Below, piece by piece: positions 1 through 64,000 of a stretch of DNA of 64,000 nt (positions within the stretch are counted from its first letter, which is position 1; each line of letters begins with the position of its first letter). Both the position numbers and the translations under genes were made by a program. The notes beneath the pieces are model-generated. The model ran no database searches. It was given only the letters and a program-made list of their open reading frames with translations, and had not been told where the DNA came from. The DNA comes from Isurus oxyrinchus (taxonomy: Eukaryota), in the NCBI GenBank assembly GCA_026770705.1, contig JANJGN010000013.1, positions 58,652,001-58,716,000 on the forward strand, given 5' to 3'.

Positions 1-671
1 TGAGGAGCTTCTCTCCTCTGTTTACTGCACTGAGGCCTGCCAAAGTCTATTACTTTCATAACCATTTTCGGGCATGGGCCTGGATGGATTATTGACAGGC
101 GTTATGAATCTATAAAGATGTACTTTATTTCGAAATACTCTGTAGTGCGTCGAGTTCTTTTTGAAAACCTGTCTTTAATGTTATCCACCTGCTATTAACT
201 GCTTGAGCTTCCGACCTACCTTTTGCCTTGAACAATCAGGTCTAGGCCGGACATCATCCTCTCCTTATCTCACATCAAGTTGTTCTCTCTGATTCGAAAC
301 ATGCCACCTCCACCCTTTAAAACTAACGTGCAGACATTCAGTGTATTCGTACCTGTCTTATTACCATTTATTTATGCCCAAAGCTGTTCATAAGGTCTGT
401 TAACAAGTTAGCCTTATTTCTTATCACATTTAAACCATAGTGTTGTTCATAAAGTGACTTCTATTCTATTGACATACATTAATTAATTGTTGTATTTTGG
501 CAAACATCTTCATTAGGCAAGTTTAAATGAAAAGCCCAACACAGCTTTGTAGCATGTTTGTGTGTTTAACCATCTACCCAGTTGCTCCCACACGTTTGCA
601 GAGGCCTCGTCTATTTAACTAACTGGTAGATAAAAACAGAATTAAAAATGCCCCACGAATAACAAATATTC

Positions 672-916
672 TTTTTTTATTCATTCATGGAATGTGGGCA
701 TCGCTGGCTAGGCCAGCATTTATTGCCTATCCCTAAATGCCCTTGTTCAGAGGGCATTTAGGAGTCAACCACAATGCTGTGGGTTTGCAGTCACATGTAG
801 GCCAGACCAGGTAAGGAAGAGAGATTTCCTTCCACAAAAGAGACTAGTGAACCAGATCGGTTTTTACAACAATCGGCGATGGTTTCATCGTCATCATTAG
901 GCTTTTAATCCCAGAT
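672..916 (-). mobile_element. SINE fragment (tRNA-derived family, MetaSINE-like core, LINE-shared 3' tail)
   Basis: Shares the core GAGTCAACCACA..TCACATGTAGGCCAGACCAGGTAAGG..AGATTTCCTTCC with copies at 16.5, 27.7 and 41.5 kb; its tail resembles the 3' end of the LINEs at 7.1 and 14.7 kb. Superfamily label is from memory. Confidence 0.7.
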
Positions 917-1501
917 TGCAAAACAAAAAGAGCCAAAGGAATAGACAGAAAGATAGACAAAGAAAAAGAAAAAAAATGGGATATGGAGAGGAGAGCGAGA
1001 AAGCATATTGGTGCACTGAGAAAATAGGGATGCTAATTTCGAAGGACGATAATAAACATTAGGAGCTTCTTTAATATTCCAAAATAACATCGATTTTAGG
1101 AGAAACTTCTGATAACAGGCACTGTTTCTCACCAGGAGGAAGTTTTGCTCTGTAACCTATGTGTAACGAAATCCTTTATAAAGGGTTTGCGATTTCATTA
1201 CATTAGAGCTCAGAGCGAAAACTCCGTTATACATTAATGCGATGCTGACAATTGTCCATTTTCTTACTAGCAGAAGTTTCGATGTACAAAATAATCCGCT
1301 GAGACTCTGCAGTTGGAATGTTATGTACCATCTGAGTGTGCAAGTATACGAACGGCCCTATAGAAACAATAAGGCGAGACTGGATTGACGCCCATCCACA
1401 CGGTTAAAGCTATAAAAGGGAAAGCATTTATTTTCCTACCTATTATTCGGCAAATAGTCTTACAAAATGATTTTCAATTTAACCAACAGTTGCAGGTCTG
1501 T

Positions 1502-1509
1502 ATGCAAAT
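1502..1509 (+). promoter_or_regulatory. Octamer motif ATGCAAAT in the presumed J-C intron upstream of C1
   Basis: Exact octamer about 950 bp upstream of the C exon; could be chance in AT-rich DNA. Confidence 0.25.
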
Positions 1510-1964
1510 ATTGGTATTAGAGACACAGATGGAAAGAGCTTCCAGTTAGTATTCTTCCGGACTTCGTGCAGGGTGGTAGGCTTGAAATTTGCAGAAAAAG
1601 GGTCAAAGAATAATTTTCTATCTTTACACGTCGTTGATATTATGTTCTTCAAGACAACAAACATTTTACTTCTTTGTGTGTCCAGCATTCTGGAGTTCTT
1701 TTGCAATCACATTTTAGCCAATATTTGAAGATTATTATTCTTCAGAATTTAAACGTTGTGCAGCAATCGGCTCCCTTTCTACACTAAATGCAATAAATAG
1801 CAAATTTGTTTGTAAAGAAAGGATTTGCAATGTAATAATGTTTTAGTTTTGTTCATTGAAAGGTATGAGTTTGATAACAAAGGGTCTGGACCTTGATTTC
1901 AAGGGATTTAATGTCTTCCATGTACCCTTGATGTGATTTAAGGTCGAAAAGAAGCAATATGCTT

Positions 1965-2360
1965 TTAAATTGCGTCTTTCACGATCTCAGGAAAAACGTT
2001 TTACAGCAAATGAAATAACTTTGCAGGTCATTCGTTGTTTTAGTTTGAGAATTTCGGGCCCAGTTTGGGTACATCAAGGTTTCACAATGCAGTGTGCTAA
2101 TGATCAAATAGTCTGATTTAATAATGTATGTTGGGGTCTACACATTGACTAGGACAGCAGGAGAATTCCATTGCTTCTCTTCGAAATAATATCACGAAAT
2201 CCTTCGCAGCCACCCCAGGCCGTTATTTAACCATAGTTAAACGTTTAATCAGAAATAACAAGTGCAGCAATCCTTTAATACTGAGTGACTGAGTGTCAGC
2301 CTATATTTTCTACTCAATGTTTTGGCGTGGTCTTGGACCCATAAAAGACAGAAAGTGCGA
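1965..2360 (-). mobile_element. Old SINE (Deu-domain-like)
   Basis: Similar to 63635-63970; the minus strand reads TATTTCGAAGAGAAGCAATGGAATTCTCCTGCTGTCCTAGTCAATG, resembling the recalled Deu core. Confidence 0.5.
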
Positions 2361-2454
2361 CCACTTAACAAAGAGTTTCATTATACGTGTGCTTTATATA
2401 TATTATATAATCGCAATATATTTATTTTAATAAGCAGAATCCTTTTCATTACAG

Positions 2455-2777
2455 CCCGGGCGTCGTCCCGCCCTTCGGTATCCCTTCTCCCGCCGTCTCC
2501 CGATCAGATCTCCGCAGCGAACATGGCGACTCTGCTGTGTTTGGTGAATAATTTCTTTCCTGGTTCGGTGGAAGTTTCATGGAGCGTAGACGGCAAGATC
2601 AGGGACAATGGTGTCCAGACGACTCGGGCCGTGCGGGACACCGAGCAGACGTACAGTGTGAGCAGCTATCTGACCCTGACCGCCGCCGAGTGGAACTCAC
2701 ACGAAGTGTACACCTGCGGGGTTACACATGAGTCTCTCGGGTCTCAAATTCAGCAAAGCATCAAGAGATCAGGCTGA
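2455..2777 (+). CDS. IgL constant exon C1 (divergent lambda/type II-like), open frame; its V lies outside the window
   Basis: Acceptor ccttttcattacAG (AG 2453-2454), phase 1. Reads PSVSLLPPS..ATLLCLV..FFP..VSW..YSVSSYLTL..EWNSHEVYTCGVTH with both intradomain Cys and the Trp. Stop TGA 2775-2777; AATAAA 2932-2937. Confidence 0.93.
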
Positions 2778-2931
2778 GAGTGAAAGAGAAAATCTCATCC
2801 ACTTGGTGCAAACTGTCATTCGGCATGTTCCTGTTGGAAGATGGTGCTTAGTTGTTCAGAATGCTCTTCTTTCTTTTCGCATTTTGGCAGAAAAGTTTAA
2901 TCTTGTAATTGTGACGTAGAAATATTTGTTT

Positions 2932-2937
2932 AATAAA
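2932..2937 (+). terminator. Polyadenylation signal of C1
   Basis: AATAAA about 155 nt after the stop, followed by GT-rich sequence. Confidence 0.7.
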
Positions 2938-4528
2938 GAATGGTATTCAATTGTTAGCGGGAGTGTGTTTTATAAGTGGTCTGCTAGGGATAGCGATTCA
3001 GTTCAGCACTGGTAGCATTTTATTTATTCATGTGTGCTTTGTCCGGGGGCGGGTCCTTGAACCATTCAGCTGCTGATGCTTCCTCCTGAGCCGTTTCCGT
3101 GGCACTCTTTTTTTCCCCATTGTCTTCCACTGTCAGGGCCAGTTCCCAAGTGTAGCTCAGCAGAGGCGGGGACTGAAGCTGCACTGCTGGCTTCACTCTA
3201 AAGCACACGCCAGCATTCTAGGTTAACAGGCGCCGATAGCATTGCCAGCCTTGTAAATGCATTGAGCTGTTGGATCTCATTTTTATATCCAAGCTGATCT
3301 CATTATATAATTTTTAATGTATTTTAGCAAATAGCTTGCACAAGCAGAAATCAAACATCAAATTAATATATCCCTCACTTTTTGACTTAAGGGGACATTT
3401 AATGTCAACAAGCTTTTCTGAAAAACAATGAGTTTGCATTTACAACTTTTGATTTAACTCCAACGTTGATTAAATCAACATTTAGAAAATATCTTAGAGA
3501 AATATATAGGCAGTGAGAGTGCAATTAGTGTACATATCAAGACTTGTATATTTTGCAATTTAGTTTTAACATCTAATTGAGCGAAATAATGAAATATTCT
3601 GCTACTTGTACCTTTCCGAATTAAATTAGAGTTTTATTTACAATTTAATGGCAACCTTTGCCAGAAAGCAAAAGTAAATTGAGATATTTCAATTAATGGC
3701 TGAAACATTCCAAGAAAGCCAGAATTAATTAATTAATCAATTAGAGACCTGCCCGTTTATTGGTTTAGTAGCCTTCACTGTAGAAATTATTTTGAAATTA
3801 TCAGGTGGTTGTCAATTCAGCGTCTTGTAGCATCCATCATTCTCTCTCCAGATCACTAAAAATAGGTCCCTTACCACATCGAGAATTGTTTGTGTTGTCA
3901 CCAATACCCTAAACAATGTAGATTCCCATTTATACAACACGTGCTGTAATTCTCACCAAAACTCCAAAATTCCGATAGGAAAACTGTGAACAAGGGCTCA
4001 TCCTATTTCGAACGCACGCCAGAAACCCCGCTACCGGTCCCCCAATTTGCCATCCAAAATGGCATACGTTGGCATTTCTTTCTCCGAATAGCTACAATTC
4101 CTCCTCCAAATATGCAGCCTTATCTGTTTCAAACGTTAGGCTCTCGCAAGTAATGGTGTTACATAGGCAACGGGGACATAGCAGAAAATCTTATTGCTCT
4201 GCGCCTTAAGTCTTCTTGCTACTTGCGCGGACCTGTCGGTTACACGAACCTTTCATCATCTCGTGTTATGCTGCTCAACAGCGTGCAGAGATGAAATTTA
4301 AACAGCGCCCCTAGCATATCCTTGAACGTCTGTTTTATCTGTGGACATTCATACCCTGTCCCGCCAAGTAGCACTGGAGATAATTTCACGGATTCTCCTT
4401 CAAACATTAAAAAAAACCTTTCCATTCCTATAAAAACAAAGAAAACTGCGGATGCTGGACATCCAAAACAAAAACAGAATTACCTGGAAAAACTCAGCAG
4501 GTCTGGCAGCATCGGCGGAGAAGAAAAG

Positions 4529-4567
4529 AGTTGACGTTTCGAGTCCTCATGACCCTTCGACAGAACT
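4529..4567 (-). ncRNA. Minimal type I hammerhead ribozyme motif (variant core)
   Basis: Minus strand AGUU-CUGUCGA-A-GGGUC-AUGAG-GACUC-GAAA-CG-UC/AACU. Confidence 0.72.
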
Positions 4568-4752
4568 TGATTTCGAGTCCAAGAAAGAGTTGAAATATAA
4601 GCTGGTTTAAGGTGTGTGTGTGGGGGGGCGGAGAGATAGAGAGAGAGAGGCCTCTCTCTCTCTCTATCTCTCCGCCCCCCCCCCCCCCCCCCCCCCACAC
4701 ACACACACCTTAAACCAGCTTATATTTCAACTCTTTCTTGGACTCGAAATCA

Positions 4753-4791
4753 AGTTCTGTCGAAGGGTCATGAGGACTCGAAACGTCAACT
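4753..4791 (+). ncRNA. Minimal type I hammerhead ribozyme motif (variant core)
   Basis: AGTT CTGTCGA A GGGTC ATGAG GACTC GAAA CG TC AACT; predicted cleavage after C4787. Confidence 0.72.
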
Positions 4792-5069
4792 CTTTTCTTT
4801 CCATTCCTATGTTCATCAGCATGGGGTTTGCAAGTTACCGAGCGATAATCGCAGTGCTAAAAACTACAGACTATGACAACAACTACTAAATCGGTCGGGA
4901 CCTCAATTTACGAGCTTCCAGTAGCGCAAATTCGCATTGATTGTTGATGGGGAAAAAAAAACAAGGCTAACAATGTACGTTATGGTAGCAGCGAGGTAGA
5001 TAAGTATTTGACATCTAGCACTGTGCAATGAAGCAGAGGTTAATTATTAATCTCGTACTAAATGATGCA

Positions 5070-6870
5070 CTGGGAAAAAGTGCAATCGTATCCCATATGA
5101 AGTTTGAAAGTGACATACTCCAATCCCAAACGGCAATCTTATATTTAAACAAAGCCAATTACATATACATGAGAAGAGCTCTGCCTAAGACTGCTTATAT
5201 AAATAGGCCACAGGGCATGACGGTAAATGAAAAACGTGAAGCATTTAAAGAAACAATTCAAAATGTTCAATAAAAATGCATTTCATTATAAAAAGAAAAA
5301 AACGAGAGATCTATCCGTGGTTTATTAAGAATGCTCAGGATCGTGTTCATTTAAAAGAAGAAGCTTTATAATGTTGCAATAGGAAGCCGGAGGATTGGAG
5401 TGTTTTAGAAACCAGCAAAGGATCACCAAAACTTTGATAGGAAAGAAAGAAAAAATAGAATATGAGAGTAAAGTAACGAAAAATATAAGGGCAGATTGCA
5501 AGAGCTTTTACAAGTGTATAAAAATGAAAGCAGCTAAAACTTAGAGGCAGAGACTTGAGAAATTATCATGGGGAACGAGGAAATGACAGATATGTTGAAC
5601 AAGACGTTTGTGTTTGTATTCACAGCAGGAGACGCAAGACACATATCAGGAATAGAGGTTAACCAAGAGGTTAATAAAAATTAGGAACTTCAAGTAATTG
5701 ATATCAGCAGATAAAGGTATTAGAGGTTAGAGCACCAAAATCCAATAAATCCCCCGGACCTGATGGCCGACATAATAACGTTCTAAAAGAGGTAGCTGCA
5801 GAGATAGTGGATGTGCTGGTTTAAATTTTCCAAAACTCCCTAGATTCTAGAAAGGTCCCAGAAGATTGAAAATTCTCAGATGTAACTGTACTATTCAAGA
5901 GAGAGAGAGAAAGAGAGAGAGAGAACAGAACTACAAGCCAGTTTGACATCAGTTGTTGGGAAAACGCTGGAATCTCTTATTAAGACAGTCTAAACAATGC
6001 ACTTAGAAAATCATGGCATGATCAGACAAAGTCCGTTTGGTTTTACAAAAGAGAAATCGTGTTTGAGAAATGTAAAATGTTTGAGGGTGTGACTAGTGGG
6101 GTAAATAAAAGGGAACCAGTAGATGCAGTATACTTGGATTTTCAAAGGCTTTTAATAAAGCACCACATGAAAGGTAAATTTGCATGATAAAGGTTTGTGG
6201 AATTGGAGATCATGTTTTGGCATTGGTAGAGGATTGGTTAATGAGCAGGATGCAGAGTAGGATAAATGCAGCGTTTTCAAGTTGGCATTCTGTAACTAGT
6301 GGAGTGCCAGAAGGATCAGTGCTGAGATATCAGCCCTTTATAGACTGTATTGATGACTTAGGTGAAAGGATCGAGATTATCTAAATTTCCCGAGGAAGGA
6401 TAAGCTTGGCTTGATACATTAGATTGGTCCCTTGGATGAGAGGGTTGCCCTATGATGAGAGATTGAGTAAAATTAGGCCTATACTCTTTGGAGTTTACTA
6501 GAATTGGAGGTGATTTCATTGAAACTTTTAAGATCTGAAGTGGCATGATAGAGTAGACAATAAGCAGTTGATCCCCCAGGCTAGGGAACTGACAGTACGG
6601 ATAAGGGCCTTATCATTTAAGACTGAGAAGGGGAGAAATGTCTTCACTCAATCTGTTCGGGGCCTTTGGAATTGTCCGTCACCAGAGGGTTTGGATGTTC
6701 CATTGCCAAACACATTTAAGGTTGAGATGGGCAGTCTTTCAGTTTCTGAGGGATTCCAGGAATATGGGGTGCAGGCACAAAATGAAGGTAAGGCCAGTGC
6801 TCAGCCATAATTTTATTGAATGTTGGAGCAGATATGGGAGGTCATATGGTCTGCTCCTGTGCCATTTTCT
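5070..6870 (+). mobile_element. Degenerate CR1 LINE ORF2 fragment
   Basis: KSPGPDG-like, LDFQ-like and VTSGVPEGSVL motifs with many stops and frameshifts. Confidence 0.85.
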
Positions 6871-7139
6871 TAACTGTGTTCTTAGGTGCAACTAGCTTCT
6901 TTTGGTTAGATGTTTTATTTATCCAATCAGAGCCATGTAGTTTTCAGCAATAGATTTCTTCCCATCACTCATAATGCTACTGGATGCCCAAAGAGCCTGT
7001 CTGTAGGCCCCACCTCTTCCTTATCTACACACTGCTCCTTGGTGATATTATCTGAAGTTCCACATGTACACTGATGACATGCAGCCCTACCACAATTTTC
7101 TCAAGTTAAACACTGGGAAGATCTTCTTTGCCTGCAGCT

Positions 7140-8665
7140 TTTTTTATTCTTTCATGGGATGTGAGCAGCAGTGGCCAGGCCTGCATTACTTGCCCTTTGC
7201 TAATTGCCTTTGTGAAGGTGCTGCTGAGCCAATTTCTTGAACTGCTGTACCACATCTTGTTTAGGCAAACTCAAGTGCTGTTCGAAAGGAAGTTCCAGAA
7301 TTTCACCCAGTGACGGTGAGGTAATAATGATAAAGTTCCAAGTCAGGATGGTGCATGGCTTGGAAGAGAACTTGCAGCATGTGATGGTCCCAAGCATTTT
7401 CTGCTATTGTCCTTGTCGGTGGTAGAGGCCATGAAATTGGAAGCTACGGTTGAAGGAGGCTTGGTGAGTTTCTGCAGTGCATCTTGTACATGGTATACTC
7501 TGCTGCCATGGTGCGTCACAGTGGTGGAGGGTGTGAATGTTTAAGGTGGCAGATGGGATGCGGATCAAAGAGGTTGCTTTGTTCTGAATGGTGCCGATTT
7601 TCTTGAGCGTTGCTGCAGCTGCACTCATCCAGACAACTAGAAAGTATTCAATCACACTCCTGACTTGTGTCTTATAGATGTTGGGCAGGCTTCGTAGGGT
7701 CAGTTGCTTGCTGCAGAATTCCCAGCCTCTGACCTGCTCTTGTAGTTGCAGTATTTATATGACTGGCAAGTTCAATTTCTGATTAATGCTAACACTGAGG
7801 GCATTAATGATGGGTGATTCAATGATGGTAGTGCCTTTGAATGGCAAGGGAAAATGGTTAGATTCTCTTCTGTTGGTAATGGTCATTGCCTGGCACTTGT
7901 ATGGTGCAACTGTTACTTATCATTTATATCTCTAATATGAATATTGTTCAGGTCTTCCTCCATATGGACACAGAATGCATTAGCATCTGCAGAATTGCAA
8001 ATGACATTGAACACTGTGCATTCATCAGCAAACATTCCATTCATGAAGCAGTTGAAGATGGCCTAAGTCACTGCCCTGAGGAACACTTGCAGCAATGTCT
8101 TGGGACTGAAGTGACTGGCTCCCAACAACTGCAACCATTTTCCTTTGTGCTACATATGACTTCAACCAGTGTAGAGTTTCCCCATTGATATTCATTGACT
8201 TCAATTTTGCCAAGGCTCCTTGATGCCACAGTCAGTCAAATGCTGCCTTGATGTCAATAGCAGTCACTTTTACCTTCTATTGAGTTCGGTTATTTTAGCC
8301 ATGTTTGAACCAAGGCTTTAACGGAGGCAGAAGTTGAGCAGCCCTGGCAGAACCTAAACTGAGCATCACTGAGCAGGTTATTGCTGTGATAGTGCAATGT
8401 CATAGAATTGCCAATACCATCTTCCATCATTTTGCTGATAATTGAGAGTAGACTCAGAATGGATAATTGGCCAGATTTGTCTTGTCCTGCCTTTTTATGG
8501 TCAGGACATACCTGGGCAATTTTGAGCACTATCTGTTCAATGCCAATGCTGGAGCTGTACTGGAAAAGCTTGGCTAGGAGTGTGACCAGCTCTTGGGCAC
8601 AAGCCTTCAGTACATTGCCGGGGTGTTGTCAGGGCCCATTGCTTTTGCTGTATTCAGTGTCTTCT
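7140..8665 (-). mobile_element. Degenerate CR1/L2-group LINE, 3' part, inserted in an older L2 fragment
   Basis: Minus-strand peptides KIAQVCP..LLSIISKMME, ASVPQGS and WMSAA..TLKK..TIQNKA; L2-like sequence flanks it at about 6960-7100 and 8670-9100. Confidence 0.75.
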
Positions 8666-9769
8666 GCATTAGTGAAACGCTCATCCATGTCATTCTTACC
8701 TGCCAGCTCGATTATCATAGTACTCTCCTGGTTGACAGTACATCCTGCACCCTTCACATACATAATCTGATTCAAAACTTGACATTATTGCACTACTCAC
8801 AGTCACTATCTGGTCACTGAATGCCTTGATGTAAAATTCTCACCCGCATGTTTGAACCCCTATATAGCCTTACTTCAATGTACCTCTAATCTCATCACTC
8901 TCTTAGAAATCTGCACATGACCAACCAAATGTTTTGTCCATGCTCCATTCCTTTTCCATCACCAATGGAAGGTGTGCCTTCTGCGGCCGACACTCTGCAC
9001 CTGCAATTTACTTCTTAAGCTTCGCCACTAAACTCTCCTTCATAAAGACCTTCCTTAAAACCCAAGTCTGACCACATTTTTGGTTAGCCTTCCTAATGGA
9101 AAAAAAACATTTTAGGGCAGTAGAATTGGCGCAATGCATACAGATTTAGCAGTAGCAGTCTACACCCAAGTTGTGCATAGGTCCAACCGCTATTTTTGAC
9201 ACAGTTTGTTAACAGGCATTAGGCCCATTAAATACCTTCATCAGATGCTTAACTTCTGCAGAAGTATACTTCTACTTATTTTCTTCCTGAGAAGCGGGAT
9301 AGTTGTCATGCGTGCTCAACAGAGGACTTTTTCTCCCTGTAGTATCCAACTAAAGACATGTTTTAGCAAAATTACCCCACAGTCCCGGTGACTCCTCCAT
9401 CCATTCCTGTTGTCCAATCGAAGGCCTCATGAGAAGCTATCGATTGAGTTCTCCATACCTTGAAGCTGCAATGGGAACATGCACTCTCGGTTTTGGCGTG
9501 GCCCATCGATAAAGGTTATGTGCAGCACTTAGGTGTTGTTCCTTGCACTTTTCTTGAACTTGACATGCACTTATTCACCTCGATGGTTGAAAACCACATT
9601 GAGACTGGGAGGAGGAAGTTGAGGCGCACGCTTGCAATGATCTTCCTCTGTAGTTACTGCAATTTGACTTGTCTCCCTACTTGAACATAGCCACAGTTGC
9701 AGTGTTCCTGAGATCCCCCAGATGCGCCCTAATTCTCAGATGGGGGCCATGAGATTGTACCACTGTTAC

Positions 9770-11870
9770 AGGAGTGTGACTCTGCAGCGTTTCAGAATTT
9801 CAGCAGTGATTCCTCATGAAACCCTTTGACTCTGTCAACTGCGAAGTTAATGGAGTATCCTCGTCCTTGATGCTTCCCTCAAAAAATTGTCATCACCCTC
9901 CACCCCACGATCACATGCATTCCGTGATCCTCACCAACAGAACCATCACGAACCCTAGATCAGTGAAAACTGTGGTTAAACAAGGCAGTGTCATTGCAGC
10001 AACTCTCTTGTCCACTCTCCTCGCTGCAATACTGCCCCTCCCACCCAACAAATTACCCACAGATATGCGGATAATTTACAGAACAGAAAGAAACTGTCTA
10101 ACCTACACCATCTCCAATCCAAAATGAAAACCTTAAAAAATCAGTCATACTCCTTCACTATGTAAATGCCGCTTATGTGTGCTTAGCTGAGAAACTGAAC
10201 TCTGGCTAATTGTTGAACCTTCTCTGAAACAACACCTGGGAAACTAATACCCTATTCCAACCAGATCTCACATGAAAGCACCTTCCCTCTCCCTCCTCCC
10301 CATAAGTTAAGATCAAGTGCGAGACCCTGAAAGTGTGGACCATTTCCCATAGCTTGGGAGCCTCCTCTCCAGAAGACAGAAATAGCTGATGAAATTCACC
10401 ACCTCCTCCAACATACCTGTGTCATGAAACTATTAATGTATACAATGTAATTGGAAATTAATTTTTTAATAGAGGTTTAGTCTGTGGGTGTGTCTGTGTG
10501 TGTATTAATTAGGTTAAAGCCGGCTAATCTGTGTGCTTTGATGTATAGGAATTTTGAGATGTAACCAGAGGTAGAGGTACATTTGCATTTTGTTGAATAG
10601 AGCATTCAAGAAGAGGAGCAAAATATTGCACCTAACTAGGAGACACCAAGCAATATGTTTATATTACTAATAAAATTGGTACTATGAAAGGGGTTTTATT
10701 GTTAGAAGAGGAGGAGTGCAAAGGGCTGGTGATAAAATGAAAATTTGGATTCAAAGAGAAGTGTTGGGTATAACATGATGGGAGTTTGTGTGTGCAGAGC
10801 AGAGCAGCTGTAAGCCTATAACTGTCTGCAAAGGAACCTCAGTTTGAATTCGTAAGGTGAAAATGCTTTGCCTGGTGTCTGGTTAAGTCTATTGGTTATT
10901 GTTGTGCCTTAGTGGAGATTAATTTGGGAATTTGTTTAAAGTTATGATAGTAGCAATTTGTAGCCATTTATATTTATTTATTTATTTATTTTATTGTAAA
11001 TTAATAAATGTCTCATTTAGTTTGATATAAAAACCTCTTGAGAATGGGTGGTCTTATTCCTGACTTTAGTGCTGCAACTCGAAACATGCCAATTGAAAAT
11101 ATAGATTATGACAATTGTTTTATGTTTCCCTCTGGGATTTTAAATAACAGCCTTTACAACTGCTGTGTCATAACACCTGCTAAGACTTGAGCCAAATGAG
11201 GAAATGAATATTTGAGGGTCAGGATCACAAACTCCCCATGGGTCCATACGGCCATGGTTTACTGAGCAGCATTAGCCCCTGCACTGCTTTATGCTTTGGA
11301 GAGTTGGACGGTCTACAACAGACACCTCAAAGTACCAGAGGAGAAACACCCATGGTGCCTTCGGCAGGACCCTCAAAATCCTGTAGCAAGAAAGAAAGTC
11401 CAACAGCAGTGTTCCCTCCCAAGCCAGCATCCAGGTGCTAATCATTCAAAACCAACTCTGCTGGGCGGGCATGCCTGACACCAGGCTCCCGAAGCAACTT
11501 CTCTACTCATTCCCATTCTCGATTATGGTGCAGCAGGAGACTTCCAGGAGGGCAGTGGAAATGCTTTAGGGATATACTCAAAGCATCCCTGAAGAGGACA
11601 AGAGGACATGGGAGACCCTGGCTTGTGACTGATCAAAATGAAAAAAGTTAATTCGGGTAAGCACAGAGCTCATTGGCAGACTTTGTCTGGATCGTGCAGA
11701 GGTGCAATTCAGGCATTAGCGGGAGTGTGCAAACCTTCAAAAACCCATTTACCCAGCTGTGCATGGACCACTTGCATCTCATACAGTTTGTGCAATTGGA
11801 CTTATCAGCCATTTCAGAACCTATCAGATTGGAATGGAAGAAAGTCACCCTCAATCCCGAGGGAATTCCT
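9770..11870 (+). mobile_element. Degenerate RTE-clade LINE, interrupted by a solo LTR
   Basis: KPFDSVN, VKTVVKQGSVIAATL and HFP*LGS motifs before the LTR; RLPKQLLYS-like and GGQWKCFRD-like motifs after it. Confidence 0.75.
10420..11175 (+). mobile_element. Solo LTR (Gypsy-like)
   Basis: Starts TGTCATGA and ends TCATAACA (imperfect inverted termini); 4-bp TSD CCTG at 10416-10419 and 11176-11179; internal AATAAA. Confidence 0.85.
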
Positions 11871-14699
11871 ATGAAGAACAACAATGCATCGGGTGGTAAC
11901 TGGGAGGCCTGGTGGCCAGGCACAATCCCAGTGAAACCACTCTTTCAAGTCACGAACAGAAGGCACATCTCTAGATACCAGCCTTCAGCTCGATGTTAGG
12001 AGTTTGTAAGGATATATTTTTTTTTCCGTTGGCCTACTTTTAATTCCAGCTCCAGTAACCATCCCCACCCCACCACCTGCACCCTAGAGTACCACACTCA
12101 CCCCCCAGCATTCCCGACACCCGGTTCTGCTTCAACACCCCCAATCCCTGCACTCGTGGCACCCAATTGTTAAAATTTCCCAGTGATTATTGGAGAAATC
12201 AGTGTTACCTGTTATTACTGGCCCAAACAATCATTCGCCGACATCAGCCTGATTGAGGAGCTGGGGGTAGGGATGGAAGCAGAACCATGCGTGTTGAGGG
12301 TGGTTAGATGTTGGGGGTGGTGCTGGGATTGAGTGGGGATGTGGAGTCGTGGGAGCCAGGTTGAGAGGCGTGTGTGAGTGTTTTCACAGTCCTAATTTAA
12401 AGGTCTGCTCCCCCAGGCCTGCCAGGAGGAGTTTTACATAAGTCAGTGAAAATAGAATTGTATTTGGACATTCAGCCCAGCTCACAGAGAAATAGGGCAA
12501 CTCCAACGTCCTTACTCATACAGAACTATTCCTCAATCCTAATTCCCGAAACTGCCTTCATCGCCACGAATTACAGACAAAACATAAACATCTTCTTATA
12601 GTGACCTCAAGTGCTGCAATCTGACCCTTGCAGCAATATCAGTGCAGGCTTCCAGGATCAAGGTCCCACCTCGGTTAAACCACCCATTACCCACCTCATT
12701 GCCCCTTAACCCATCCCGCCTCAGCAAGAGAGATATTGACATATTGACCCAGTGGGGAATAATTCACTGCATCAATGGCTATGACTGCAATAGGGACCAG
12801 CTCAGAGACCAGCACCCTATGTACGTTAGAGGTTAGCTTACAAAGGGATCTACAGAGTGACCTCGGCTGGAAGTGATACCATGGTTGCTATCTTTCCAAT
12901 GGCATTGATTGCATACTAGATCCACTGTCATTGAATCGGGTGAGGATTTTTCTGGGCCAACCTTTAGAAGAAGGCGAATGGATGTGACGAAGCAACTGCT
13001 TGGTGCTATAAACAGCCAGTTTGTAGCTAGGGGGTAGAGGAGTCTGTATCCAACGTGGTCCATGGATTGATGCAGAGCCTGAAAGCCATCCTCTGCAGCA
13101 TTGGAGGCGGGGTGGTGGGGGGTGCTGGTGGTCTCCGCCCGGCGACCTGTGGAACCTTACATCATGCAGCAACTTCCAATGCAAATCTTTGCAGCTTCCA
13201 TGGAATCTCAGCTTGTACAATGGAAGCTGCCATTGTTATTCTGGGTTTCCTCGGTTGAAACGGAGTTGCGGAGCCCTGTCGATGACACCTTCTTCGCTGA
13301 TGATCGAGGACAGACTGATGTTGAAAATCGGCCAGCTCGGATTTGACCTGCTATTTGTGAACTGGAGAAACCCTGGGTAAATTCTACATTGTTGGGTCGA
13401 TGCCAGTGTTGTGCATGAACAAAAACAATTTGGTTAGGCGTGTGGATAGTTCTAGAGCTCAAATCATCAGTGATGTTGTCAGGACCATAGCATTTACTTA
13501 ATCCAGTGCCATCAGCCGTTTCTCGGCATCACGTGCAATGAATCGACTAGGCTGACAAATGGCATTTGGAAAGCTGCAGACAACAACGGTAGGCTGAGCT
13601 GGATCATCCACGCGAGATATGGCGGGTCGGGGTGGCGGGGAAGCAGAACAAAGGGAGCCATATCGGACAGGTAGAGCAGCGCTGTGGCTGCGGGGCGGAA
13701 GGGGGGCAAAACCAGAGTGGGGTGGCGGGGAGAGGTGTGGAGGTGGAGCGGAGCCAGCGATGACCGGCAGTGGAACGGAACTAGGGAGCCGGGCGGTGGG
13801 GGTGGTGGTGGGGGGGATGTGCGGGGCATGGGGTGGTGGTGGTGGGTGGGGGGGGGGGGGCGGAAATAGCCGTTGCAGTGGTGGGTGGGGGCCCATTGTG
13901 AAACCGGGGAAGTGGGGTGTTGTGGGTATTTTGGGGTCCTGGGAGAGTTTTCGGTGCTCGGTGTATCGGAGGTGCCGGGGAGTGTGGTGTGGAGTCCTGT
14001 GATTCTGCAACCAGCAAACGGTGCGTGAGCGTTTTCGCACTCCTGCTAATTTATATGTCTGCGCCCCCAAACAGGATTTACGCCTGCCAAAAGCAGACCA
14101 AGATAGGTCAGTGCTAATACAAGTCTAAGTACACGACAATCAGCCAAACGATTACACACTGTCAGGTCCTGGCAGGGCCATTAGGCGAACTGCAAATTCC
14201 GAATTCGAATGTGAGCAAGCACCCTAGAAGTTGCGGTGCCTTGGCAGCCCTCAGTAGCGGCGAATGTCTCAGCGTTCGCTGCTAATGCGACGGCGAGGTA
14301 AGAGCCAATGTCTCTTCTGAAGTGAGCTTGTTCATTTATGCATGGCTGGCGAGGCATTTCACCCTGAAGATGTAGATACAGCCCGACGCCCAATTTAGAG
14401 AGACCACAAAACATACGATTAATGTCTACCCAATGTTTGGTCACTTTGCTCCCATTTGATGCTTACGTTATGTTAACGGCCTGTATGAATGCAAGTTACT
14501 TTTGGTTCTAGACTCATTTGGAAACCAGTCAGAGCAGCTAGATATAGTTTCAACTTCCCTTTGGAGAGTTGTGGATCGCTGTCAATTATAGACAACGGAC
14601 GTTTAGCCCTTTGACTACAATTGCGATGAAAATCACCTGGACCCGAAACATGCGATTGATCTATCGTTTTAGAGGCGCCGTAAGATGAAAACTTGTTTT

Positions 14700-16460
14700 T
14701 TTTATTCGTTGATGGAATGTGGGAGTCGCTGGCCAGGCGAACATTTATTCCCCACCTTGAATTGCCCTTGAGAAGGCGGTGGTGAGCCACCTTCTTGAAC
14801 CGCTGCATGTGGTGTGGATACACCCACAGTACTGTTTGGAAAGGAATTCCAGGATTTTGACTCAGCGACAGTGAAGGAACGGCGATATCTTTCCAAGTCA
14901 GAATGGTGAGTGGCTTGGGGAGGAACTACCAGGTGGTGGTGTTTCCATGAGTCTGCTGCCCCCGTCCTTTTGCATGTTAGCGGTCGTGGGTTTGGGAGGT
15001 GTTGTCTAAAGAGGCTTGGTGATTTCCTGCAGTGCATCTTGTAGACGGTACATACTGCTGCCATCGGTGGTGGAGGGAGTGAATATTTCTGGATGGGGTG
15101 CCAATCAAGCAGGCTGCTTTGTCCTGGGTGGTGTCAAGATTCTTGAGAGTTGTTAGAGCTGCACTCATCCAGTCAAGTAGGGAACGTTCCATCACACTCC
15201 TGACTTGTGCCTTGTAGATGGTGGACAGGCTTTGGGGAGTCACGAGGTGAGTTACTCGCCACAGGATTCCTAGATGCTGACCTACCTGTTGTAGCCATAG
15301 TATTTATATGGCTAGGCCAGCTCAGTTTCTGATCAATGATAATCCCCAGGTTGTTGATAGTGGGAGGATTCAGTGATGGTAATGCCATTGAATGCCAAGG
15401 GCAGATGTTAGATTCTCTCTTGTTGGAGATGGTCATTGCCTGGCACTTTTGTGGCATGAATGTTACTTGCCAATTGTCAGCCCAAGCCTGGATATTGTCC
15501 AGGCCTTGCTGCATTTGGACATGGACTGCTTCAGTATCTGAGGAGTCACCTATTATCTTTGGCACTGATATGCTGGGTTCCCCCATCATTGAGGATGGGG
15601 ATATTTTTGGAGCCTCCTCTTCCATTGAGTTGTTCATTGTCCATTACCATTCGTGATTGGATGTGGCAGGACTGCAGAGCTTAGATCTGATCCTTTGCTT
15701 GTGGAATTGCTTTGCTCTGTCTATCACTTGCTGTTTATGCTGTTTGAAATGCAAGTGTTATAGCTTCACCAGGTTGACACCCTCATTTTAGGTATGTCTG
15801 GCTCCGCTCCTGGCATGCCCACCTGCACTTTTCATTGAGCCTGGCTTGGTGGGAATGGTAGAGGGACTAATATTCTGGGCCATGAGGTTACAGGTTGTGT
15901 TGCAGCTGATGACCCACAGTGCCTCATGGATGTCCAGTCTTGAGTTGCTAGATCTGTTCAAAGTCTACCCCATTTACCATAGTGGTAATGCCATATAACA
16001 CTCTGGAAGGTATTCTCAACATGAAGACAGGACTTTGTCCCAACAATGACTGTGTGGTGGTCAGTCCTACCGATGCTGTCATGGACAGATGCATCTGTGG
16101 CAGGCACGTTAGTGAGGATGAGGTCAAATATGATTCTCCCTCTTTTGGTTCATTCACCACCTGCTGCAGACTCTGCCCAGCAACAATGCCTTTTAGGGCT
16201 CAGGCAGCTTGGTCTGCCATCCAGAGTACTTTCTGTGCCCTTCTCACCTCAGTGCTTCCTCCAAGTCATGTTCAATATGGAGGAGCACTGATTCATCAGA
16301 TGTATCAGCTGGACTGGGCAGTACATGATAATCAGCAGGAGGTTTCCTTGCCCATGTTTGGCATAATACCATGAGACCTCATTCCACAGTCCACAATCAA
16401 TGTTGAGGATTCCCAGAGCAACTTCCGTCCAACTGTGTCGCTACCTCAGAGATGGTGATC
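14700..16460 (-). mobile_element. Degenerate CR1/L2-group LINE with internal deletions (same family as 7140-8665)
   Basis: ORF-track peptides YKAQVRSVME..LDTTQDKAACLIG and QQGLDNIQAWADNWQVTF. Confidence 0.8.
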
Positions 16461-16494
16461 GTGGGCCATAGGCCTTATAGACGGTGTAGCACTT

Positions 16495-16780
16495 TGTTAC
16501 AACTAAGTGGTTAGCTAGGCCCTTTCAGAGGGCATTTAAGAGTCAACCACAGTAATGTGGATCTGGAATCACATTAGGCCAGACCAGGTAAGGACGGCAG
16601 ATTTCCTTCCCTAAAGGGTATTAGTAAACCAGATTTTTTTTAACAACAATAGATTCGTGGTCATCATTAGACTGCTAATTCCATATTTTTGTTGAATTCA
16701 AATTTCGATCCGAAGCATTAACCCGGGTCTCTGGATTACTGATCCAGTCACAATACCTCTTTGCCAAAACACCACTGTCC
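16495..16780 (-). mobile_element. tRNA-derived SINE (same family as 672-916)
   Basis: Shared core GGCCAGACCAGGTAAGGACGGCAGATTTCCTTCCCTAAAG. Confidence 0.7.
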
Positions 16781-17491
16781 CCACCTACAACATTAAGTTA
16801 AACTATGAGGTGACATTGGGTTTCTTGAGCTCTATGAGACCTCTGGACTAAAATGGGCTCCCAATTTGCTATCGCTCATTTGTCGTTTGAACGATGGCTA
16901 ATTTGCCAGTCCCTGATTTGGCGAACACCCTTTAACACATTTCACCGTCAACAGTCAGTCAACAAATTCAAGTGCCTGGGTGTGTGTGCACCACAATATC
17001 GATACATCACTCATGTTTGTTTTCAGATAATTTTGCACACACTTTATTACCGGAACTTTGCTAATGCCAAAACAAGAATTCCTGAAAACTGTTGCAGTAC
17101 TGACAACTTCCGTTGCGTCTGAATTTAAGAGAAAACACGAACAATCATAATGCATTTGAGCTTGGTTCAATAAGTTTATTAAACAGCTGCATTAGCATAG
17201 ATTAACAGGAAAGCAAATAACTGGGTTGCAATAATCATATTGTTTCCTTTTAATTAGTTTGTGGGGATATATTTAACTGAATTAATTAACATTGAGGTTT
17301 CAGTTACAACAGACAATAATTTAATCGAAGATCATTTGGAATGAGCAAGTATGATATATCAAAGTTCTAATCGCAATGCCTGTTTCCCTTCGACCTCAGA
17401 AATATGTTAAGTTTGCACGTTTTCTGTTACATGAAGGAAATGAATAGGAATGAACAAACTTCCTCAGCTTGGCCAAGTACAGTTTTCGAAA

Positions 17492-17799
17492 TCACATACA
17501 GCTGGATTTCGAAACGGTTGTTTTAAGTGTGTTTGTTGGAGCCTCGTGTTTAACTACGCAGGAATAAAGCTCACATGAGTTCCACTCTGAGGCTGACAGG
17601 GTCAGATAACTGTTCACACTGAACGTGTTGTAGGTCTCCTGCTGGATCCGACTGGTCTCAACACTGCCATCTACAGTCTATTCAATCTCCACAGCTCCCC
17701 GGTTCAAGCCGCTCTCCAAACACACCACGGTCGCCGTGTTCTTCGCTGTGATTTGATCCGATGAAGGTGGAAGGAGGGAGACCGATTGTTTCTGAGGAT
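17492..17799 (-). pseudogene. IgL type II/lambda constant exon C2 with premature stop
   Basis: Acceptor AG 17801-17800. Reads PQKQSVSLLPPSSDQITAKNTATVVCL..AVEIE*, with the conserved Trp changed to TAG (17678-17680); 15-nt deletion of RGNGV relative to C3; ends SKSSCM*; AATAAA at 17175-17180 (-). Confidence 0.92.
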
Positions 17800-18644
17800 C
17801 TGATGTTGGGGTATGACTTGGTTGAGAGATAAGACTATTTAAAATTTTCCGTAACATGCAGTTCCACTGAATATGATAAAAAAAAGCCCTTTGCGCGTTC
17901 TCCCTCTCTTTCTCCTAGATAATATATATTTAATATAATATTCTATATGTTTCAAAAGATTGGATCATATAGCAGGCATTTTAAACATTTGCCAGCTCTA
18001 ATGCTGTGGTCGATAATTGTCATTTATGATACATGGACGGATTTTGACTTTTCTGTAGCAGCATAAAATAGATGATAGTCTGGCTCTCGTTTTGCTGCTC
18101 TTCCTATTGACTTAAATTTAACAAACACCGAGGGGACGAAAGAAAGGCTGCCGATTCGCTATCGCCAATTTGCAGAAGAGCTATGGTAAGGCCGACCTCC
18201 ACTGACCCAACGTGAATCTTATTGCAATGTGGTTTACGTCTTTCAGCTACTAAGTCAACAAGAGCAGAAACCAACATATGATTCATGTTTTGTTTGAATA
18301 TAGGGACAACGCCTGTGTGCTACAGAGCTACACAGACAACCTAATTCAGTTAAAATATCTTAGCCACTTTAAAATCCAGCTGCTTTCCACGCTGGCCAGC
18401 AGAAATTACTTGACGCCAAGGCTAACCTGACAGGGTAACCCATTTTAATGACATTACACATGTTTTATTTGCGTTCTCGAAATATTACTCTGCGTTGAAA
18501 CAACTACCAATTTACACCAGCTTTCTGCATGCGAATGTGAATTATACGCTAAGAAGAAGTATTTGCCCATAAGACACATTATTAATTGAGTCAGAACATT
18601 CATCTAAATTGTAATACTTCAAACAAAATTAAAACAGGTTCAAT

Positions 18645-20267
18645 AGGAGGTGTTGGAAGGCTTAAAAGTGGAAAAATTTCCAGGTCCGGATGATTTGTGT
18701 CCCAGATTGCTGACGAAGACAAGGGAGGAGATCGTAGGGGCTCTGACCCAAATTTTTAATTCCTCTCTGGCCACGGGGGAGGTGCCAGAGGACTGGAGAA
18801 CAGCTAATGTGGTTCCGCTATTTAAGAAGGGTTGTAGAGAGAAGTCAGGGAACTACAGGCCAGTGAGTCTCACGTCAGTGCTAGGGAAGCTATTGGAGAA
18901 AGTTCTGAAAGAGAGAATCTATCTCCACTTGGAGAGGCAAGGTTTGATCAGGGATAGTCAGCATAGCTTTGTCAGAGGAAGGTCATGCCTAACAAATTTG
19001 ATTGAATTTTTTGAGGAAGTGACTAGGTATGTAGATGAGGGTAGTGCAGTTGATGTAGTTTATGTGGATTTCAGCAAAGCCTTTGACAAGGTCCCACATG
19101 GGAGACTTATAAAGAAGGCGAAGGCACATGGGATACAGGGTAATTTGATAAGGTGGATTCAAAATTGGCTTAGTTGTAGGAGACAGAGGGTGATGACAGA
19201 AGGCTGCTTTAGTGACTGGAAATCAGTGTCCAGTGGCGTACCACAAGGATCTGTGCTCGGTCTCCTATTATTCGTCATTTTTATAAACAACATAGATGAC
19301 TATGTTGGGGGGGAGGGGGGGGGGGGGGGTGTGGGGGGGGGGCGGGGTTAGGATTATTAAGTTTGCGGATGACACAAAGATTGGCCGGATGGTTAACAGT
19401 GAGGTTGAGTGTGTTGGGCTACAGGAAGATATAGCCAGGATGGTCTAAGTGGCAGATGGAATTTTCCCCTGAAAAGTGTGAGGTGATACACTTTGGAAGG
19501 AATAATTTAACAAGGAAGTATTCAATGAATGGCATGACACGAGAAAGTTCTGAGGAACAAAGTGACCTTGGCCTATGTGTCCAAAGATCTCTGAAGGCAG
19601 AGGGGCATGTTAGTGGGGTGGTGAAAAAGGCATATGGGACACTTACCTTTATCGATCGAGGCTTGGATTACAAAAGTAGGGAGGTCATGTTGGAATTGTA
19701 TAGAACCTTGGTGAGGCCACAGCTGGAGGACTGTGTGCAGTTCTGATCGCCACATTATAGGAAGGATGTGATTGCAGACAGAGGGGGTGCAGTGGAGATT
19801 CACTAGGATGTTGCCTGGGATGAAACATTTAAGTTGGATAGACTTGGGTTGTTTTCGTTGGAGCAGAGAAGACTAAGGGGTGACCTGACTGGGGTGTACA
19901 AGATTATGAGGGACATGGACAGGGTGGATAATGAACAGCTGTTCCCCTTAGTTGAAGGGTCACTCACGAGGGGACACAAGTTCAAGGTGAGGGGCAGGAG
20001 GTTTAGGGAGGATGTGAGGAAAAACATTTTTTACCCAGTGGGTGGTGACAGTCTGGAGTGCACTACCTGGGAGGGTGGTGGAGGCGGGTTGCCTCACATC
20101 CTTTAAAAAGTACCTGGATGAGCACTTGGCACGTCATAACATTCAAGACTATGGGCCAAGTGCTGATAAATGGGATTAGGTGGGTAGGTCAGGTGTTTCT
20201 CACGTGTCGGTGCAGACTCGATGAGCCGAGTGGCCTCTTCTGCACTGTGTGATTTTGTGATTCTGAA
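18645..20267 (+). mobile_element. 5'-truncated CR1 LINE in the J-C intron, antisense to IgL
   Basis: 233-aa ORF with PGPD, NYRPVSLTS, DFSKAFDKVPH and SGVPQGSVLG, then FADD after a poly-G break; 3' microsatellite-like tail GTGATTTTGTGATTCTG. Confidence 0.93.
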
Positions 20268-22052
20268 TATGGGTTGGCGCTAACCACGTGTTAAAACGAG
20301 CACTTTAGTTTTGTTTACAGAGTTTCACATTTTTACAGATTTTTTCTTGGTTTAATTTGAAACTCGTCCATGGTTCCTTGGGGGCTCCCTGTGCTTTTCA
20401 CAATTTAAAAACCACGGGGTGCCGCACTCAATTCACCGCGAGCAGCGCTCGTCATTATCTCACATTGCAGTCCATAAGCACCGCGATTTATAAAATGCAA
20501 AGAAACTTCAAAATCCGCATGAAGGAAACAGAGATCCTTAAGTGTTATTAATTTAGTTGAAGAATGGAAGAGATCGGCCGCATTATTCGGCGGCGTTACA
20601 GATTAAGGGACAAATATGCAAGTTGATAGAATAAATGAGTTAAAAAATACAGAATCATTAATGCTCCGGTATTTCAATTATCCCAGCGTCAAGTTAAATC
20701 ACTAGGTCTGCCACTGTAATGCATGAGGCAATCGTCTGCATATTACTATTTGCACGGTACTGTCCTTCTGTGCTGTAACCATTCTTTGATTCTATCATTT
20801 TCTGATCTCTCGCTCCCTTTCGGTTCAAAAAAGCACTCGGATTAAAATTTGGCTGTGGGACATTAGCACATCCACGCGCTCAATGGTCAGAAATTCTTCT
20901 TTATTTTGGCAAAGACATTAGACTGCCAACCTGACTTAGTCATTCCCTTATTTTAAACATCTGAAGAATCAATGATACACATGCAAACGTATACCCTATC
21001 ACTGTATTCCACCATGCTCATTAATTGCGGAATAGATTTCGTTCTGGCATAGCTGCAGTCTGCATGCCTCTTCCCAATATTGGATTATTCTTTCAATTGT
21101 GCCATAATACAATGATTTCCTCTGAATGGCAATTACTACTGTCTGATAAATTGATCGCTCTTTTCATGTTATTGTCAAAACCAGATACCCACCACCGCAC
21201 ACCCACCCTAATTAGTTCGGCACAGCATAGTAGCAAAACGGCTACAGTAATTTTACTCCTATAAAAATTATTGCTTCTTTTGTTCATAAAAACAAATTCC
21301 ATGGGCTATTTTAGGGAAAATCCAAGAAGTTTGGAAATGGATACAATATAATGAAGCTAATACACGGCGAGAAGAAATCTCACTGTTAGCTAATTGTCTC
21401 CATTCCCAGGGGCTATTTATACTGTCGATGTTAAGAAAGAATGGCACATATGCAGTAAGTATTAACGAAAGCCTTGTCCTACAATTATAACTAATTCAAG
21501 GCTACAGTAACTGGTTGCAGTTGGATTGCTGTTAGGGAGACTATTAAACATTATTTTGGAACCTCAACTTGCATTTTTCTCCCGCGGATGAACAGGCGTC
21601 GGTCAGACTCCCGTACTTCTTAGGCGAGGTTAGGCGGTGACTATCAGTCGGGTTTAGAAACAGGCTCGACAGGTACCCCGGCTCGATTCTGTCATTGGCG
21701 GAGAGGCACACAGCGCAACTGCTAATATAGCCAAGGCGAAAATGTCAAGAGTATGATTGATCTTTCCGGGTTGCCTATTGAGTTCAACTCTTATTCTGCT
21801 GTGTAATAAGTTAATTCAACACGAGCTGAGGATGCAATGGGAAGGAATATCGCGGGGGGAACACTCAAACATCGGACATTTCGGTTTTCACTTGGGCAGT
21901 GTTACTTCAAACTGAGGCATCAAGGGAACCCGGTAAAATTATTCGAAATTGTCACGTTTAGAAGCAATTTAATTGAATCAACACCTAAACACCATGCAAC
22001 TTATAAAGTAACAAACATTCACATAACTCTACAATGAATGAATTTTACTCAC

Positions 22053-22388
22053 TGCCAACACTCAACGTGATTTCTTTACCGAAGATAAAATTGTTAGACC
22101 ACATAGCGCAGTAATAGTCCGCAGTGTCCTCCGATTGTGCATTAGACATTGTAAAAGTTCCTGTATTTCCCGATAAGAATCTATCTGAAATACACGGACC
22201 GCTGTAAGCGCTGCCTCCTGAGTAATAGAAAACTAAAGACCGGGGAGTGTTTCCAGGAATCTGCTTGCACCAGTAGACACTCCCGTTTCCTAAAGTCGTA
22301 CCAGGCAGGGTACAAACTATTTGGACGCTCTTTCTTGCAGATGTCGACATCAAAAGCGGCTGGTTTACTGAAACTTGCGCATTTAAGC
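22053..22388 (-). CDS. Germline-joined IgL VJ exon (V1, lambda/type II), in frame
   Basis: Acceptor ttattttcAG. Reads (C)LNAQVSVNQP..VQIVC..VYWCKQ..EDTADYYCAMWSNNFIFGKEITLSVG, then donor GTGAGT (22052-22047). No RSS between V and J. 49+336 nt gives phase 1, matching C2. Confidence 0.92.
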
Positions 22389-22523
22389 CTGAAAATAAAG
22401 AACAAAGTCAGAAAAGAGGTAGGACAATGAGGGTAATAATTTGTAATGAAAGTGAGGAAGTGAGTTCCCAGGAAATAGTCTCCGAGATGAAACCATATCG
22501 GGCGATGAAAGTATAATACTCAC

Positions 22524-22572
22524 AAACTATGCAAAACACCAGCGCACTCGCAGCACGAATCAAATAAGACAT
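22524..22572 (-). CDS. Leader exon of V1
   Basis: ATG 22572-22570; MSYLIRAASALVFCIV plus 1 nt; donor GTGAGT 22523-22518; 135-nt intron. Confidence 0.9.
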
Positions 22573-22693
22573 GATAAGTAATTGAATGGAGCAGAGAAAG
22601 GGCGATAGTCTTCAGGTGAAATGGATGCTAAAGGTTATTCCTAACGCCGCTTATGAGCATTTTAATCGAGGTGTCACCGCGTGCTCTTTGTTT

Positions 22694-22701
22694 ATGCAAA
22701 T
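22694..22701 (-). promoter_or_regulatory. Ig octamer ATTTGCAT in the V1 promoter
   Basis: Exact octamer in light-chain orientation about 122 bp upstream of the ATG; TATA-like ATTAAAAT near 22659-22666; CCAAT at 22719-22723. Confidence 0.85.
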
Positions 22702-22727
22702 CAGCCTGCAACTTAACGCCAATCAGA

Positions 22728-24719
22728 GTTGAAAACAAAGAAAACTGCGGATGCTGGAAATCCAAAACAAAACAGAAATTACCTGGAAAAACTCAGCAGG
22801 TCTGGCAAGCATCGGCGGAGAAGAAAAGAGTTGACGTTTCGAGTCTCATGACCCTTCGACAGAACTTGATTTCGAGTCCAGGAAAGAGTTGAAATATAAG
22901 CTGGTTTAAGGTGTATGTTGTGGGGGGGGGGGGGGGGGGGGGGGGAGGAGAGAGAGAGAGAGAGACAGAGGTGCTTGTTGTAGACAAACAAGCAGTGATA
23001 GAAGCAGATCATCAAAAGATGTCAGTAACAATGGTACAAAAGAACACATAGGTGTTAAAGTTAAGTTGGTGATATTATCTAAACGAATGTGCTAATTAAG
23101 AATGGATGGTAGGGCACTCAAGGTACAGCTCTAGTGGGGGTGGGGGGGAGCATAAAAGATTTTAAAATATTTAAAAATAATGGAAATAGGTGGGAAAAGA
23201 AAAATCTATAAAATTTATAGGGAAAAAAAAGGGGGGAAAAAGGGGGAAACAGAAAGGGGGTGGGGGATGGGGGAGGGAGCTCACGACCTAAAGTTAATTG
23301 AATTCAATATTCAGACCGGAAGGCTGTAAGGTGCCTAGTCGGAAGATGAGGTGTTGTTCCTCCAGTTTGCGTTGGGCTTCACTGGAACAATGCAGTAAGC
23401 CAAGGACAGACATGTGGGCAAGAGAGCAGGGTGGAGTGTTAAAATGGCAAGCCACAGGGAGGTTTGGGTCATTCTTGCGGACAGACCGCAGGGTGTTCTG
23501 CAAAGCGGTCGCCCAGTGTTACGTTTGGTCTCTCCAATGTAGAGGAGACCACATTGGAGCAACGAATGCAGTAGACTAAGTTGGGGAAATGCAAGTGAAA
23601 TGCTGCTTCACTTGAAAGGAATGTTTGGGCCCTTGGGACGGTTGAGGAGAGGAGGAAGTGAAGGGGCAGGTGTTACATCTTTTGCGTGGGCATGGGGTGG
23701 TGCCATAGGAGGGGGTTGAGGAGTAGGGGGTGATGGAGGAGTGGACCAGGGTGTCCCGGAGGGAGCGATCCCTACGGAATGCGATAAGGGGGGTGAAGGG
23801 AAGATGTGTTTGGTGGTGGCATCATGCTGGAGTTGGGCGGAAATGGCGGAGGATGATCCTTTGAATGCGGAGGCTGGTGGGGTGATAAGTGAGGACAAGG
23901 GGGACCCTATCATGTTTCTGGGAGGGAGGAGAAGGCGTGAGGGCGGGATGCGCGGGAGATGGGCCGGACACGGTTGAGGGCCCTGTCAACGACCGTGGGT
24001 GGAAAACCTCGGTTAAGGAAGAAGGAGGACATGTCAGAGGAACCGTTTTTTGAAGGTAGCATCATCGGAACAGATGCGACGAAGGCGAAGGAACTGGGAG
24101 AATGGGATGGAAGTCCTTACAGGAAGCGGGGTGTGAGGAGCTGTAGTCGAGGTAGCTGTGGGAGTCGGTGGGTTTGTAATGGATATTTGTGGACAGTCTA
24201 TCACCAGAGATTGAGACAGAGAGGTCAAGGAAGGGAAGGGAAGTGTCAGAGATGGACCACGTGAAAATGATGGAGGGGGTGGAGTTTGGAAGCAAAATTA
24301 ATAAATTTTTCCAAGTCCCGACGAGAGCATGAAGCAGCACCGAAGTAATCATCGATGTACCGGAGAAAAAGTTGTGGAAGGGGGCCGGGGAGGACTGCAA
24401 CAAGGAATGTTCCAACTTTAACTTTAACACCTATTGTGTTCTTTGTACCATTGTTACTGACATCTTTTGATGATCTGCTTCTATCACTGCTTGTTTGTCT
24501 ACACAAGCACCTCTGTCTCTCTCTCTCTCTCTCCTCCCCCCCCCCCCCCCCCCCCCCCCCCACACATACACCTTAAACCAGCTTATATTTCAACTCTTTC
24601 CTGGACTCGAAATCAAGTTCTGTCGAAGGGTCATGAGGACTCGAAACGTCAACTCTTTTGTTCTCCGCCGATGCTGCCAGACCTGCTGAGTTTTTCCAGG
24701 TAATTCTGTTTTTGTTTTG
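22728..24719 (-). mobile_element. PLE: 5'-truncated copy plus a short inverted arm
   Basis: 15-bp TSD TTAACGCCAATCAGA at 22713-22727 and 24720-24734. Frameshifted RT (FLRYIDD) and GIY-YIG (LLYIGET..HFN..GLN) on -. Inverted arm 24412-24719 joined through a CCA microhomology. Hammerhead motifs at 22829-22866 (-) and 24616-24654 (+). Confidence 0.93.
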
Positions 24720-24844
24720 TTAACGCCAATCAGAAGCTGCCAGATCCTCGCTGTGTGTCAGATATATCCCAATCTAACAGAATGATAAAGAATTGTTTTC
24801 GTGATTGTATTTCTGCATGCTTCGATATATTAAGGAAAAGAGAT

Positions 24845-24985
24845 TGACACAAACAAAGGGAACATGCTATGGATGCTGGAAATCTGAAAGTTGAAACAAA
24901 AAGTACTGGAAATGCTCAGTAGGCCTGGCAGTGGAGGGAGAAACAGAGTTAGGGTTTCAGGACGAAGATCTTTCTTCAGGAATGA
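24845..24985 (-). mobile_element. Old PLE-related terminal fragment with a degenerate hammerhead
   Basis: GGATGCTGGAAATCTGAAA..CTCAGTAGG tail; minus strand CTGAAGA..GAAA..AACTC. Confidence 0.55.
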
Positions 24986-25689
24986 ACGCTTGCTTTTTTA
25001 TACACCTTTTGACACATTTTCATTTAATTGCATGTTTTTCTTTGCAGTATTACAGCACTTAATTCCTAAAAATCTTTCATGATTATGTTTCAATATTCAA
25101 GACAATTTTAGTCACCAAAGATGAACAAAGATAAATATTCCACATAAAACTGTACGCCTAAAGTCATTCCGAAAATATGACCTCAAGACAGAAGCCACTT
25201 TTTGTCTAATTTAATTTTTTTCAATTTTCATTTTACTTATGCATTTATTTTTGCTTCAGAAGATTTAGATATTATTTAGGATTTATTGTAGCTCTCTGAT
25301 ACAAAGCGCCACACGGATAAAACAATTCACTGTAAATTATTTCAGAGCATGTAGTTTTGGGAGTCAATTCCGACCATCCTGTGTGCCTATTGGTTAACAA
25401 ATTAACCTGATATTCTTGCGTCTTTGGGCGTTTGTCAGAAGTACGCAAAAAACACATGACCTTGAAATGATGACACTCTATTTGATATTACATTTGATTT
25501 CAACGCAAACGAAAGCCTTCAATCGTGTTTAACCCCCGGCAGAATGATTAACTTACCTATTACACCATCGTCTAAAGTGAGAATTAGCCCCAGGAGCATG
25601 TTAGAGGAGGTTGGTGCCTGATGTCACAAATTCTTATAATTTTGCAAAGAGTGGGCAGCAAATCTGAGCTTTGGGAGTGTTCCAGCAAA

Positions 25690-27570
25690 GAGAAACTAAA
25701 AAGTTGATAGAAAGGCGCAAAATGGATTTTGAGAGTAAACTAGCCAGGAATATAAAAACTGATTGTAAGGGCTTCGCAAGTGCATAAACAGGAAGAGAGA
25801 AACCGAAGTGAACATTAGTCCCATAAAAGAAGAGTCAAGAGAAATTATCATGGGAATGAAGAAATGGCAGAGGCATTGAAATAATATTTTGTGTCTGTCT
25901 TCACAATAGAAGACACATGTTACAAAACAGAAATAGAGGGTAACCCAGCAGGCTAATAAGAGTGAGAAAATCACGGTATTTAATATAGGCAGAAAAATTA
26001 CTGTAGAAACTCAAGGGACTACAATCCGAAAAATCATCGGGGCCTAATAGCCTATATTTTTGCGTTCGAAAATAGATAGTTGCAACTATAGTGAATGTGC
26101 CAGATATGATTTTCCAAAATTCCCCAGACCATGGAACGGCCCCAACAGATTGGAATTTAACAAATTTGTAAGATTATTAGGTTACTAACAAGAATACTAA
26201 TCGTTAAAATCTAAATTTATTATAAAAGACTAACGCCCAACCTTGTACTTTACTAACATTTTATTAGATCATCTTCTTTGTAGAATAGTATAGTTGGAAA
26301 ACTTAGGAAGCACAGTATAGAAAAGATGCCTAGGTGGATGGATTAACGGAGTAAATGACAGGTTATAAAGAGCTTGCACACAATAAAAATCACGGGAGAG
26401 ATTGAAGGCTGTCTGTGAAAAACTGCTTCTTTCTCTCTGTCAGATAAGATACCATGGCATATAAAAGCATTGAGATGCAGAAGTCATTGTTTGCAAAAAT
26501 ATGTAAGGTTAGCAAAAGCCACATAAACTATTCTTGCTTGGTCAAGGCAAATGTCCTCACACAAAGGGCAGAATATCACGGGGCTGATGGGGGGTGGGGG
26601 TGGGGGGGTTAATTGGATAACAGGCAGAATAAAGAATATCCTGAGTTTGCCCTCCTCTTGGCGGAGAGTAAGACCATCCAGAGACAAGAACAAAACAAGA
26701 CAAGGGACAAAAGAGAAAACGAGCAAGAAAGACTCGAGGACCAAAGGACCCAAAGCTGCGGGGGAAACTATTATGTGTGCTCTGCCGTTCAAACCTTGGC
26801 ACGGAAGTATATTCGGCATTAAACTATAAATCACAGCCCGAGTTTGTTGACATACTTTATCTGAGAACTTAATAAACTTGTCCTGACATTGTCCCCATAA
26901 GATCTGTTCACAACAAAGCATTTCTGCTAAGTCTGTTCCTGTGTGAAGACTCCAAAAATCTTACCCTGGTCATTTAAGAAAGAAGGGAGAAAGAAAACAG
27001 TTAGCCTGACATCAGTCATTGAGACAGTGCTGGAATCTATTATTAAGGAAGTCTTAACAATGCAGCTTAAAAAGTGCTGCATGATTAGAGCAATTCAACA
27101 TGGTTTTACTGCCAGTAGGGCAGTAAAGGAGAACTAGTAGTCCCAGTATACTTACATTTCCAAAAGACATTCAATAATGTCCCACACAAAAGATTAATGC
27201 GCAAGATGAAGTTGGAGGCGATATCAGCTTAGATAGAGGATTGGTAATGGACATGAAGCAGAGATTAGGGATAAATGGAACATTTTTCAAGGTGGTCGAC
27301 TGTGATTTGTGGAGTGCAACAAGGATTTGTGCTGGATCCTCAGCCATTTACAATCTGTAATGATGCCTTAGACGAAAGAGTAAGAGTAAAGTATCTAGGT
27401 TTGCTGATGATACAAAACTAATTGGGAATGCAAGCTGTGAGGGGGACACAAAGAGGCTGCAAAAATGTATAGACGGATCGAATGGGCAACAAGGTGGTAC
27501 AGGGAGTATAATTTGGGAAAATGAGAGATTATCTACCTAGGTTGGAAGAATTTGATGACAGAGTAGTTTT
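25690..27570 (+). mobile_element. Degenerate CR1 LINE interrupted by an LTR-like insert
   Basis: VSLTSV and IQHGF motifs, FADDTK-like at about 27400; similar to 5070-6870. Confidence 0.8.
26167..26965 (+). mobile_element. Probable solo LTR
   Basis: Begins TGTAAGATT and ends AATCTTAC (inverted termini); AATAAA near 26870; splits contiguous CR1 sequence; no clear TSD. Confidence 0.6.
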
Positions 27571-27734
27571 TAATGGCTTTAAAATATTTAAAACCTTTGT
27601 AGACTCTTTAGGCCCTGTTTGCAACGAACCTTCCTATCTACCCTTGTGTCAGTATCAAATTTAGCTACCATACATTCAGTTATTTCATCCAAGTCATTGA
27701 TATAGATTGTAAATAATTGTTTAATTTGTAGGGT

Positions 27735-28025
27735 GTCACTGGCTGTCTAGGCCAGCATTTACTGACCATCCCTTGTTCAGAGGGTTCATTTAAGAGTCAC
27801 ATGTAGGCCAGGTCAGTTCATTCCCTAAAGGATATTAGTGAAATCTAGATGGGCTTTTATGACAATTGGCAGTGGTTTCATGGTCATCATCAGACTTTTA
27901 ATTCCTGGTTTTTATTGAATTCAAATTCCACCATCTACCATGGTTGGGATTTGAACCTGGGTTGCTTGAGCATTACACTGGGTCCTCTGAATTGCTAGTC
28001 CAGTGACAATGCCACTATGCCATCC
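27735..28025 (-). mobile_element. tRNA-derived SINE with intact Pol III boxes
   Basis: Minus-strand head has A box TGGCATAGTGG and B box GGTTCAAATCC, followed by the shared core. Confidence 0.75.
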
Positions 28026-28059
28026 TCTCCCCCTCCTCTGCCTAGCCAACACTAGCTCT

Positions 28060-28640
28060 TTGAGGCCTGAACACTAACCCCTGTGACATTCCACTAGTTA
28101 TCAACTTACCAGCAGGTTACCAACTTGAAAATCACACATTTATCATTATCCTCTGCTTCCTGTTGTCGAACCAATGCTTTATCTCTGCTATGTTAAACCT
28201 ACACCAAAAGCTCTTATTTTTCGTTGTAACCTTTCATGTGGCACTTTATTGAATGCACTTTGGAAATTAAGGTAGACTGCACCTAGATGTTCCCTATTAT
28301 CCACCTTGATAGTCACTTTCTCAAGGAACTTCAATAAATTTGTCAAACACGATTTCCCTTTCACAAACCCATGTTTACTCTGCCTGATTATATTGTTATT
28401 TTCTAAGTGTCCTGTCAATACCTCCTTAATAATGGATTTTAGCATTTCCCTATGACAGATGTTAGGCTAACTGGCCTGTAGTTTCCTGTTGTTGGCCTCC
28501 CTCCTTTCTTCAATAGATGTGTTAGATTTGTGACATTCCAATCAGCTGGGACCTTTCCAGCATCTGAAAGATTTTGGAAGATTGCAACTAATACATCTAC
28601 AATTTCTGTGGCCATTTGTTTTAAGACCCTAGGATGCAGA
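28060..28640 (-). mobile_element. CR1 LINE RT fragment
   Basis: GNYRPVSLTSVIGK and HGFVKGKSCLTNLL..AFNKVPH in the ORF track. Confidence 0.88.
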
Positions 28641-29779
28641 TAATCAGCGTAATGTAACAATATGGCCCAATCAATAGTGACAGCCATTACAGCCTGAAAA
28701 TTTAAGTCAAATTTCAGCACTTCCCTAAAAATACCTGTCTGCCTTAACTTTGGGGCTCAATATCCCCTTATCCAGATATGCAGTTTGCATTTAATAATTA
28801 CTCACACCATCAGATTTCTAAATTGCTTGGTTACTGCAAATTTCAAATTTACTCCGATTACTGCATTATGAAAGACAACATTCTATAAAACAAGACAGAT
28901 GCTAGTAAATGAATAAAATGATTGGTTTTAATTGAAACAATCCATGATATTTTTCACACCTTGAACACCTCCACATTTCAATGAAGGTATTGTATGACCA
29001 TCTGCGTAAATGTTTCCCTGAACCATGTGGAATCCTGCAAATCCATCAAATCATAAATTTTTCTGCCTATATTTTCTGGAAATAGGGAGTGTTATATTGC
29101 CATTGGTCAGGGCGTATAAAGCCACAGAGACCTCCTTTATGCAGAGTGCACAAGTGCCTGTGAGATGTGACTTAAATCAGGTGCAATTTGGATGGTTCTA
29201 GACGAATAAAAATTAAATGCTGCTGTTATGTTAACAACCACAGGCAATGTCGTGGCAGGCACCTGTGTCTTCGCTCCACGAAGTACGAGACCACTGACGG
29301 CTTCCCTGGTAAATCTCTCATGCACACGTCTTGGGTTAATTACTTTGGCTGCTTGATGGCTTGCAGATAGTTTCAGAGCCTGGTTCTCAGGCTGGCTGCC
29401 GACTGATGGTTCCAATGAACGTGCTGGGACCTAGGGTAATAAGGACACAGTCCCTGAAACCGTCTGTTTTCACATGACATCTGAGATAACATTTCTGAGA
29501 CCCCCCAGTCTAGTTTGGAAAGGGAGACCCTTGTGATACAATGGAAAGTTAAGTTTCCATATTTTCTTTTGTACAGTATGAAACATGAACAGAAGCAGTT
29601 AGGAAACTCCAAAGGCTTTAGGTCTCCGCCCATCCTTAAATTAGGAGATGCATGAATTTCGCAGATGGCTCTGAGACCCTCACCTATGTTCATATTTAAG
29701 TAGGCATTCGCTTGAGACATGTTACTGTCTGTAGTCCAAATGCTAAATGTCACATTACTTGTGGAGCCACCTTAACAAT

Positions 29780-29920
29780 GAAACAAAAGCAAAATACTGC
29801 GGATGCTGGAGGTTAGAAATAAAAACTGAAAATGCTGGGAAAACTCAATAGGTCTGGCAGCATCTGTGGAGAGAGAAATAGAGTTAACGTTCTGAGTCCA
29901 GTATGACTCTTCAGTGGAAT
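29780..29920 (-). mobile_element. Old PLE-related terminal fragment with a degenerate hammerhead
   Basis: AAAATACTGCGGATGCTGG..CTCAATAGGTCTGGCAGCATC..GAGTTAACGTT..GAGTC..GACTCTTC. Confidence 0.6.
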
Positions 29921-29934
29921 GGAAAGAGGTAGTT

Positions 29935-32450
29935 TTATAAGAGCGTAATAAAGAAAGTGAGATGCAAAGGCACAGAAGCTGAGGGAGGGGATTCCAGAGT
30001 CTATAGTGGAGCAATTGATATGGAGAATGCACAAGACACCAGAATTGGAGAAGTACAGAGACCTTGGACTTTTATACGGCTGGAAGAGGTTAGAGACAGG
30101 AAGCAACGAAGGCATGGGGAATTTGGAAACAAGGATGTATATTTTAAATCGAGGCATTGTTGGACAGGGCGTCAATGCAGACATAATATGGATGGGGTGA
30201 ACAGCACGTGGTGTGAGGTAGAATAAGGACAGTGTGAGTTAGAATAAGGACATAGAGTGTTGGCTGAGTTCAAGTTAATGAGGGGCGGAAGGTAAGAGGT
30301 TAACATAGAAAGTATTATTATTGTCAAGTCTATATGTAGCAAAGACATGGGTCAGAGTTTCAGCAGCATATGACCTAAGACAGACGTTGAGTCATAACAA
30401 GCTGGACAATGGAGAAGGCCCGTTGGAGGATGATCGCAAAGCAAAGGCTCCAGACAGGCTCAAAAAGATGAGGAGGAATAGTTTTAAACTGTCACAATGT
30501 CAGAAGATATCATTTGACTCTTTTGGGGCATGGGTAGAGACCTGATAGCAAGTACAGCTATGGAGTTCCAGAAACGATAGGCACGGACTTGGCAGGTAAA
30601 AAACGCATTCAAGAACTTTGAAAAGGAAAAGGAGATTGGAGATGGAACAATAGATGCAAATACAGAGTAGTCAAGTATATATTTTAAGAGTGCTTGCAGC
30701 GACAGCTTTTAGGGAAGGTGGCAGTGCTGGATGAGAGATCCCATTCGTAATATCAGTTAACATGGAGGCATGGAAGAGAACTTGGTGAAGTCAGTGGTTT
30801 GGTGGGAATTGGGAGCTGAATATGAGTCTCATGGACAAGCTGAGTTCAGACCGAAAAGAGTTGAAATAGGCGAGAAAATAAAGTAAGTTGTGACTTCAGG
30901 TGTAGAACAATGGGGAAACAATTGTGGTCGCCATGTAATAAAATGTCTTATATAGAGGCAATGGAGAGTGGTTGCAATGATGATACTACAAATGCAAGAT
31001 ATGCTCATCAGGAATGGAGGAACAGATTTGGTCTCTTTTTTCTTGAAAAGGGAGGTTTGAGGGTGAACTAACAGAAATCTAACATTGTGAAAGGATTTAA
31101 TAGGGTACACACTTGTGACGTAAAGCTAAACTAGAATACTTAAGTTAAAGATAGTCACCCATAAATCAAATAGGGAATTCAGAAGCAACATCTTTATCCA
31201 AGCAGAGGTATCACAGCACGTGGATGTAGAAATAGTAATGCTTCTGGCTTTTTTGGCCAGTGGATGATAGGGAAGTAGCAGACGTGGCTGGATAGGTGCT
31301 GTCTCATTTAGCAAGCATTCCATGAGCCCTTCGCACTTGCTGGAGGTGATGGTAAAGGGTGTAGGAGAGAGGGATTTAAGGAGATGGATTATAGTGGAGA
31401 AGAGAAATGGCAGTTATTTTGCCATTAAGCAGTTTTGGCAGGGAAAAGCAGGCCCCAATAAGAGTATAAATAGTCCATTCAGATAGGGTAATGAACAACT
31501 AAACCAATTGTTTCAATCTATATCTCTTGAATTTAAGAGGGCGGAGATGAGGGCTGTACCGAGGGAAATCACCTGAGAAATAATGGTGGTTTCAGCGGAA
31601 GTAAGAGAATCAAAGTTGGAAATTCAGGTGTGGTTGAGCAGTTGGCAGTTGCAGAAAACTTATGATGAATGGTGGAATTTGAGACTTGTAAAATGCTAGT
31701 GTAGCTTACTTGGGGAAGAGGTATTTCCAGGGATAGACACCAAGGGAAATGAAATTTGGAGAGGAAATGGAAAGTGAAGAAGTCAATAGAAAGGGAGAAG
31801 TGATGTGATCTGGGATGGCCTTATTTGTGATTGACGCAGTAGGAGTAGAGATGCAATATGACAAGATAAGGTCGACAGCGTGGACGTTAATATGTGTATG
31901 GCCCTTTACAAGGAGGGAGTATTCACGCGGTGGTGTTGAATTTGGAGGAAAAGAGGGTGAAGAGCTGAGATACAGATTGCAATCAACGAGGATGATGAGT
32001 CACTCGGTGTAGAGGGTAAGAGAAGAAAGTAGTGAAGTTGTCTTAGTGAGAAACTTGCATGGTAACTGGTTGAATGGTCAAGAACAGTGAATTTAAAGGA
32101 CATACTAGAGGGTTAGAACTAGCTAATCTCAAAGAAAGATCAGTGTTCCAGAAGGATAGAGGGCCAGTTCAAAGTATATTTGGTCAGTGACTTTCGCCAC
32201 CACTGTGACAGTGCGAATTGAGCAAGCGCAGCAACGTATAGATAGGTGGGAAGCCATCATCAGTCAGGTTACCATAAATGCCATGTTGTCGATTAAATCA
32301 TTCAGAATTAACTTCTGGATAACAAGAGCCTTGCTCAAAATTGCAATGAGATGGGGAAGATGATTGATGATTCTATGGCGAAGTCCACAGTGTCGGTGCT
32401 GGCAGCAGTAAGTATGATAGGTAGAAGATTAGCCCTTCAGATTATTGCCA
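29935..32450 (-). mobile_element. Highly degenerate L2-type LINE
   Basis: Minus strand has pyrimidine-rich L2-like 3' sequence and endonuclease-like remnants; no long ORF. Confidence 0.5.
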
Positions 32451-32706
32451 TGGAAAGATAGCAGGAAGAGTAGCATGGAGTATGTGAGGCTGCTACAGGT
32501 TAGCAAGCAGCGACAAGCACAATGTCATGATAATAAAGGAAAAATCACCGAACTGCGTCAGGAAATATTGGACTTTAAAAATAAGACCCGAGTTTTTAAA
32601 ACAGGCACACATGCCATTGGCTGGAATGCTGCAGGGTGACTCCCTAAGAGGTAATGGGCCCCCATTCTGTTGCCAGACAAGGCACTTCTAATGACATCCA
32701 GAAACT

Positions 32707-32786
32707 AATTACCTGGAAAAATTCAGCAGGTCTGGCAGCATCGGCGGAGAAGAAAAGAGTTGACGTTTCGAGTCCTCATGACCCTT
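32707..32786 (-). mobile_element. 80-bp solo fragment of the young PLE terminus
   Basis: Near-identical to 4478-4557 (AATTACCTGGAAAA..CATGACCCTT); truncated inside the hammerhead. Confidence 0.85.
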
Positions 32787-35663
32787 AGGTTGAAATCGTG
32801 ACATTGATTGGACCTTAGCCTATTCCTTGATAATTTAGAAAATGACTGCAAGTTAGTTTGTTGCCAATCGTTAATGGATGTGGCTTCACTAATTAGGCCG
32901 TCAGTTACTGCACATCCCTAATTGCTCTTGCGGGTTTGTTGATGTGCTGCCGATGTGGAGTTTGTACACCCACAGTGTTTTACGGGAGGGACTTCCAGGG
33001 CTTCAACCTAGCAATAGTAAGGGAAGGCTGATTTGATTTGGATGAGTACGAATTTGTCAGACTGCGGCTTCACTGGCCTGTGAGACAACTCTCTCAATAT
33101 TGATACAAGTATCTACATATTAGTGAGGAGGACTTTGCAGAGTTGACCGTGCTGGGTGATATACCCCGTGCCTCGGGTGATGTCGGGTGGTCCGTCCACG
33201 TTTATTCTTGTTGGACCTTTCCGTAATTATATACTGCACATAAACATATTCCTTCACTTGCTCGCCTTGGATTAGTGTGAAGAGCTCATCGACTTCTTTG
33301 ACACTGGGGTTTAGACCGTCTGCTCAGCTACCTTTTGCTTCTCCTTTCCCCTCTCTCATATTCTCGATTCTTTAACTTGCTCCAGTTTTGCTTATCCTTT
33401 TCCCTCACGCATTCTCTAATCTCATATTGACCAAGTGAACAACGTTTTGTTCAACTGACATATTCTTAGTAACCTCCTGACCATCCTGCTTCCCTTCTTC
33501 ACTTGCAGGCCAGTCAACATATTAGTACATTCTTCCCAAGCACTTGCCTCTCCCTCTGTAAACTGCTACCATCAAACTTGTCCTCAGGAAACCTGCACAT
33601 GGCCTGTCTGTCCTTGCAGGCTACAGTGTCGTCTCAAACTTCCCTTTTCACTTCAATGTCCTCCCAAATTCTTGCCCATCTTTTCCGCAAATCCGTGTTT
33701 GAAAATCCATAATTAGATTTCCACGCCTGACACAACACAACAAAGCCACAAATGTCATACTCTGTGACTGTGCATGTTGTTGAAAATTCATCTTTTTCTC
33801 GGCTGCTCCATAGCCTTTGTCATAGTTGACCACGCCGTCTTCTTCCAAAGTCGTCATTTTCCCTCGTTCCACTGTTACCAAGATAAGCATCTCCAGATAA
33901 CCTTTAGCGACGGATTCTCTTTCCACTCATATTGCTACTTCTGGATTCCTGCAAAGATTTGTTTTTGGACCCTGGCGCTTCATTCATGCTTGGTACCATT
34001 GTCTGAAAACTTATCTTCATTTCCACATGTACGCTGGTGCCACGAAGCACTGCCTCTCCAGCACCTCTCCGACTGCTGCAGTGGCAATGCATTGCCAGAC
34101 TGCTTGCTTAATCCAGTCCTGAATGGGCCACAATTTCAACCACTTAACCATTGGGAAAACCAAAGCCATTTTGTTCAACCTCAAGAATAGAGTATGTACG
34201 TTGCCAGCATCACAGTTAAAAGTGGAGGTAGCATGGGAATTAAATACGATAAAACATAATTGAAGAGAGTTCGGTATCTATAAGTTTGGCAGCACCTCGA
34301 GTAGTAGAAGCCAATCGGTTGGGATCGGATGCAGCCTAGGTTGCTGAGGGAAGTATGATTGAAATTGCGAGGCTCTACCAACCATCTCCTGATTCTCCTC
34401 AGATTTGGGAGTGGAGTCAAGGGGCCAATGTTAAATTTTTATCCAAAAAAGGAGAAAGGGATAAACTCTGCAACCGCAGAGCAGCCACCTAACATCGGTG
34501 GTGGTGAGAATTTTCCGGATAATGACCCTGAAAGATCATTACTTGAAAAAAACACGGATTAATAAATTAGAGTCGGCACAAGTTTGTTACGGTTGTGTGA
34601 ATGGACATTCAAATGAATTTTTAAAAAATGTTACATAATAGATGTGTTGGCAAAATTGTAGCCCATGGGATGAAAGATGCGGTTGTTGCATGAAAGCGAG
34701 ATTGGCTGAGGGACAGAAAGCAGACGGGAATGGTAAACGGGTGATTTTGTTCAGAGAGGAGGGAAATGTACGCTGGTGTCTTACAGGACTCACTGCTGGG
34801 CTGATATCTCTTTCTGAATATCTTTTGAAAGCCTGGACTTGAATACATAGAGCATAATTTCAAAGTTTGTTAATGGCGCGGAACTCAAAAATATGAACTG
34901 TGCAGACGGGCAACAGACTTCAGGGGGCAATGTCAACTCAGAGGTATAATTTTAAAGGGGTTACAGGAACAGAGAGACCTCGCTCGTTACATATGTATGT
35001 CTTAAAGGTGCCAGGACAGCTTGAGGAAGCTGTTAAAATGCACAGGAGCTATTGGCGTTGCAATAATAGTAAAATGAAAACTCCAGCAGAGTAAAACGGA
35101 CTTCCGATTCACTATCGCCGATTTTGTCCCTTTGCTCAAGAACAACTCACCCACAATGAGTTGGGAAATATCGATGAGTAGATTCAACGGCGCAGCAGCA
35201 TCTACACATCACACATTACATATTTCTTTTTCTTGTAAAGTAACTTAGCACCCTCCTTCATGAGCATTGAAAACACTGCAACCTAAAAAATCTGAAAACA
35301 ATTGCATTATCGATTGGACATCTTTTACATCAGAAATAAAAACCTTTTTGAAATTGAAATCCGTTCAATCGTTTTATTGAACAGCTGTAATGGAATAGAT
35401 GAGCAGTAAGAAAATACGTAGAAAATAAGAATCTAACTAACATAATTAGATGCATATAAGCTGCCAAATTGATATTGAGATTTCAGTTAACACCAACAAT
35501 CCTTCGCTCAAATGCTTTTAAAATCAAGAAGATTTAGTTCTAAGTTCATTATGATTTTTCTTAAATCTCCGAAATGCAATAACTTTCTACCATTTTTGTC
35601 ACATGCAAGAAACGAACGTCGATTAACAAACATTCTCAACTGGGCCAAGTGCCGTTTCCATAA

Positions 35664-35981
35664 CCAAATACAGCTGGATCTCGAGATGCCTGTTTGAAGC
35701 GGGTTTGCCTGAGTCTCGTGTTCAACCACACAGGAGTAAAGCTCGTGTGAGTTCCACTCTGAGGCTGACAGAGTCAGATAACTGTTCACACTGAAAATGT
35801 GTCCCCTGCTAGATCCGATTGGTCTCAACCCCATTGCCTCTGACACTGCCATCCACAGCCCATTCAATCTCCACAGCTCCCGGGTTAAAACCCCTCACCA
35901 AATACACCAGAGTCGCCGTGTCCTTTTCCGTGATTTGATCCGATGAAGGCGGAAGGAGGGAGACCGATGGTTCCTGAGGAT
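35664..35981 (-). pseudogene. Orphan IgL type II/lambda constant pseudo-exon C3
   Basis: Acceptor AG 35983-35982. First Cys changed to Tyr (TLVYLV), in-frame TAG after NRI, then a frameshift; native stop changed to TGG; AATAAA 35373-35378 (-). Confidence 0.92.
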
Positions 35982-36799
35982 CTGTTGAAAAAATAACCAC
36001 GTGCTGATAGTGTTTGGAAATTGTTTCTGTTGCAGCACAATATTTGTTCAAAGTAATATAATTAGCATTTCATCAATACATTCAGCATAATAAATAAATC
36101 TCTTTGGATTATGTACACTTCAAAATATTACATACATGTTAAGGACACTAACCATATGCCAACTGAAGTGCTTCCGTCTACAATTTGCATTGAAGGTACA
36201 TTACATGGATAAATCTTGACTGTGCGCGATACTCTAGTTTACAATGGGGGGCAGCGAATAGACAGTAGTCTATACAAAATTGGAATTTTTATTTCTATCG
36301 ACTTCAATTTAATTGCAACTTAGGAGTCATACGCAATGGCAAAACCCACTTCACTGAATTTTCTATATCTTATTCTGCTTCAGTTGTTAAGTTATCAAGA
36401 GGGGAGACCACATATGATCTCAAACATAGAAGCCTCAATGTCCATAGCTTACAGATATATAGACAATGTAATACAGATAAAACATTTTGGTGCTTTGAAA
36501 TCTAACTGCTTAACACTGGCCAACGAAAATAGCATGGTACCAACACTAAGCTTGCAGTGTAACACATTTTATTTTTCTTTGAAATGCTATTTTATACATT
36601 GAAACAACTAATTCAGCCTTTCTGCGAGTCTTGTTCCTTTCGTTATTTGGGGAATAAAATCTAGTCTTCCTATTGTAATAATTCAAGCAGATTTATATCT
36701 ACCTTATTAGCCGTTGATTCAGCTTATGGAATTAAATTCCATGTCGGCCATGATCTCTACTGTTCGCAGTAAGTACAGCCCATGTAAACTAATTGGCCA

Positions 36800-37727
36800 C
36801 CTGTGGTCAGACACAGCACACTGAAACAAGTAATAGATCCGGGCAGATGCTATGGATCTCTCCTCAACTCTCCTTGGAATCTTCTCCCAAACTGACGCTT
36901 CCTCTCAAACACCTTGTGCAATGGTTTATCTACAGGATTTTGAACTCTTCTCCTTATGTTCTCTTCCCTAGGCCAACATATGCATTCAAGCTGTCTTCCA
37001 CAAACTTTGTCTCTCACCACTGATCTGTAACAGCACACCGCTGCTTCACATACCCAAAGGAAAGAGTTACAAACCTCAGTTGCCCCTTTATACGTTCTGG
37101 CCTTTGTCTCTTTAAGCTTGAAGCTTGGAGTCTTTCCCTGCTCCTCACTCTCACTTCCACAAAACAGGGCCTTTTCCAGGTTCCTGCCCTTCCTTTGACT
37201 AGAAGATCTTCTTGGGACTTTCTCCTGTTCCACTCCCCTGGATTTTTGGAACTTTCTTCTTTAGTTTGGGACTTGCTTTCTGTCCCCTTTGCTCCAGTCT
37301 CTTCCTTGTAGCTGCTTTCAACCAACTTTATCTTGAAACTGGCTATCTGCCTCTCCTAGGTTACTTCTGCCTGGCAACTGCCTTCAAAACCAACTGAAGT
37401 CGAACAGTTTCCAAATCAAACTATTGTTTCTCGTTTCTTCTGTGTTTTTTTGTCTATGGGAGGAAGGGGCCTGACTCTCTGGATTCATGTTGCTAAGTAA
37501 CAGCCCAATTTTTCTACTCTTGTTAGTTTAGCTTAGCTTCAATGGTCGTAAAACTCATTAGAAATGCAGGCACCTTATAAAGTGAAACTAAACCTCAACT
37601 TGACCTTCTCGTAACACACCGATACTGAAATAGAAATCAAACTTAAATTTTGAAGCTAAAACTCATTCCTAACACTCATAAATACAAATACAAAGAAAAC
37701 TTACTTAAACTGTCTCTATTTCCTGAC
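36800..37727 (-). mobile_element. Possible solo LTR
   Basis: LTR-like composition (purine-rich blocks on the minus strand) with a terminus near TTTCCTGAC at 37727; it begins where intron similarity to cluster 1 ends. No TSD found. Confidence 0.35.
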
Positions 37728-37739
37728 GCTATCACATGC

Positions 37740-39360
37740 TGCTTTCGGCAAATAGGCATGTGATGTAGCTTCACCAGGTATGCTTGGTGCTGCTGCTGTA
37801 TTATCCCCTGCCACTCTTCATGAGTTGAATATTTGGCTTGATGGTAATGGTACAGTGAGTGATATGCTGGGCTATAACGTTACAGACTGTGGATGAATAA
37901 AATTCTGCTACTGCCGATGGCCCAGAGTGCCTCATGGAAGCCCAGGTTCAATTTGCTAAATATGTTCCAAATCCATCCCATTTCGCACGGTGGCCACACA
38001 ACACAATGGCAGGCATCATCAACGTGAAGATAATACTTTGTTTCTAGAAGACTGTGTGACAATCAGTCCTACCAATACTATAATGGACAGATGCATCTAT
38101 GGCAGGTAGATAGGTGAGGGTGAGGTCAAGTAGAATTTTCCCTCTTGTTGGTTCCTTCACCCCCTGTCACATAACCAGCCTAGAAACTACATCCTTCAGA
38201 ACCTGGCGTGTTGGGTCAGTAGTGATACTAGGGAGTGCCTCTTGGTGATAGACATTGAAGTCCCCCATACAGAGTGCATCCTGCGCCCTTGCCACCCTCA
38301 GTGCTTCTTTCAGCTGGTGTTCAACATGGAGGAGCACTGATTTATCAGTGGGGCTAGGGTGGGGTGATGATGGCGAAGGAAGAACACAGAGAGATAATAT
38401 AAAATGAAGGATACAATTCTAAAGGCGTTGCAAGAGCAGAGGGACCTGGGTAGCCGCCAATAAAGGTTAAGTATACAGTATCCTATGCTTTATTAATATG
38501 GACATATACTGCAAGAGTAAGGAGATTATGTTAAACTTGCATAAAACACTGGTTCGGCCTCAGCTCGATTTTTGTCTCCAGTTTGGGATGTCAGGCTTTA
38601 GGAAGGATGTGAAGACAATAAAGAGAGTTCAGAACGCTTCACAAGAATGTTTCCAGGGATGAAGAACTTCAGGTACATAGATTGGAGCGGTTGAGACTCT
38701 TTTCCATGGAGAAGAGAAGGTTATGAGAAGATTTAATAGAGGTATCCAAAATCATGAGGGGCAGGGGCAGTGTAGATAGAGAGAAACTGTTCCCCCTCCT
38801 GAGAAGATCGAGAACGAGACTGTACAGATTTAAATTATTGGCAAGAGAAGAAATGGAGACATAATGAAAAACATCACAGTGAGTAATTAAGATCTGGAAT
38901 GCCTGAGAGTGTGGTGGAGACAGGCTCAACCGTGGTATTCAAGAGGGAATTGGATTATTATATGAAAAGGAGGAATGTGCAGAGTTATGGGAAGAAGGTG
39001 CGGGGGAATGGCACTCGATGCATTGTTCATTGGGAGAGCCAGAACAACAGGCTGAATTGCCTCCTCTGGTTCTGTGATTCTTTAGGTGCCAATCAGCAGG
39101 AGGTTTCCTTGCCCATATCTGATTTGATGCTATGAGGTTTCACGAGGTCCAGAGTCAATGTTGAGGACTCCCAGTGCAACTCCCTCCTGACTATGTACCA
39201 TTGTGCTTCCAACTCTGGTGGGCTAGGCCATACCCAAGGATGATGATAGTAGTGTCTAAGACTTTGTAAGGTGTGATTCGGTGAGTATGACTACATCAGG
39301 CTTTTGCTTGACTTGTCTATGGGATTGCTCTCTCAATTTTGGCACAAGGCCCCAGATGTT
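37740..39360. mobile_element. Nested LINE debris: a CR1/L2-group fragment (-) interrupted by a CR1 3' fragment (+, about 38390-39080)
   Basis: Similar to 15760-16440 and to 19550-20260. Confidence 0.65.
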
Positions 39361-41234
39361 CGTAAGGAGGACTTTGTATTGTCCACAGGGTTGGGATGCC
39401 ATTAACATTTCCGATGCCGAGGTTTCATCTGGTTGCTGTCCTCTATATATTTCACAGACTTGAACATTGAGGCTAGCCTCTAATATAAGTACTATCTTAT
39501 ATCTTAAGACATGTTTTATGTACAAACCTTTACTCATTCTTGATGTTTATCATGTGTCCACCAGGCAGCTTTGCACCCAGTCACCACTTCCTTAACTTCT
39601 TGCTCCATTCCCCCAAGATTGACAAGAAGCTTAACTGGGCCAGCCACATAAATACTGTGGCGACAAGATCAGGTCACTGGGAACTCGGTGGCAGGTAACA
39701 CACTTCCTGACTCCCCAGAGTGCAAGAACTCTGGGAAGTCCCTACATCGGATTTCTGGCTAATTAACAAAAACTAACTTAAGTGCTCTCACTAATTGATT
39801 GTAAATTAGAGATTTTATCAGTTGTTATATGATAATGCTTGCACTGAACTAAATGTTTAATCCTGCTTATGATGCACTCTGGGTAACAGCAGTTGAAATG
39901 TAAAACAGTGGATAACTGTGTTTTGAACTTTCAGGGACCAGGCGGATAGATGGAAAAGGAACAAAATGATCTAAAAGTAAACTGCAGCAGAAATCTAGCA
40001 AGTGTGAAAACAGCCAGCTTGCTGTATGTGAATTAGAAGATAAACAACTTAGCACGTTCTCAGAGGCCCAGATGTGCATAAAGACGGGGCAAAACTAGCT
40101 GGGTCCCCAGGGCACTAAGCTTTCCTTGTTTTGAACAGGCATTTGAATTGAAATGTTCATGAGCTGATGACTTTTGGAGGGTGGGAAGCCATAGCTCTTG
40201 AGAGTTTGGTTTGGCTTTAGTAGACAGATGGTTCAATAGCATCTGTTGTAATGGGGCTTTCAAATAGTACAAAGGTAATGGTTGGGTTAAACCAATCTTC
40301 ATTGATTTCTCTGCGAAAGTAAAGATCCCTTGAGCAGGTAGAAAGTGGTATTCAGCCAGATGACATTCAGACCATCCCACTGATGGACCCTTGCAGATGA
40401 GCAGGGCTTGCAGAGGAACCACACAGATATTGTCTGGCGTGGCTGGGGAACAATTACGTGGAGATCAAGGCATAATAGTATTGCTGCTGCATTTTGACAT
40501 TACTGCTCAGACGTTAGTATGTGTCAAAGTGTTACTTATACTGAATAAAATGTAATCACTGTCACCAATATGGGTTATCACTTCGAATCATTTCAGATAT
40601 TGGGGAAAGCGGACAAAGGGTTAATTGACGCAGATGCCCCAAATTGTAACAACTAGTAAGCCAGCCAGGAGTGATGAGACATTGCTCTACTTCTCCGATT
40701 TTAAAATGTTAATCGCATCCTAGAGTGTGTGGCCCGTCAGCTTGGGGCATGTGGGTAACCATGGTTTATGTTCTAAGAGCAGGGAATTTGAGAATCTTCC
40801 TGCCAGTGATTCAGTCTCACTTGTTGCGAGTCTGGAGACAGAAACGAACAAGAGAGAATTGATTGGGCCTAGAAACGTACTAATCTGAGCAATATTAAGT
40901 TTAATACAATTGAAGCGTCTATTGGAGTATCCAGCCTATTTGTACAGACATCTGAGACAGGAAAAGCTACAAGAAGAGAAGGAACATTAAACAAACGTTT
41001 CAGTCATCTTCCTGTTGTCTTGGTACCACCACCTCCCATGCACCATTCCAAAGAAGCAATTTTTTTAGACTTTTCACTGTCAACCTGTAGATGGCCACTA
41101 TTCCAATGAGACAATTCTTAATAAAATCCTTAACGTAGCATGATGGCCTGGGCTGAGGGACAATAGTTCCAGTCGAGAAGCTAGTTATCTGCTTTGAGTC
41201 AGCATAACCTAGTAACTGCTACCTTCAGAGTGCC

Positions 41235-42400
41235 TTCGATGGGCCACTGCAAATCGATTTCATCAAGCCTCTACCTAGGATACCAGCATTGCCTGATTAT
41301 TATAGGCATGTTTACCAAATGGATATGGGGGTGTTCCCCTGTAAAACCAACTTAACCAAACATTACCAATGCAGCTATGGCAGCAGCCCGAGTCTTGTTG
41401 TGTGAATTGTTCTGCTGGTTGGCAATACTTGTTCAAATGGATAGCAATCAGGAATCACACTTTACTTTTGCATTGGATGTAGGTGTCATTAGCAAGGCCA
41501 GCATTTGTGATAATCCTTAGCTCCCCTTGATTGGCCATTTCAGTGGACAGTTAAGAGTCAATCACATTGCTGTCCATCTGGAGTCACATGTAGGCCAGAT
41601 CAAGTAAGGATGGCAGATTTCCTTCCCTGAAGGGCATAGGTGAAGCAGATAGGTTTTTGTGACAATCGATGATAGCTTCATGGCACTATAACTAGGGCCA
41701 GCTACCAGCTGCCATCTTGGGATTTGGACCCATGTCCTTAGGGCACTATCTTGGTTTACTGGTCAAGGGGCATTTCCACTATGCCACAGTTTCTGTCAGC
41801 TGGATAATTTTTTACTGAACTATTGAAATTGTTGGGAATCACTAAAAAGCTATACGTGAGTTACCACTCACAATTCTTGGGGGGCAGTGGAACTGGGAGA
41901 TCGATGGAGAAAAATGTTGAAAGCGTTTTGTGCAGAACACCCTACATAGTGGGTTAAAATTATGCCACGTGCCTGCTGGCGATCTGATCAACATCTCTCT
42001 TCAGCAAGGAAATATCTTCTTACCAGGCCATGACCTGTAGAATATTGCGAACCCTAGGTATCCGTTAATACCTAATTCAGTGCCAGTGCTAACAGGGATA
42101 GCAGCTAACGGCTGGTTCCAATAATTGGTGGATTACATTTCCGCAACTAACGCGTTTGTAGCAAAGAACCTGGGCAAAACAAAACGGCAGTGAAAAGTTG
42201 CTTAGACAAAAAGGTACGATATCAGAATATCAGTTTGGTGCAGAGCTCATGGGATACGACAGAAGAAAATTCGTTTTGAGCCTAAAGGCGGATCATTTGC
42301 TGCTTATAGGCCGGGTCAGCTTGACTGTGTATCTGATCCAAATAACTGATTAAAAAAAGGAAAGAAACTGGGAAAATTGCATCGCATCAATCAGTTAAAG
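41235..42400 (+). mobile_element. Degenerate LTR-element integrase (Gypsy/ERV), interrupted by a SINE at about 41470-41790
   Basis: Hand translation: GPLQIDFIKPLP..CLIIIGMFTKW, VQMDSNQESHFT, then LGITKKLYVSYHSQFLGAVE, which is the D,D(35)E layout. Confidence 0.72.
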
Positions 42401-43769
42401 TTAGTGAAAATTTAATACACTAGAAGTGTCCAATGCCCTGAATAAGATAGTCAGTTAATGTGCGACTCAGAATTTTAGATTAAAAACATAATGGTAGCTT
42501 TAAAAATGGTATCTTGTGAGTTAGAGTGTGAGAGAAACCAGTACGAACTCATCCTAGAAATATTGTGGTGTTTTCAGTGTGAATCCTGGGACTCTCCGTT
42601 ACAGTGAACAATGAAAACAGGGTGGCCCGGGGCGGGGGTGGGGGTGGGTGGAGGGGGGGGGGGGGGGGGGGGGTGGTGCGGGGGTGCGGGGGCGGTGGGT
42701 GGTTGGAAGCCCCAGGTGGTGGGAGATGGAATTATTAGATTCAATGAAACAACTTCCGACTGATCTCGTATTTAGTACCAGCGAGAAGTGGGGGAGTTTC
42801 TTCATCGCACTACGCTATGTTAGCCAGGCAGTAGTAACAACTTAACCAGATCTGGGAGGTTACCGGGCTGTGGCTCCATGTGAAAAAGAGATGCTGGGGC
42901 GCCTCAGAGGGCAATGTTTCTTTGGAGAACAGAGTAAGGACAGGCAAACTGCTAATGATGTGTTAAAAAGTCATTTACCCAAAGACCTCTCAGTATTGGG
43001 AGGAACAAGGGCGATATACTGGCCGCACCTTTCGAGGTATAAGGAGGCATATTACACCTGAGTCTCAATCATGGGAATCCCAAAGAAATAACCTGCCCTT
43101 TGGGGAAAATATGAGTCATATACGGGATGTACAATGAGTCATTTCCTTGTTATGTATACAGAAGCGACTCCGGTGGGGTGGGGGTGGGGACGGGGGTTGT
43201 GGGGGGTGTTGAATATCATTGCTGTTCACTCAGCAACACTCTGGGCAGCTGCAGACGCTGGAAGTGTCCAACATGCTGTGGTTAAACTGTGGGAATACGG
43301 GTTATAAAGCTAGTTCTTCGGCCCCTATCCTCTCGGCCAAAGTTTAATGCCAACCGGCGGGTAAAAATAGGATGTCCCAGTTTAAGCCCCCGGCCCACGA
43401 ATGGGCTCTTGTTGTTTCTACTGGCATGCTCCACTGCAAAGAATTACATTACGAGACCACCCATATTCTTCTAAATTTGACAACCCTCACAATAGTCGGA
43501 TTTTTTGTGCCTTGCTTCTTGAAAACTGGTTCCTAAAATTTCTTTAACGTCTGATATTTCCCTAATCTCAGTGTTTTCACCTGTTTTTGTTGTTAACCTG
43601 CCCACGGTTATATTCATTAATCTCTCCTCATTGATATACATTTAGAAACGTTTACGATCTGTTTTAATGTCTCTTGCTGGTCTACTCTGTAATTATATTT
43701 CCTCATCAATTGCTTGATCTTCATGTATGCTATTCTTTCGGAAACATAAGCCTCTTCTTTTGATACACT

Positions 43770-46060
43770 CATAGACAATTGCAGCACAGAAGGAGCCCAC
43801 TAGGCCTATCGTGACCGCGCCGATCAACTAAGATCTGAATCTACTAATCCCATTTTCCAGCGCTTGGCCCATGGCCCTGGGGACCATGGCAACGCAAGAG
43901 AATATCTAAATACATCTTAAATGTTACGAGGGTTTCTGACTCAATCACCCTTTCAGGCAGTAAGTTCCAGACTCCCAATACCCTCTGGGTGAAAATAATT
44001 CTCCTTGGCTCTCCTCTTCCAGTTAAAACCTCGCTCTTTAATCTATTCCCCCTGGTTATTGACCCCTCTACTACTGGAAAAAGTGCCTTCCTATCCACCC
44101 TATCGATGCCCCTCATAAACTTATACACCTCTATGAGATCCCTCTCAACCTTCCCTGCTCCAAGAAAAGCAACCTGAGCCCATCTAATCTTTCCTCACAG
44201 CTCAGACCCGCCAGGCCGGGCAGCATCCTTGTAAATCACCTATGCACCCTCTCCAGTGCAATCACATCCTTCCTATATTGTGGTGACCAGAACTGCACGC
44301 AGAAATCCAGTTGTGGGCTAACCAGCTTTTTATACATTTCCTCCCTGTTCTTGTATTTTATGTCTCACCTAATAAAGGCAAATACCCCATGTGCCTTCTT
44401 AACCACCTTATCTACCTGCTCTGCTTCCTTCAAGGATCTGTAGATATGCACAACAAGGTCCCTCTGATCTTCAGTACTTCCTGGGGAGCCACCATTCATA
44501 GTGTAATCTCTTGCCTTGTTAGCACGCCCAAGTGCACTTCATACTTTTCCAGGTTGAATTCCATTTGCCACTGCTCTGCCCAAATGACCAGTCAATTGAT
44601 ATCCTCCTGCAGTTTATGGCTATCCTCCTCACTCTTTAGTACCCTACCAATTTCCGTGTCACTCACTAACTTCTTGATCATACCCCATACATTTAAGTCC
44701 AAATCATTTCAGTACACCACAAACAGCAAGGGCCCCAGCACTGAGCCCTTGGCTCGGAACCTTACTGGAAACAGACCTCCAGTCACAGAAACATTCCTCT
44801 ACCTTCACCCCCTGCTTCCTGCCTCGCAGCTAATTTTGGACCCAAGGTGCCATTTTGCCTTGGATTCCATGGGCTGTTGCTTTATTGACCAGTATGCCAC
44901 GAGGGACCTTATCAGAAGCCTTCCTAGAGTTCACGTAGACTACATCAAATGTATTACCCTCATCAACACTCCTGGTTACCTTCTCAAAAAAATGATCAAA
45001 TTTGTCAAACACGAAATTCCCTTAACAAATCCATGCTGACTATGCCTGATTAATCTGTGTCTCTCCAAATGCAGATAAATTCTGTCCCTCAGAATTCTTT
45101 CTAGCAGCTTCCCCACCACCGAGGTTAGACTGACTGGCCTGTAATTCCTGGTCAATCTCTTTCTCCCTTTTCTAATAATGGGACAACGTTAGCAGTCCTC
45201 CAGTCCTTTGGCACTTCAGCTGTGGCCAGAGAGGATTTGAAAATTACTCCTTGATATCTCTTCCTTTGCCTCTCTCAACAGCCTGGGATACATCTCATCC
45301 AGGCCTGCAGATGTATCCACTTTTAAGGCCGCTAAACCCGCTGGTGCCTCCTCTCCCTTTATGTTAATTTCCTCTAATATTTCACAGTCCTCTGCCCTGA
45401 TGTCTATACCTGCGTCGTCCATTTCCATTGTGAAGACCGGCGCAAAGCATTAATTGAGGACTGTACCCACGTCTTCCGGGTCTACACGCAGATTACCTCT
45501 ATGACCCCTAATTGGTCCTACTCTTTCCCTAGTTATTGCCTTGCTCTTCATATATATTTTTTTAAAACCCTTTGAATTTTCCTTTACTCTCCCCACCATT
45601 GCTTTCTCGTGCACTCTCTTAGCTTTCCTAATTTCCTTTTTTAAGTTCTCCCCTGCACTCTATACTCCTCTAGGGACTCTGCCGAATTGAACCTTCGGCA
45701 TCTGACATACGCTTCCCTTTTTTTCTTAATCCTAACCCTTGTGTCCCTTGACACCCAGGGTTCTCCGGTCTTGGTTCCCACCCACCCCCCATATGTCTTT
45801 TCGGGAACATATTTGCCTTGTACTCTCGCTATTCCCTCCTTGAATGCCTTCCACTGCTCTGACACATTTTTATCTGCAAGTAGCTGCCCCAAGTCCCCTA
45901 GGCCCAGATTGTATCTCATCTTAGTAAAATTAGCCTTTCCTCAGTTTAGAACTTTAATTCCTGCCCCAATTTTATCCTTTTCCATAACTATCCGAAATCT
46001 AACTGAGCATGGTCACTGCCTCCAAAATGCTCCCCTATTGATACGCCTTCCAGCTTCCCG
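43770..46060 (-). mobile_element. Degenerate CR1 LINE ORF2
   Basis: GLDEMYPRLLREA, KASDKVPRG and FTQRVLGVWNLLP peptides; similar to 18645-20267. Confidence 0.88.
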
Positions 46061-46642
46061 GGTATTTGTATCTATACGTATCTATACACACACGCATAGG
46101 CACACAGACACACACACAAACGTATAGACAAACACATAAACTTGGAGTGGAGCCAAGGTGAGCAGAAGTGCTTCAGCTAATCCCATAGTAGTGGTGAGAT
46201 TTGTTTAGAGGACACTTCGCGCACTCTTTATTACATGAGCCTTAACGTTACCGAAAAAAATAATAGGTTTGACGTACATTGCATCAGAAATGAAAGACAA
46301 GAAAATGGTGCTGCATTTGGTCAATTATTTTATTGAACAGCTTTATTGGGAAGGTCTAATCGTGATTGAATATTTAAAATGCAATCACCATATTTTTGCC
46401 TTTAATTAATGTTCTCGGATGCATAACCATGAATTAATGAACATTGACTTTTCATCGCGAATACCGGCAATAGGAGATGGAAGAGCCTTTAAAAATAGCA
46501 AGTCTTACAAAGCGAAGCTCCAATCGCAATGGTCATTTGCTTAAATCTCCGAAATACAATCAATTTTTACAGTTCTGTCACATGAAAGAAATGAATAGGA
46601 ATGAACAAACATTCTCAGCTGGGTCAAGTACACTTTCTGAAA

Positions 46643-46930
46643 TCACATTCAGCTGGACTTCGAGCTGCTTGATGTTTAATCAGGCAGGAGTAAAGCTCGT
46701 GTGAGTTCCAGGCTGAGGCTGACAGCATCAGATAACTGTTCACGCTGAACGTGTTGTCCGCATCCTGCTGGTCTCAACCCCGTTGCCTCTGACACTGCCA
46801 TCTACAGTCCATTCAATCTCCACAGCTCCTGTCTTAAAACCGCTCACCAAACACACCAGGGTCACCATGTTCTTCGCTGTGATTTGATCCCATGAAGGCG
46901 GAAGGACAGAGACCGATGGTTCCTGCGGAT
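46643..46930 (-). pseudogene. IgL type II/lambda constant pseudo-exon C4
   Basis: Acceptor mutated AG to AA. Reads PQEPSVSVLPPSWDQITAKNMVTLVCLVSGF..EWTVDGSVRGNG, then frameshifts and deletions; ends SKSS*M*; AATAAA 46329-46334 (-). Confidence 0.92.
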
Positions 46931-47029
46931 TTATTTTTTAAAAACTTGGTTTAGCAGTGTTGGGGAATGTTTTGTTTGAAACATGAGATTTTTTTTCTAA
47001 GCAATATAATTCGAATTTGTTTATTCAGT

Positions 47030-47295
47030 TTAATACAACGAATAGGTCAATTTCATTTACAATTATTTCAATATGTTACTTCATCCGAGGAAGTTTAAAG
47101 GTGGGAGAACCAATGGATCTTTCGCATCTGAAGAAGCGAATTTCAGTTTTAATGGCTGACTGCTTAATACAACGAATAGGTCAATTTCATTTACAATTAT
47201 TTCAATATGTTACTTCATCCGAGGAAGTTTAAAAGTGGGAACCCGATGGATCTTTCGCATCTGAAGAAGCGAATTTCAGTTTTAATGGCTGACTG
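47030..47295. repeat. Two-copy tandem duplication, period about 134 bp
   Basis: TTAATACAACGAATAGG...GGCTGACTG starts at 47030 and again at 47164, with only a few differences. Confidence 0.92.
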
Positions 47296-47498
47296 GACTT
47301 GATATTTTTGTTCTGTCCAAGTTTACGGAAAACAAAACTTGTACATTACATTTCTTGATGTCATCCCTGAATGAAATAGAATTCAACTTTACTGTAAATA
47401 TATTGCCAACTATAACACGGTCGTTATATAGCTGCCGTATCTCCTGTTTGAGACGCCGGGGCGCTGGGAACTATTAGAAATAGGATTAAAATACTAAA

Positions 47499-50400
47499 AT
47501 AAAAACAAAAAAAACAAAAAAAAACTGCGGATGCTGGAAATCCAAAACAAAAACAGAAATACCTGGAAAAACTCAGCAGGTCTGGCAGCATCGGCGGAGA
47601 AGAAAAGAGTTGACGTTTCGAGTCCTCATGACCCTTCGACAGAACTTGATTTCGAGTCCAAGAAAGAGTTGAAATATAAGCTGGTTTAAGGTGTGTGTGG
47701 GGGGCGGAGAGATAGAGAGAGAGAGAGGTGGTTGTGTAGACAAACAAGCAGTGATAGAAGCAGATCATCAAAAGATGTCAGCGACAATGGTACAAAAGTA
47801 CACATAGGCGTTAAAGTTAAAGTTGGTGATATTATCTAAACGAATGTGCTAATTAAGAATGGATGGTAGGGCACTCAAGGTACAGCTCTAGTGGGGGTGG
47901 GGGGAGCATAAAAGATTTTAAAATATTTAAAAATAATGGAAATAGGTGGGAAAAGAAAAATCTATATAATTTATAGGGAAAAAAAAGGAAAAAGGGGGAA
48001 ACAGAAAGGGGGTGGGGATGGAGGAGGGAGCTCACGACCTAAAGTTGTTGAATTCAATATTCAGACCGGAAGGCTGTAAGGTGCCTAGTCGGAAGATGAG
48101 GTGTTGTTCCTCCAGTTTGCGTTGGGCTTCACTGGAACAATGCAGAAAGCCAAGGACAGACATGTGGGCAAGAGAGCAGGGTGGAGTGTTAAAATGGCAA
48201 GCGACAGGGAGGTTTGGGTCATTCTTGCCGACAGACCGCAGGTGTTCTGCAAAGCGGTCGCCCAGTTTACGTTTGGTCTCTCCAATGTAGAGGAGACCAC
48301 ATTGGGAGCAACGAATGCAGTAGACTAAGTTGGGGGAAATGCAAGTGAAATGCTGCTTCACTTGAAAGGAGTGTTTGGGCCCTTGGACGGTGAGGAGAGA
48401 GGAAGTGAAGGGGCAGGTGTTACATCTTTTGCGTGGGCATGGGGTGGTGCCATTGGAGGGGGTTGAGGAGTAGGGGGTGATGGAGGAGTGGACCAGGGTG
48501 TCCCAGAGGGAGCGATCCCTATGGAATGTCGATAAGGGGGGTGAAGGGAAGATGTGTTTGGTGGTGGCATCATGCTGGAGTTGGCGGAAATGGCGGAGGA
48601 TGATCCTTTGAATGCGGAGGCTGGTGGGGTGATAAGTGAGGACAAGGGGGACCCTATCATGTTTCTGGGAGGGAGGAGAAGGCGTGAGGGCAGATGCGCG
48701 GGAGATGGGCCGGACACGGTTGAGGGCCCTGTCAACGACCGTGGGTGGAAAACCTCGGTTAAGGAAGAAGGAGGACATGTCAGAGGAACCGTTTTTGAAG
48801 GTAGCATCATCGGAACAGATGCGACGAAGGCGAAGGAACTGGGAGAATGGGATGGAGTCCTTACAGGAAGCGGGGTGTGAGGAGCTGTAGTCGAGGTAGC
48901 TGTGGGAGTCGGTGGGTTTGTAATGGATATTAGTGGACAGTCTATCACCAGAGATTGAGACAGAGAGGTCAAGGAAGGGAAGGGAAGTGTCAGAGATGGA
49001 CCACGTGAAAATGATGCAGGGGTGGAGATTGGAAGCAAAATTAATAAATTTTTCCAAGTCCCGACGAGAGCATGAAGCGGCACCGAAGTAATCATCGATG
49101 TACCGGAGAAAAAGTTGTGGAAGGGGGCCGGTGTAGGACTGCAACAAGGAATGTTCCACATACCCCATAAAGAGACAGGCATAGCTGGGGCCCATGCGGG
49201 TACCCATAGACACACCTTTAATTTGGAGAAAGTGAGAGGAGTTGAAGGAGAAATTGTTCAACGTGAGAACAAGTTCAGCCAGATGGAGGAGAGTAGTGGT
49301 GGATGGGGATTGTTCGGGCCTCTGTTCGAGGAAGAAGCTAAGGGCCCTCAGACCATCCTGGTGGGGGATGGAGGTGTAGAGGGATTGGATGTCCATGGTG
49401 AAGAGGAAGCGGTTGGAGCCAGGGAACTGGAAATTGTTGATGTGACATAAGGTGTCAGAGGAATCACGGATGTAGGTGGGAAGGGACTGGACAAGGGGAG
49501 AGAGAAGGGAGTCAAGATAACGAGAAATGAGTTCTGTGGGGCAGGAGTAAGCTGAGACGATCTGTCGCATCTGTTCCGATGATGCTACCTTCAAAAACGG
49601 TTCCTCTGACATGTCCTCCTTCTTCCTTAACCGAGGTTTTCCACCCACGGTCGTTGACAGGGCCCTCAACCGTGTCCGGCCCATCTCCCGCGCATCCACC
49701 CTCATGCCTTCTCCTCCCTCCCAGAAACATGATAGGGTCCCCCTTGTCCTCACTTATCACCCCACCAGCCTCCGCATTCAAAGGATCATCCTCCGCCATT
49801 TCCGCCAACTCCAGCATGATGCCACCACCAAACACATCTTCCCTTCACCCCCCTTATCGGCATTCCATAGGGATCGCTCCCTCCGGGACACCCTGGTCCA
49901 CTCCTCCATCACCCCCTACTCCTCAACCCCCTCCTATGGCACCACCCCATGCCCACGCAAAAGAAGTAACACCTGCCCCTTCACTTCCTCTCTCCTCACC
50001 GTCCAAGGGCCCAAACACTCCTTTCAAGTGAAGCAGCATTTCACTTGCATTTCCCCCAACTTAGTCTACTGCATTCGTTGCTCCCAATGTGGTCTCCTCT
50101 ACATTGGAGAGACCAAACGTAAACTGGGCGACCGCTTTGCAGAACACCTGCGATCTGTCGGCAAGAATGACCCAAACCTCCCTGTCGCTTGCCATTTTAA
50201 CACTCCACCCTGCTCTCTTGCCCACATGTCTGTCCTTGGCTTGCTGCATTGTTCCAGTGAAGCCCAACGCAAACTGGAGGAATAACACCTCATCTTCCGA
50301 CTAGGCACCTTACAGCCTTCCAGTCTGAATATTGAATTCAACAACTTTAGGTCGTGAGCTCCCTCCTCCATCCCCACCCCCTTTCTGTTTCCCCCTTTTT

Positions 50401-50842
50401 CCTTTTTTTCCCTATAAATTTTATAGATTTTTCTTTTCCCACCATTTCCATTATTTTTAAATATTTTAAAATCTTTTATGCTCCCCCCACCCCCACTAGA
50501 GCTGTACCTTGAGTGCCCTACCATCCATTCTTAATTAGCACATTAGTTTAGATAATATCACCAACTTTAACTTTAACACCTGTGTGTTCTTTTGTACCAT
50601 TGTCGCTGACATCTTTTGATGATCTGCTTCTATCACTGCTTGTTTGTCTACACAACCACCTCTCTCTCTCTCTATCTCTCCGCCCCCCACACACACACCT
50701 TAAACCAGCTTATATTTCAACTCTTTCTTGGACTCGAAATCAAGTTCTGTCGAAGGGTCATGAGGACTCGAAACGTCAACTCTTTTCTTCTCCGCCGATG
50801 CTGCCAGACCTGCTGAGTTTTTCCAGGTAATTCTGTTTTTGT
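47499..50842 (-). mobile_element. PLE (probably Neptune-like): 5'-truncated copy plus a 1.28-kb inverted arm
   Basis: 13-bp TSD TTAAAATACTAAA at 47486-47498 and 50843-50855. Left arm 47499-49561 (-), right arm 49564-50842 (+). Hammerhead motifs at 47608-47646 (-) and 50743-50781 (+). Confidence 0.95.
48032..49561 (-). CDS. Uninterrupted but 5'-truncated PLE reverse transcriptase + GIY-YIG endonuclease frame (about 510 codons)
   Basis: FTMDIQSLYTSIP, QIKGVSMGTRMGPSYA and FLRYIDD; Cys linker CPRKRCNTC; VYCIRCSQC..YIGET..RFAEH..HFN..LEE..GLN. Confidence 0.92.
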   Translation of the reverse strand: MVSAYSCPTELISRYLDSLLSPLVQSLPTYIRDSSDTLCHINNFQFPGSNRFLFTMDIQSLYTSIPHQDGLRALSFFLEQRPEQSPSTTTLLHLAELVLTLNNFSFNSSHFLQIKGVSMGTRMGPSYACLFMGYVEHSLLQSYTGPLPQLFLRYIDDYFGAASCSRRDLEKFINFASNLHPCIIFTWSISDTSLPFLDLSVSISGDRLSTNIHYKPTDSHSYLDYSSSHPASCKDSIPFSQFLRLRRICSDDATFKNGSSDMSSFFLNRGFPPTVVDRALNRVRPISRASALTPSPPSQKHDRVPLVLTYHPTSLRIQRIILRHFRQLQHDATTKHIFPSPPLSTFHRDRSLWDTLVHSSITPYSSTPSNGTTPCPRKRCNTCPFTSSLLTVQGPKHSFQVKQHFTCISPNLVYCIRCSQCGLLYIGETKRKLGDRFAEHLRSVGKNDPNLPVACHFNTPPCSLAHMSVLGFLHCSSEAQRKLEEQHLIFRLGTLQPSGLNIEFNNFRS

Positions 50843-52738
50843 TTAAAATACTAAACATATGTCAAATTTGTCCTAATGTCTTACGGTGTAATGAAATGCT
50901 CATCGGCTTTATTGCAAGCCATGCCTTCAGGGTTTGCTAATGAATAATCGAGAACAGCTAAAACACACTTGCTCAGGTAGGTTAACCAAGTGAGATTCTC
51001 CGCCCTTAGACCAGATGGTTTCAACCCCATAGTGGAAGCAGACCACGCAATCTAGGCTGACATTCCAGAAGAACGTCTCTCTGGCTAATTTGGCAACTTT
51101 TGGATTAGATTTAAACAGAGCTCCTTGTCAAATGGAGCTAAAATACCCCATTACAGTATTGGAGGAAGTCGCGACTGACTGTCGCGAATGTAAAGCAGAT
51201 TAACCAGTTTAACGGTCTCATTGCAATCTGTAGGAAATAGGTGGCGCGGGTGGCTGCGTGGATTATTGCTGCGGATTAATTATATATGACTTTTAAACTT
51301 TAATGCTGTGCCGCTTCTACCTGGAGGTAATTGAAGAAATCTCAACTTTCTACAATAATATAAAACAAGGGATAAAGAGCTCGAGCATTTATCATTGAAG
51401 TCAACGGAAATACAAATTAGGAAAAATGTGCAAACGTAGGCCGACACATTTCAGGTGTTTTACACTATCAACCAACACCAAATCTACCCAATGCATATTG
51501 TAATGAAGATTTACATTTCTAGATCTTCTCGAGAGGGTGCTAGCGCCAAAAGATATATGAGTGAGTTTGGTTCCATTATTAAAGTTGAGGACGTAACGAT
51601 TAAATATGATCAACACTATTAATACAACGGAATTGTTACTTTGAGTCACATTCTGATTTCTCTGATTACTGGTCTGTGCATCGAAATCACCAACAACTCA
51701 GGTCCGATTTCAACAGCAGAAATAACACAAGCTTTCTGACTGTATGACGCATGCTCAATGCACAGGATATTCTGGCAATGCAAATAGACCAATGAATTTA
51801 AATAATTTAATAATGCCACTGATCTCATGTTCGCATATATGTTAGTTTTAAAAAGACGTGAAACATGGCAATGTTCATTACAGAAAAGGCCAGGGAGTGA
51901 TTCGCTATTCTAATTTCAAATTCGCGTGCATTTCATTAGGCAAATATGCATGTCTTCTTTATGGGTAGCTTTATGAATTCAAAGCTTTGGATTCGGTGCG
52001 CCACAATTAACCAACGCGCAATAAATGATGTGTTACCTCACCGAGCGTCCATTCATCATGTGCAGTCAGTTTAAACCAGTATTTGGATTGAATTTCAGTT
52101 GTAATTAAAAGCCGCGATATTCAATGCAACAATAGCTCCAGCTAAAAACTTAATCGGGAGTTGAAAACGCAGAACATTAAAGGTTAGTTTCACCAGCTAT
52201 TTATGACCTTCTACTGCTCTTGCTATTCTGAAGGGCTATTTATATGGGGCTATTTTTACCCCATGTCCATTATTTCAAGTGTCTGGCGCAAATGATCATT
52301 ATTTATTTGTGCCAACAGGCACGGCGTTTTGGAAAGGTAGTTAAGGGACGCGGTAAGTAACCATTGAGCTTGTCTTTGTCGTTACTGGAGCATTTCCTGC
52401 AAGGTCACTCGATCTCGGATTCGGATTAAAGGTTCTCACTGATTTCCCCGTTCTATGGCGCCGAGATTCTGAGACGAGTTGCTATTGTGACTGAGGTAAG
52501 GCAGCTCAATGCAGGCCAAAACTCCATTCTCAACTCATAGGCTAGAAAATATTATAGAACTGGAAGGCTCAGATCTTAACCATTTAGTAGGGCAGCCTTG
52601 TAACATTTCAGTTTAATTTATGGTTCTTTGTTAAAAGGACGTTAACATTGTTTAAAACAAAATAACTACACAGTTATAGTATTTTGTCTTTAATCTGAAG
52701 CACGTTTTGAACAATGTAACGGAAATGGTTTTACTCAC

Positions 52739-53057
52739 TGCCATAAAACAACTTAGTTCCTTTACCGAAGTTCCACATGCTGTTTTCTCCATATAGCACA
52801 GTAATAGCCCGCGGTGCCCTCCGATTTAACTTTACTGATAGTTAAAGTTCCCGTGTTGCCGGATACCGAATCAGAAAGCCGGTCGGGAACACCAGAGGCT
52901 GTTCGTGCTGCTTTTAGCCCAATGATAAAGCAGATTGAGGAGCATTTCCAGGCTTCTACTGGTACCAATATATGTTGCTGCTTCCGAAGGTGGAAGGTGC
53001 CTCTCAGAGAAGTCGATTTCGAAGGTGGCTGATCTACTGTGATGTTCGCGTTTGAAA
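52739..53057 (-). pseudogene. Germline-joined IgL VJ pseudo-exon (V2)
   Basis: VSNANITVDQPPSKSTS, then a deletion removing the first Cys, IYWYQ*KPG, SGVPDRLS..YYCAIW; J (FGKGTKL) is out of frame; donor GTGAGT 52738-52733. Confidence 0.92.
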
Positions 53058-53197
53058 CTTAAAGATAAATGTATTAAAATATTACTGTAAAGGTACCCTA
53101 ATCAAATATTGAAAGTATTGAATTTTAAATCCCGTGAAATATCAGCCAAAAATCCTTCATAACGGCCCCTTTATAGTAAATATACATTTTAAAATAC

Positions 53198-53246
53198 CTG
53201 CCAGGCAGAAAATGAACACAATGATAGCATGGACCCAATCAGTCGT
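53198..53246 (-). pseudogene. Leader exon of V2 with the start codon lost
   Basis: ACG in place of ATG, then TDWVHAIIVFIFCLA G|GTATTT; 49 nt, the same length as the V1 leader. Confidence 0.82.
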
Positions 53247-54293
53247 TGTGAAAAGGTTAACGAGGCACCGAAGTACTGACAGTTATATGACAAGATGGGT
53301 TAATTGTCTGAATCTCTCTCTCTCTCTCTGTCTTTTAATAACACCTGTCACCAAGAAGGTATTGCCTTGTGTTGGGAAGCAAAATAGTGGTTTCATCTCA
53401 GATTCCCTGAAATTCAAAGAATGCCTCAAATTTTCTTCGGCTAGCAGAATATACAAGGAAAGTCATTCAAAAGCTAAACACTGTAGATGTTAGAATACTG
53501 AAAAAAAGACAATAGAAAATTCTGCAAATATTTAGCAGATCGGGCAGTATCTCTGGAGAGATCAACAGAGTTAACCTTTCAGATTGTGACCTTTCAATTG
53601 AAGCTGTTGGCACAAGTGTTAGTGCTCCGCCAGGGCCTATTCTACAAATGATAGTAGTCATTTTCTTGGTGAATGCGATTTGAATCATGGAATCATACAA
53701 CACAAGTTGATGCAATTTCTCTCCTCGTGCCCCTGTCTGCCCTTTCAACGAAATACCCAATTAGTCCTGCACCCACACTTCTCGCTGTTCCGGGCAGAGG
53801 GCTAGGGAACCATGCTTCCCCACACTCGTCCCGATCCCATCAATGGGACATTTCAGAACTTGGAAGGGTATTATTCTAAACCATGACATCAGAAGACAGT
53901 CTTTAAGGAGCAATCGGCAAATTAGAAGGTGCAAAACGAGTAACATGGGAGTGATGGAGGGCACCAAGCTCCGAGGGAGCTGGAGGAACAAGACATTGGC
54001 TTTTCTTCTTCTGCTAGATGTGAGATCAATGGAATCCGGGGGCATGATCCTGTCTGGGGATGTAGCCACCTGGCGCACACTATCCCCAGCACCATCATCC
54101 ACCACTCTGCACCCTCCGTGCAATTTCGGCTCACCTAAAAACAGAGGTAGAGTCACCCAGATCACGTCAATCCGGTAGACATATTCCACTGGAGTGAGTG
54201 AGTTTCTCCAGTCGGAATGTTGGTGAGCACCTAGACCTTGGGAGGTAGAGGGTGCAGACTCCTCACTACTGAGATCACCAAGAGGGTGACCTT

Positions 54294-54712
54294 CGAACTC
54301 AAAGTTCTTTTCAACTTTCCCTTACGGTATTTGTTGACTATGGGTCTCGTGCCAGTATTTAGCCTTAGATGGAGTTTACCACCCACTTTGGGCTGCATTC
54401 ACAAGCAACCCGACGCCGACCCTTACGAGCCAGGGGCCACTACCGGCCTCACACCGTCCTCAGGCACTTCCCTCGATCCCAGGAAAGAGCGAAGGCTCCT
54501 GCGGGGCGTGGGAGGGGGGGGGGGGGGTGCGGTGGTGGTGGTGTAACACTCACCACCGGAGCGACGAGCCGCCTTCCCCACCGGCCTTCCCAGCCGACCC
54601 AGAGACGGTCGCGGCGCACCACCGGCGGAGCAAATGCGCCCCGGCGGCAGTCGTGCCTGCGCGAGAGGCGGTCCCAAGCAGAGGAGATCCGCCGAACCGC
54701 GACGCGACCGAA
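54294..54712 (-). pseudogene. 28S rRNA-derived fragments in permuted order
   Basis: Minus strand contains GTCGGGTTGCTTGTGAATGCAGCCCAAAGTGGGTGGTAAACTCCATCTAAGGCTAAATAC..CCGTAAGGGAAAGTTGAAAAGAACTTTGA (core between D1 and D2) and GGTGCGCCGCGACCG..GGCTGGGAAGGCC (D2). Confidence 0.9.
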
Positions 54713-54988
54713 TGGTGAGTTAACGGGCAATGGTTCAGTGGAGAGCAAACTGATCGTTTCGCCTAAACGTTGGGTCCAGGATGGGCCCCTTGAAGGAGCA
54801 GGGAATTGAATTCCGCTAACTACTAACTCTTTTTCCCTTCCTTCCTAAAACGTGTGACGACTGCTATAATCTTCTGGTTGTGAATTAAAATTTGTTATTG
54901 CTGACAACCAACAGCTTCTTGTGTCTGAGTTAAACATTCAAATAATTTCAGTTTTTAAATTTGTCTAAATTTTTTAAAGCATTTCCAA

Positions 54989-55026
54989 AGTTTCTGGTGA
55001 AAGGTCATCGACCTGAAACGTTAATT
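54989..55026 (+). ncRNA. Hammerhead motif in an old PLE-related terminal fragment
   Basis: CTGGTGA A AGGTC ATC GACCT GAAA CG TT AATT, followed by the CTGTTTCTTTCTCCACAG tail. Confidence 0.55.
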
Positions 55027-55514
55027 CTGTTTCTTTCTCCACAGCTGCTGTCTGGCGAGTATTTCTAAAGTTTAAATTAGTTGAACCTAATAGTCTAATA
55101 TTTTGCATCGCTTATCTTTATTATTATTGCTCAGAGATATATCCTTGTAAATAGCTGTTCAAATTCCTAAGGAGGCTGCCTATGGCAATAAAACAATATT
55201 GTAATTAGAATGTGCTTCTTGTGTTCTCTTTTGTCAAATTTGTCTGAAATTTCGGCACATGGTTTAACTTTTTCAGTAATTTATTTGCAAGTGTTTTCAT
55301 TAAAGTTAAAAAATATTTCTCTGTAAAACAGTGCCTGCCTCTTCCCGGTGTGATTACTATGGGACGTTCATTGGGTAAAGTGGTCCGCCACAGGTTGAGC
55401 TCTGATCTCCATGCATTCTGCCAAGCCGCCACAACCTTCGCCGCAGCGCTCGCAGGTGAAGGGTTTTCTACCTCTAATGCGCCCTCCTCTGCTTGTCAAA
55501 ATCCAGACTTTCAA

Positions 55515-55745
55515 CCATTGCAGAACTGTGTAGGCTGCAGCACACTGTAAAGATCTTGGCTATAGGCTCCAGGGAGCACTGGAGGACATCCTCAAACCTG
55601 TCCAAGCACCTGAACCAACTGTTCAGCACCCCACTGGTTCTAGCAGAAATCTGCTTCGTGGATACAATGACTTTATATTAGCGTTCTTCCGCTTCTTTCT
55701 GCGGGTTGTCAAAAAGCAATAAACTTTGACACCAACTAACCATCC
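55515..55745 (-). mobile_element. PIF/Harbinger transposase C-terminal relic
   Basis: Hand translation: GWLVGVKVY, then after a frameshift NPQKEAEER*..ST..ARTSGVLNSWFRCLDR..VLQCS..IFTVCCSLH, matching the HARBI1-type GWLLGDKGY..RFRCLDRSGG..CCxLHN pattern. Confidence 0.78.
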
Positions 55746-55789
55746 TTCTACTGGAGACCATCCATAAGCATGCACATATTGTAACTATT

Positions 55790-56270
55790 GGAGTGCGGCA
55801 AGGCTCAGTGCTGGGGCCTCGGCGATTTACGTTCTATATTAAGGGTTTGAACGAGAAGACGGAGAGCAACGTATTCAAGTTTGCTGATGATACAAGCCTA
55901 GATGGGAACGTAAACTACGAGGAAGAGGACAAAATTAGGCTGAAAGACATATAGAGAGGTTAGATGAGTGGACAAGGAAATGACAGATGCAATATAATGT
56001 GGGCCAATCTGACATTATTCACTTTGGTGGTAAGAATAGGAAAGCAGAATATCTTTTAAAAGGCATGAAAATTCGACATATTGACGGTGAGAGAGACTTG
56101 AGTGTAGTTAGCACAAGGAACACAATATTAGCATGTCGGTGCAGCAAGTAAAGCTGGGATCATAGGGTTCTTCCTTGATGAGAAGCTGAGTAAATTTCTG
56201 GGGGTTTCAAGAATGAAAGGCGATCTCATTGAAAAAAATAGAAGATCCTGAAGGGGTTTCACTAGGTCAC
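55790..56270 (+). mobile_element. CR1 RT fragment
   Basis: GVRQGSVLGP and KFADDTSL motifs. Confidence 0.8.
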
Positions 56271-58689
56271 ACTGAAACTGTGATGCCCCTCTCCCTCCCG
56301 CCACAAATCAGGAAATAAAGCGTTATTTTTTCTGGCTTTATTTTAACATCAAAACGCGTTTAGAAAAATTGAAGTTGTTCGTGAAAAACCTTTACAACAA
56401 AAATGTGCTAATTCGCGATACTTAAAAATAATAAACATTTTTCAACTTTATTCATTGACGTAATGTTAATAAAGTTAGTAGTTTACAATGACTACAGCTA
56501 CTGTAGAACAGAACAATAGAATTGAATTGAACTCAAACAGTAAACAGTTCAATATAATTATAAATCAAACTATTAGTAAATAATAAGAATAAACACAGCT
56601 GAATTGAATTCAAACACTAAACGGTTAAATGTAACAAAAAATTAACTCGCAATAAATGATACAACACAAAACTACAGCAAACAAAAACATCATTCTGCCG
56701 TCTGTGCCTGTGTCCGGTTGTCACAAAGAGGGCACGAGCTGTGGATCCGAGGGAGGTAAGGCCCGAATTCCTTCTGCATCTTCCTGCCATCTATGGCCTG
56801 ACCTGTCTTTGCCAGAGGCTTATCCAGCAGCAGATAAATCGGTGCTGGGCTGAAGATGCAGCCGCTACAGGTTAATTTACTGGTACATGTACCTGCATAG
56901 TTTGTTCTATTGTATTCATTGCTGCCACACAGGCACAGGCACTGCTGTCTGTCCAGAGTAAATTAAACATACTGATTCAAGAGGCTCTGCATCGTAACAG
57001 TGAAATCCCAGTGAAGGGTTTCAATGGATAGGGCCAGCTGCTGGAAAAGACCCGGGATTGGATTCCTCACATCCTATCTCAAAATATTCAACTATTGTTG
57101 GATCAACTTAAAAATGCCCAAGTATTTATAATTTTCTGTGCACATGACAGCATCCACTCAATCGAAAAATACCTTTTTCCTGTTCCTCATAACTATCTAA
57201 ATTATTAAACTGGGCCTTACATGTTTCATGTGTTAGAGGATTCCCTGGAACTTGTACTTCTAAATTGGCAGGTCCCTCACCACCTGTCGCTTTGGACTCC
57301 TGTGTCGCGCTTTCTTCCATTGAACCCACAGCATCAGCTTCACACAGCCTCTCTCAGAGATCGTGATCTGACCATCACAGATTTCCTCTTCTTCAATAGC
57401 CTGAAGATTTAAGGTGAACACCAGGGGTCAAGGCACCGCTACATCTGCCTCAGACACAGATTGCACACTCTGCTCCTCCAGTGGATGATACTGACCTTCT
57501 TCCTCCAGCACAGTTTCAATATCGCCTTCCTCAGAAACTCTCAGTGCTGTTCCTTCAGCAGCACCGCTTTCAGTACATTCAGCTGCCACTGGCTCACAGT
57601 GAATCTGTCTGGAAAATATTTGCAATTACTTATCGCATGAAAGAAACATCCCTGGTTTAAATATTCAGTTAGTGACATCTCGTTTGTGCATTCCAACATT
57701 AGAATGAGCACTAGTTACTCCAGGGTTAGTGATCCCCAACCTGCCCAATGTCTGCACTCGCTCCAAGCAACTGATTTTACCACGTTATTAAATGACGAAC
57801 AATCCACAGCTCGTGACCTTTTTAACGCTCAACTCTCAAACCAGGGTCTAAATTTGGAGATAATACCATAGAGCATTACATAATACCATTACACTTTCTC
57901 ATTCATTTTACTGTAAAGTGTTTCCTCAGTCAATGCAAGGATTTTCATGTTTTCTTACATTAACTTAAAGGTTATACAAACTCATAAAAGCAACTCAAAA
58001 GTTTTAAAGCATTAAAAAATGGCTTTAAAATGTTTCAGAACCATAGATAACACTCAGCAGAAGACAAAAGCTGCTGGATCTCGAGGGGCGTTTTTTCAAT
58101 TGATGACTTAAAACGTGGCCCTGGTGCTTCTGCACCTCGCCAGTACTCTAGGTGGCTGCCTCTTGCAGCAGGAAGAGGAAGACCCTAAACCACCAGGGGG
58201 AAAAGCTAAGACAGCGGCTTTAGTCATGGTCAGTGGCAAGAGAGTCTCGCCACTGACCGGACGCTCTGGACCAATATGTTAAAAAAAAACCCAGATGTGC
58301 AGTGCAGTGATGACATCAAGTAGCTCTAGAAGCCAATTACATTACAGTATTCTCACGGACAGTAAATTAAGAAGTCAAAACCAATGAACGAATTCACTTT
58401 TAATGTGCAGTTTATAGATAGCGAAATACATTATTGAATCACAGACAAGAGATTAAGGTAGACGCTAAAATATCATCAACAAGGTTTGCATAAAATAGCA
58501 TATTAAAATGACATGGATTTTTTTTCCTGATTGAGAAACTTTACATTTAACATATATTACTATTTCAGGGTTAGTGATTGTTATAATAATAGTTATGAAT
58601 TTGTCCGCCGTTTAAAGCCCAGTTACACCTTTTTCAACAAGGAGTAATCAAGGGCTTTTGCAGTGAGGCGAATGTCGGAAAAGTGGAAA

Positions 58690-59782
58690 TTCTTGTCAGT
58701 ACAATAATTTCGAACTGATTGCACTTTGTGGGAACCTCAACAGCACACCCTCCGGGCAAGCTAAAATAACTGACAACAACTTCTGACTTGCCGCATTCAA
58801 CTCCGGATGTGTGGGCTCCAGGTTTCTCTGTCAATTTCAGAGGAGTAAAGACATCAAAGCCGACTGTTTGACAGTCAACAGTGCCGCAAATATCCAAGCA
58901 ATTATCTATTTCCACTACGCATTTCTGGCTGAAGATTGATGCGAATGGTTCAGCCTTATCTTTTGCACTGATGTGCTGTGCTCCTCCATCATTGAGGTGG
59001 CGGTATTTGTGGAGCCTCTTCCTCCAGTGAGTTGCTTCATTGCCCAACACCATTCATGACTGGATGTGGCAGGACTGCATAGCTTAGATCTGATTCGTTG
59101 GTTGTGGAATCGCTTGGCTCTGTCTATCACTTCTTGTTTATGCTGTTTGGCACGCAAGTAGTCCTCTGTTGACTCGGTTGAAACCTCATTTTTAGGCATG
59201 CCTGGTGCTGCTCCTGGCATGCCCTCCAACAGTCTTCATTGCATTATGAGGAAAGATTGCGAAGTCTGGACTTGCATTCTCCAGAGTTTAAAAGAATGAG
59301 AGGTGATCTCGTTGAAGTGTACAAAACTCTTCCAGGGCTCGACATGGTAGATGCAGAACAGATGTTTCCCCTGATTGGGGGAGTCTAGAACCCGGGGACA
59401 GAGTGCCAGAATAAGAGGTAGGCAATTTTAGATTGAGATGAGGAAGAATTTCTCCAGACAGAAGTGGTGAATCTTTAAAACGTCTTCCAGCAACGTAAGG
59501 AGCCAATTATATTATACTATTCCCACAGACAGTAAATTGAGAATTAAAAGCCAATGAACAGTGGAAGTTATTGTCAGTTTGACAACTTCGAACTGATTGC
59601 ACTCTGTGGGAACCTCAAAAGGACAAGGTCCTGACAGGCTAAAAAAATTCACAGCAACATCTGACTTCCCGCATTCAAATCCGGATGTGCGAGCTTCGGG
59701 AGCTGCTGTCAATTTCAGGGGAGTAATGACAGCAAACGCGGACTGTTTCGCCGCCATTAGACCCGCAAATCTCCGAGCCATT
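58690..59782. repeat. Two diverged copies of a ~200-bp unit (about 58690-58910 and 59560-59782) separated by LINE fragments
   Basis: Shared TTCGAACTGATTGCACT.TGTGGGAACCTCAA..TCTGACTT.CCGCATTCAA.TCCGGATGTG..CTGTCAATTTCAG; 58331-58390 also matches 59502-59560. Confidence 0.8.
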
Positions 59783-62749
59783 ATCTAGTTCCATTTAGAG
59801 TCCCAAAAAACAGAAATCCCGTCGCTTCTCGGCTTCCTCATTTCCAGCCAGAATAGATACAATTTACAATGCTGCTCATTATCCAATCTCTCAATCACCT
59901 CAATAATTCTGTTGACTCCATTGTGTATTTTCTCAATAGCTGTAACATTTTTCCCATGGCAAGAACAATTGTACACAGCATTTTAAGTGCGGTATTATTG
60001 ATGACTTGTAAAGTGACAAGATTATCGCACTATTTCACCTGAATGTTGGTCTTTAAAAAGCTCCCAAATACTCATTTGCATTAGTCACTGTCACCAAACA
60101 TTATTGAGATAGTTTCAATTTATCAATCAGAGGCCCAGCTCTCTTTCATTTACTATACACACTATTTTCTTGCTTTTTTAAATAATAGTCCCTTCCTGGA
60201 TTATTTTCCCCACTTTTAATTTCTTGATATTAAATCTTATCTATTAGATTTCTGCACAATTCCAAGGTACATTGAAGTTCTTCCCTTGGGTACTATGTTC
60301 AGCTTTGGAGTCTCCCACCTTCCTCAGTTTTCTGTCAATTATAGATTTTGCCGTGGTTCTCTTGACTCCTCGCTCCAGGTCATATGTAATGATGTTAAAC
60401 AAAATATGTCGTCAACTAGTTGGGCACCTTGCTAACATTCTCCGAGAATTATGACAATCTCTGGCACACAGACCTCTGGGTTCTATCGACTTACCAATTA
60501 CTTATTGTCCAATGATGTGATTTGTCCATGGATGGTATTGATCTTTCATTTCATTGGCTAATCAAACACATATTGAATTGCTTAAGAAGGACTTTTAAAA
60601 ACCAAGCAAAAACACTGACTGAAGATGATTGCCAAACGTCACCTGATGTCTGGTATTAACGGTTGACTAGTTTTCTGCAAGGTTCCAGTATGGAATACAA
60701 TTAAGACATGCCCAGTCACCCTCATGAAATTTCACGCCTGCTGTTGTCGAGAACTACTAGAAAAGATTATGAAAACAGAAAATGCTGGAAAAACTCGGCA
60801 GGTCAGACAGCATCTGTGGAGAGAGAAATAGAGTTAACATTCCCTGTGCGTATGTCTCTTCTTCAAAGCTAAAGAGAAGTAGAACTGTGATGAAATTTTA
60901 CTACAACAGGCCGAAGGAGAATGGAAATCCTGTCAGGGAGAAAAGCAGCACTTCTTCAAGGTAGGCATTCTTGGAAGAGAAGTGGCAGTGAATTAAACAC
61001 TAAAGTAAAAGCAAAATACTGTGGATACTGGAAATCAGAAATAAAAACAGAAAATCCTGGAAACAGTCGCCAGGTCTGCTTTTTACTTCAAAAGATTCAC
61101 TGGAACTCACATTTGCATTTTATAAGGCTACCTCTCACAGAATGCCTATCAGGGCAATAGCGATATAGAAAGATGTTTTTCTTGCCTCGTCAAGTTTAAA
61201 TAATGAATCATTCAGAAGCTAATGGCGGGGACATTATAGGCCATAGGATCATAGCTACAGTCTTTTCGGATATGAGCTAAGCAAATACCTTCCGAAACTG
61301 TTAAGGTGAATGAGGTAATGTGACTGGAATAATGAATATTCAAATTTATTTTAATCAATACATGCTACTGAAAGAATGGTCTGGGAAGAACCTGGTTGTC
61401 GGAAAGTAACACTCTCCTTCTCCCCTTCTCTCCCAAGTTAAGACGCTACCTCTGTTGCAGTTCAAAAACCCAGCACAAAGATAGTGAATTTCCATTTAAA
61501 AGGACCTCAGGTGCAAAATTCATTAACTTTTGGAAAAGTCGAATTAAATTTTGAAATGAAATTGTCTCTGGCAATTGTAGCTTTGCATGCGCTTCACCTC
61601 CTGGAATCTCAAGACCACTGTGGGGAAAATCTGTTGCTGCCACAGACACCAGCAAAGGACTCATAACAGTCAACTCTCTTTATATTTTACCATTTAGCAT
61701 TGAATTTTAATTTGGTTAAGAAAGCAACTACTTAATGCTTAACTTGCCAATCTGTGTGCTTGTGTGTGTAGGTGAGTGCATCGCGAAGTTCGGACAGGGA
61801 TTTCCATTTTACAAATATTTATATCGCCACTTGGGTGGATTTTTAACTCAGAAAACGAGCCCCTTTTCTTGTTCCAACCTCATGAAACCTTGCCAGACTA
61901 GTTTCTTTCAAATCAGCATAGAATTTGTAAGTACAGACAGCGACATTCATCCTCTCTGAATTCACAAAAAACCCTGTTACTATCAAGTTTGGAGTGGTAG
62001 GACAGGGGAGTCATGTCACGTGGGCGTAACACTATCCATGATAAAATATTTTCAATCATTACTGCATTCTTCATTTCCAGTGCCAACCGTTTTCAAACGC
62101 CTCACTGAAATCCAAGTGCAAGACGTTGAAGCAATCAAGGTCCTTTGCCAAAGAAACCTAATAAGTTAGGTTGATGACCTTACATTCATGATCTTAATAC
62201 TCTATCTTTTATGACCTTATTTCTCTACAGATGTTTAATGATATTATCATGAATAAAGGTTTCCATAATTTTCCACACAGTAGGTGACAATTTTGCGACC
62301 TGTCTTTCCTTCTATGGATCACTTTTGCTAGCTTTAAAAAGCATCTGTTTATTCCCCGACCAATGACCCCTCCCCGGCATGCAGCAGTTTCTGGAAGATT
62401 TATGCCGGTGGCCCTGCAATTTCGTCCTTTATTCCCTGAAGAATTTTTGGATGCAATTTCGCTGCGTGCATTTCGATTATATTTTCATGGGCATTTGGCC
62501 ATAATTTGTTCTCATTTGAGAGGTTCTTCTTTTAATGAGGATCCTGACCCAGGTGAAGGAACAGTCACATGTTGTGTATATCCACACAGTGGAATAAAGA
62601 TGGATAGAGTTCATGGCACTGTTCGGTGTGGAGTCTATTCCCTAACAGTGCACTGACAATTTTGACGTAATTGTTTCCATAATTTAGTTGAAATAAACAC
62701 ATTTTTTTGTTTACCTGCCATTGACAAGTAAGATGTTCTTATGGGTCTA

Positions 62750-63190
62750 TTTCCCCTGACTCCCCATCAAGCCCCTCTGTAAACCTCGACTGACCATCCC
62801 AGATCCTCTCTTGGCCATTGGCTAGCTAATATCATAAATGGTTATCAGTCCTCAAGCACTACCTGGCTCCTACCATTCAAAGCTGCTGTCATCACTACTG
62901 GCCTCAGAATAATGCCTTCAACCCTTCTGCCTTTGTAATTTACCAGCCATCTCCAAATTCCTTGAACATGATGTTGATGCTGAAACCCACGCTCATCGTT
63001 TGCACCATTCCAGGTTTGAATCTTTATAATACAGTTTCCACCCCGCCTTGGTGAAGTAACAAATTACACTCTCTGTGATTGTGACTGTGGATAAGAATTC
63101 TTCCTTTCCCTTCTCGACCTCTCTACTGCCCTTGATATGGTTAGCCACCCCTGCTTCCTCCAAAGACTATCTTCTGTCCACACAGGTGAG
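62750..63190 (+). mobile_element. Degenerate L2 RT fragment
   Basis: Remnants resembling NYxPISxxP, ALVKVTN and LLDLSxAxD motifs. Confidence 0.6.
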
Positions 63191-63634
63191 GCTGTCTTCC
63201 CTTATTTCTTGTATTAAGCAAACAAAGGAAATAGGAGCAGGAATAGGCCATTCAGCCCCTCGATCCTGGTCCATTATTCAAGTAGATCATAGCTGACATT
63301 CTACATTAACACCATTTTCCGCTATATCCCCATATCCCTTGATAGTTTTTAATATTTAGAAACCTGTCAACCCCCGTCTTAATCTATGGAATCAGAGACA
63401 GAACATCTCCAGAAATTGATTCTCACGCTAGTGTTATGCTTATGTTACGAATAACCTGTTACAAACCCTTCCCCTTTCACCCTTCCTAATTGCCCCTTGG
63501 GCTATCATTTACAGCACCGAGCAGAAACAGCCTACTTAGCCATCTAGTCTGCACTGGCTCTTTGGGAGAGTAGCCCCGTGAATCCCATTCTACTCATCTT
63601 ATCGCATTTTCCTGTAAATTCCCCACCTTGCAAT

Positions 63635-63970
63635 TATATAGCAGCTTGTCCTGGAGCCCTTCACAGTCAATGAAATAATTTTTGAAGTGTAGTGTCTGTT
63701 GCGACGCAGGCATCAAGGCAACAAATTTGTGCACAGCAAACTTCCGCAAGCAGAAACTTCATCAGGACAACATCATCTTTCCTGCTGATACTTCTTGAGC
63801 TTTAAGTGTTGGCCCAGGACACAAGAATAACTTCCCTTGTTTATCGTCCAATAGTGTCATCGATTTTCTTTACATCCACCTGCGAGAGCAGATGGCGACT
63901 TGTTTTGTTGTCTCATCCAAAAGATAGCACCACCTGCAGTCAGCTGCGATTAAATAAAAGCAATGCTGTG
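63635..63970 (-). mobile_element. Old SINE (Deu-domain-like)
   Basis: Similar to 1965-2360. Confidence 0.5.
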
Positions 63971-64000
63971 GAAATGATGTTAATTCGTTTGTGTCCACGA

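What the first reader, a model, noticed from the sequence alone, without database searches (positions are those of the whole stretch)
4418..50855. Three young PLE insertions share one fold-back architecture: two 3' ends outward, a TSD, and arms from the same source
Seen: 4432-4796, 22728-24719 and 47499-50842 each consist of a 5'-truncated minus-strand copy joined head-to-head to a shorter plus-strand copy, inside a single TSD of 14, 15 and 13 bp. The left arm always runs about 100 nt past the hammerhead cut site, while the right arm stops about 10, 70 and 65 nt past it at T-rich matches to the target. Diagnostic variants are shared by both arms of one insertion but differ between insertions (GAGTCCAGGAAAG and GGTGTATG in both arms at 22-24 kb; GAGTCCAAGAAAG and GGTGTGTG in both arms of the other two). 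Established: PLEs can carry inverted pseudo-LTRs. Inference: here inversion looks like the standard product, with both target nicks priming reverse transcription near the same RNA end and the two cDNAs joined in the middle (blunt GG|CC, CCA microhomology, about 2 extra nt).
Basis: partly seen in the sequence, partly recalled or inferred. Interest (0 to 1): 0.8.

Follow-up and report, generated by a model that had tools for sequence, protein, structure and literature searches.

The report
Canonical head-to-head Penelope retrotransposon insertions
Three insertions of a very abundant shark Penelope-like retrotransposon are each a mirror-image pair of truncated copies inside one target duplication, which is real but is the published standard layout for this element class, so it is a clean example and not a new phenomenon.

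Summary
4432-4796, 22728-24719 and 47499-50842 are each a long minus-strand copy joined head-to-head to a shorter plus-strand copy, inside exact target duplications of 14, 15 and 13 bp. The copies encode reverse transcriptase plus a GIY-YIG nuclease, so they are a Penelope-like element (PLE).

For the third insertion, a contig from a sister species joins 47485 directly to 50843, with one copy of the duplicated target. The whole fold-back therefore arrived as one event. Ten informative sites group the two arms of an insertion together and none group them otherwise.

Three details need correcting:
- The third junction is a 3-nt microhomology, not 2 extra nt.
- The matches to the target at the short-arm ends are only 3, 0 and 2 nt.
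- The hammerhead core is non-canonical (CUGUCGA).

An inverted 5'-truncated copy, a 30-40 nt tail on one side only and a TSD of variable length are textbook PLE features (PMC8557442, PMC3846280). Cleavage and extension of both target strands was shown in vitro in 2024 (PMC11167929).

"Inversion is the standard product" is not shown, because six other related units in the window are solo. Priming from both nicks is the best-fitting mechanism (about 0.55). Self-priming is not excluded.

This scan reached the same verdict earlier on other DNA of this genome (s1-864202, s1-865399).

The parts
4418..4431 (.). Insertion 1, left copy of the 14-bp TSD (CTTTCCATTCCTAT)
   Evidence: family D2, 100% identical to 4797-4810
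4432..4650 (-). Insertion 1, long arm. It covers the 3' UTR end, the hammerhead-like motif and the tail, and runs 101 nt past GAAACGTC.
4651..4796 (+). Insertion 1, short arm. It ends 9 nt past GAAACGTC, with a 3-nt (CTT) overlap with the target. The inner junction is a blunt palindrome GG|CC at 4650|4651.
4797..4810 (.). Insertion 1, right copy of the TSD
22713..22727 (.). Insertion 2, left copy of the 15-bp TSD (TTAACGCCAATCAGA)
   Evidence: family D1
22728..24414 (-). Insertion 2, long arm (about 1.69 kb) with the tail. It has many 1-nt indels relative to insertion 3.
24412..24719 (+). Insertion 2, short arm, ending at the tail-less terminus 69 nt past GAAACGTC. It shares CCA (24412-24414) with the long arm.
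24720..24734 (.). Insertion 2, right copy of the TSD
47486..47498 (.). Insertion 3, left copy of the 13-bp TSD (TTAAAATACTAAA)
   Evidence: The empty site in the organism-B contig joins 47485 to 50843 (record 19).
47499..49566 (-). Insertion 3, long arm (2.07 kb) with the tail. It carries 509 open codons with RVT_1 and GIY-YIG and is 5'-truncated.
   Evidence: The inner end comes from the loose-end consensus at 49566.
48035..49563 (-). Partial PLE ORF with the YIDD RT motif, a CX4CxxC linker motif and a GIY-YIG nuclease with two Cys between GIY and YIG
   Evidence: Motifs were read from the translation and compared with PMC8557442.
49564..50842 (+). Insertion 3, short arm (1.28 kb), ending at the tail-less terminus 65 nt past GAAACGTC. 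It shares GTC (49564-49566) with the long arm, and its ORF copy is interrupted by a stop.
50843..50855 (.). Insertion 3, right copy of the TSD
50747..50777 (+). Hammerhead-like minimal motif CUGUCGA-A-GGGUC-AUGAG-GACUC-GAAA-CGUC. It is mirrored in every arm. The core departs from CUGANGA at A6.
   Evidence: Sequence. No Rfam match and no significant fold. The layout matches the PLE min-HHR description in PMC4209133.
32698..32796 (-). Young solo fragment of the same family (97.5% identical over 80 nt) with no inverted partner

Best explanation
What is shown. These are three independent insertions of a very abundant PLE. Its motifs point to the Neptune/Nematis type. By earlier scan notes the host is a probable shark. 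Each insertion has the canonical PLE unit:
- a long 5'-truncated copy that carries the extra tail of about 35-48 nt at its 3' end;
- a shorter inverted copy, joined head-to-head, that lacks the tail;
- one variable-length TSD around the whole unit.

What is inferred (about 0.55).
1. The GIY-YIG nuclease nicks both target strands 13-15 bp apart.
2. The 3'-OH of one nick primes cDNA at the distal internal start site, and this becomes the arm with the tail.
3. The 3'-OH of the other nick primes a second cDNA. It starts at the proximal start site (insertions 2 and 3) or at a short microhomology (insertion 1). The template is the same RNA or a sister RNA from the same source.
4. The two antisense cDNAs meet at their 3' ends, either by 0-3 nt microhomology or by an end-to-end template jump.
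5. Each cDNA is then extended on the other, which supplies both second strands and leaves two 3' ends facing outward.

The confidence given (0.55) is for the whole statement including the inferred mechanism. The identity as canonical single-event PLE fold-back insertions alone I put at about 0.95.
For: PLE identity:
- RVT_1 (E 1e-07) and GIY-YIG (E 4.5e-04) on the ORF in the insertion-3 long arm.
- The CX4CxxC and Cys-between-GIY-and-YIG motifs are visible in the translation, as described in PMC8557442.

Single event:
- Exact TSDs of 14, 15 and 13 bp.
- An organism-B contig (record 19, depth 18.8, flanks about 2-4% diverged) runs 51659..50843 and then directly 47485..47244. This is an empty site with one TSD copy.

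Real DNA and not a chimeric artefact:
- The arms of insertion 3 have acquired 17 substitutions and a stop codon in one arm.
- Independent Illumina reads of another individual show many fold-back joints of the same family (table 5).

Same source:
- Informative sites split 10:0:0, and the poly-C expansion is shared.

Both outer ends look like true initiation ends:
- The long arms all end within a few nt of ...GCAGTTTTCTTTGTTTT.
- The short arms of insertions 2 and 3 end within about 4 nt of 50842-50846. There, 8566 X23 reads and 28-43 contigs per run leave the element into unrelated sequence, with consensus agreement of 0.36-0.42 (table 7).
- Solo units use both termini.

Published in vitro work:
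- A PLE protein cleaves and extends both strands.
- It starts at two internal sites, and the tail is the sequence between them (PMC11167929).

Junctions:
- They show 0, 3 and 3 nt of overlap.
- Read-level joints carry 0-3 extra letters, as expected for template jumps (table 5c).
Against: - The tail is on the long arm in 3 of 3 insertions and never on the short arm. The in vitro work reports no strand difference in start site, so independent choice at the two nicks does not predict this. By my estimate it would happen by chance about 1-2% of the time.
- The commonest read-level joints are zero-loop palindromes (47646->50743 and 47649->50740), and insertion 1 is one too. Two separately primed cDNAs would end at the same nucleotide only if both run off the same RNA 5' end.
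- No read or contig with at least 31 nt on both sides was shown to bridge the inner junctions or the filled-site ends in the source organism (table 8). The inner structure therefore rests on the assembly plus indirect arguments.
- There are only three cases.
Confidence: 0.55

Rival explanations
1. Self-priming (snap-back). Only one nick primes cDNA on the RNA. The 3' end of that cDNA folds back on itself, with a loop of zero or a few nt in insertion 1 and loops of about 1.4 kb and 0.74 kb in insertions 2 and 3. It copies the nascent cDNA back towards the target and is then joined to the other target end.
For: - Arkhipova et al. 2013 inferred self-priming from palindromes at PLE inverted junctions (PMC3846280).
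- Insertion 1 and the best-supported read joints are perfect palindromes.
- The model explains directly why the short arm never carries the tail and why the arms share every diagnostic variant.
Against: - It does not predict that the short arms of insertions 2 and 3 stop at the same tail-less terminus that thousands of other copies use (table 7).
- It needs a 3-nt anneal 0.7-1.4 kb back on the same strand for insertions 2 and 3.
- A true hairpin should leave a few unpaired loop nt, but the commonest joints have none.
- Extension of both strands has been observed in vitro (PMC11167929).
Confidence: 0.3
2. L1-style twin priming on one RNA. The second nick primes internally, and the two cDNAs cover adjacent, non-overlapping parts of the template.
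For: A TSD around an inverted 5' part and microhomology at the junction.
Against: The arms overlap completely. The short arm repeats 146, 308 and 1279 nt that are already present in the long arm, and both arms start near the RNA 3' end. Classical twin priming gives adjacent segments.
Confidence: 0.05
3. Artefact or secondary event. Possibilities are a fold-back chimeric read carried into the assembly, two separate insertions, or a later inverted duplication of a simple insertion.
For: - Inverted repeats are hard to assemble (PMC8557442).
- No bridging read over the inner junctions was displayed.
Against: - The arms have diverged from each other (17 substitutions in insertion 3), which a chimeric read would not show.
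- One exact TSD encloses both arms, and the sister-species empty site lacks both arms at once.
- The short arm abuts the TSD at a canonical element terminus, which a later duplication would not produce.
- Fold-back joints of this family occur in runs from four studies.
Confidence: 0.03
4. A DNA-level fold-back or MITE-like transposon with terminal inverted repeats.
For: Inverted termini plus a TSD.
Against: - The inner junctions differ in all three insertions (element positions about 1839, 406/1738 and 1/739).
- The two ends are unequal, because only one has the tail.
- TSD length varies (13-15 bp).
- The arms are 3' ends of an element that encodes an RT.
Confidence: 0.01

Closest known systems
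Canonical EN+ Penelope-like element insertion unit (Evgen'ev & Arkhipova 2005 and Arkhipova 2006, as summarised in Craig et al. 2021, PMC8557442; Arkhipova et al. 2013, PMC3846280)
   Same: - A 5'-truncated copy with an adjacent inverted 5'-truncated copy, head to head.
- A 30-40 nt tail at one end only.
- A TSD of variable length.
- Palindromes or microhomology at the inverted junction.
- A hammerhead-like motif in the terminal repeat.
- RT plus a C-terminal GIY-YIG nuclease.
   Different: - No direct pseudo-LTR (partial tandem) is present in these three insertions. Both arms are simple 5'-truncated copies.
- The hammerhead core is non-canonical (A6 to U).
- The host is a cartilaginous fish with a very high copy number.
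PAc (Poseidon of Anolis carolinensis) in vitro system, Frangieh et al. 2024 (PMC11167929)
   Same: Two alternative 3' termini about 35-48 nt apart are used. That matches two internal RT start sites with the tail between them. Evidence that both target strands serve as primers agrees with cleavage and extension of both strands in vitro.
   Different: - PAc belongs to the Penelope/Poseidon clade, and its start sites lie in an AC-rich stem-loop inside the ORF. Here both termini sit in U-rich tracts (GUUUUUGUUUU and UUUCUUUGUUUU).
- The in vitro work saw no strand difference in start site. Here the tail is always on the longer arm.
L1 twin priming (Ostertag & Kazazian 2001; from my own knowledge)
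   Same: The second target nick is used as a primer, the result is an inversion inside one TSD, and the junction shows microhomology.
   Different: L1 arms are adjacent segments of one RNA, and only one 3' end faces outward. Here both arms begin near the RNA 3' end and overlap over the full length of the short arm.

Membership tests
Penelope-like elements (EN+) | Reverse transcriptase domain | tested here: met
   Pfam RVT_1, E 1e-07, 32.3 bits against a cut-off of 29.6. The YIDD motif is in the translation. The N-terminal RT motifs (such as DKG) are missing because the copy is 5'-truncated.
Penelope-like elements (EN+) | GIY-YIG nuclease C-terminal to the RT, with the CCHH motif (two Cys between GIY and YIG) | tested here: met
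   Pfam GIY-YIG, E 4.5e-04, 20.9 bits, just under the 22.6 cut-off. The sequence ...LVYCIRCSQCGLLYIGET...R...EH... shows the Cys pair between the motifs. Definition from PMC8557442.
Neptune/Nematis-type PLE | CX2-5CxxC Zn-finger-like linker upstream of GIY-YIG | tested here: met
   CPRKRCNTC is in the translation. Definition in PMC8557442. No phylogeny was made, so the clade is provisional.
Penelope-like elements (EN+) | Inverted 5'-truncated copy adjacent to the main copy, with the tail on one side only | tested here: met
   The tail is 32-48 nt and present only on the long arm in 3 of 3 insertions.
Penelope-like elements (EN+) | Variable-length TSD | tested here: met
   14, 15 and 13 bp. Empty site for insertion 3.
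Penelope-like elements (EN+) | Direct pseudo-LTRs from partial tandem copies | tested here: not met
   No direct repeat of the element end occurs within any of the three insertions. The literature treats this feature as frequent, not obligatory.
Penelope-like elements (EN+) | Hammerhead ribozyme motif in the terminal repeat | tested here: inconclusive
   No Rfam hammerhead match at the gathering score or at E<=10, and the fold is not better than shuffles. By eye the layout fits the PLE min-HHR: a 4-bp helix I, a bulged base before helix II and a palindromic ACGU helix III (PMC4209133). The core, however, is CUGUCGA and not CUGANGA.
L1-type twin-priming inversion | The two arms are adjacent, non-overlapping parts of the template | tested here: not met
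   The short arms are fully contained in the long arms' coordinates.

The most novel reading that the evidence does not exclude
This shark family has a rough order of 10^4 young copies. In it, both outer ends of the fold-backs sit at the two canonical RT start sites. The arms share their source. Read-level joints pile up as zero-loop palindromes at one position, the 5' edge of the hammerhead-like motif, which is also where the older solo units begin. Taken together, this would be in vivo evidence that PLEs normally solve second-strand synthesis by priming from both nicks and copying each cDNA on the other, with run-off at a defined RNA 5' end giving the palindromes. It would make this genome a natural data set for settling the still undefined PLE integration pathway.
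Probability: 0.4. Interest if true: 0.5.

Novelty: already known. Interest (0 to 1): 0.22.

Why it matters
How PLEs produce their inverted and tandem structures remains open. Craig et al. 2021 call these features of the transposition cycle 'still undefined', and Frangieh et al. 2024 leave the later steps 'yet to be validated'. These three loci add clean in vivo examples, including one with an exact empty site in a sister species, that agree with the in vitro finding of extension from both strands. They add nothing that specialists do not already expect. The practical value is for annotation, because such fold-backs should be called as single PLE insertions. This genome could also support a large census of junctions.

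Tried and rejected
- Rfam scans of the whole window at gathering score and of 50600-50860 at E<=10 found no hammerhead family. Folding 50738-50792 gave z = +0.83. The 'hammerhead cut site' is therefore only a positional landmark.
- Folding the last 104 nt of the element showed no significant structure (z = -0.72).
- I looked up eight ORF variants of insertion 3 in the protein collection, hoping to reach other loci for a census. None is on record.
- I did not run the large protein searches.
- Pyatkov et al. 2004 (PMC522041) is not held.
- Read laying could be called only once, so empty sites for insertions 1 and 2 were not tested. Only 15 of about 2,540 joints were displayed, so the inverted fraction genome-wide could not be computed.
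- Contig depths from Logan are not copy numbers and were not used as such.
- Rejected readings are listed under the rival explanations: assembly artefact, two separate insertions, later inverted duplication, MITE-like DNA transposon and classical twin priming.
Full report
OBSERVATION

| Insertion | Span | TSD (exact) | Long arm | Short arm | Inner junction |
|---|---|---|---|---|---|
| 1 | 4432-4796 | CTTTCCATTCCTAT, 14 bp | 4432-4650 (-) | 4651-4796 (+) | blunt palindrome, centre 4650\|4651 |
| 2 | 22728-24719 | TTAACGCCAATCAGA, 15 bp | 22728-24414 (-) | 24412-24719 (+) | CCA overlap |
| 3 | 47499-50842 | TTAAAATACTAAA, 13 bp | 47499-49566 (-) | 49564-50842 (+) | GTC overlap |

Measured from GAAACGTC, the long arms run 101, 105 and 113 nt further.

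WHAT THE ELEMENT IS

The long arm of insertion 3 carries 509 open codons. They hit Pfam RVT_1 (E 1e-07) and GIY-YIG (E 4.5e-04, just under the curated cut-off). The translation shows three motifs:
- YIDD, the RT motif;
- a CX4CxxC motif upstream of the nuclease;
- two cysteines between GIY and YIG.

These are the marks of endonuclease-containing PLEs of the Neptune/Nematis type, as defined in Craig et al. 2021 (PMC8557442). No tree was made, so the clade is provisional.

The 'hammerhead' is only hammerhead-like:
- Rfam finds nothing, even at E<=10.
- The fold is no better than shuffles.
- The core reads CUGUCGA and not CUGANGA.

Its layout does fit the minimal PLE hammerheads described by Cervera and de la Pena 2014 (PMC4209133). 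It has a 4-bp helix I, a bulged base before helix II and a palindromic ACGU in place of helix III.

ONE EVENT PER FOLD-BACK

A 1327-nt contig from a run labelled as a different organism (X5, record 19, depth 18.8) has flanks about 2-4% diverged from the window. It runs 51659..50843 and then continues directly at 47485..47244. That is an exact empty site with a single copy of the 13-bp target, so both arms of insertion 3 arrived together after the two lineages split.

The arms have since diverged. There are 17 substitutions and 3 gaps in 1281 nt, and one arm's ORF copy has a stop. This rules out a chimeric fold-back read as the origin.

In the source organism's own run (X1), contigs reach only 19 nt into the right end. 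They stop in the masked A-rich start of the left arm. By the tool's 31-nt rule, the filled junctions are therefore not independently bridged.

SAME SOURCE FOR BOTH ARMS

I aligned the four arms of insertions 2 and 3 over the shared region of about 300 nt. Ten informative sites and a 22-nt poly-C expansion group (2L,2R) against (3L,3R). No site supports either alternative grouping.

Insertion 1 cannot be distinguished from insertion 3, because arm 1L against arm 3R has 0 mismatches in 182 nt. The test therefore rests on one contrast.

ENDS AND JUNCTIONS

- **Long-arm ends.** All three long arms end within a few nt of ...GCAGTTTTCTTTGTTTT. Insertion 3 has a stuttered T-rich extension.
- **Short-arm ends, insertions 2 and 3.** These end within about 4 nt of each other, at ...CTGTTTTTGT(TTTG). 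The same place is a genome-wide breakpoint. There, 8566 raw reads of X23 and 28-43 contigs per contig run leave the element into unrelated sequence, with consensus agreement of 0.36-0.42 (table 7).
- **Tail.** The difference between the two termini is 32-48 nt, and this is the tail.
- **Short-arm end, insertion 1.** It ends elsewhere, with a 3-nt match (CTT) to the target. Insertions 2 and 3 show 0 and 2 nt of match, so 'T-rich matches to the target' is weak.
- **Inner junction, insertion 3.** 1626 reads from other copies continue past 49566 with one consensus at 0.97 agreement. The junction is therefore a 3-nt overlap, not 2 extra nt.

HOW GENERAL IS THE INVERSION?

A profile search of the window finds six further units related to the element's last 100-135 nt:
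- one young fragment, 32698-32796;
- five older units, at 24850-24980, 29784-29915, 53474-53608, 60771-60870 and 61002-61079.

None has an inverted partner scoring above shuffled controls. In this window, therefore, 3 of 9 units are fold-backs, and no tandem copy is present.

In the reads the family is extremely abundant. X23 depth is about 8-9 thousand per arm end, against about 0.4 on the flanks, which suggests very roughly 10^4 copies. The 15 best-supported joints are all fold-back joints between the two arms (table 5):
- They cluster at 47640-47649 -> 50740-50754.
- Several are perfect zero-loop palindromes (47646->50743 and 47649->50740).
- Others carry 1-3 filler letters (table 5c).

This hot spot is the 5' edge of the hammerhead-like motif, about 35 nt upstream of the GUC. 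It is also where four of the five older solo units, and the young solo fragment, begin (query positions 1917-1927). Only 15 of about 2,540 joints were shown, so the inverted fraction cannot be computed.

COMPARISON WITH WHAT IS KNOWN

Craig et al. 2021 describe the typical PLE insertion. [quoted passage not shown]

Arkhipova et al. 2013 describe the same units with 8-10-bp TSDs and a 31-bp tail on one inverted pLTR. They also report palindromes at the inverted junction, which they interpret as self-priming.

Frangieh et al. 2024 show in vitro that a PLE protein cleaves and extends both target strands. It starts at two adjacent internal sites, and the tail is the sequence between them.

MECHANISM

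I favour priming from both nicks, followed by cDNA-cDNA joining and mutual copying (about 0.55). Three observations support this:
- Both outer ends sit at termini that solo copies and thousands of other copies also use.
- Both-strand extension has been seen in vitro.
- Junctions with 0-3 nt of overlap or filler fit end joining by annealing or template jump.

Two observations do not fit simply. The tail is always on the longer arm, and zero-loop palindromes are the commonest joints. Both are easier to explain by self-priming (about 0.3), or by two cDNAs running off one defined RNA 5' end.

Classical twin priming, an assembly artefact, a secondary duplication and a DNA transposon are each contradicted by the coordinates, the empty site or the arm divergence.

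VERDICT

Earlier follow-ups in this scan reached the same conclusion for other pieces of this genome (s1-864202, s1-865399). I re-derived it here independently from the sequence, the reads and the papers.

Noticed in passing
window 24850-24980, 29784-29915, 32698-32796, 53474-53608, 60771-60870, 61002-61079, plus the three long arms: All nine tail-side PLE 3' units in the window lie on the minus strand (two-sided binomial about 0.004). By earlier notes the window is in an immunoglobulin light-chain region, so an orientation bias relative to transcription is possible.
   Followed up: no
window 47640-47649 and 50740-50754: This is a read-level hot spot of fold-back joints. Many are zero-loop palindromes. 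It sits at the 5' edge of the hammerhead-like motif, about 35 nt upstream of the GUC. Four of the five older solo units, and the young solo fragment at 32698-32796, start at the same element position. This suggests a defined RNA 5' end or a strong RT stop there.
   Followed up: partly
window 47111-47243: One unit of a tandem duplication of about 135 bp (47060-47194 repeated at about 47195-47295) is absent from the sister-species contig that also shows the empty site.
   Followed up: partly
window 22728-24414: The long arm of insertion 2 carries 27 small gaps, mostly single-base insertions, relative to insertion 3 over 1.69 kb. That is far more indels than substitutions would suggest. The cause could be decay, an error-prone copy or assembly error, and it was not resolved.
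   Followed up: no
window 4611-4700, 22919-22945, 24531-24562, 47700-47706: The G/C homopolymer in the 3' UTR ranges from 6 to about 28 nt between arms and insertions. It even differs between the two arms of insertion 1 (7 against about 26).
   Followed up: no
window 24734-24850: Insertion 2 landed about 115-130 nt from an older solo unit of a related family. This is consistent with the reported tendency of PLE nucleases to cut in or near their own sequence.
   Followed up: no
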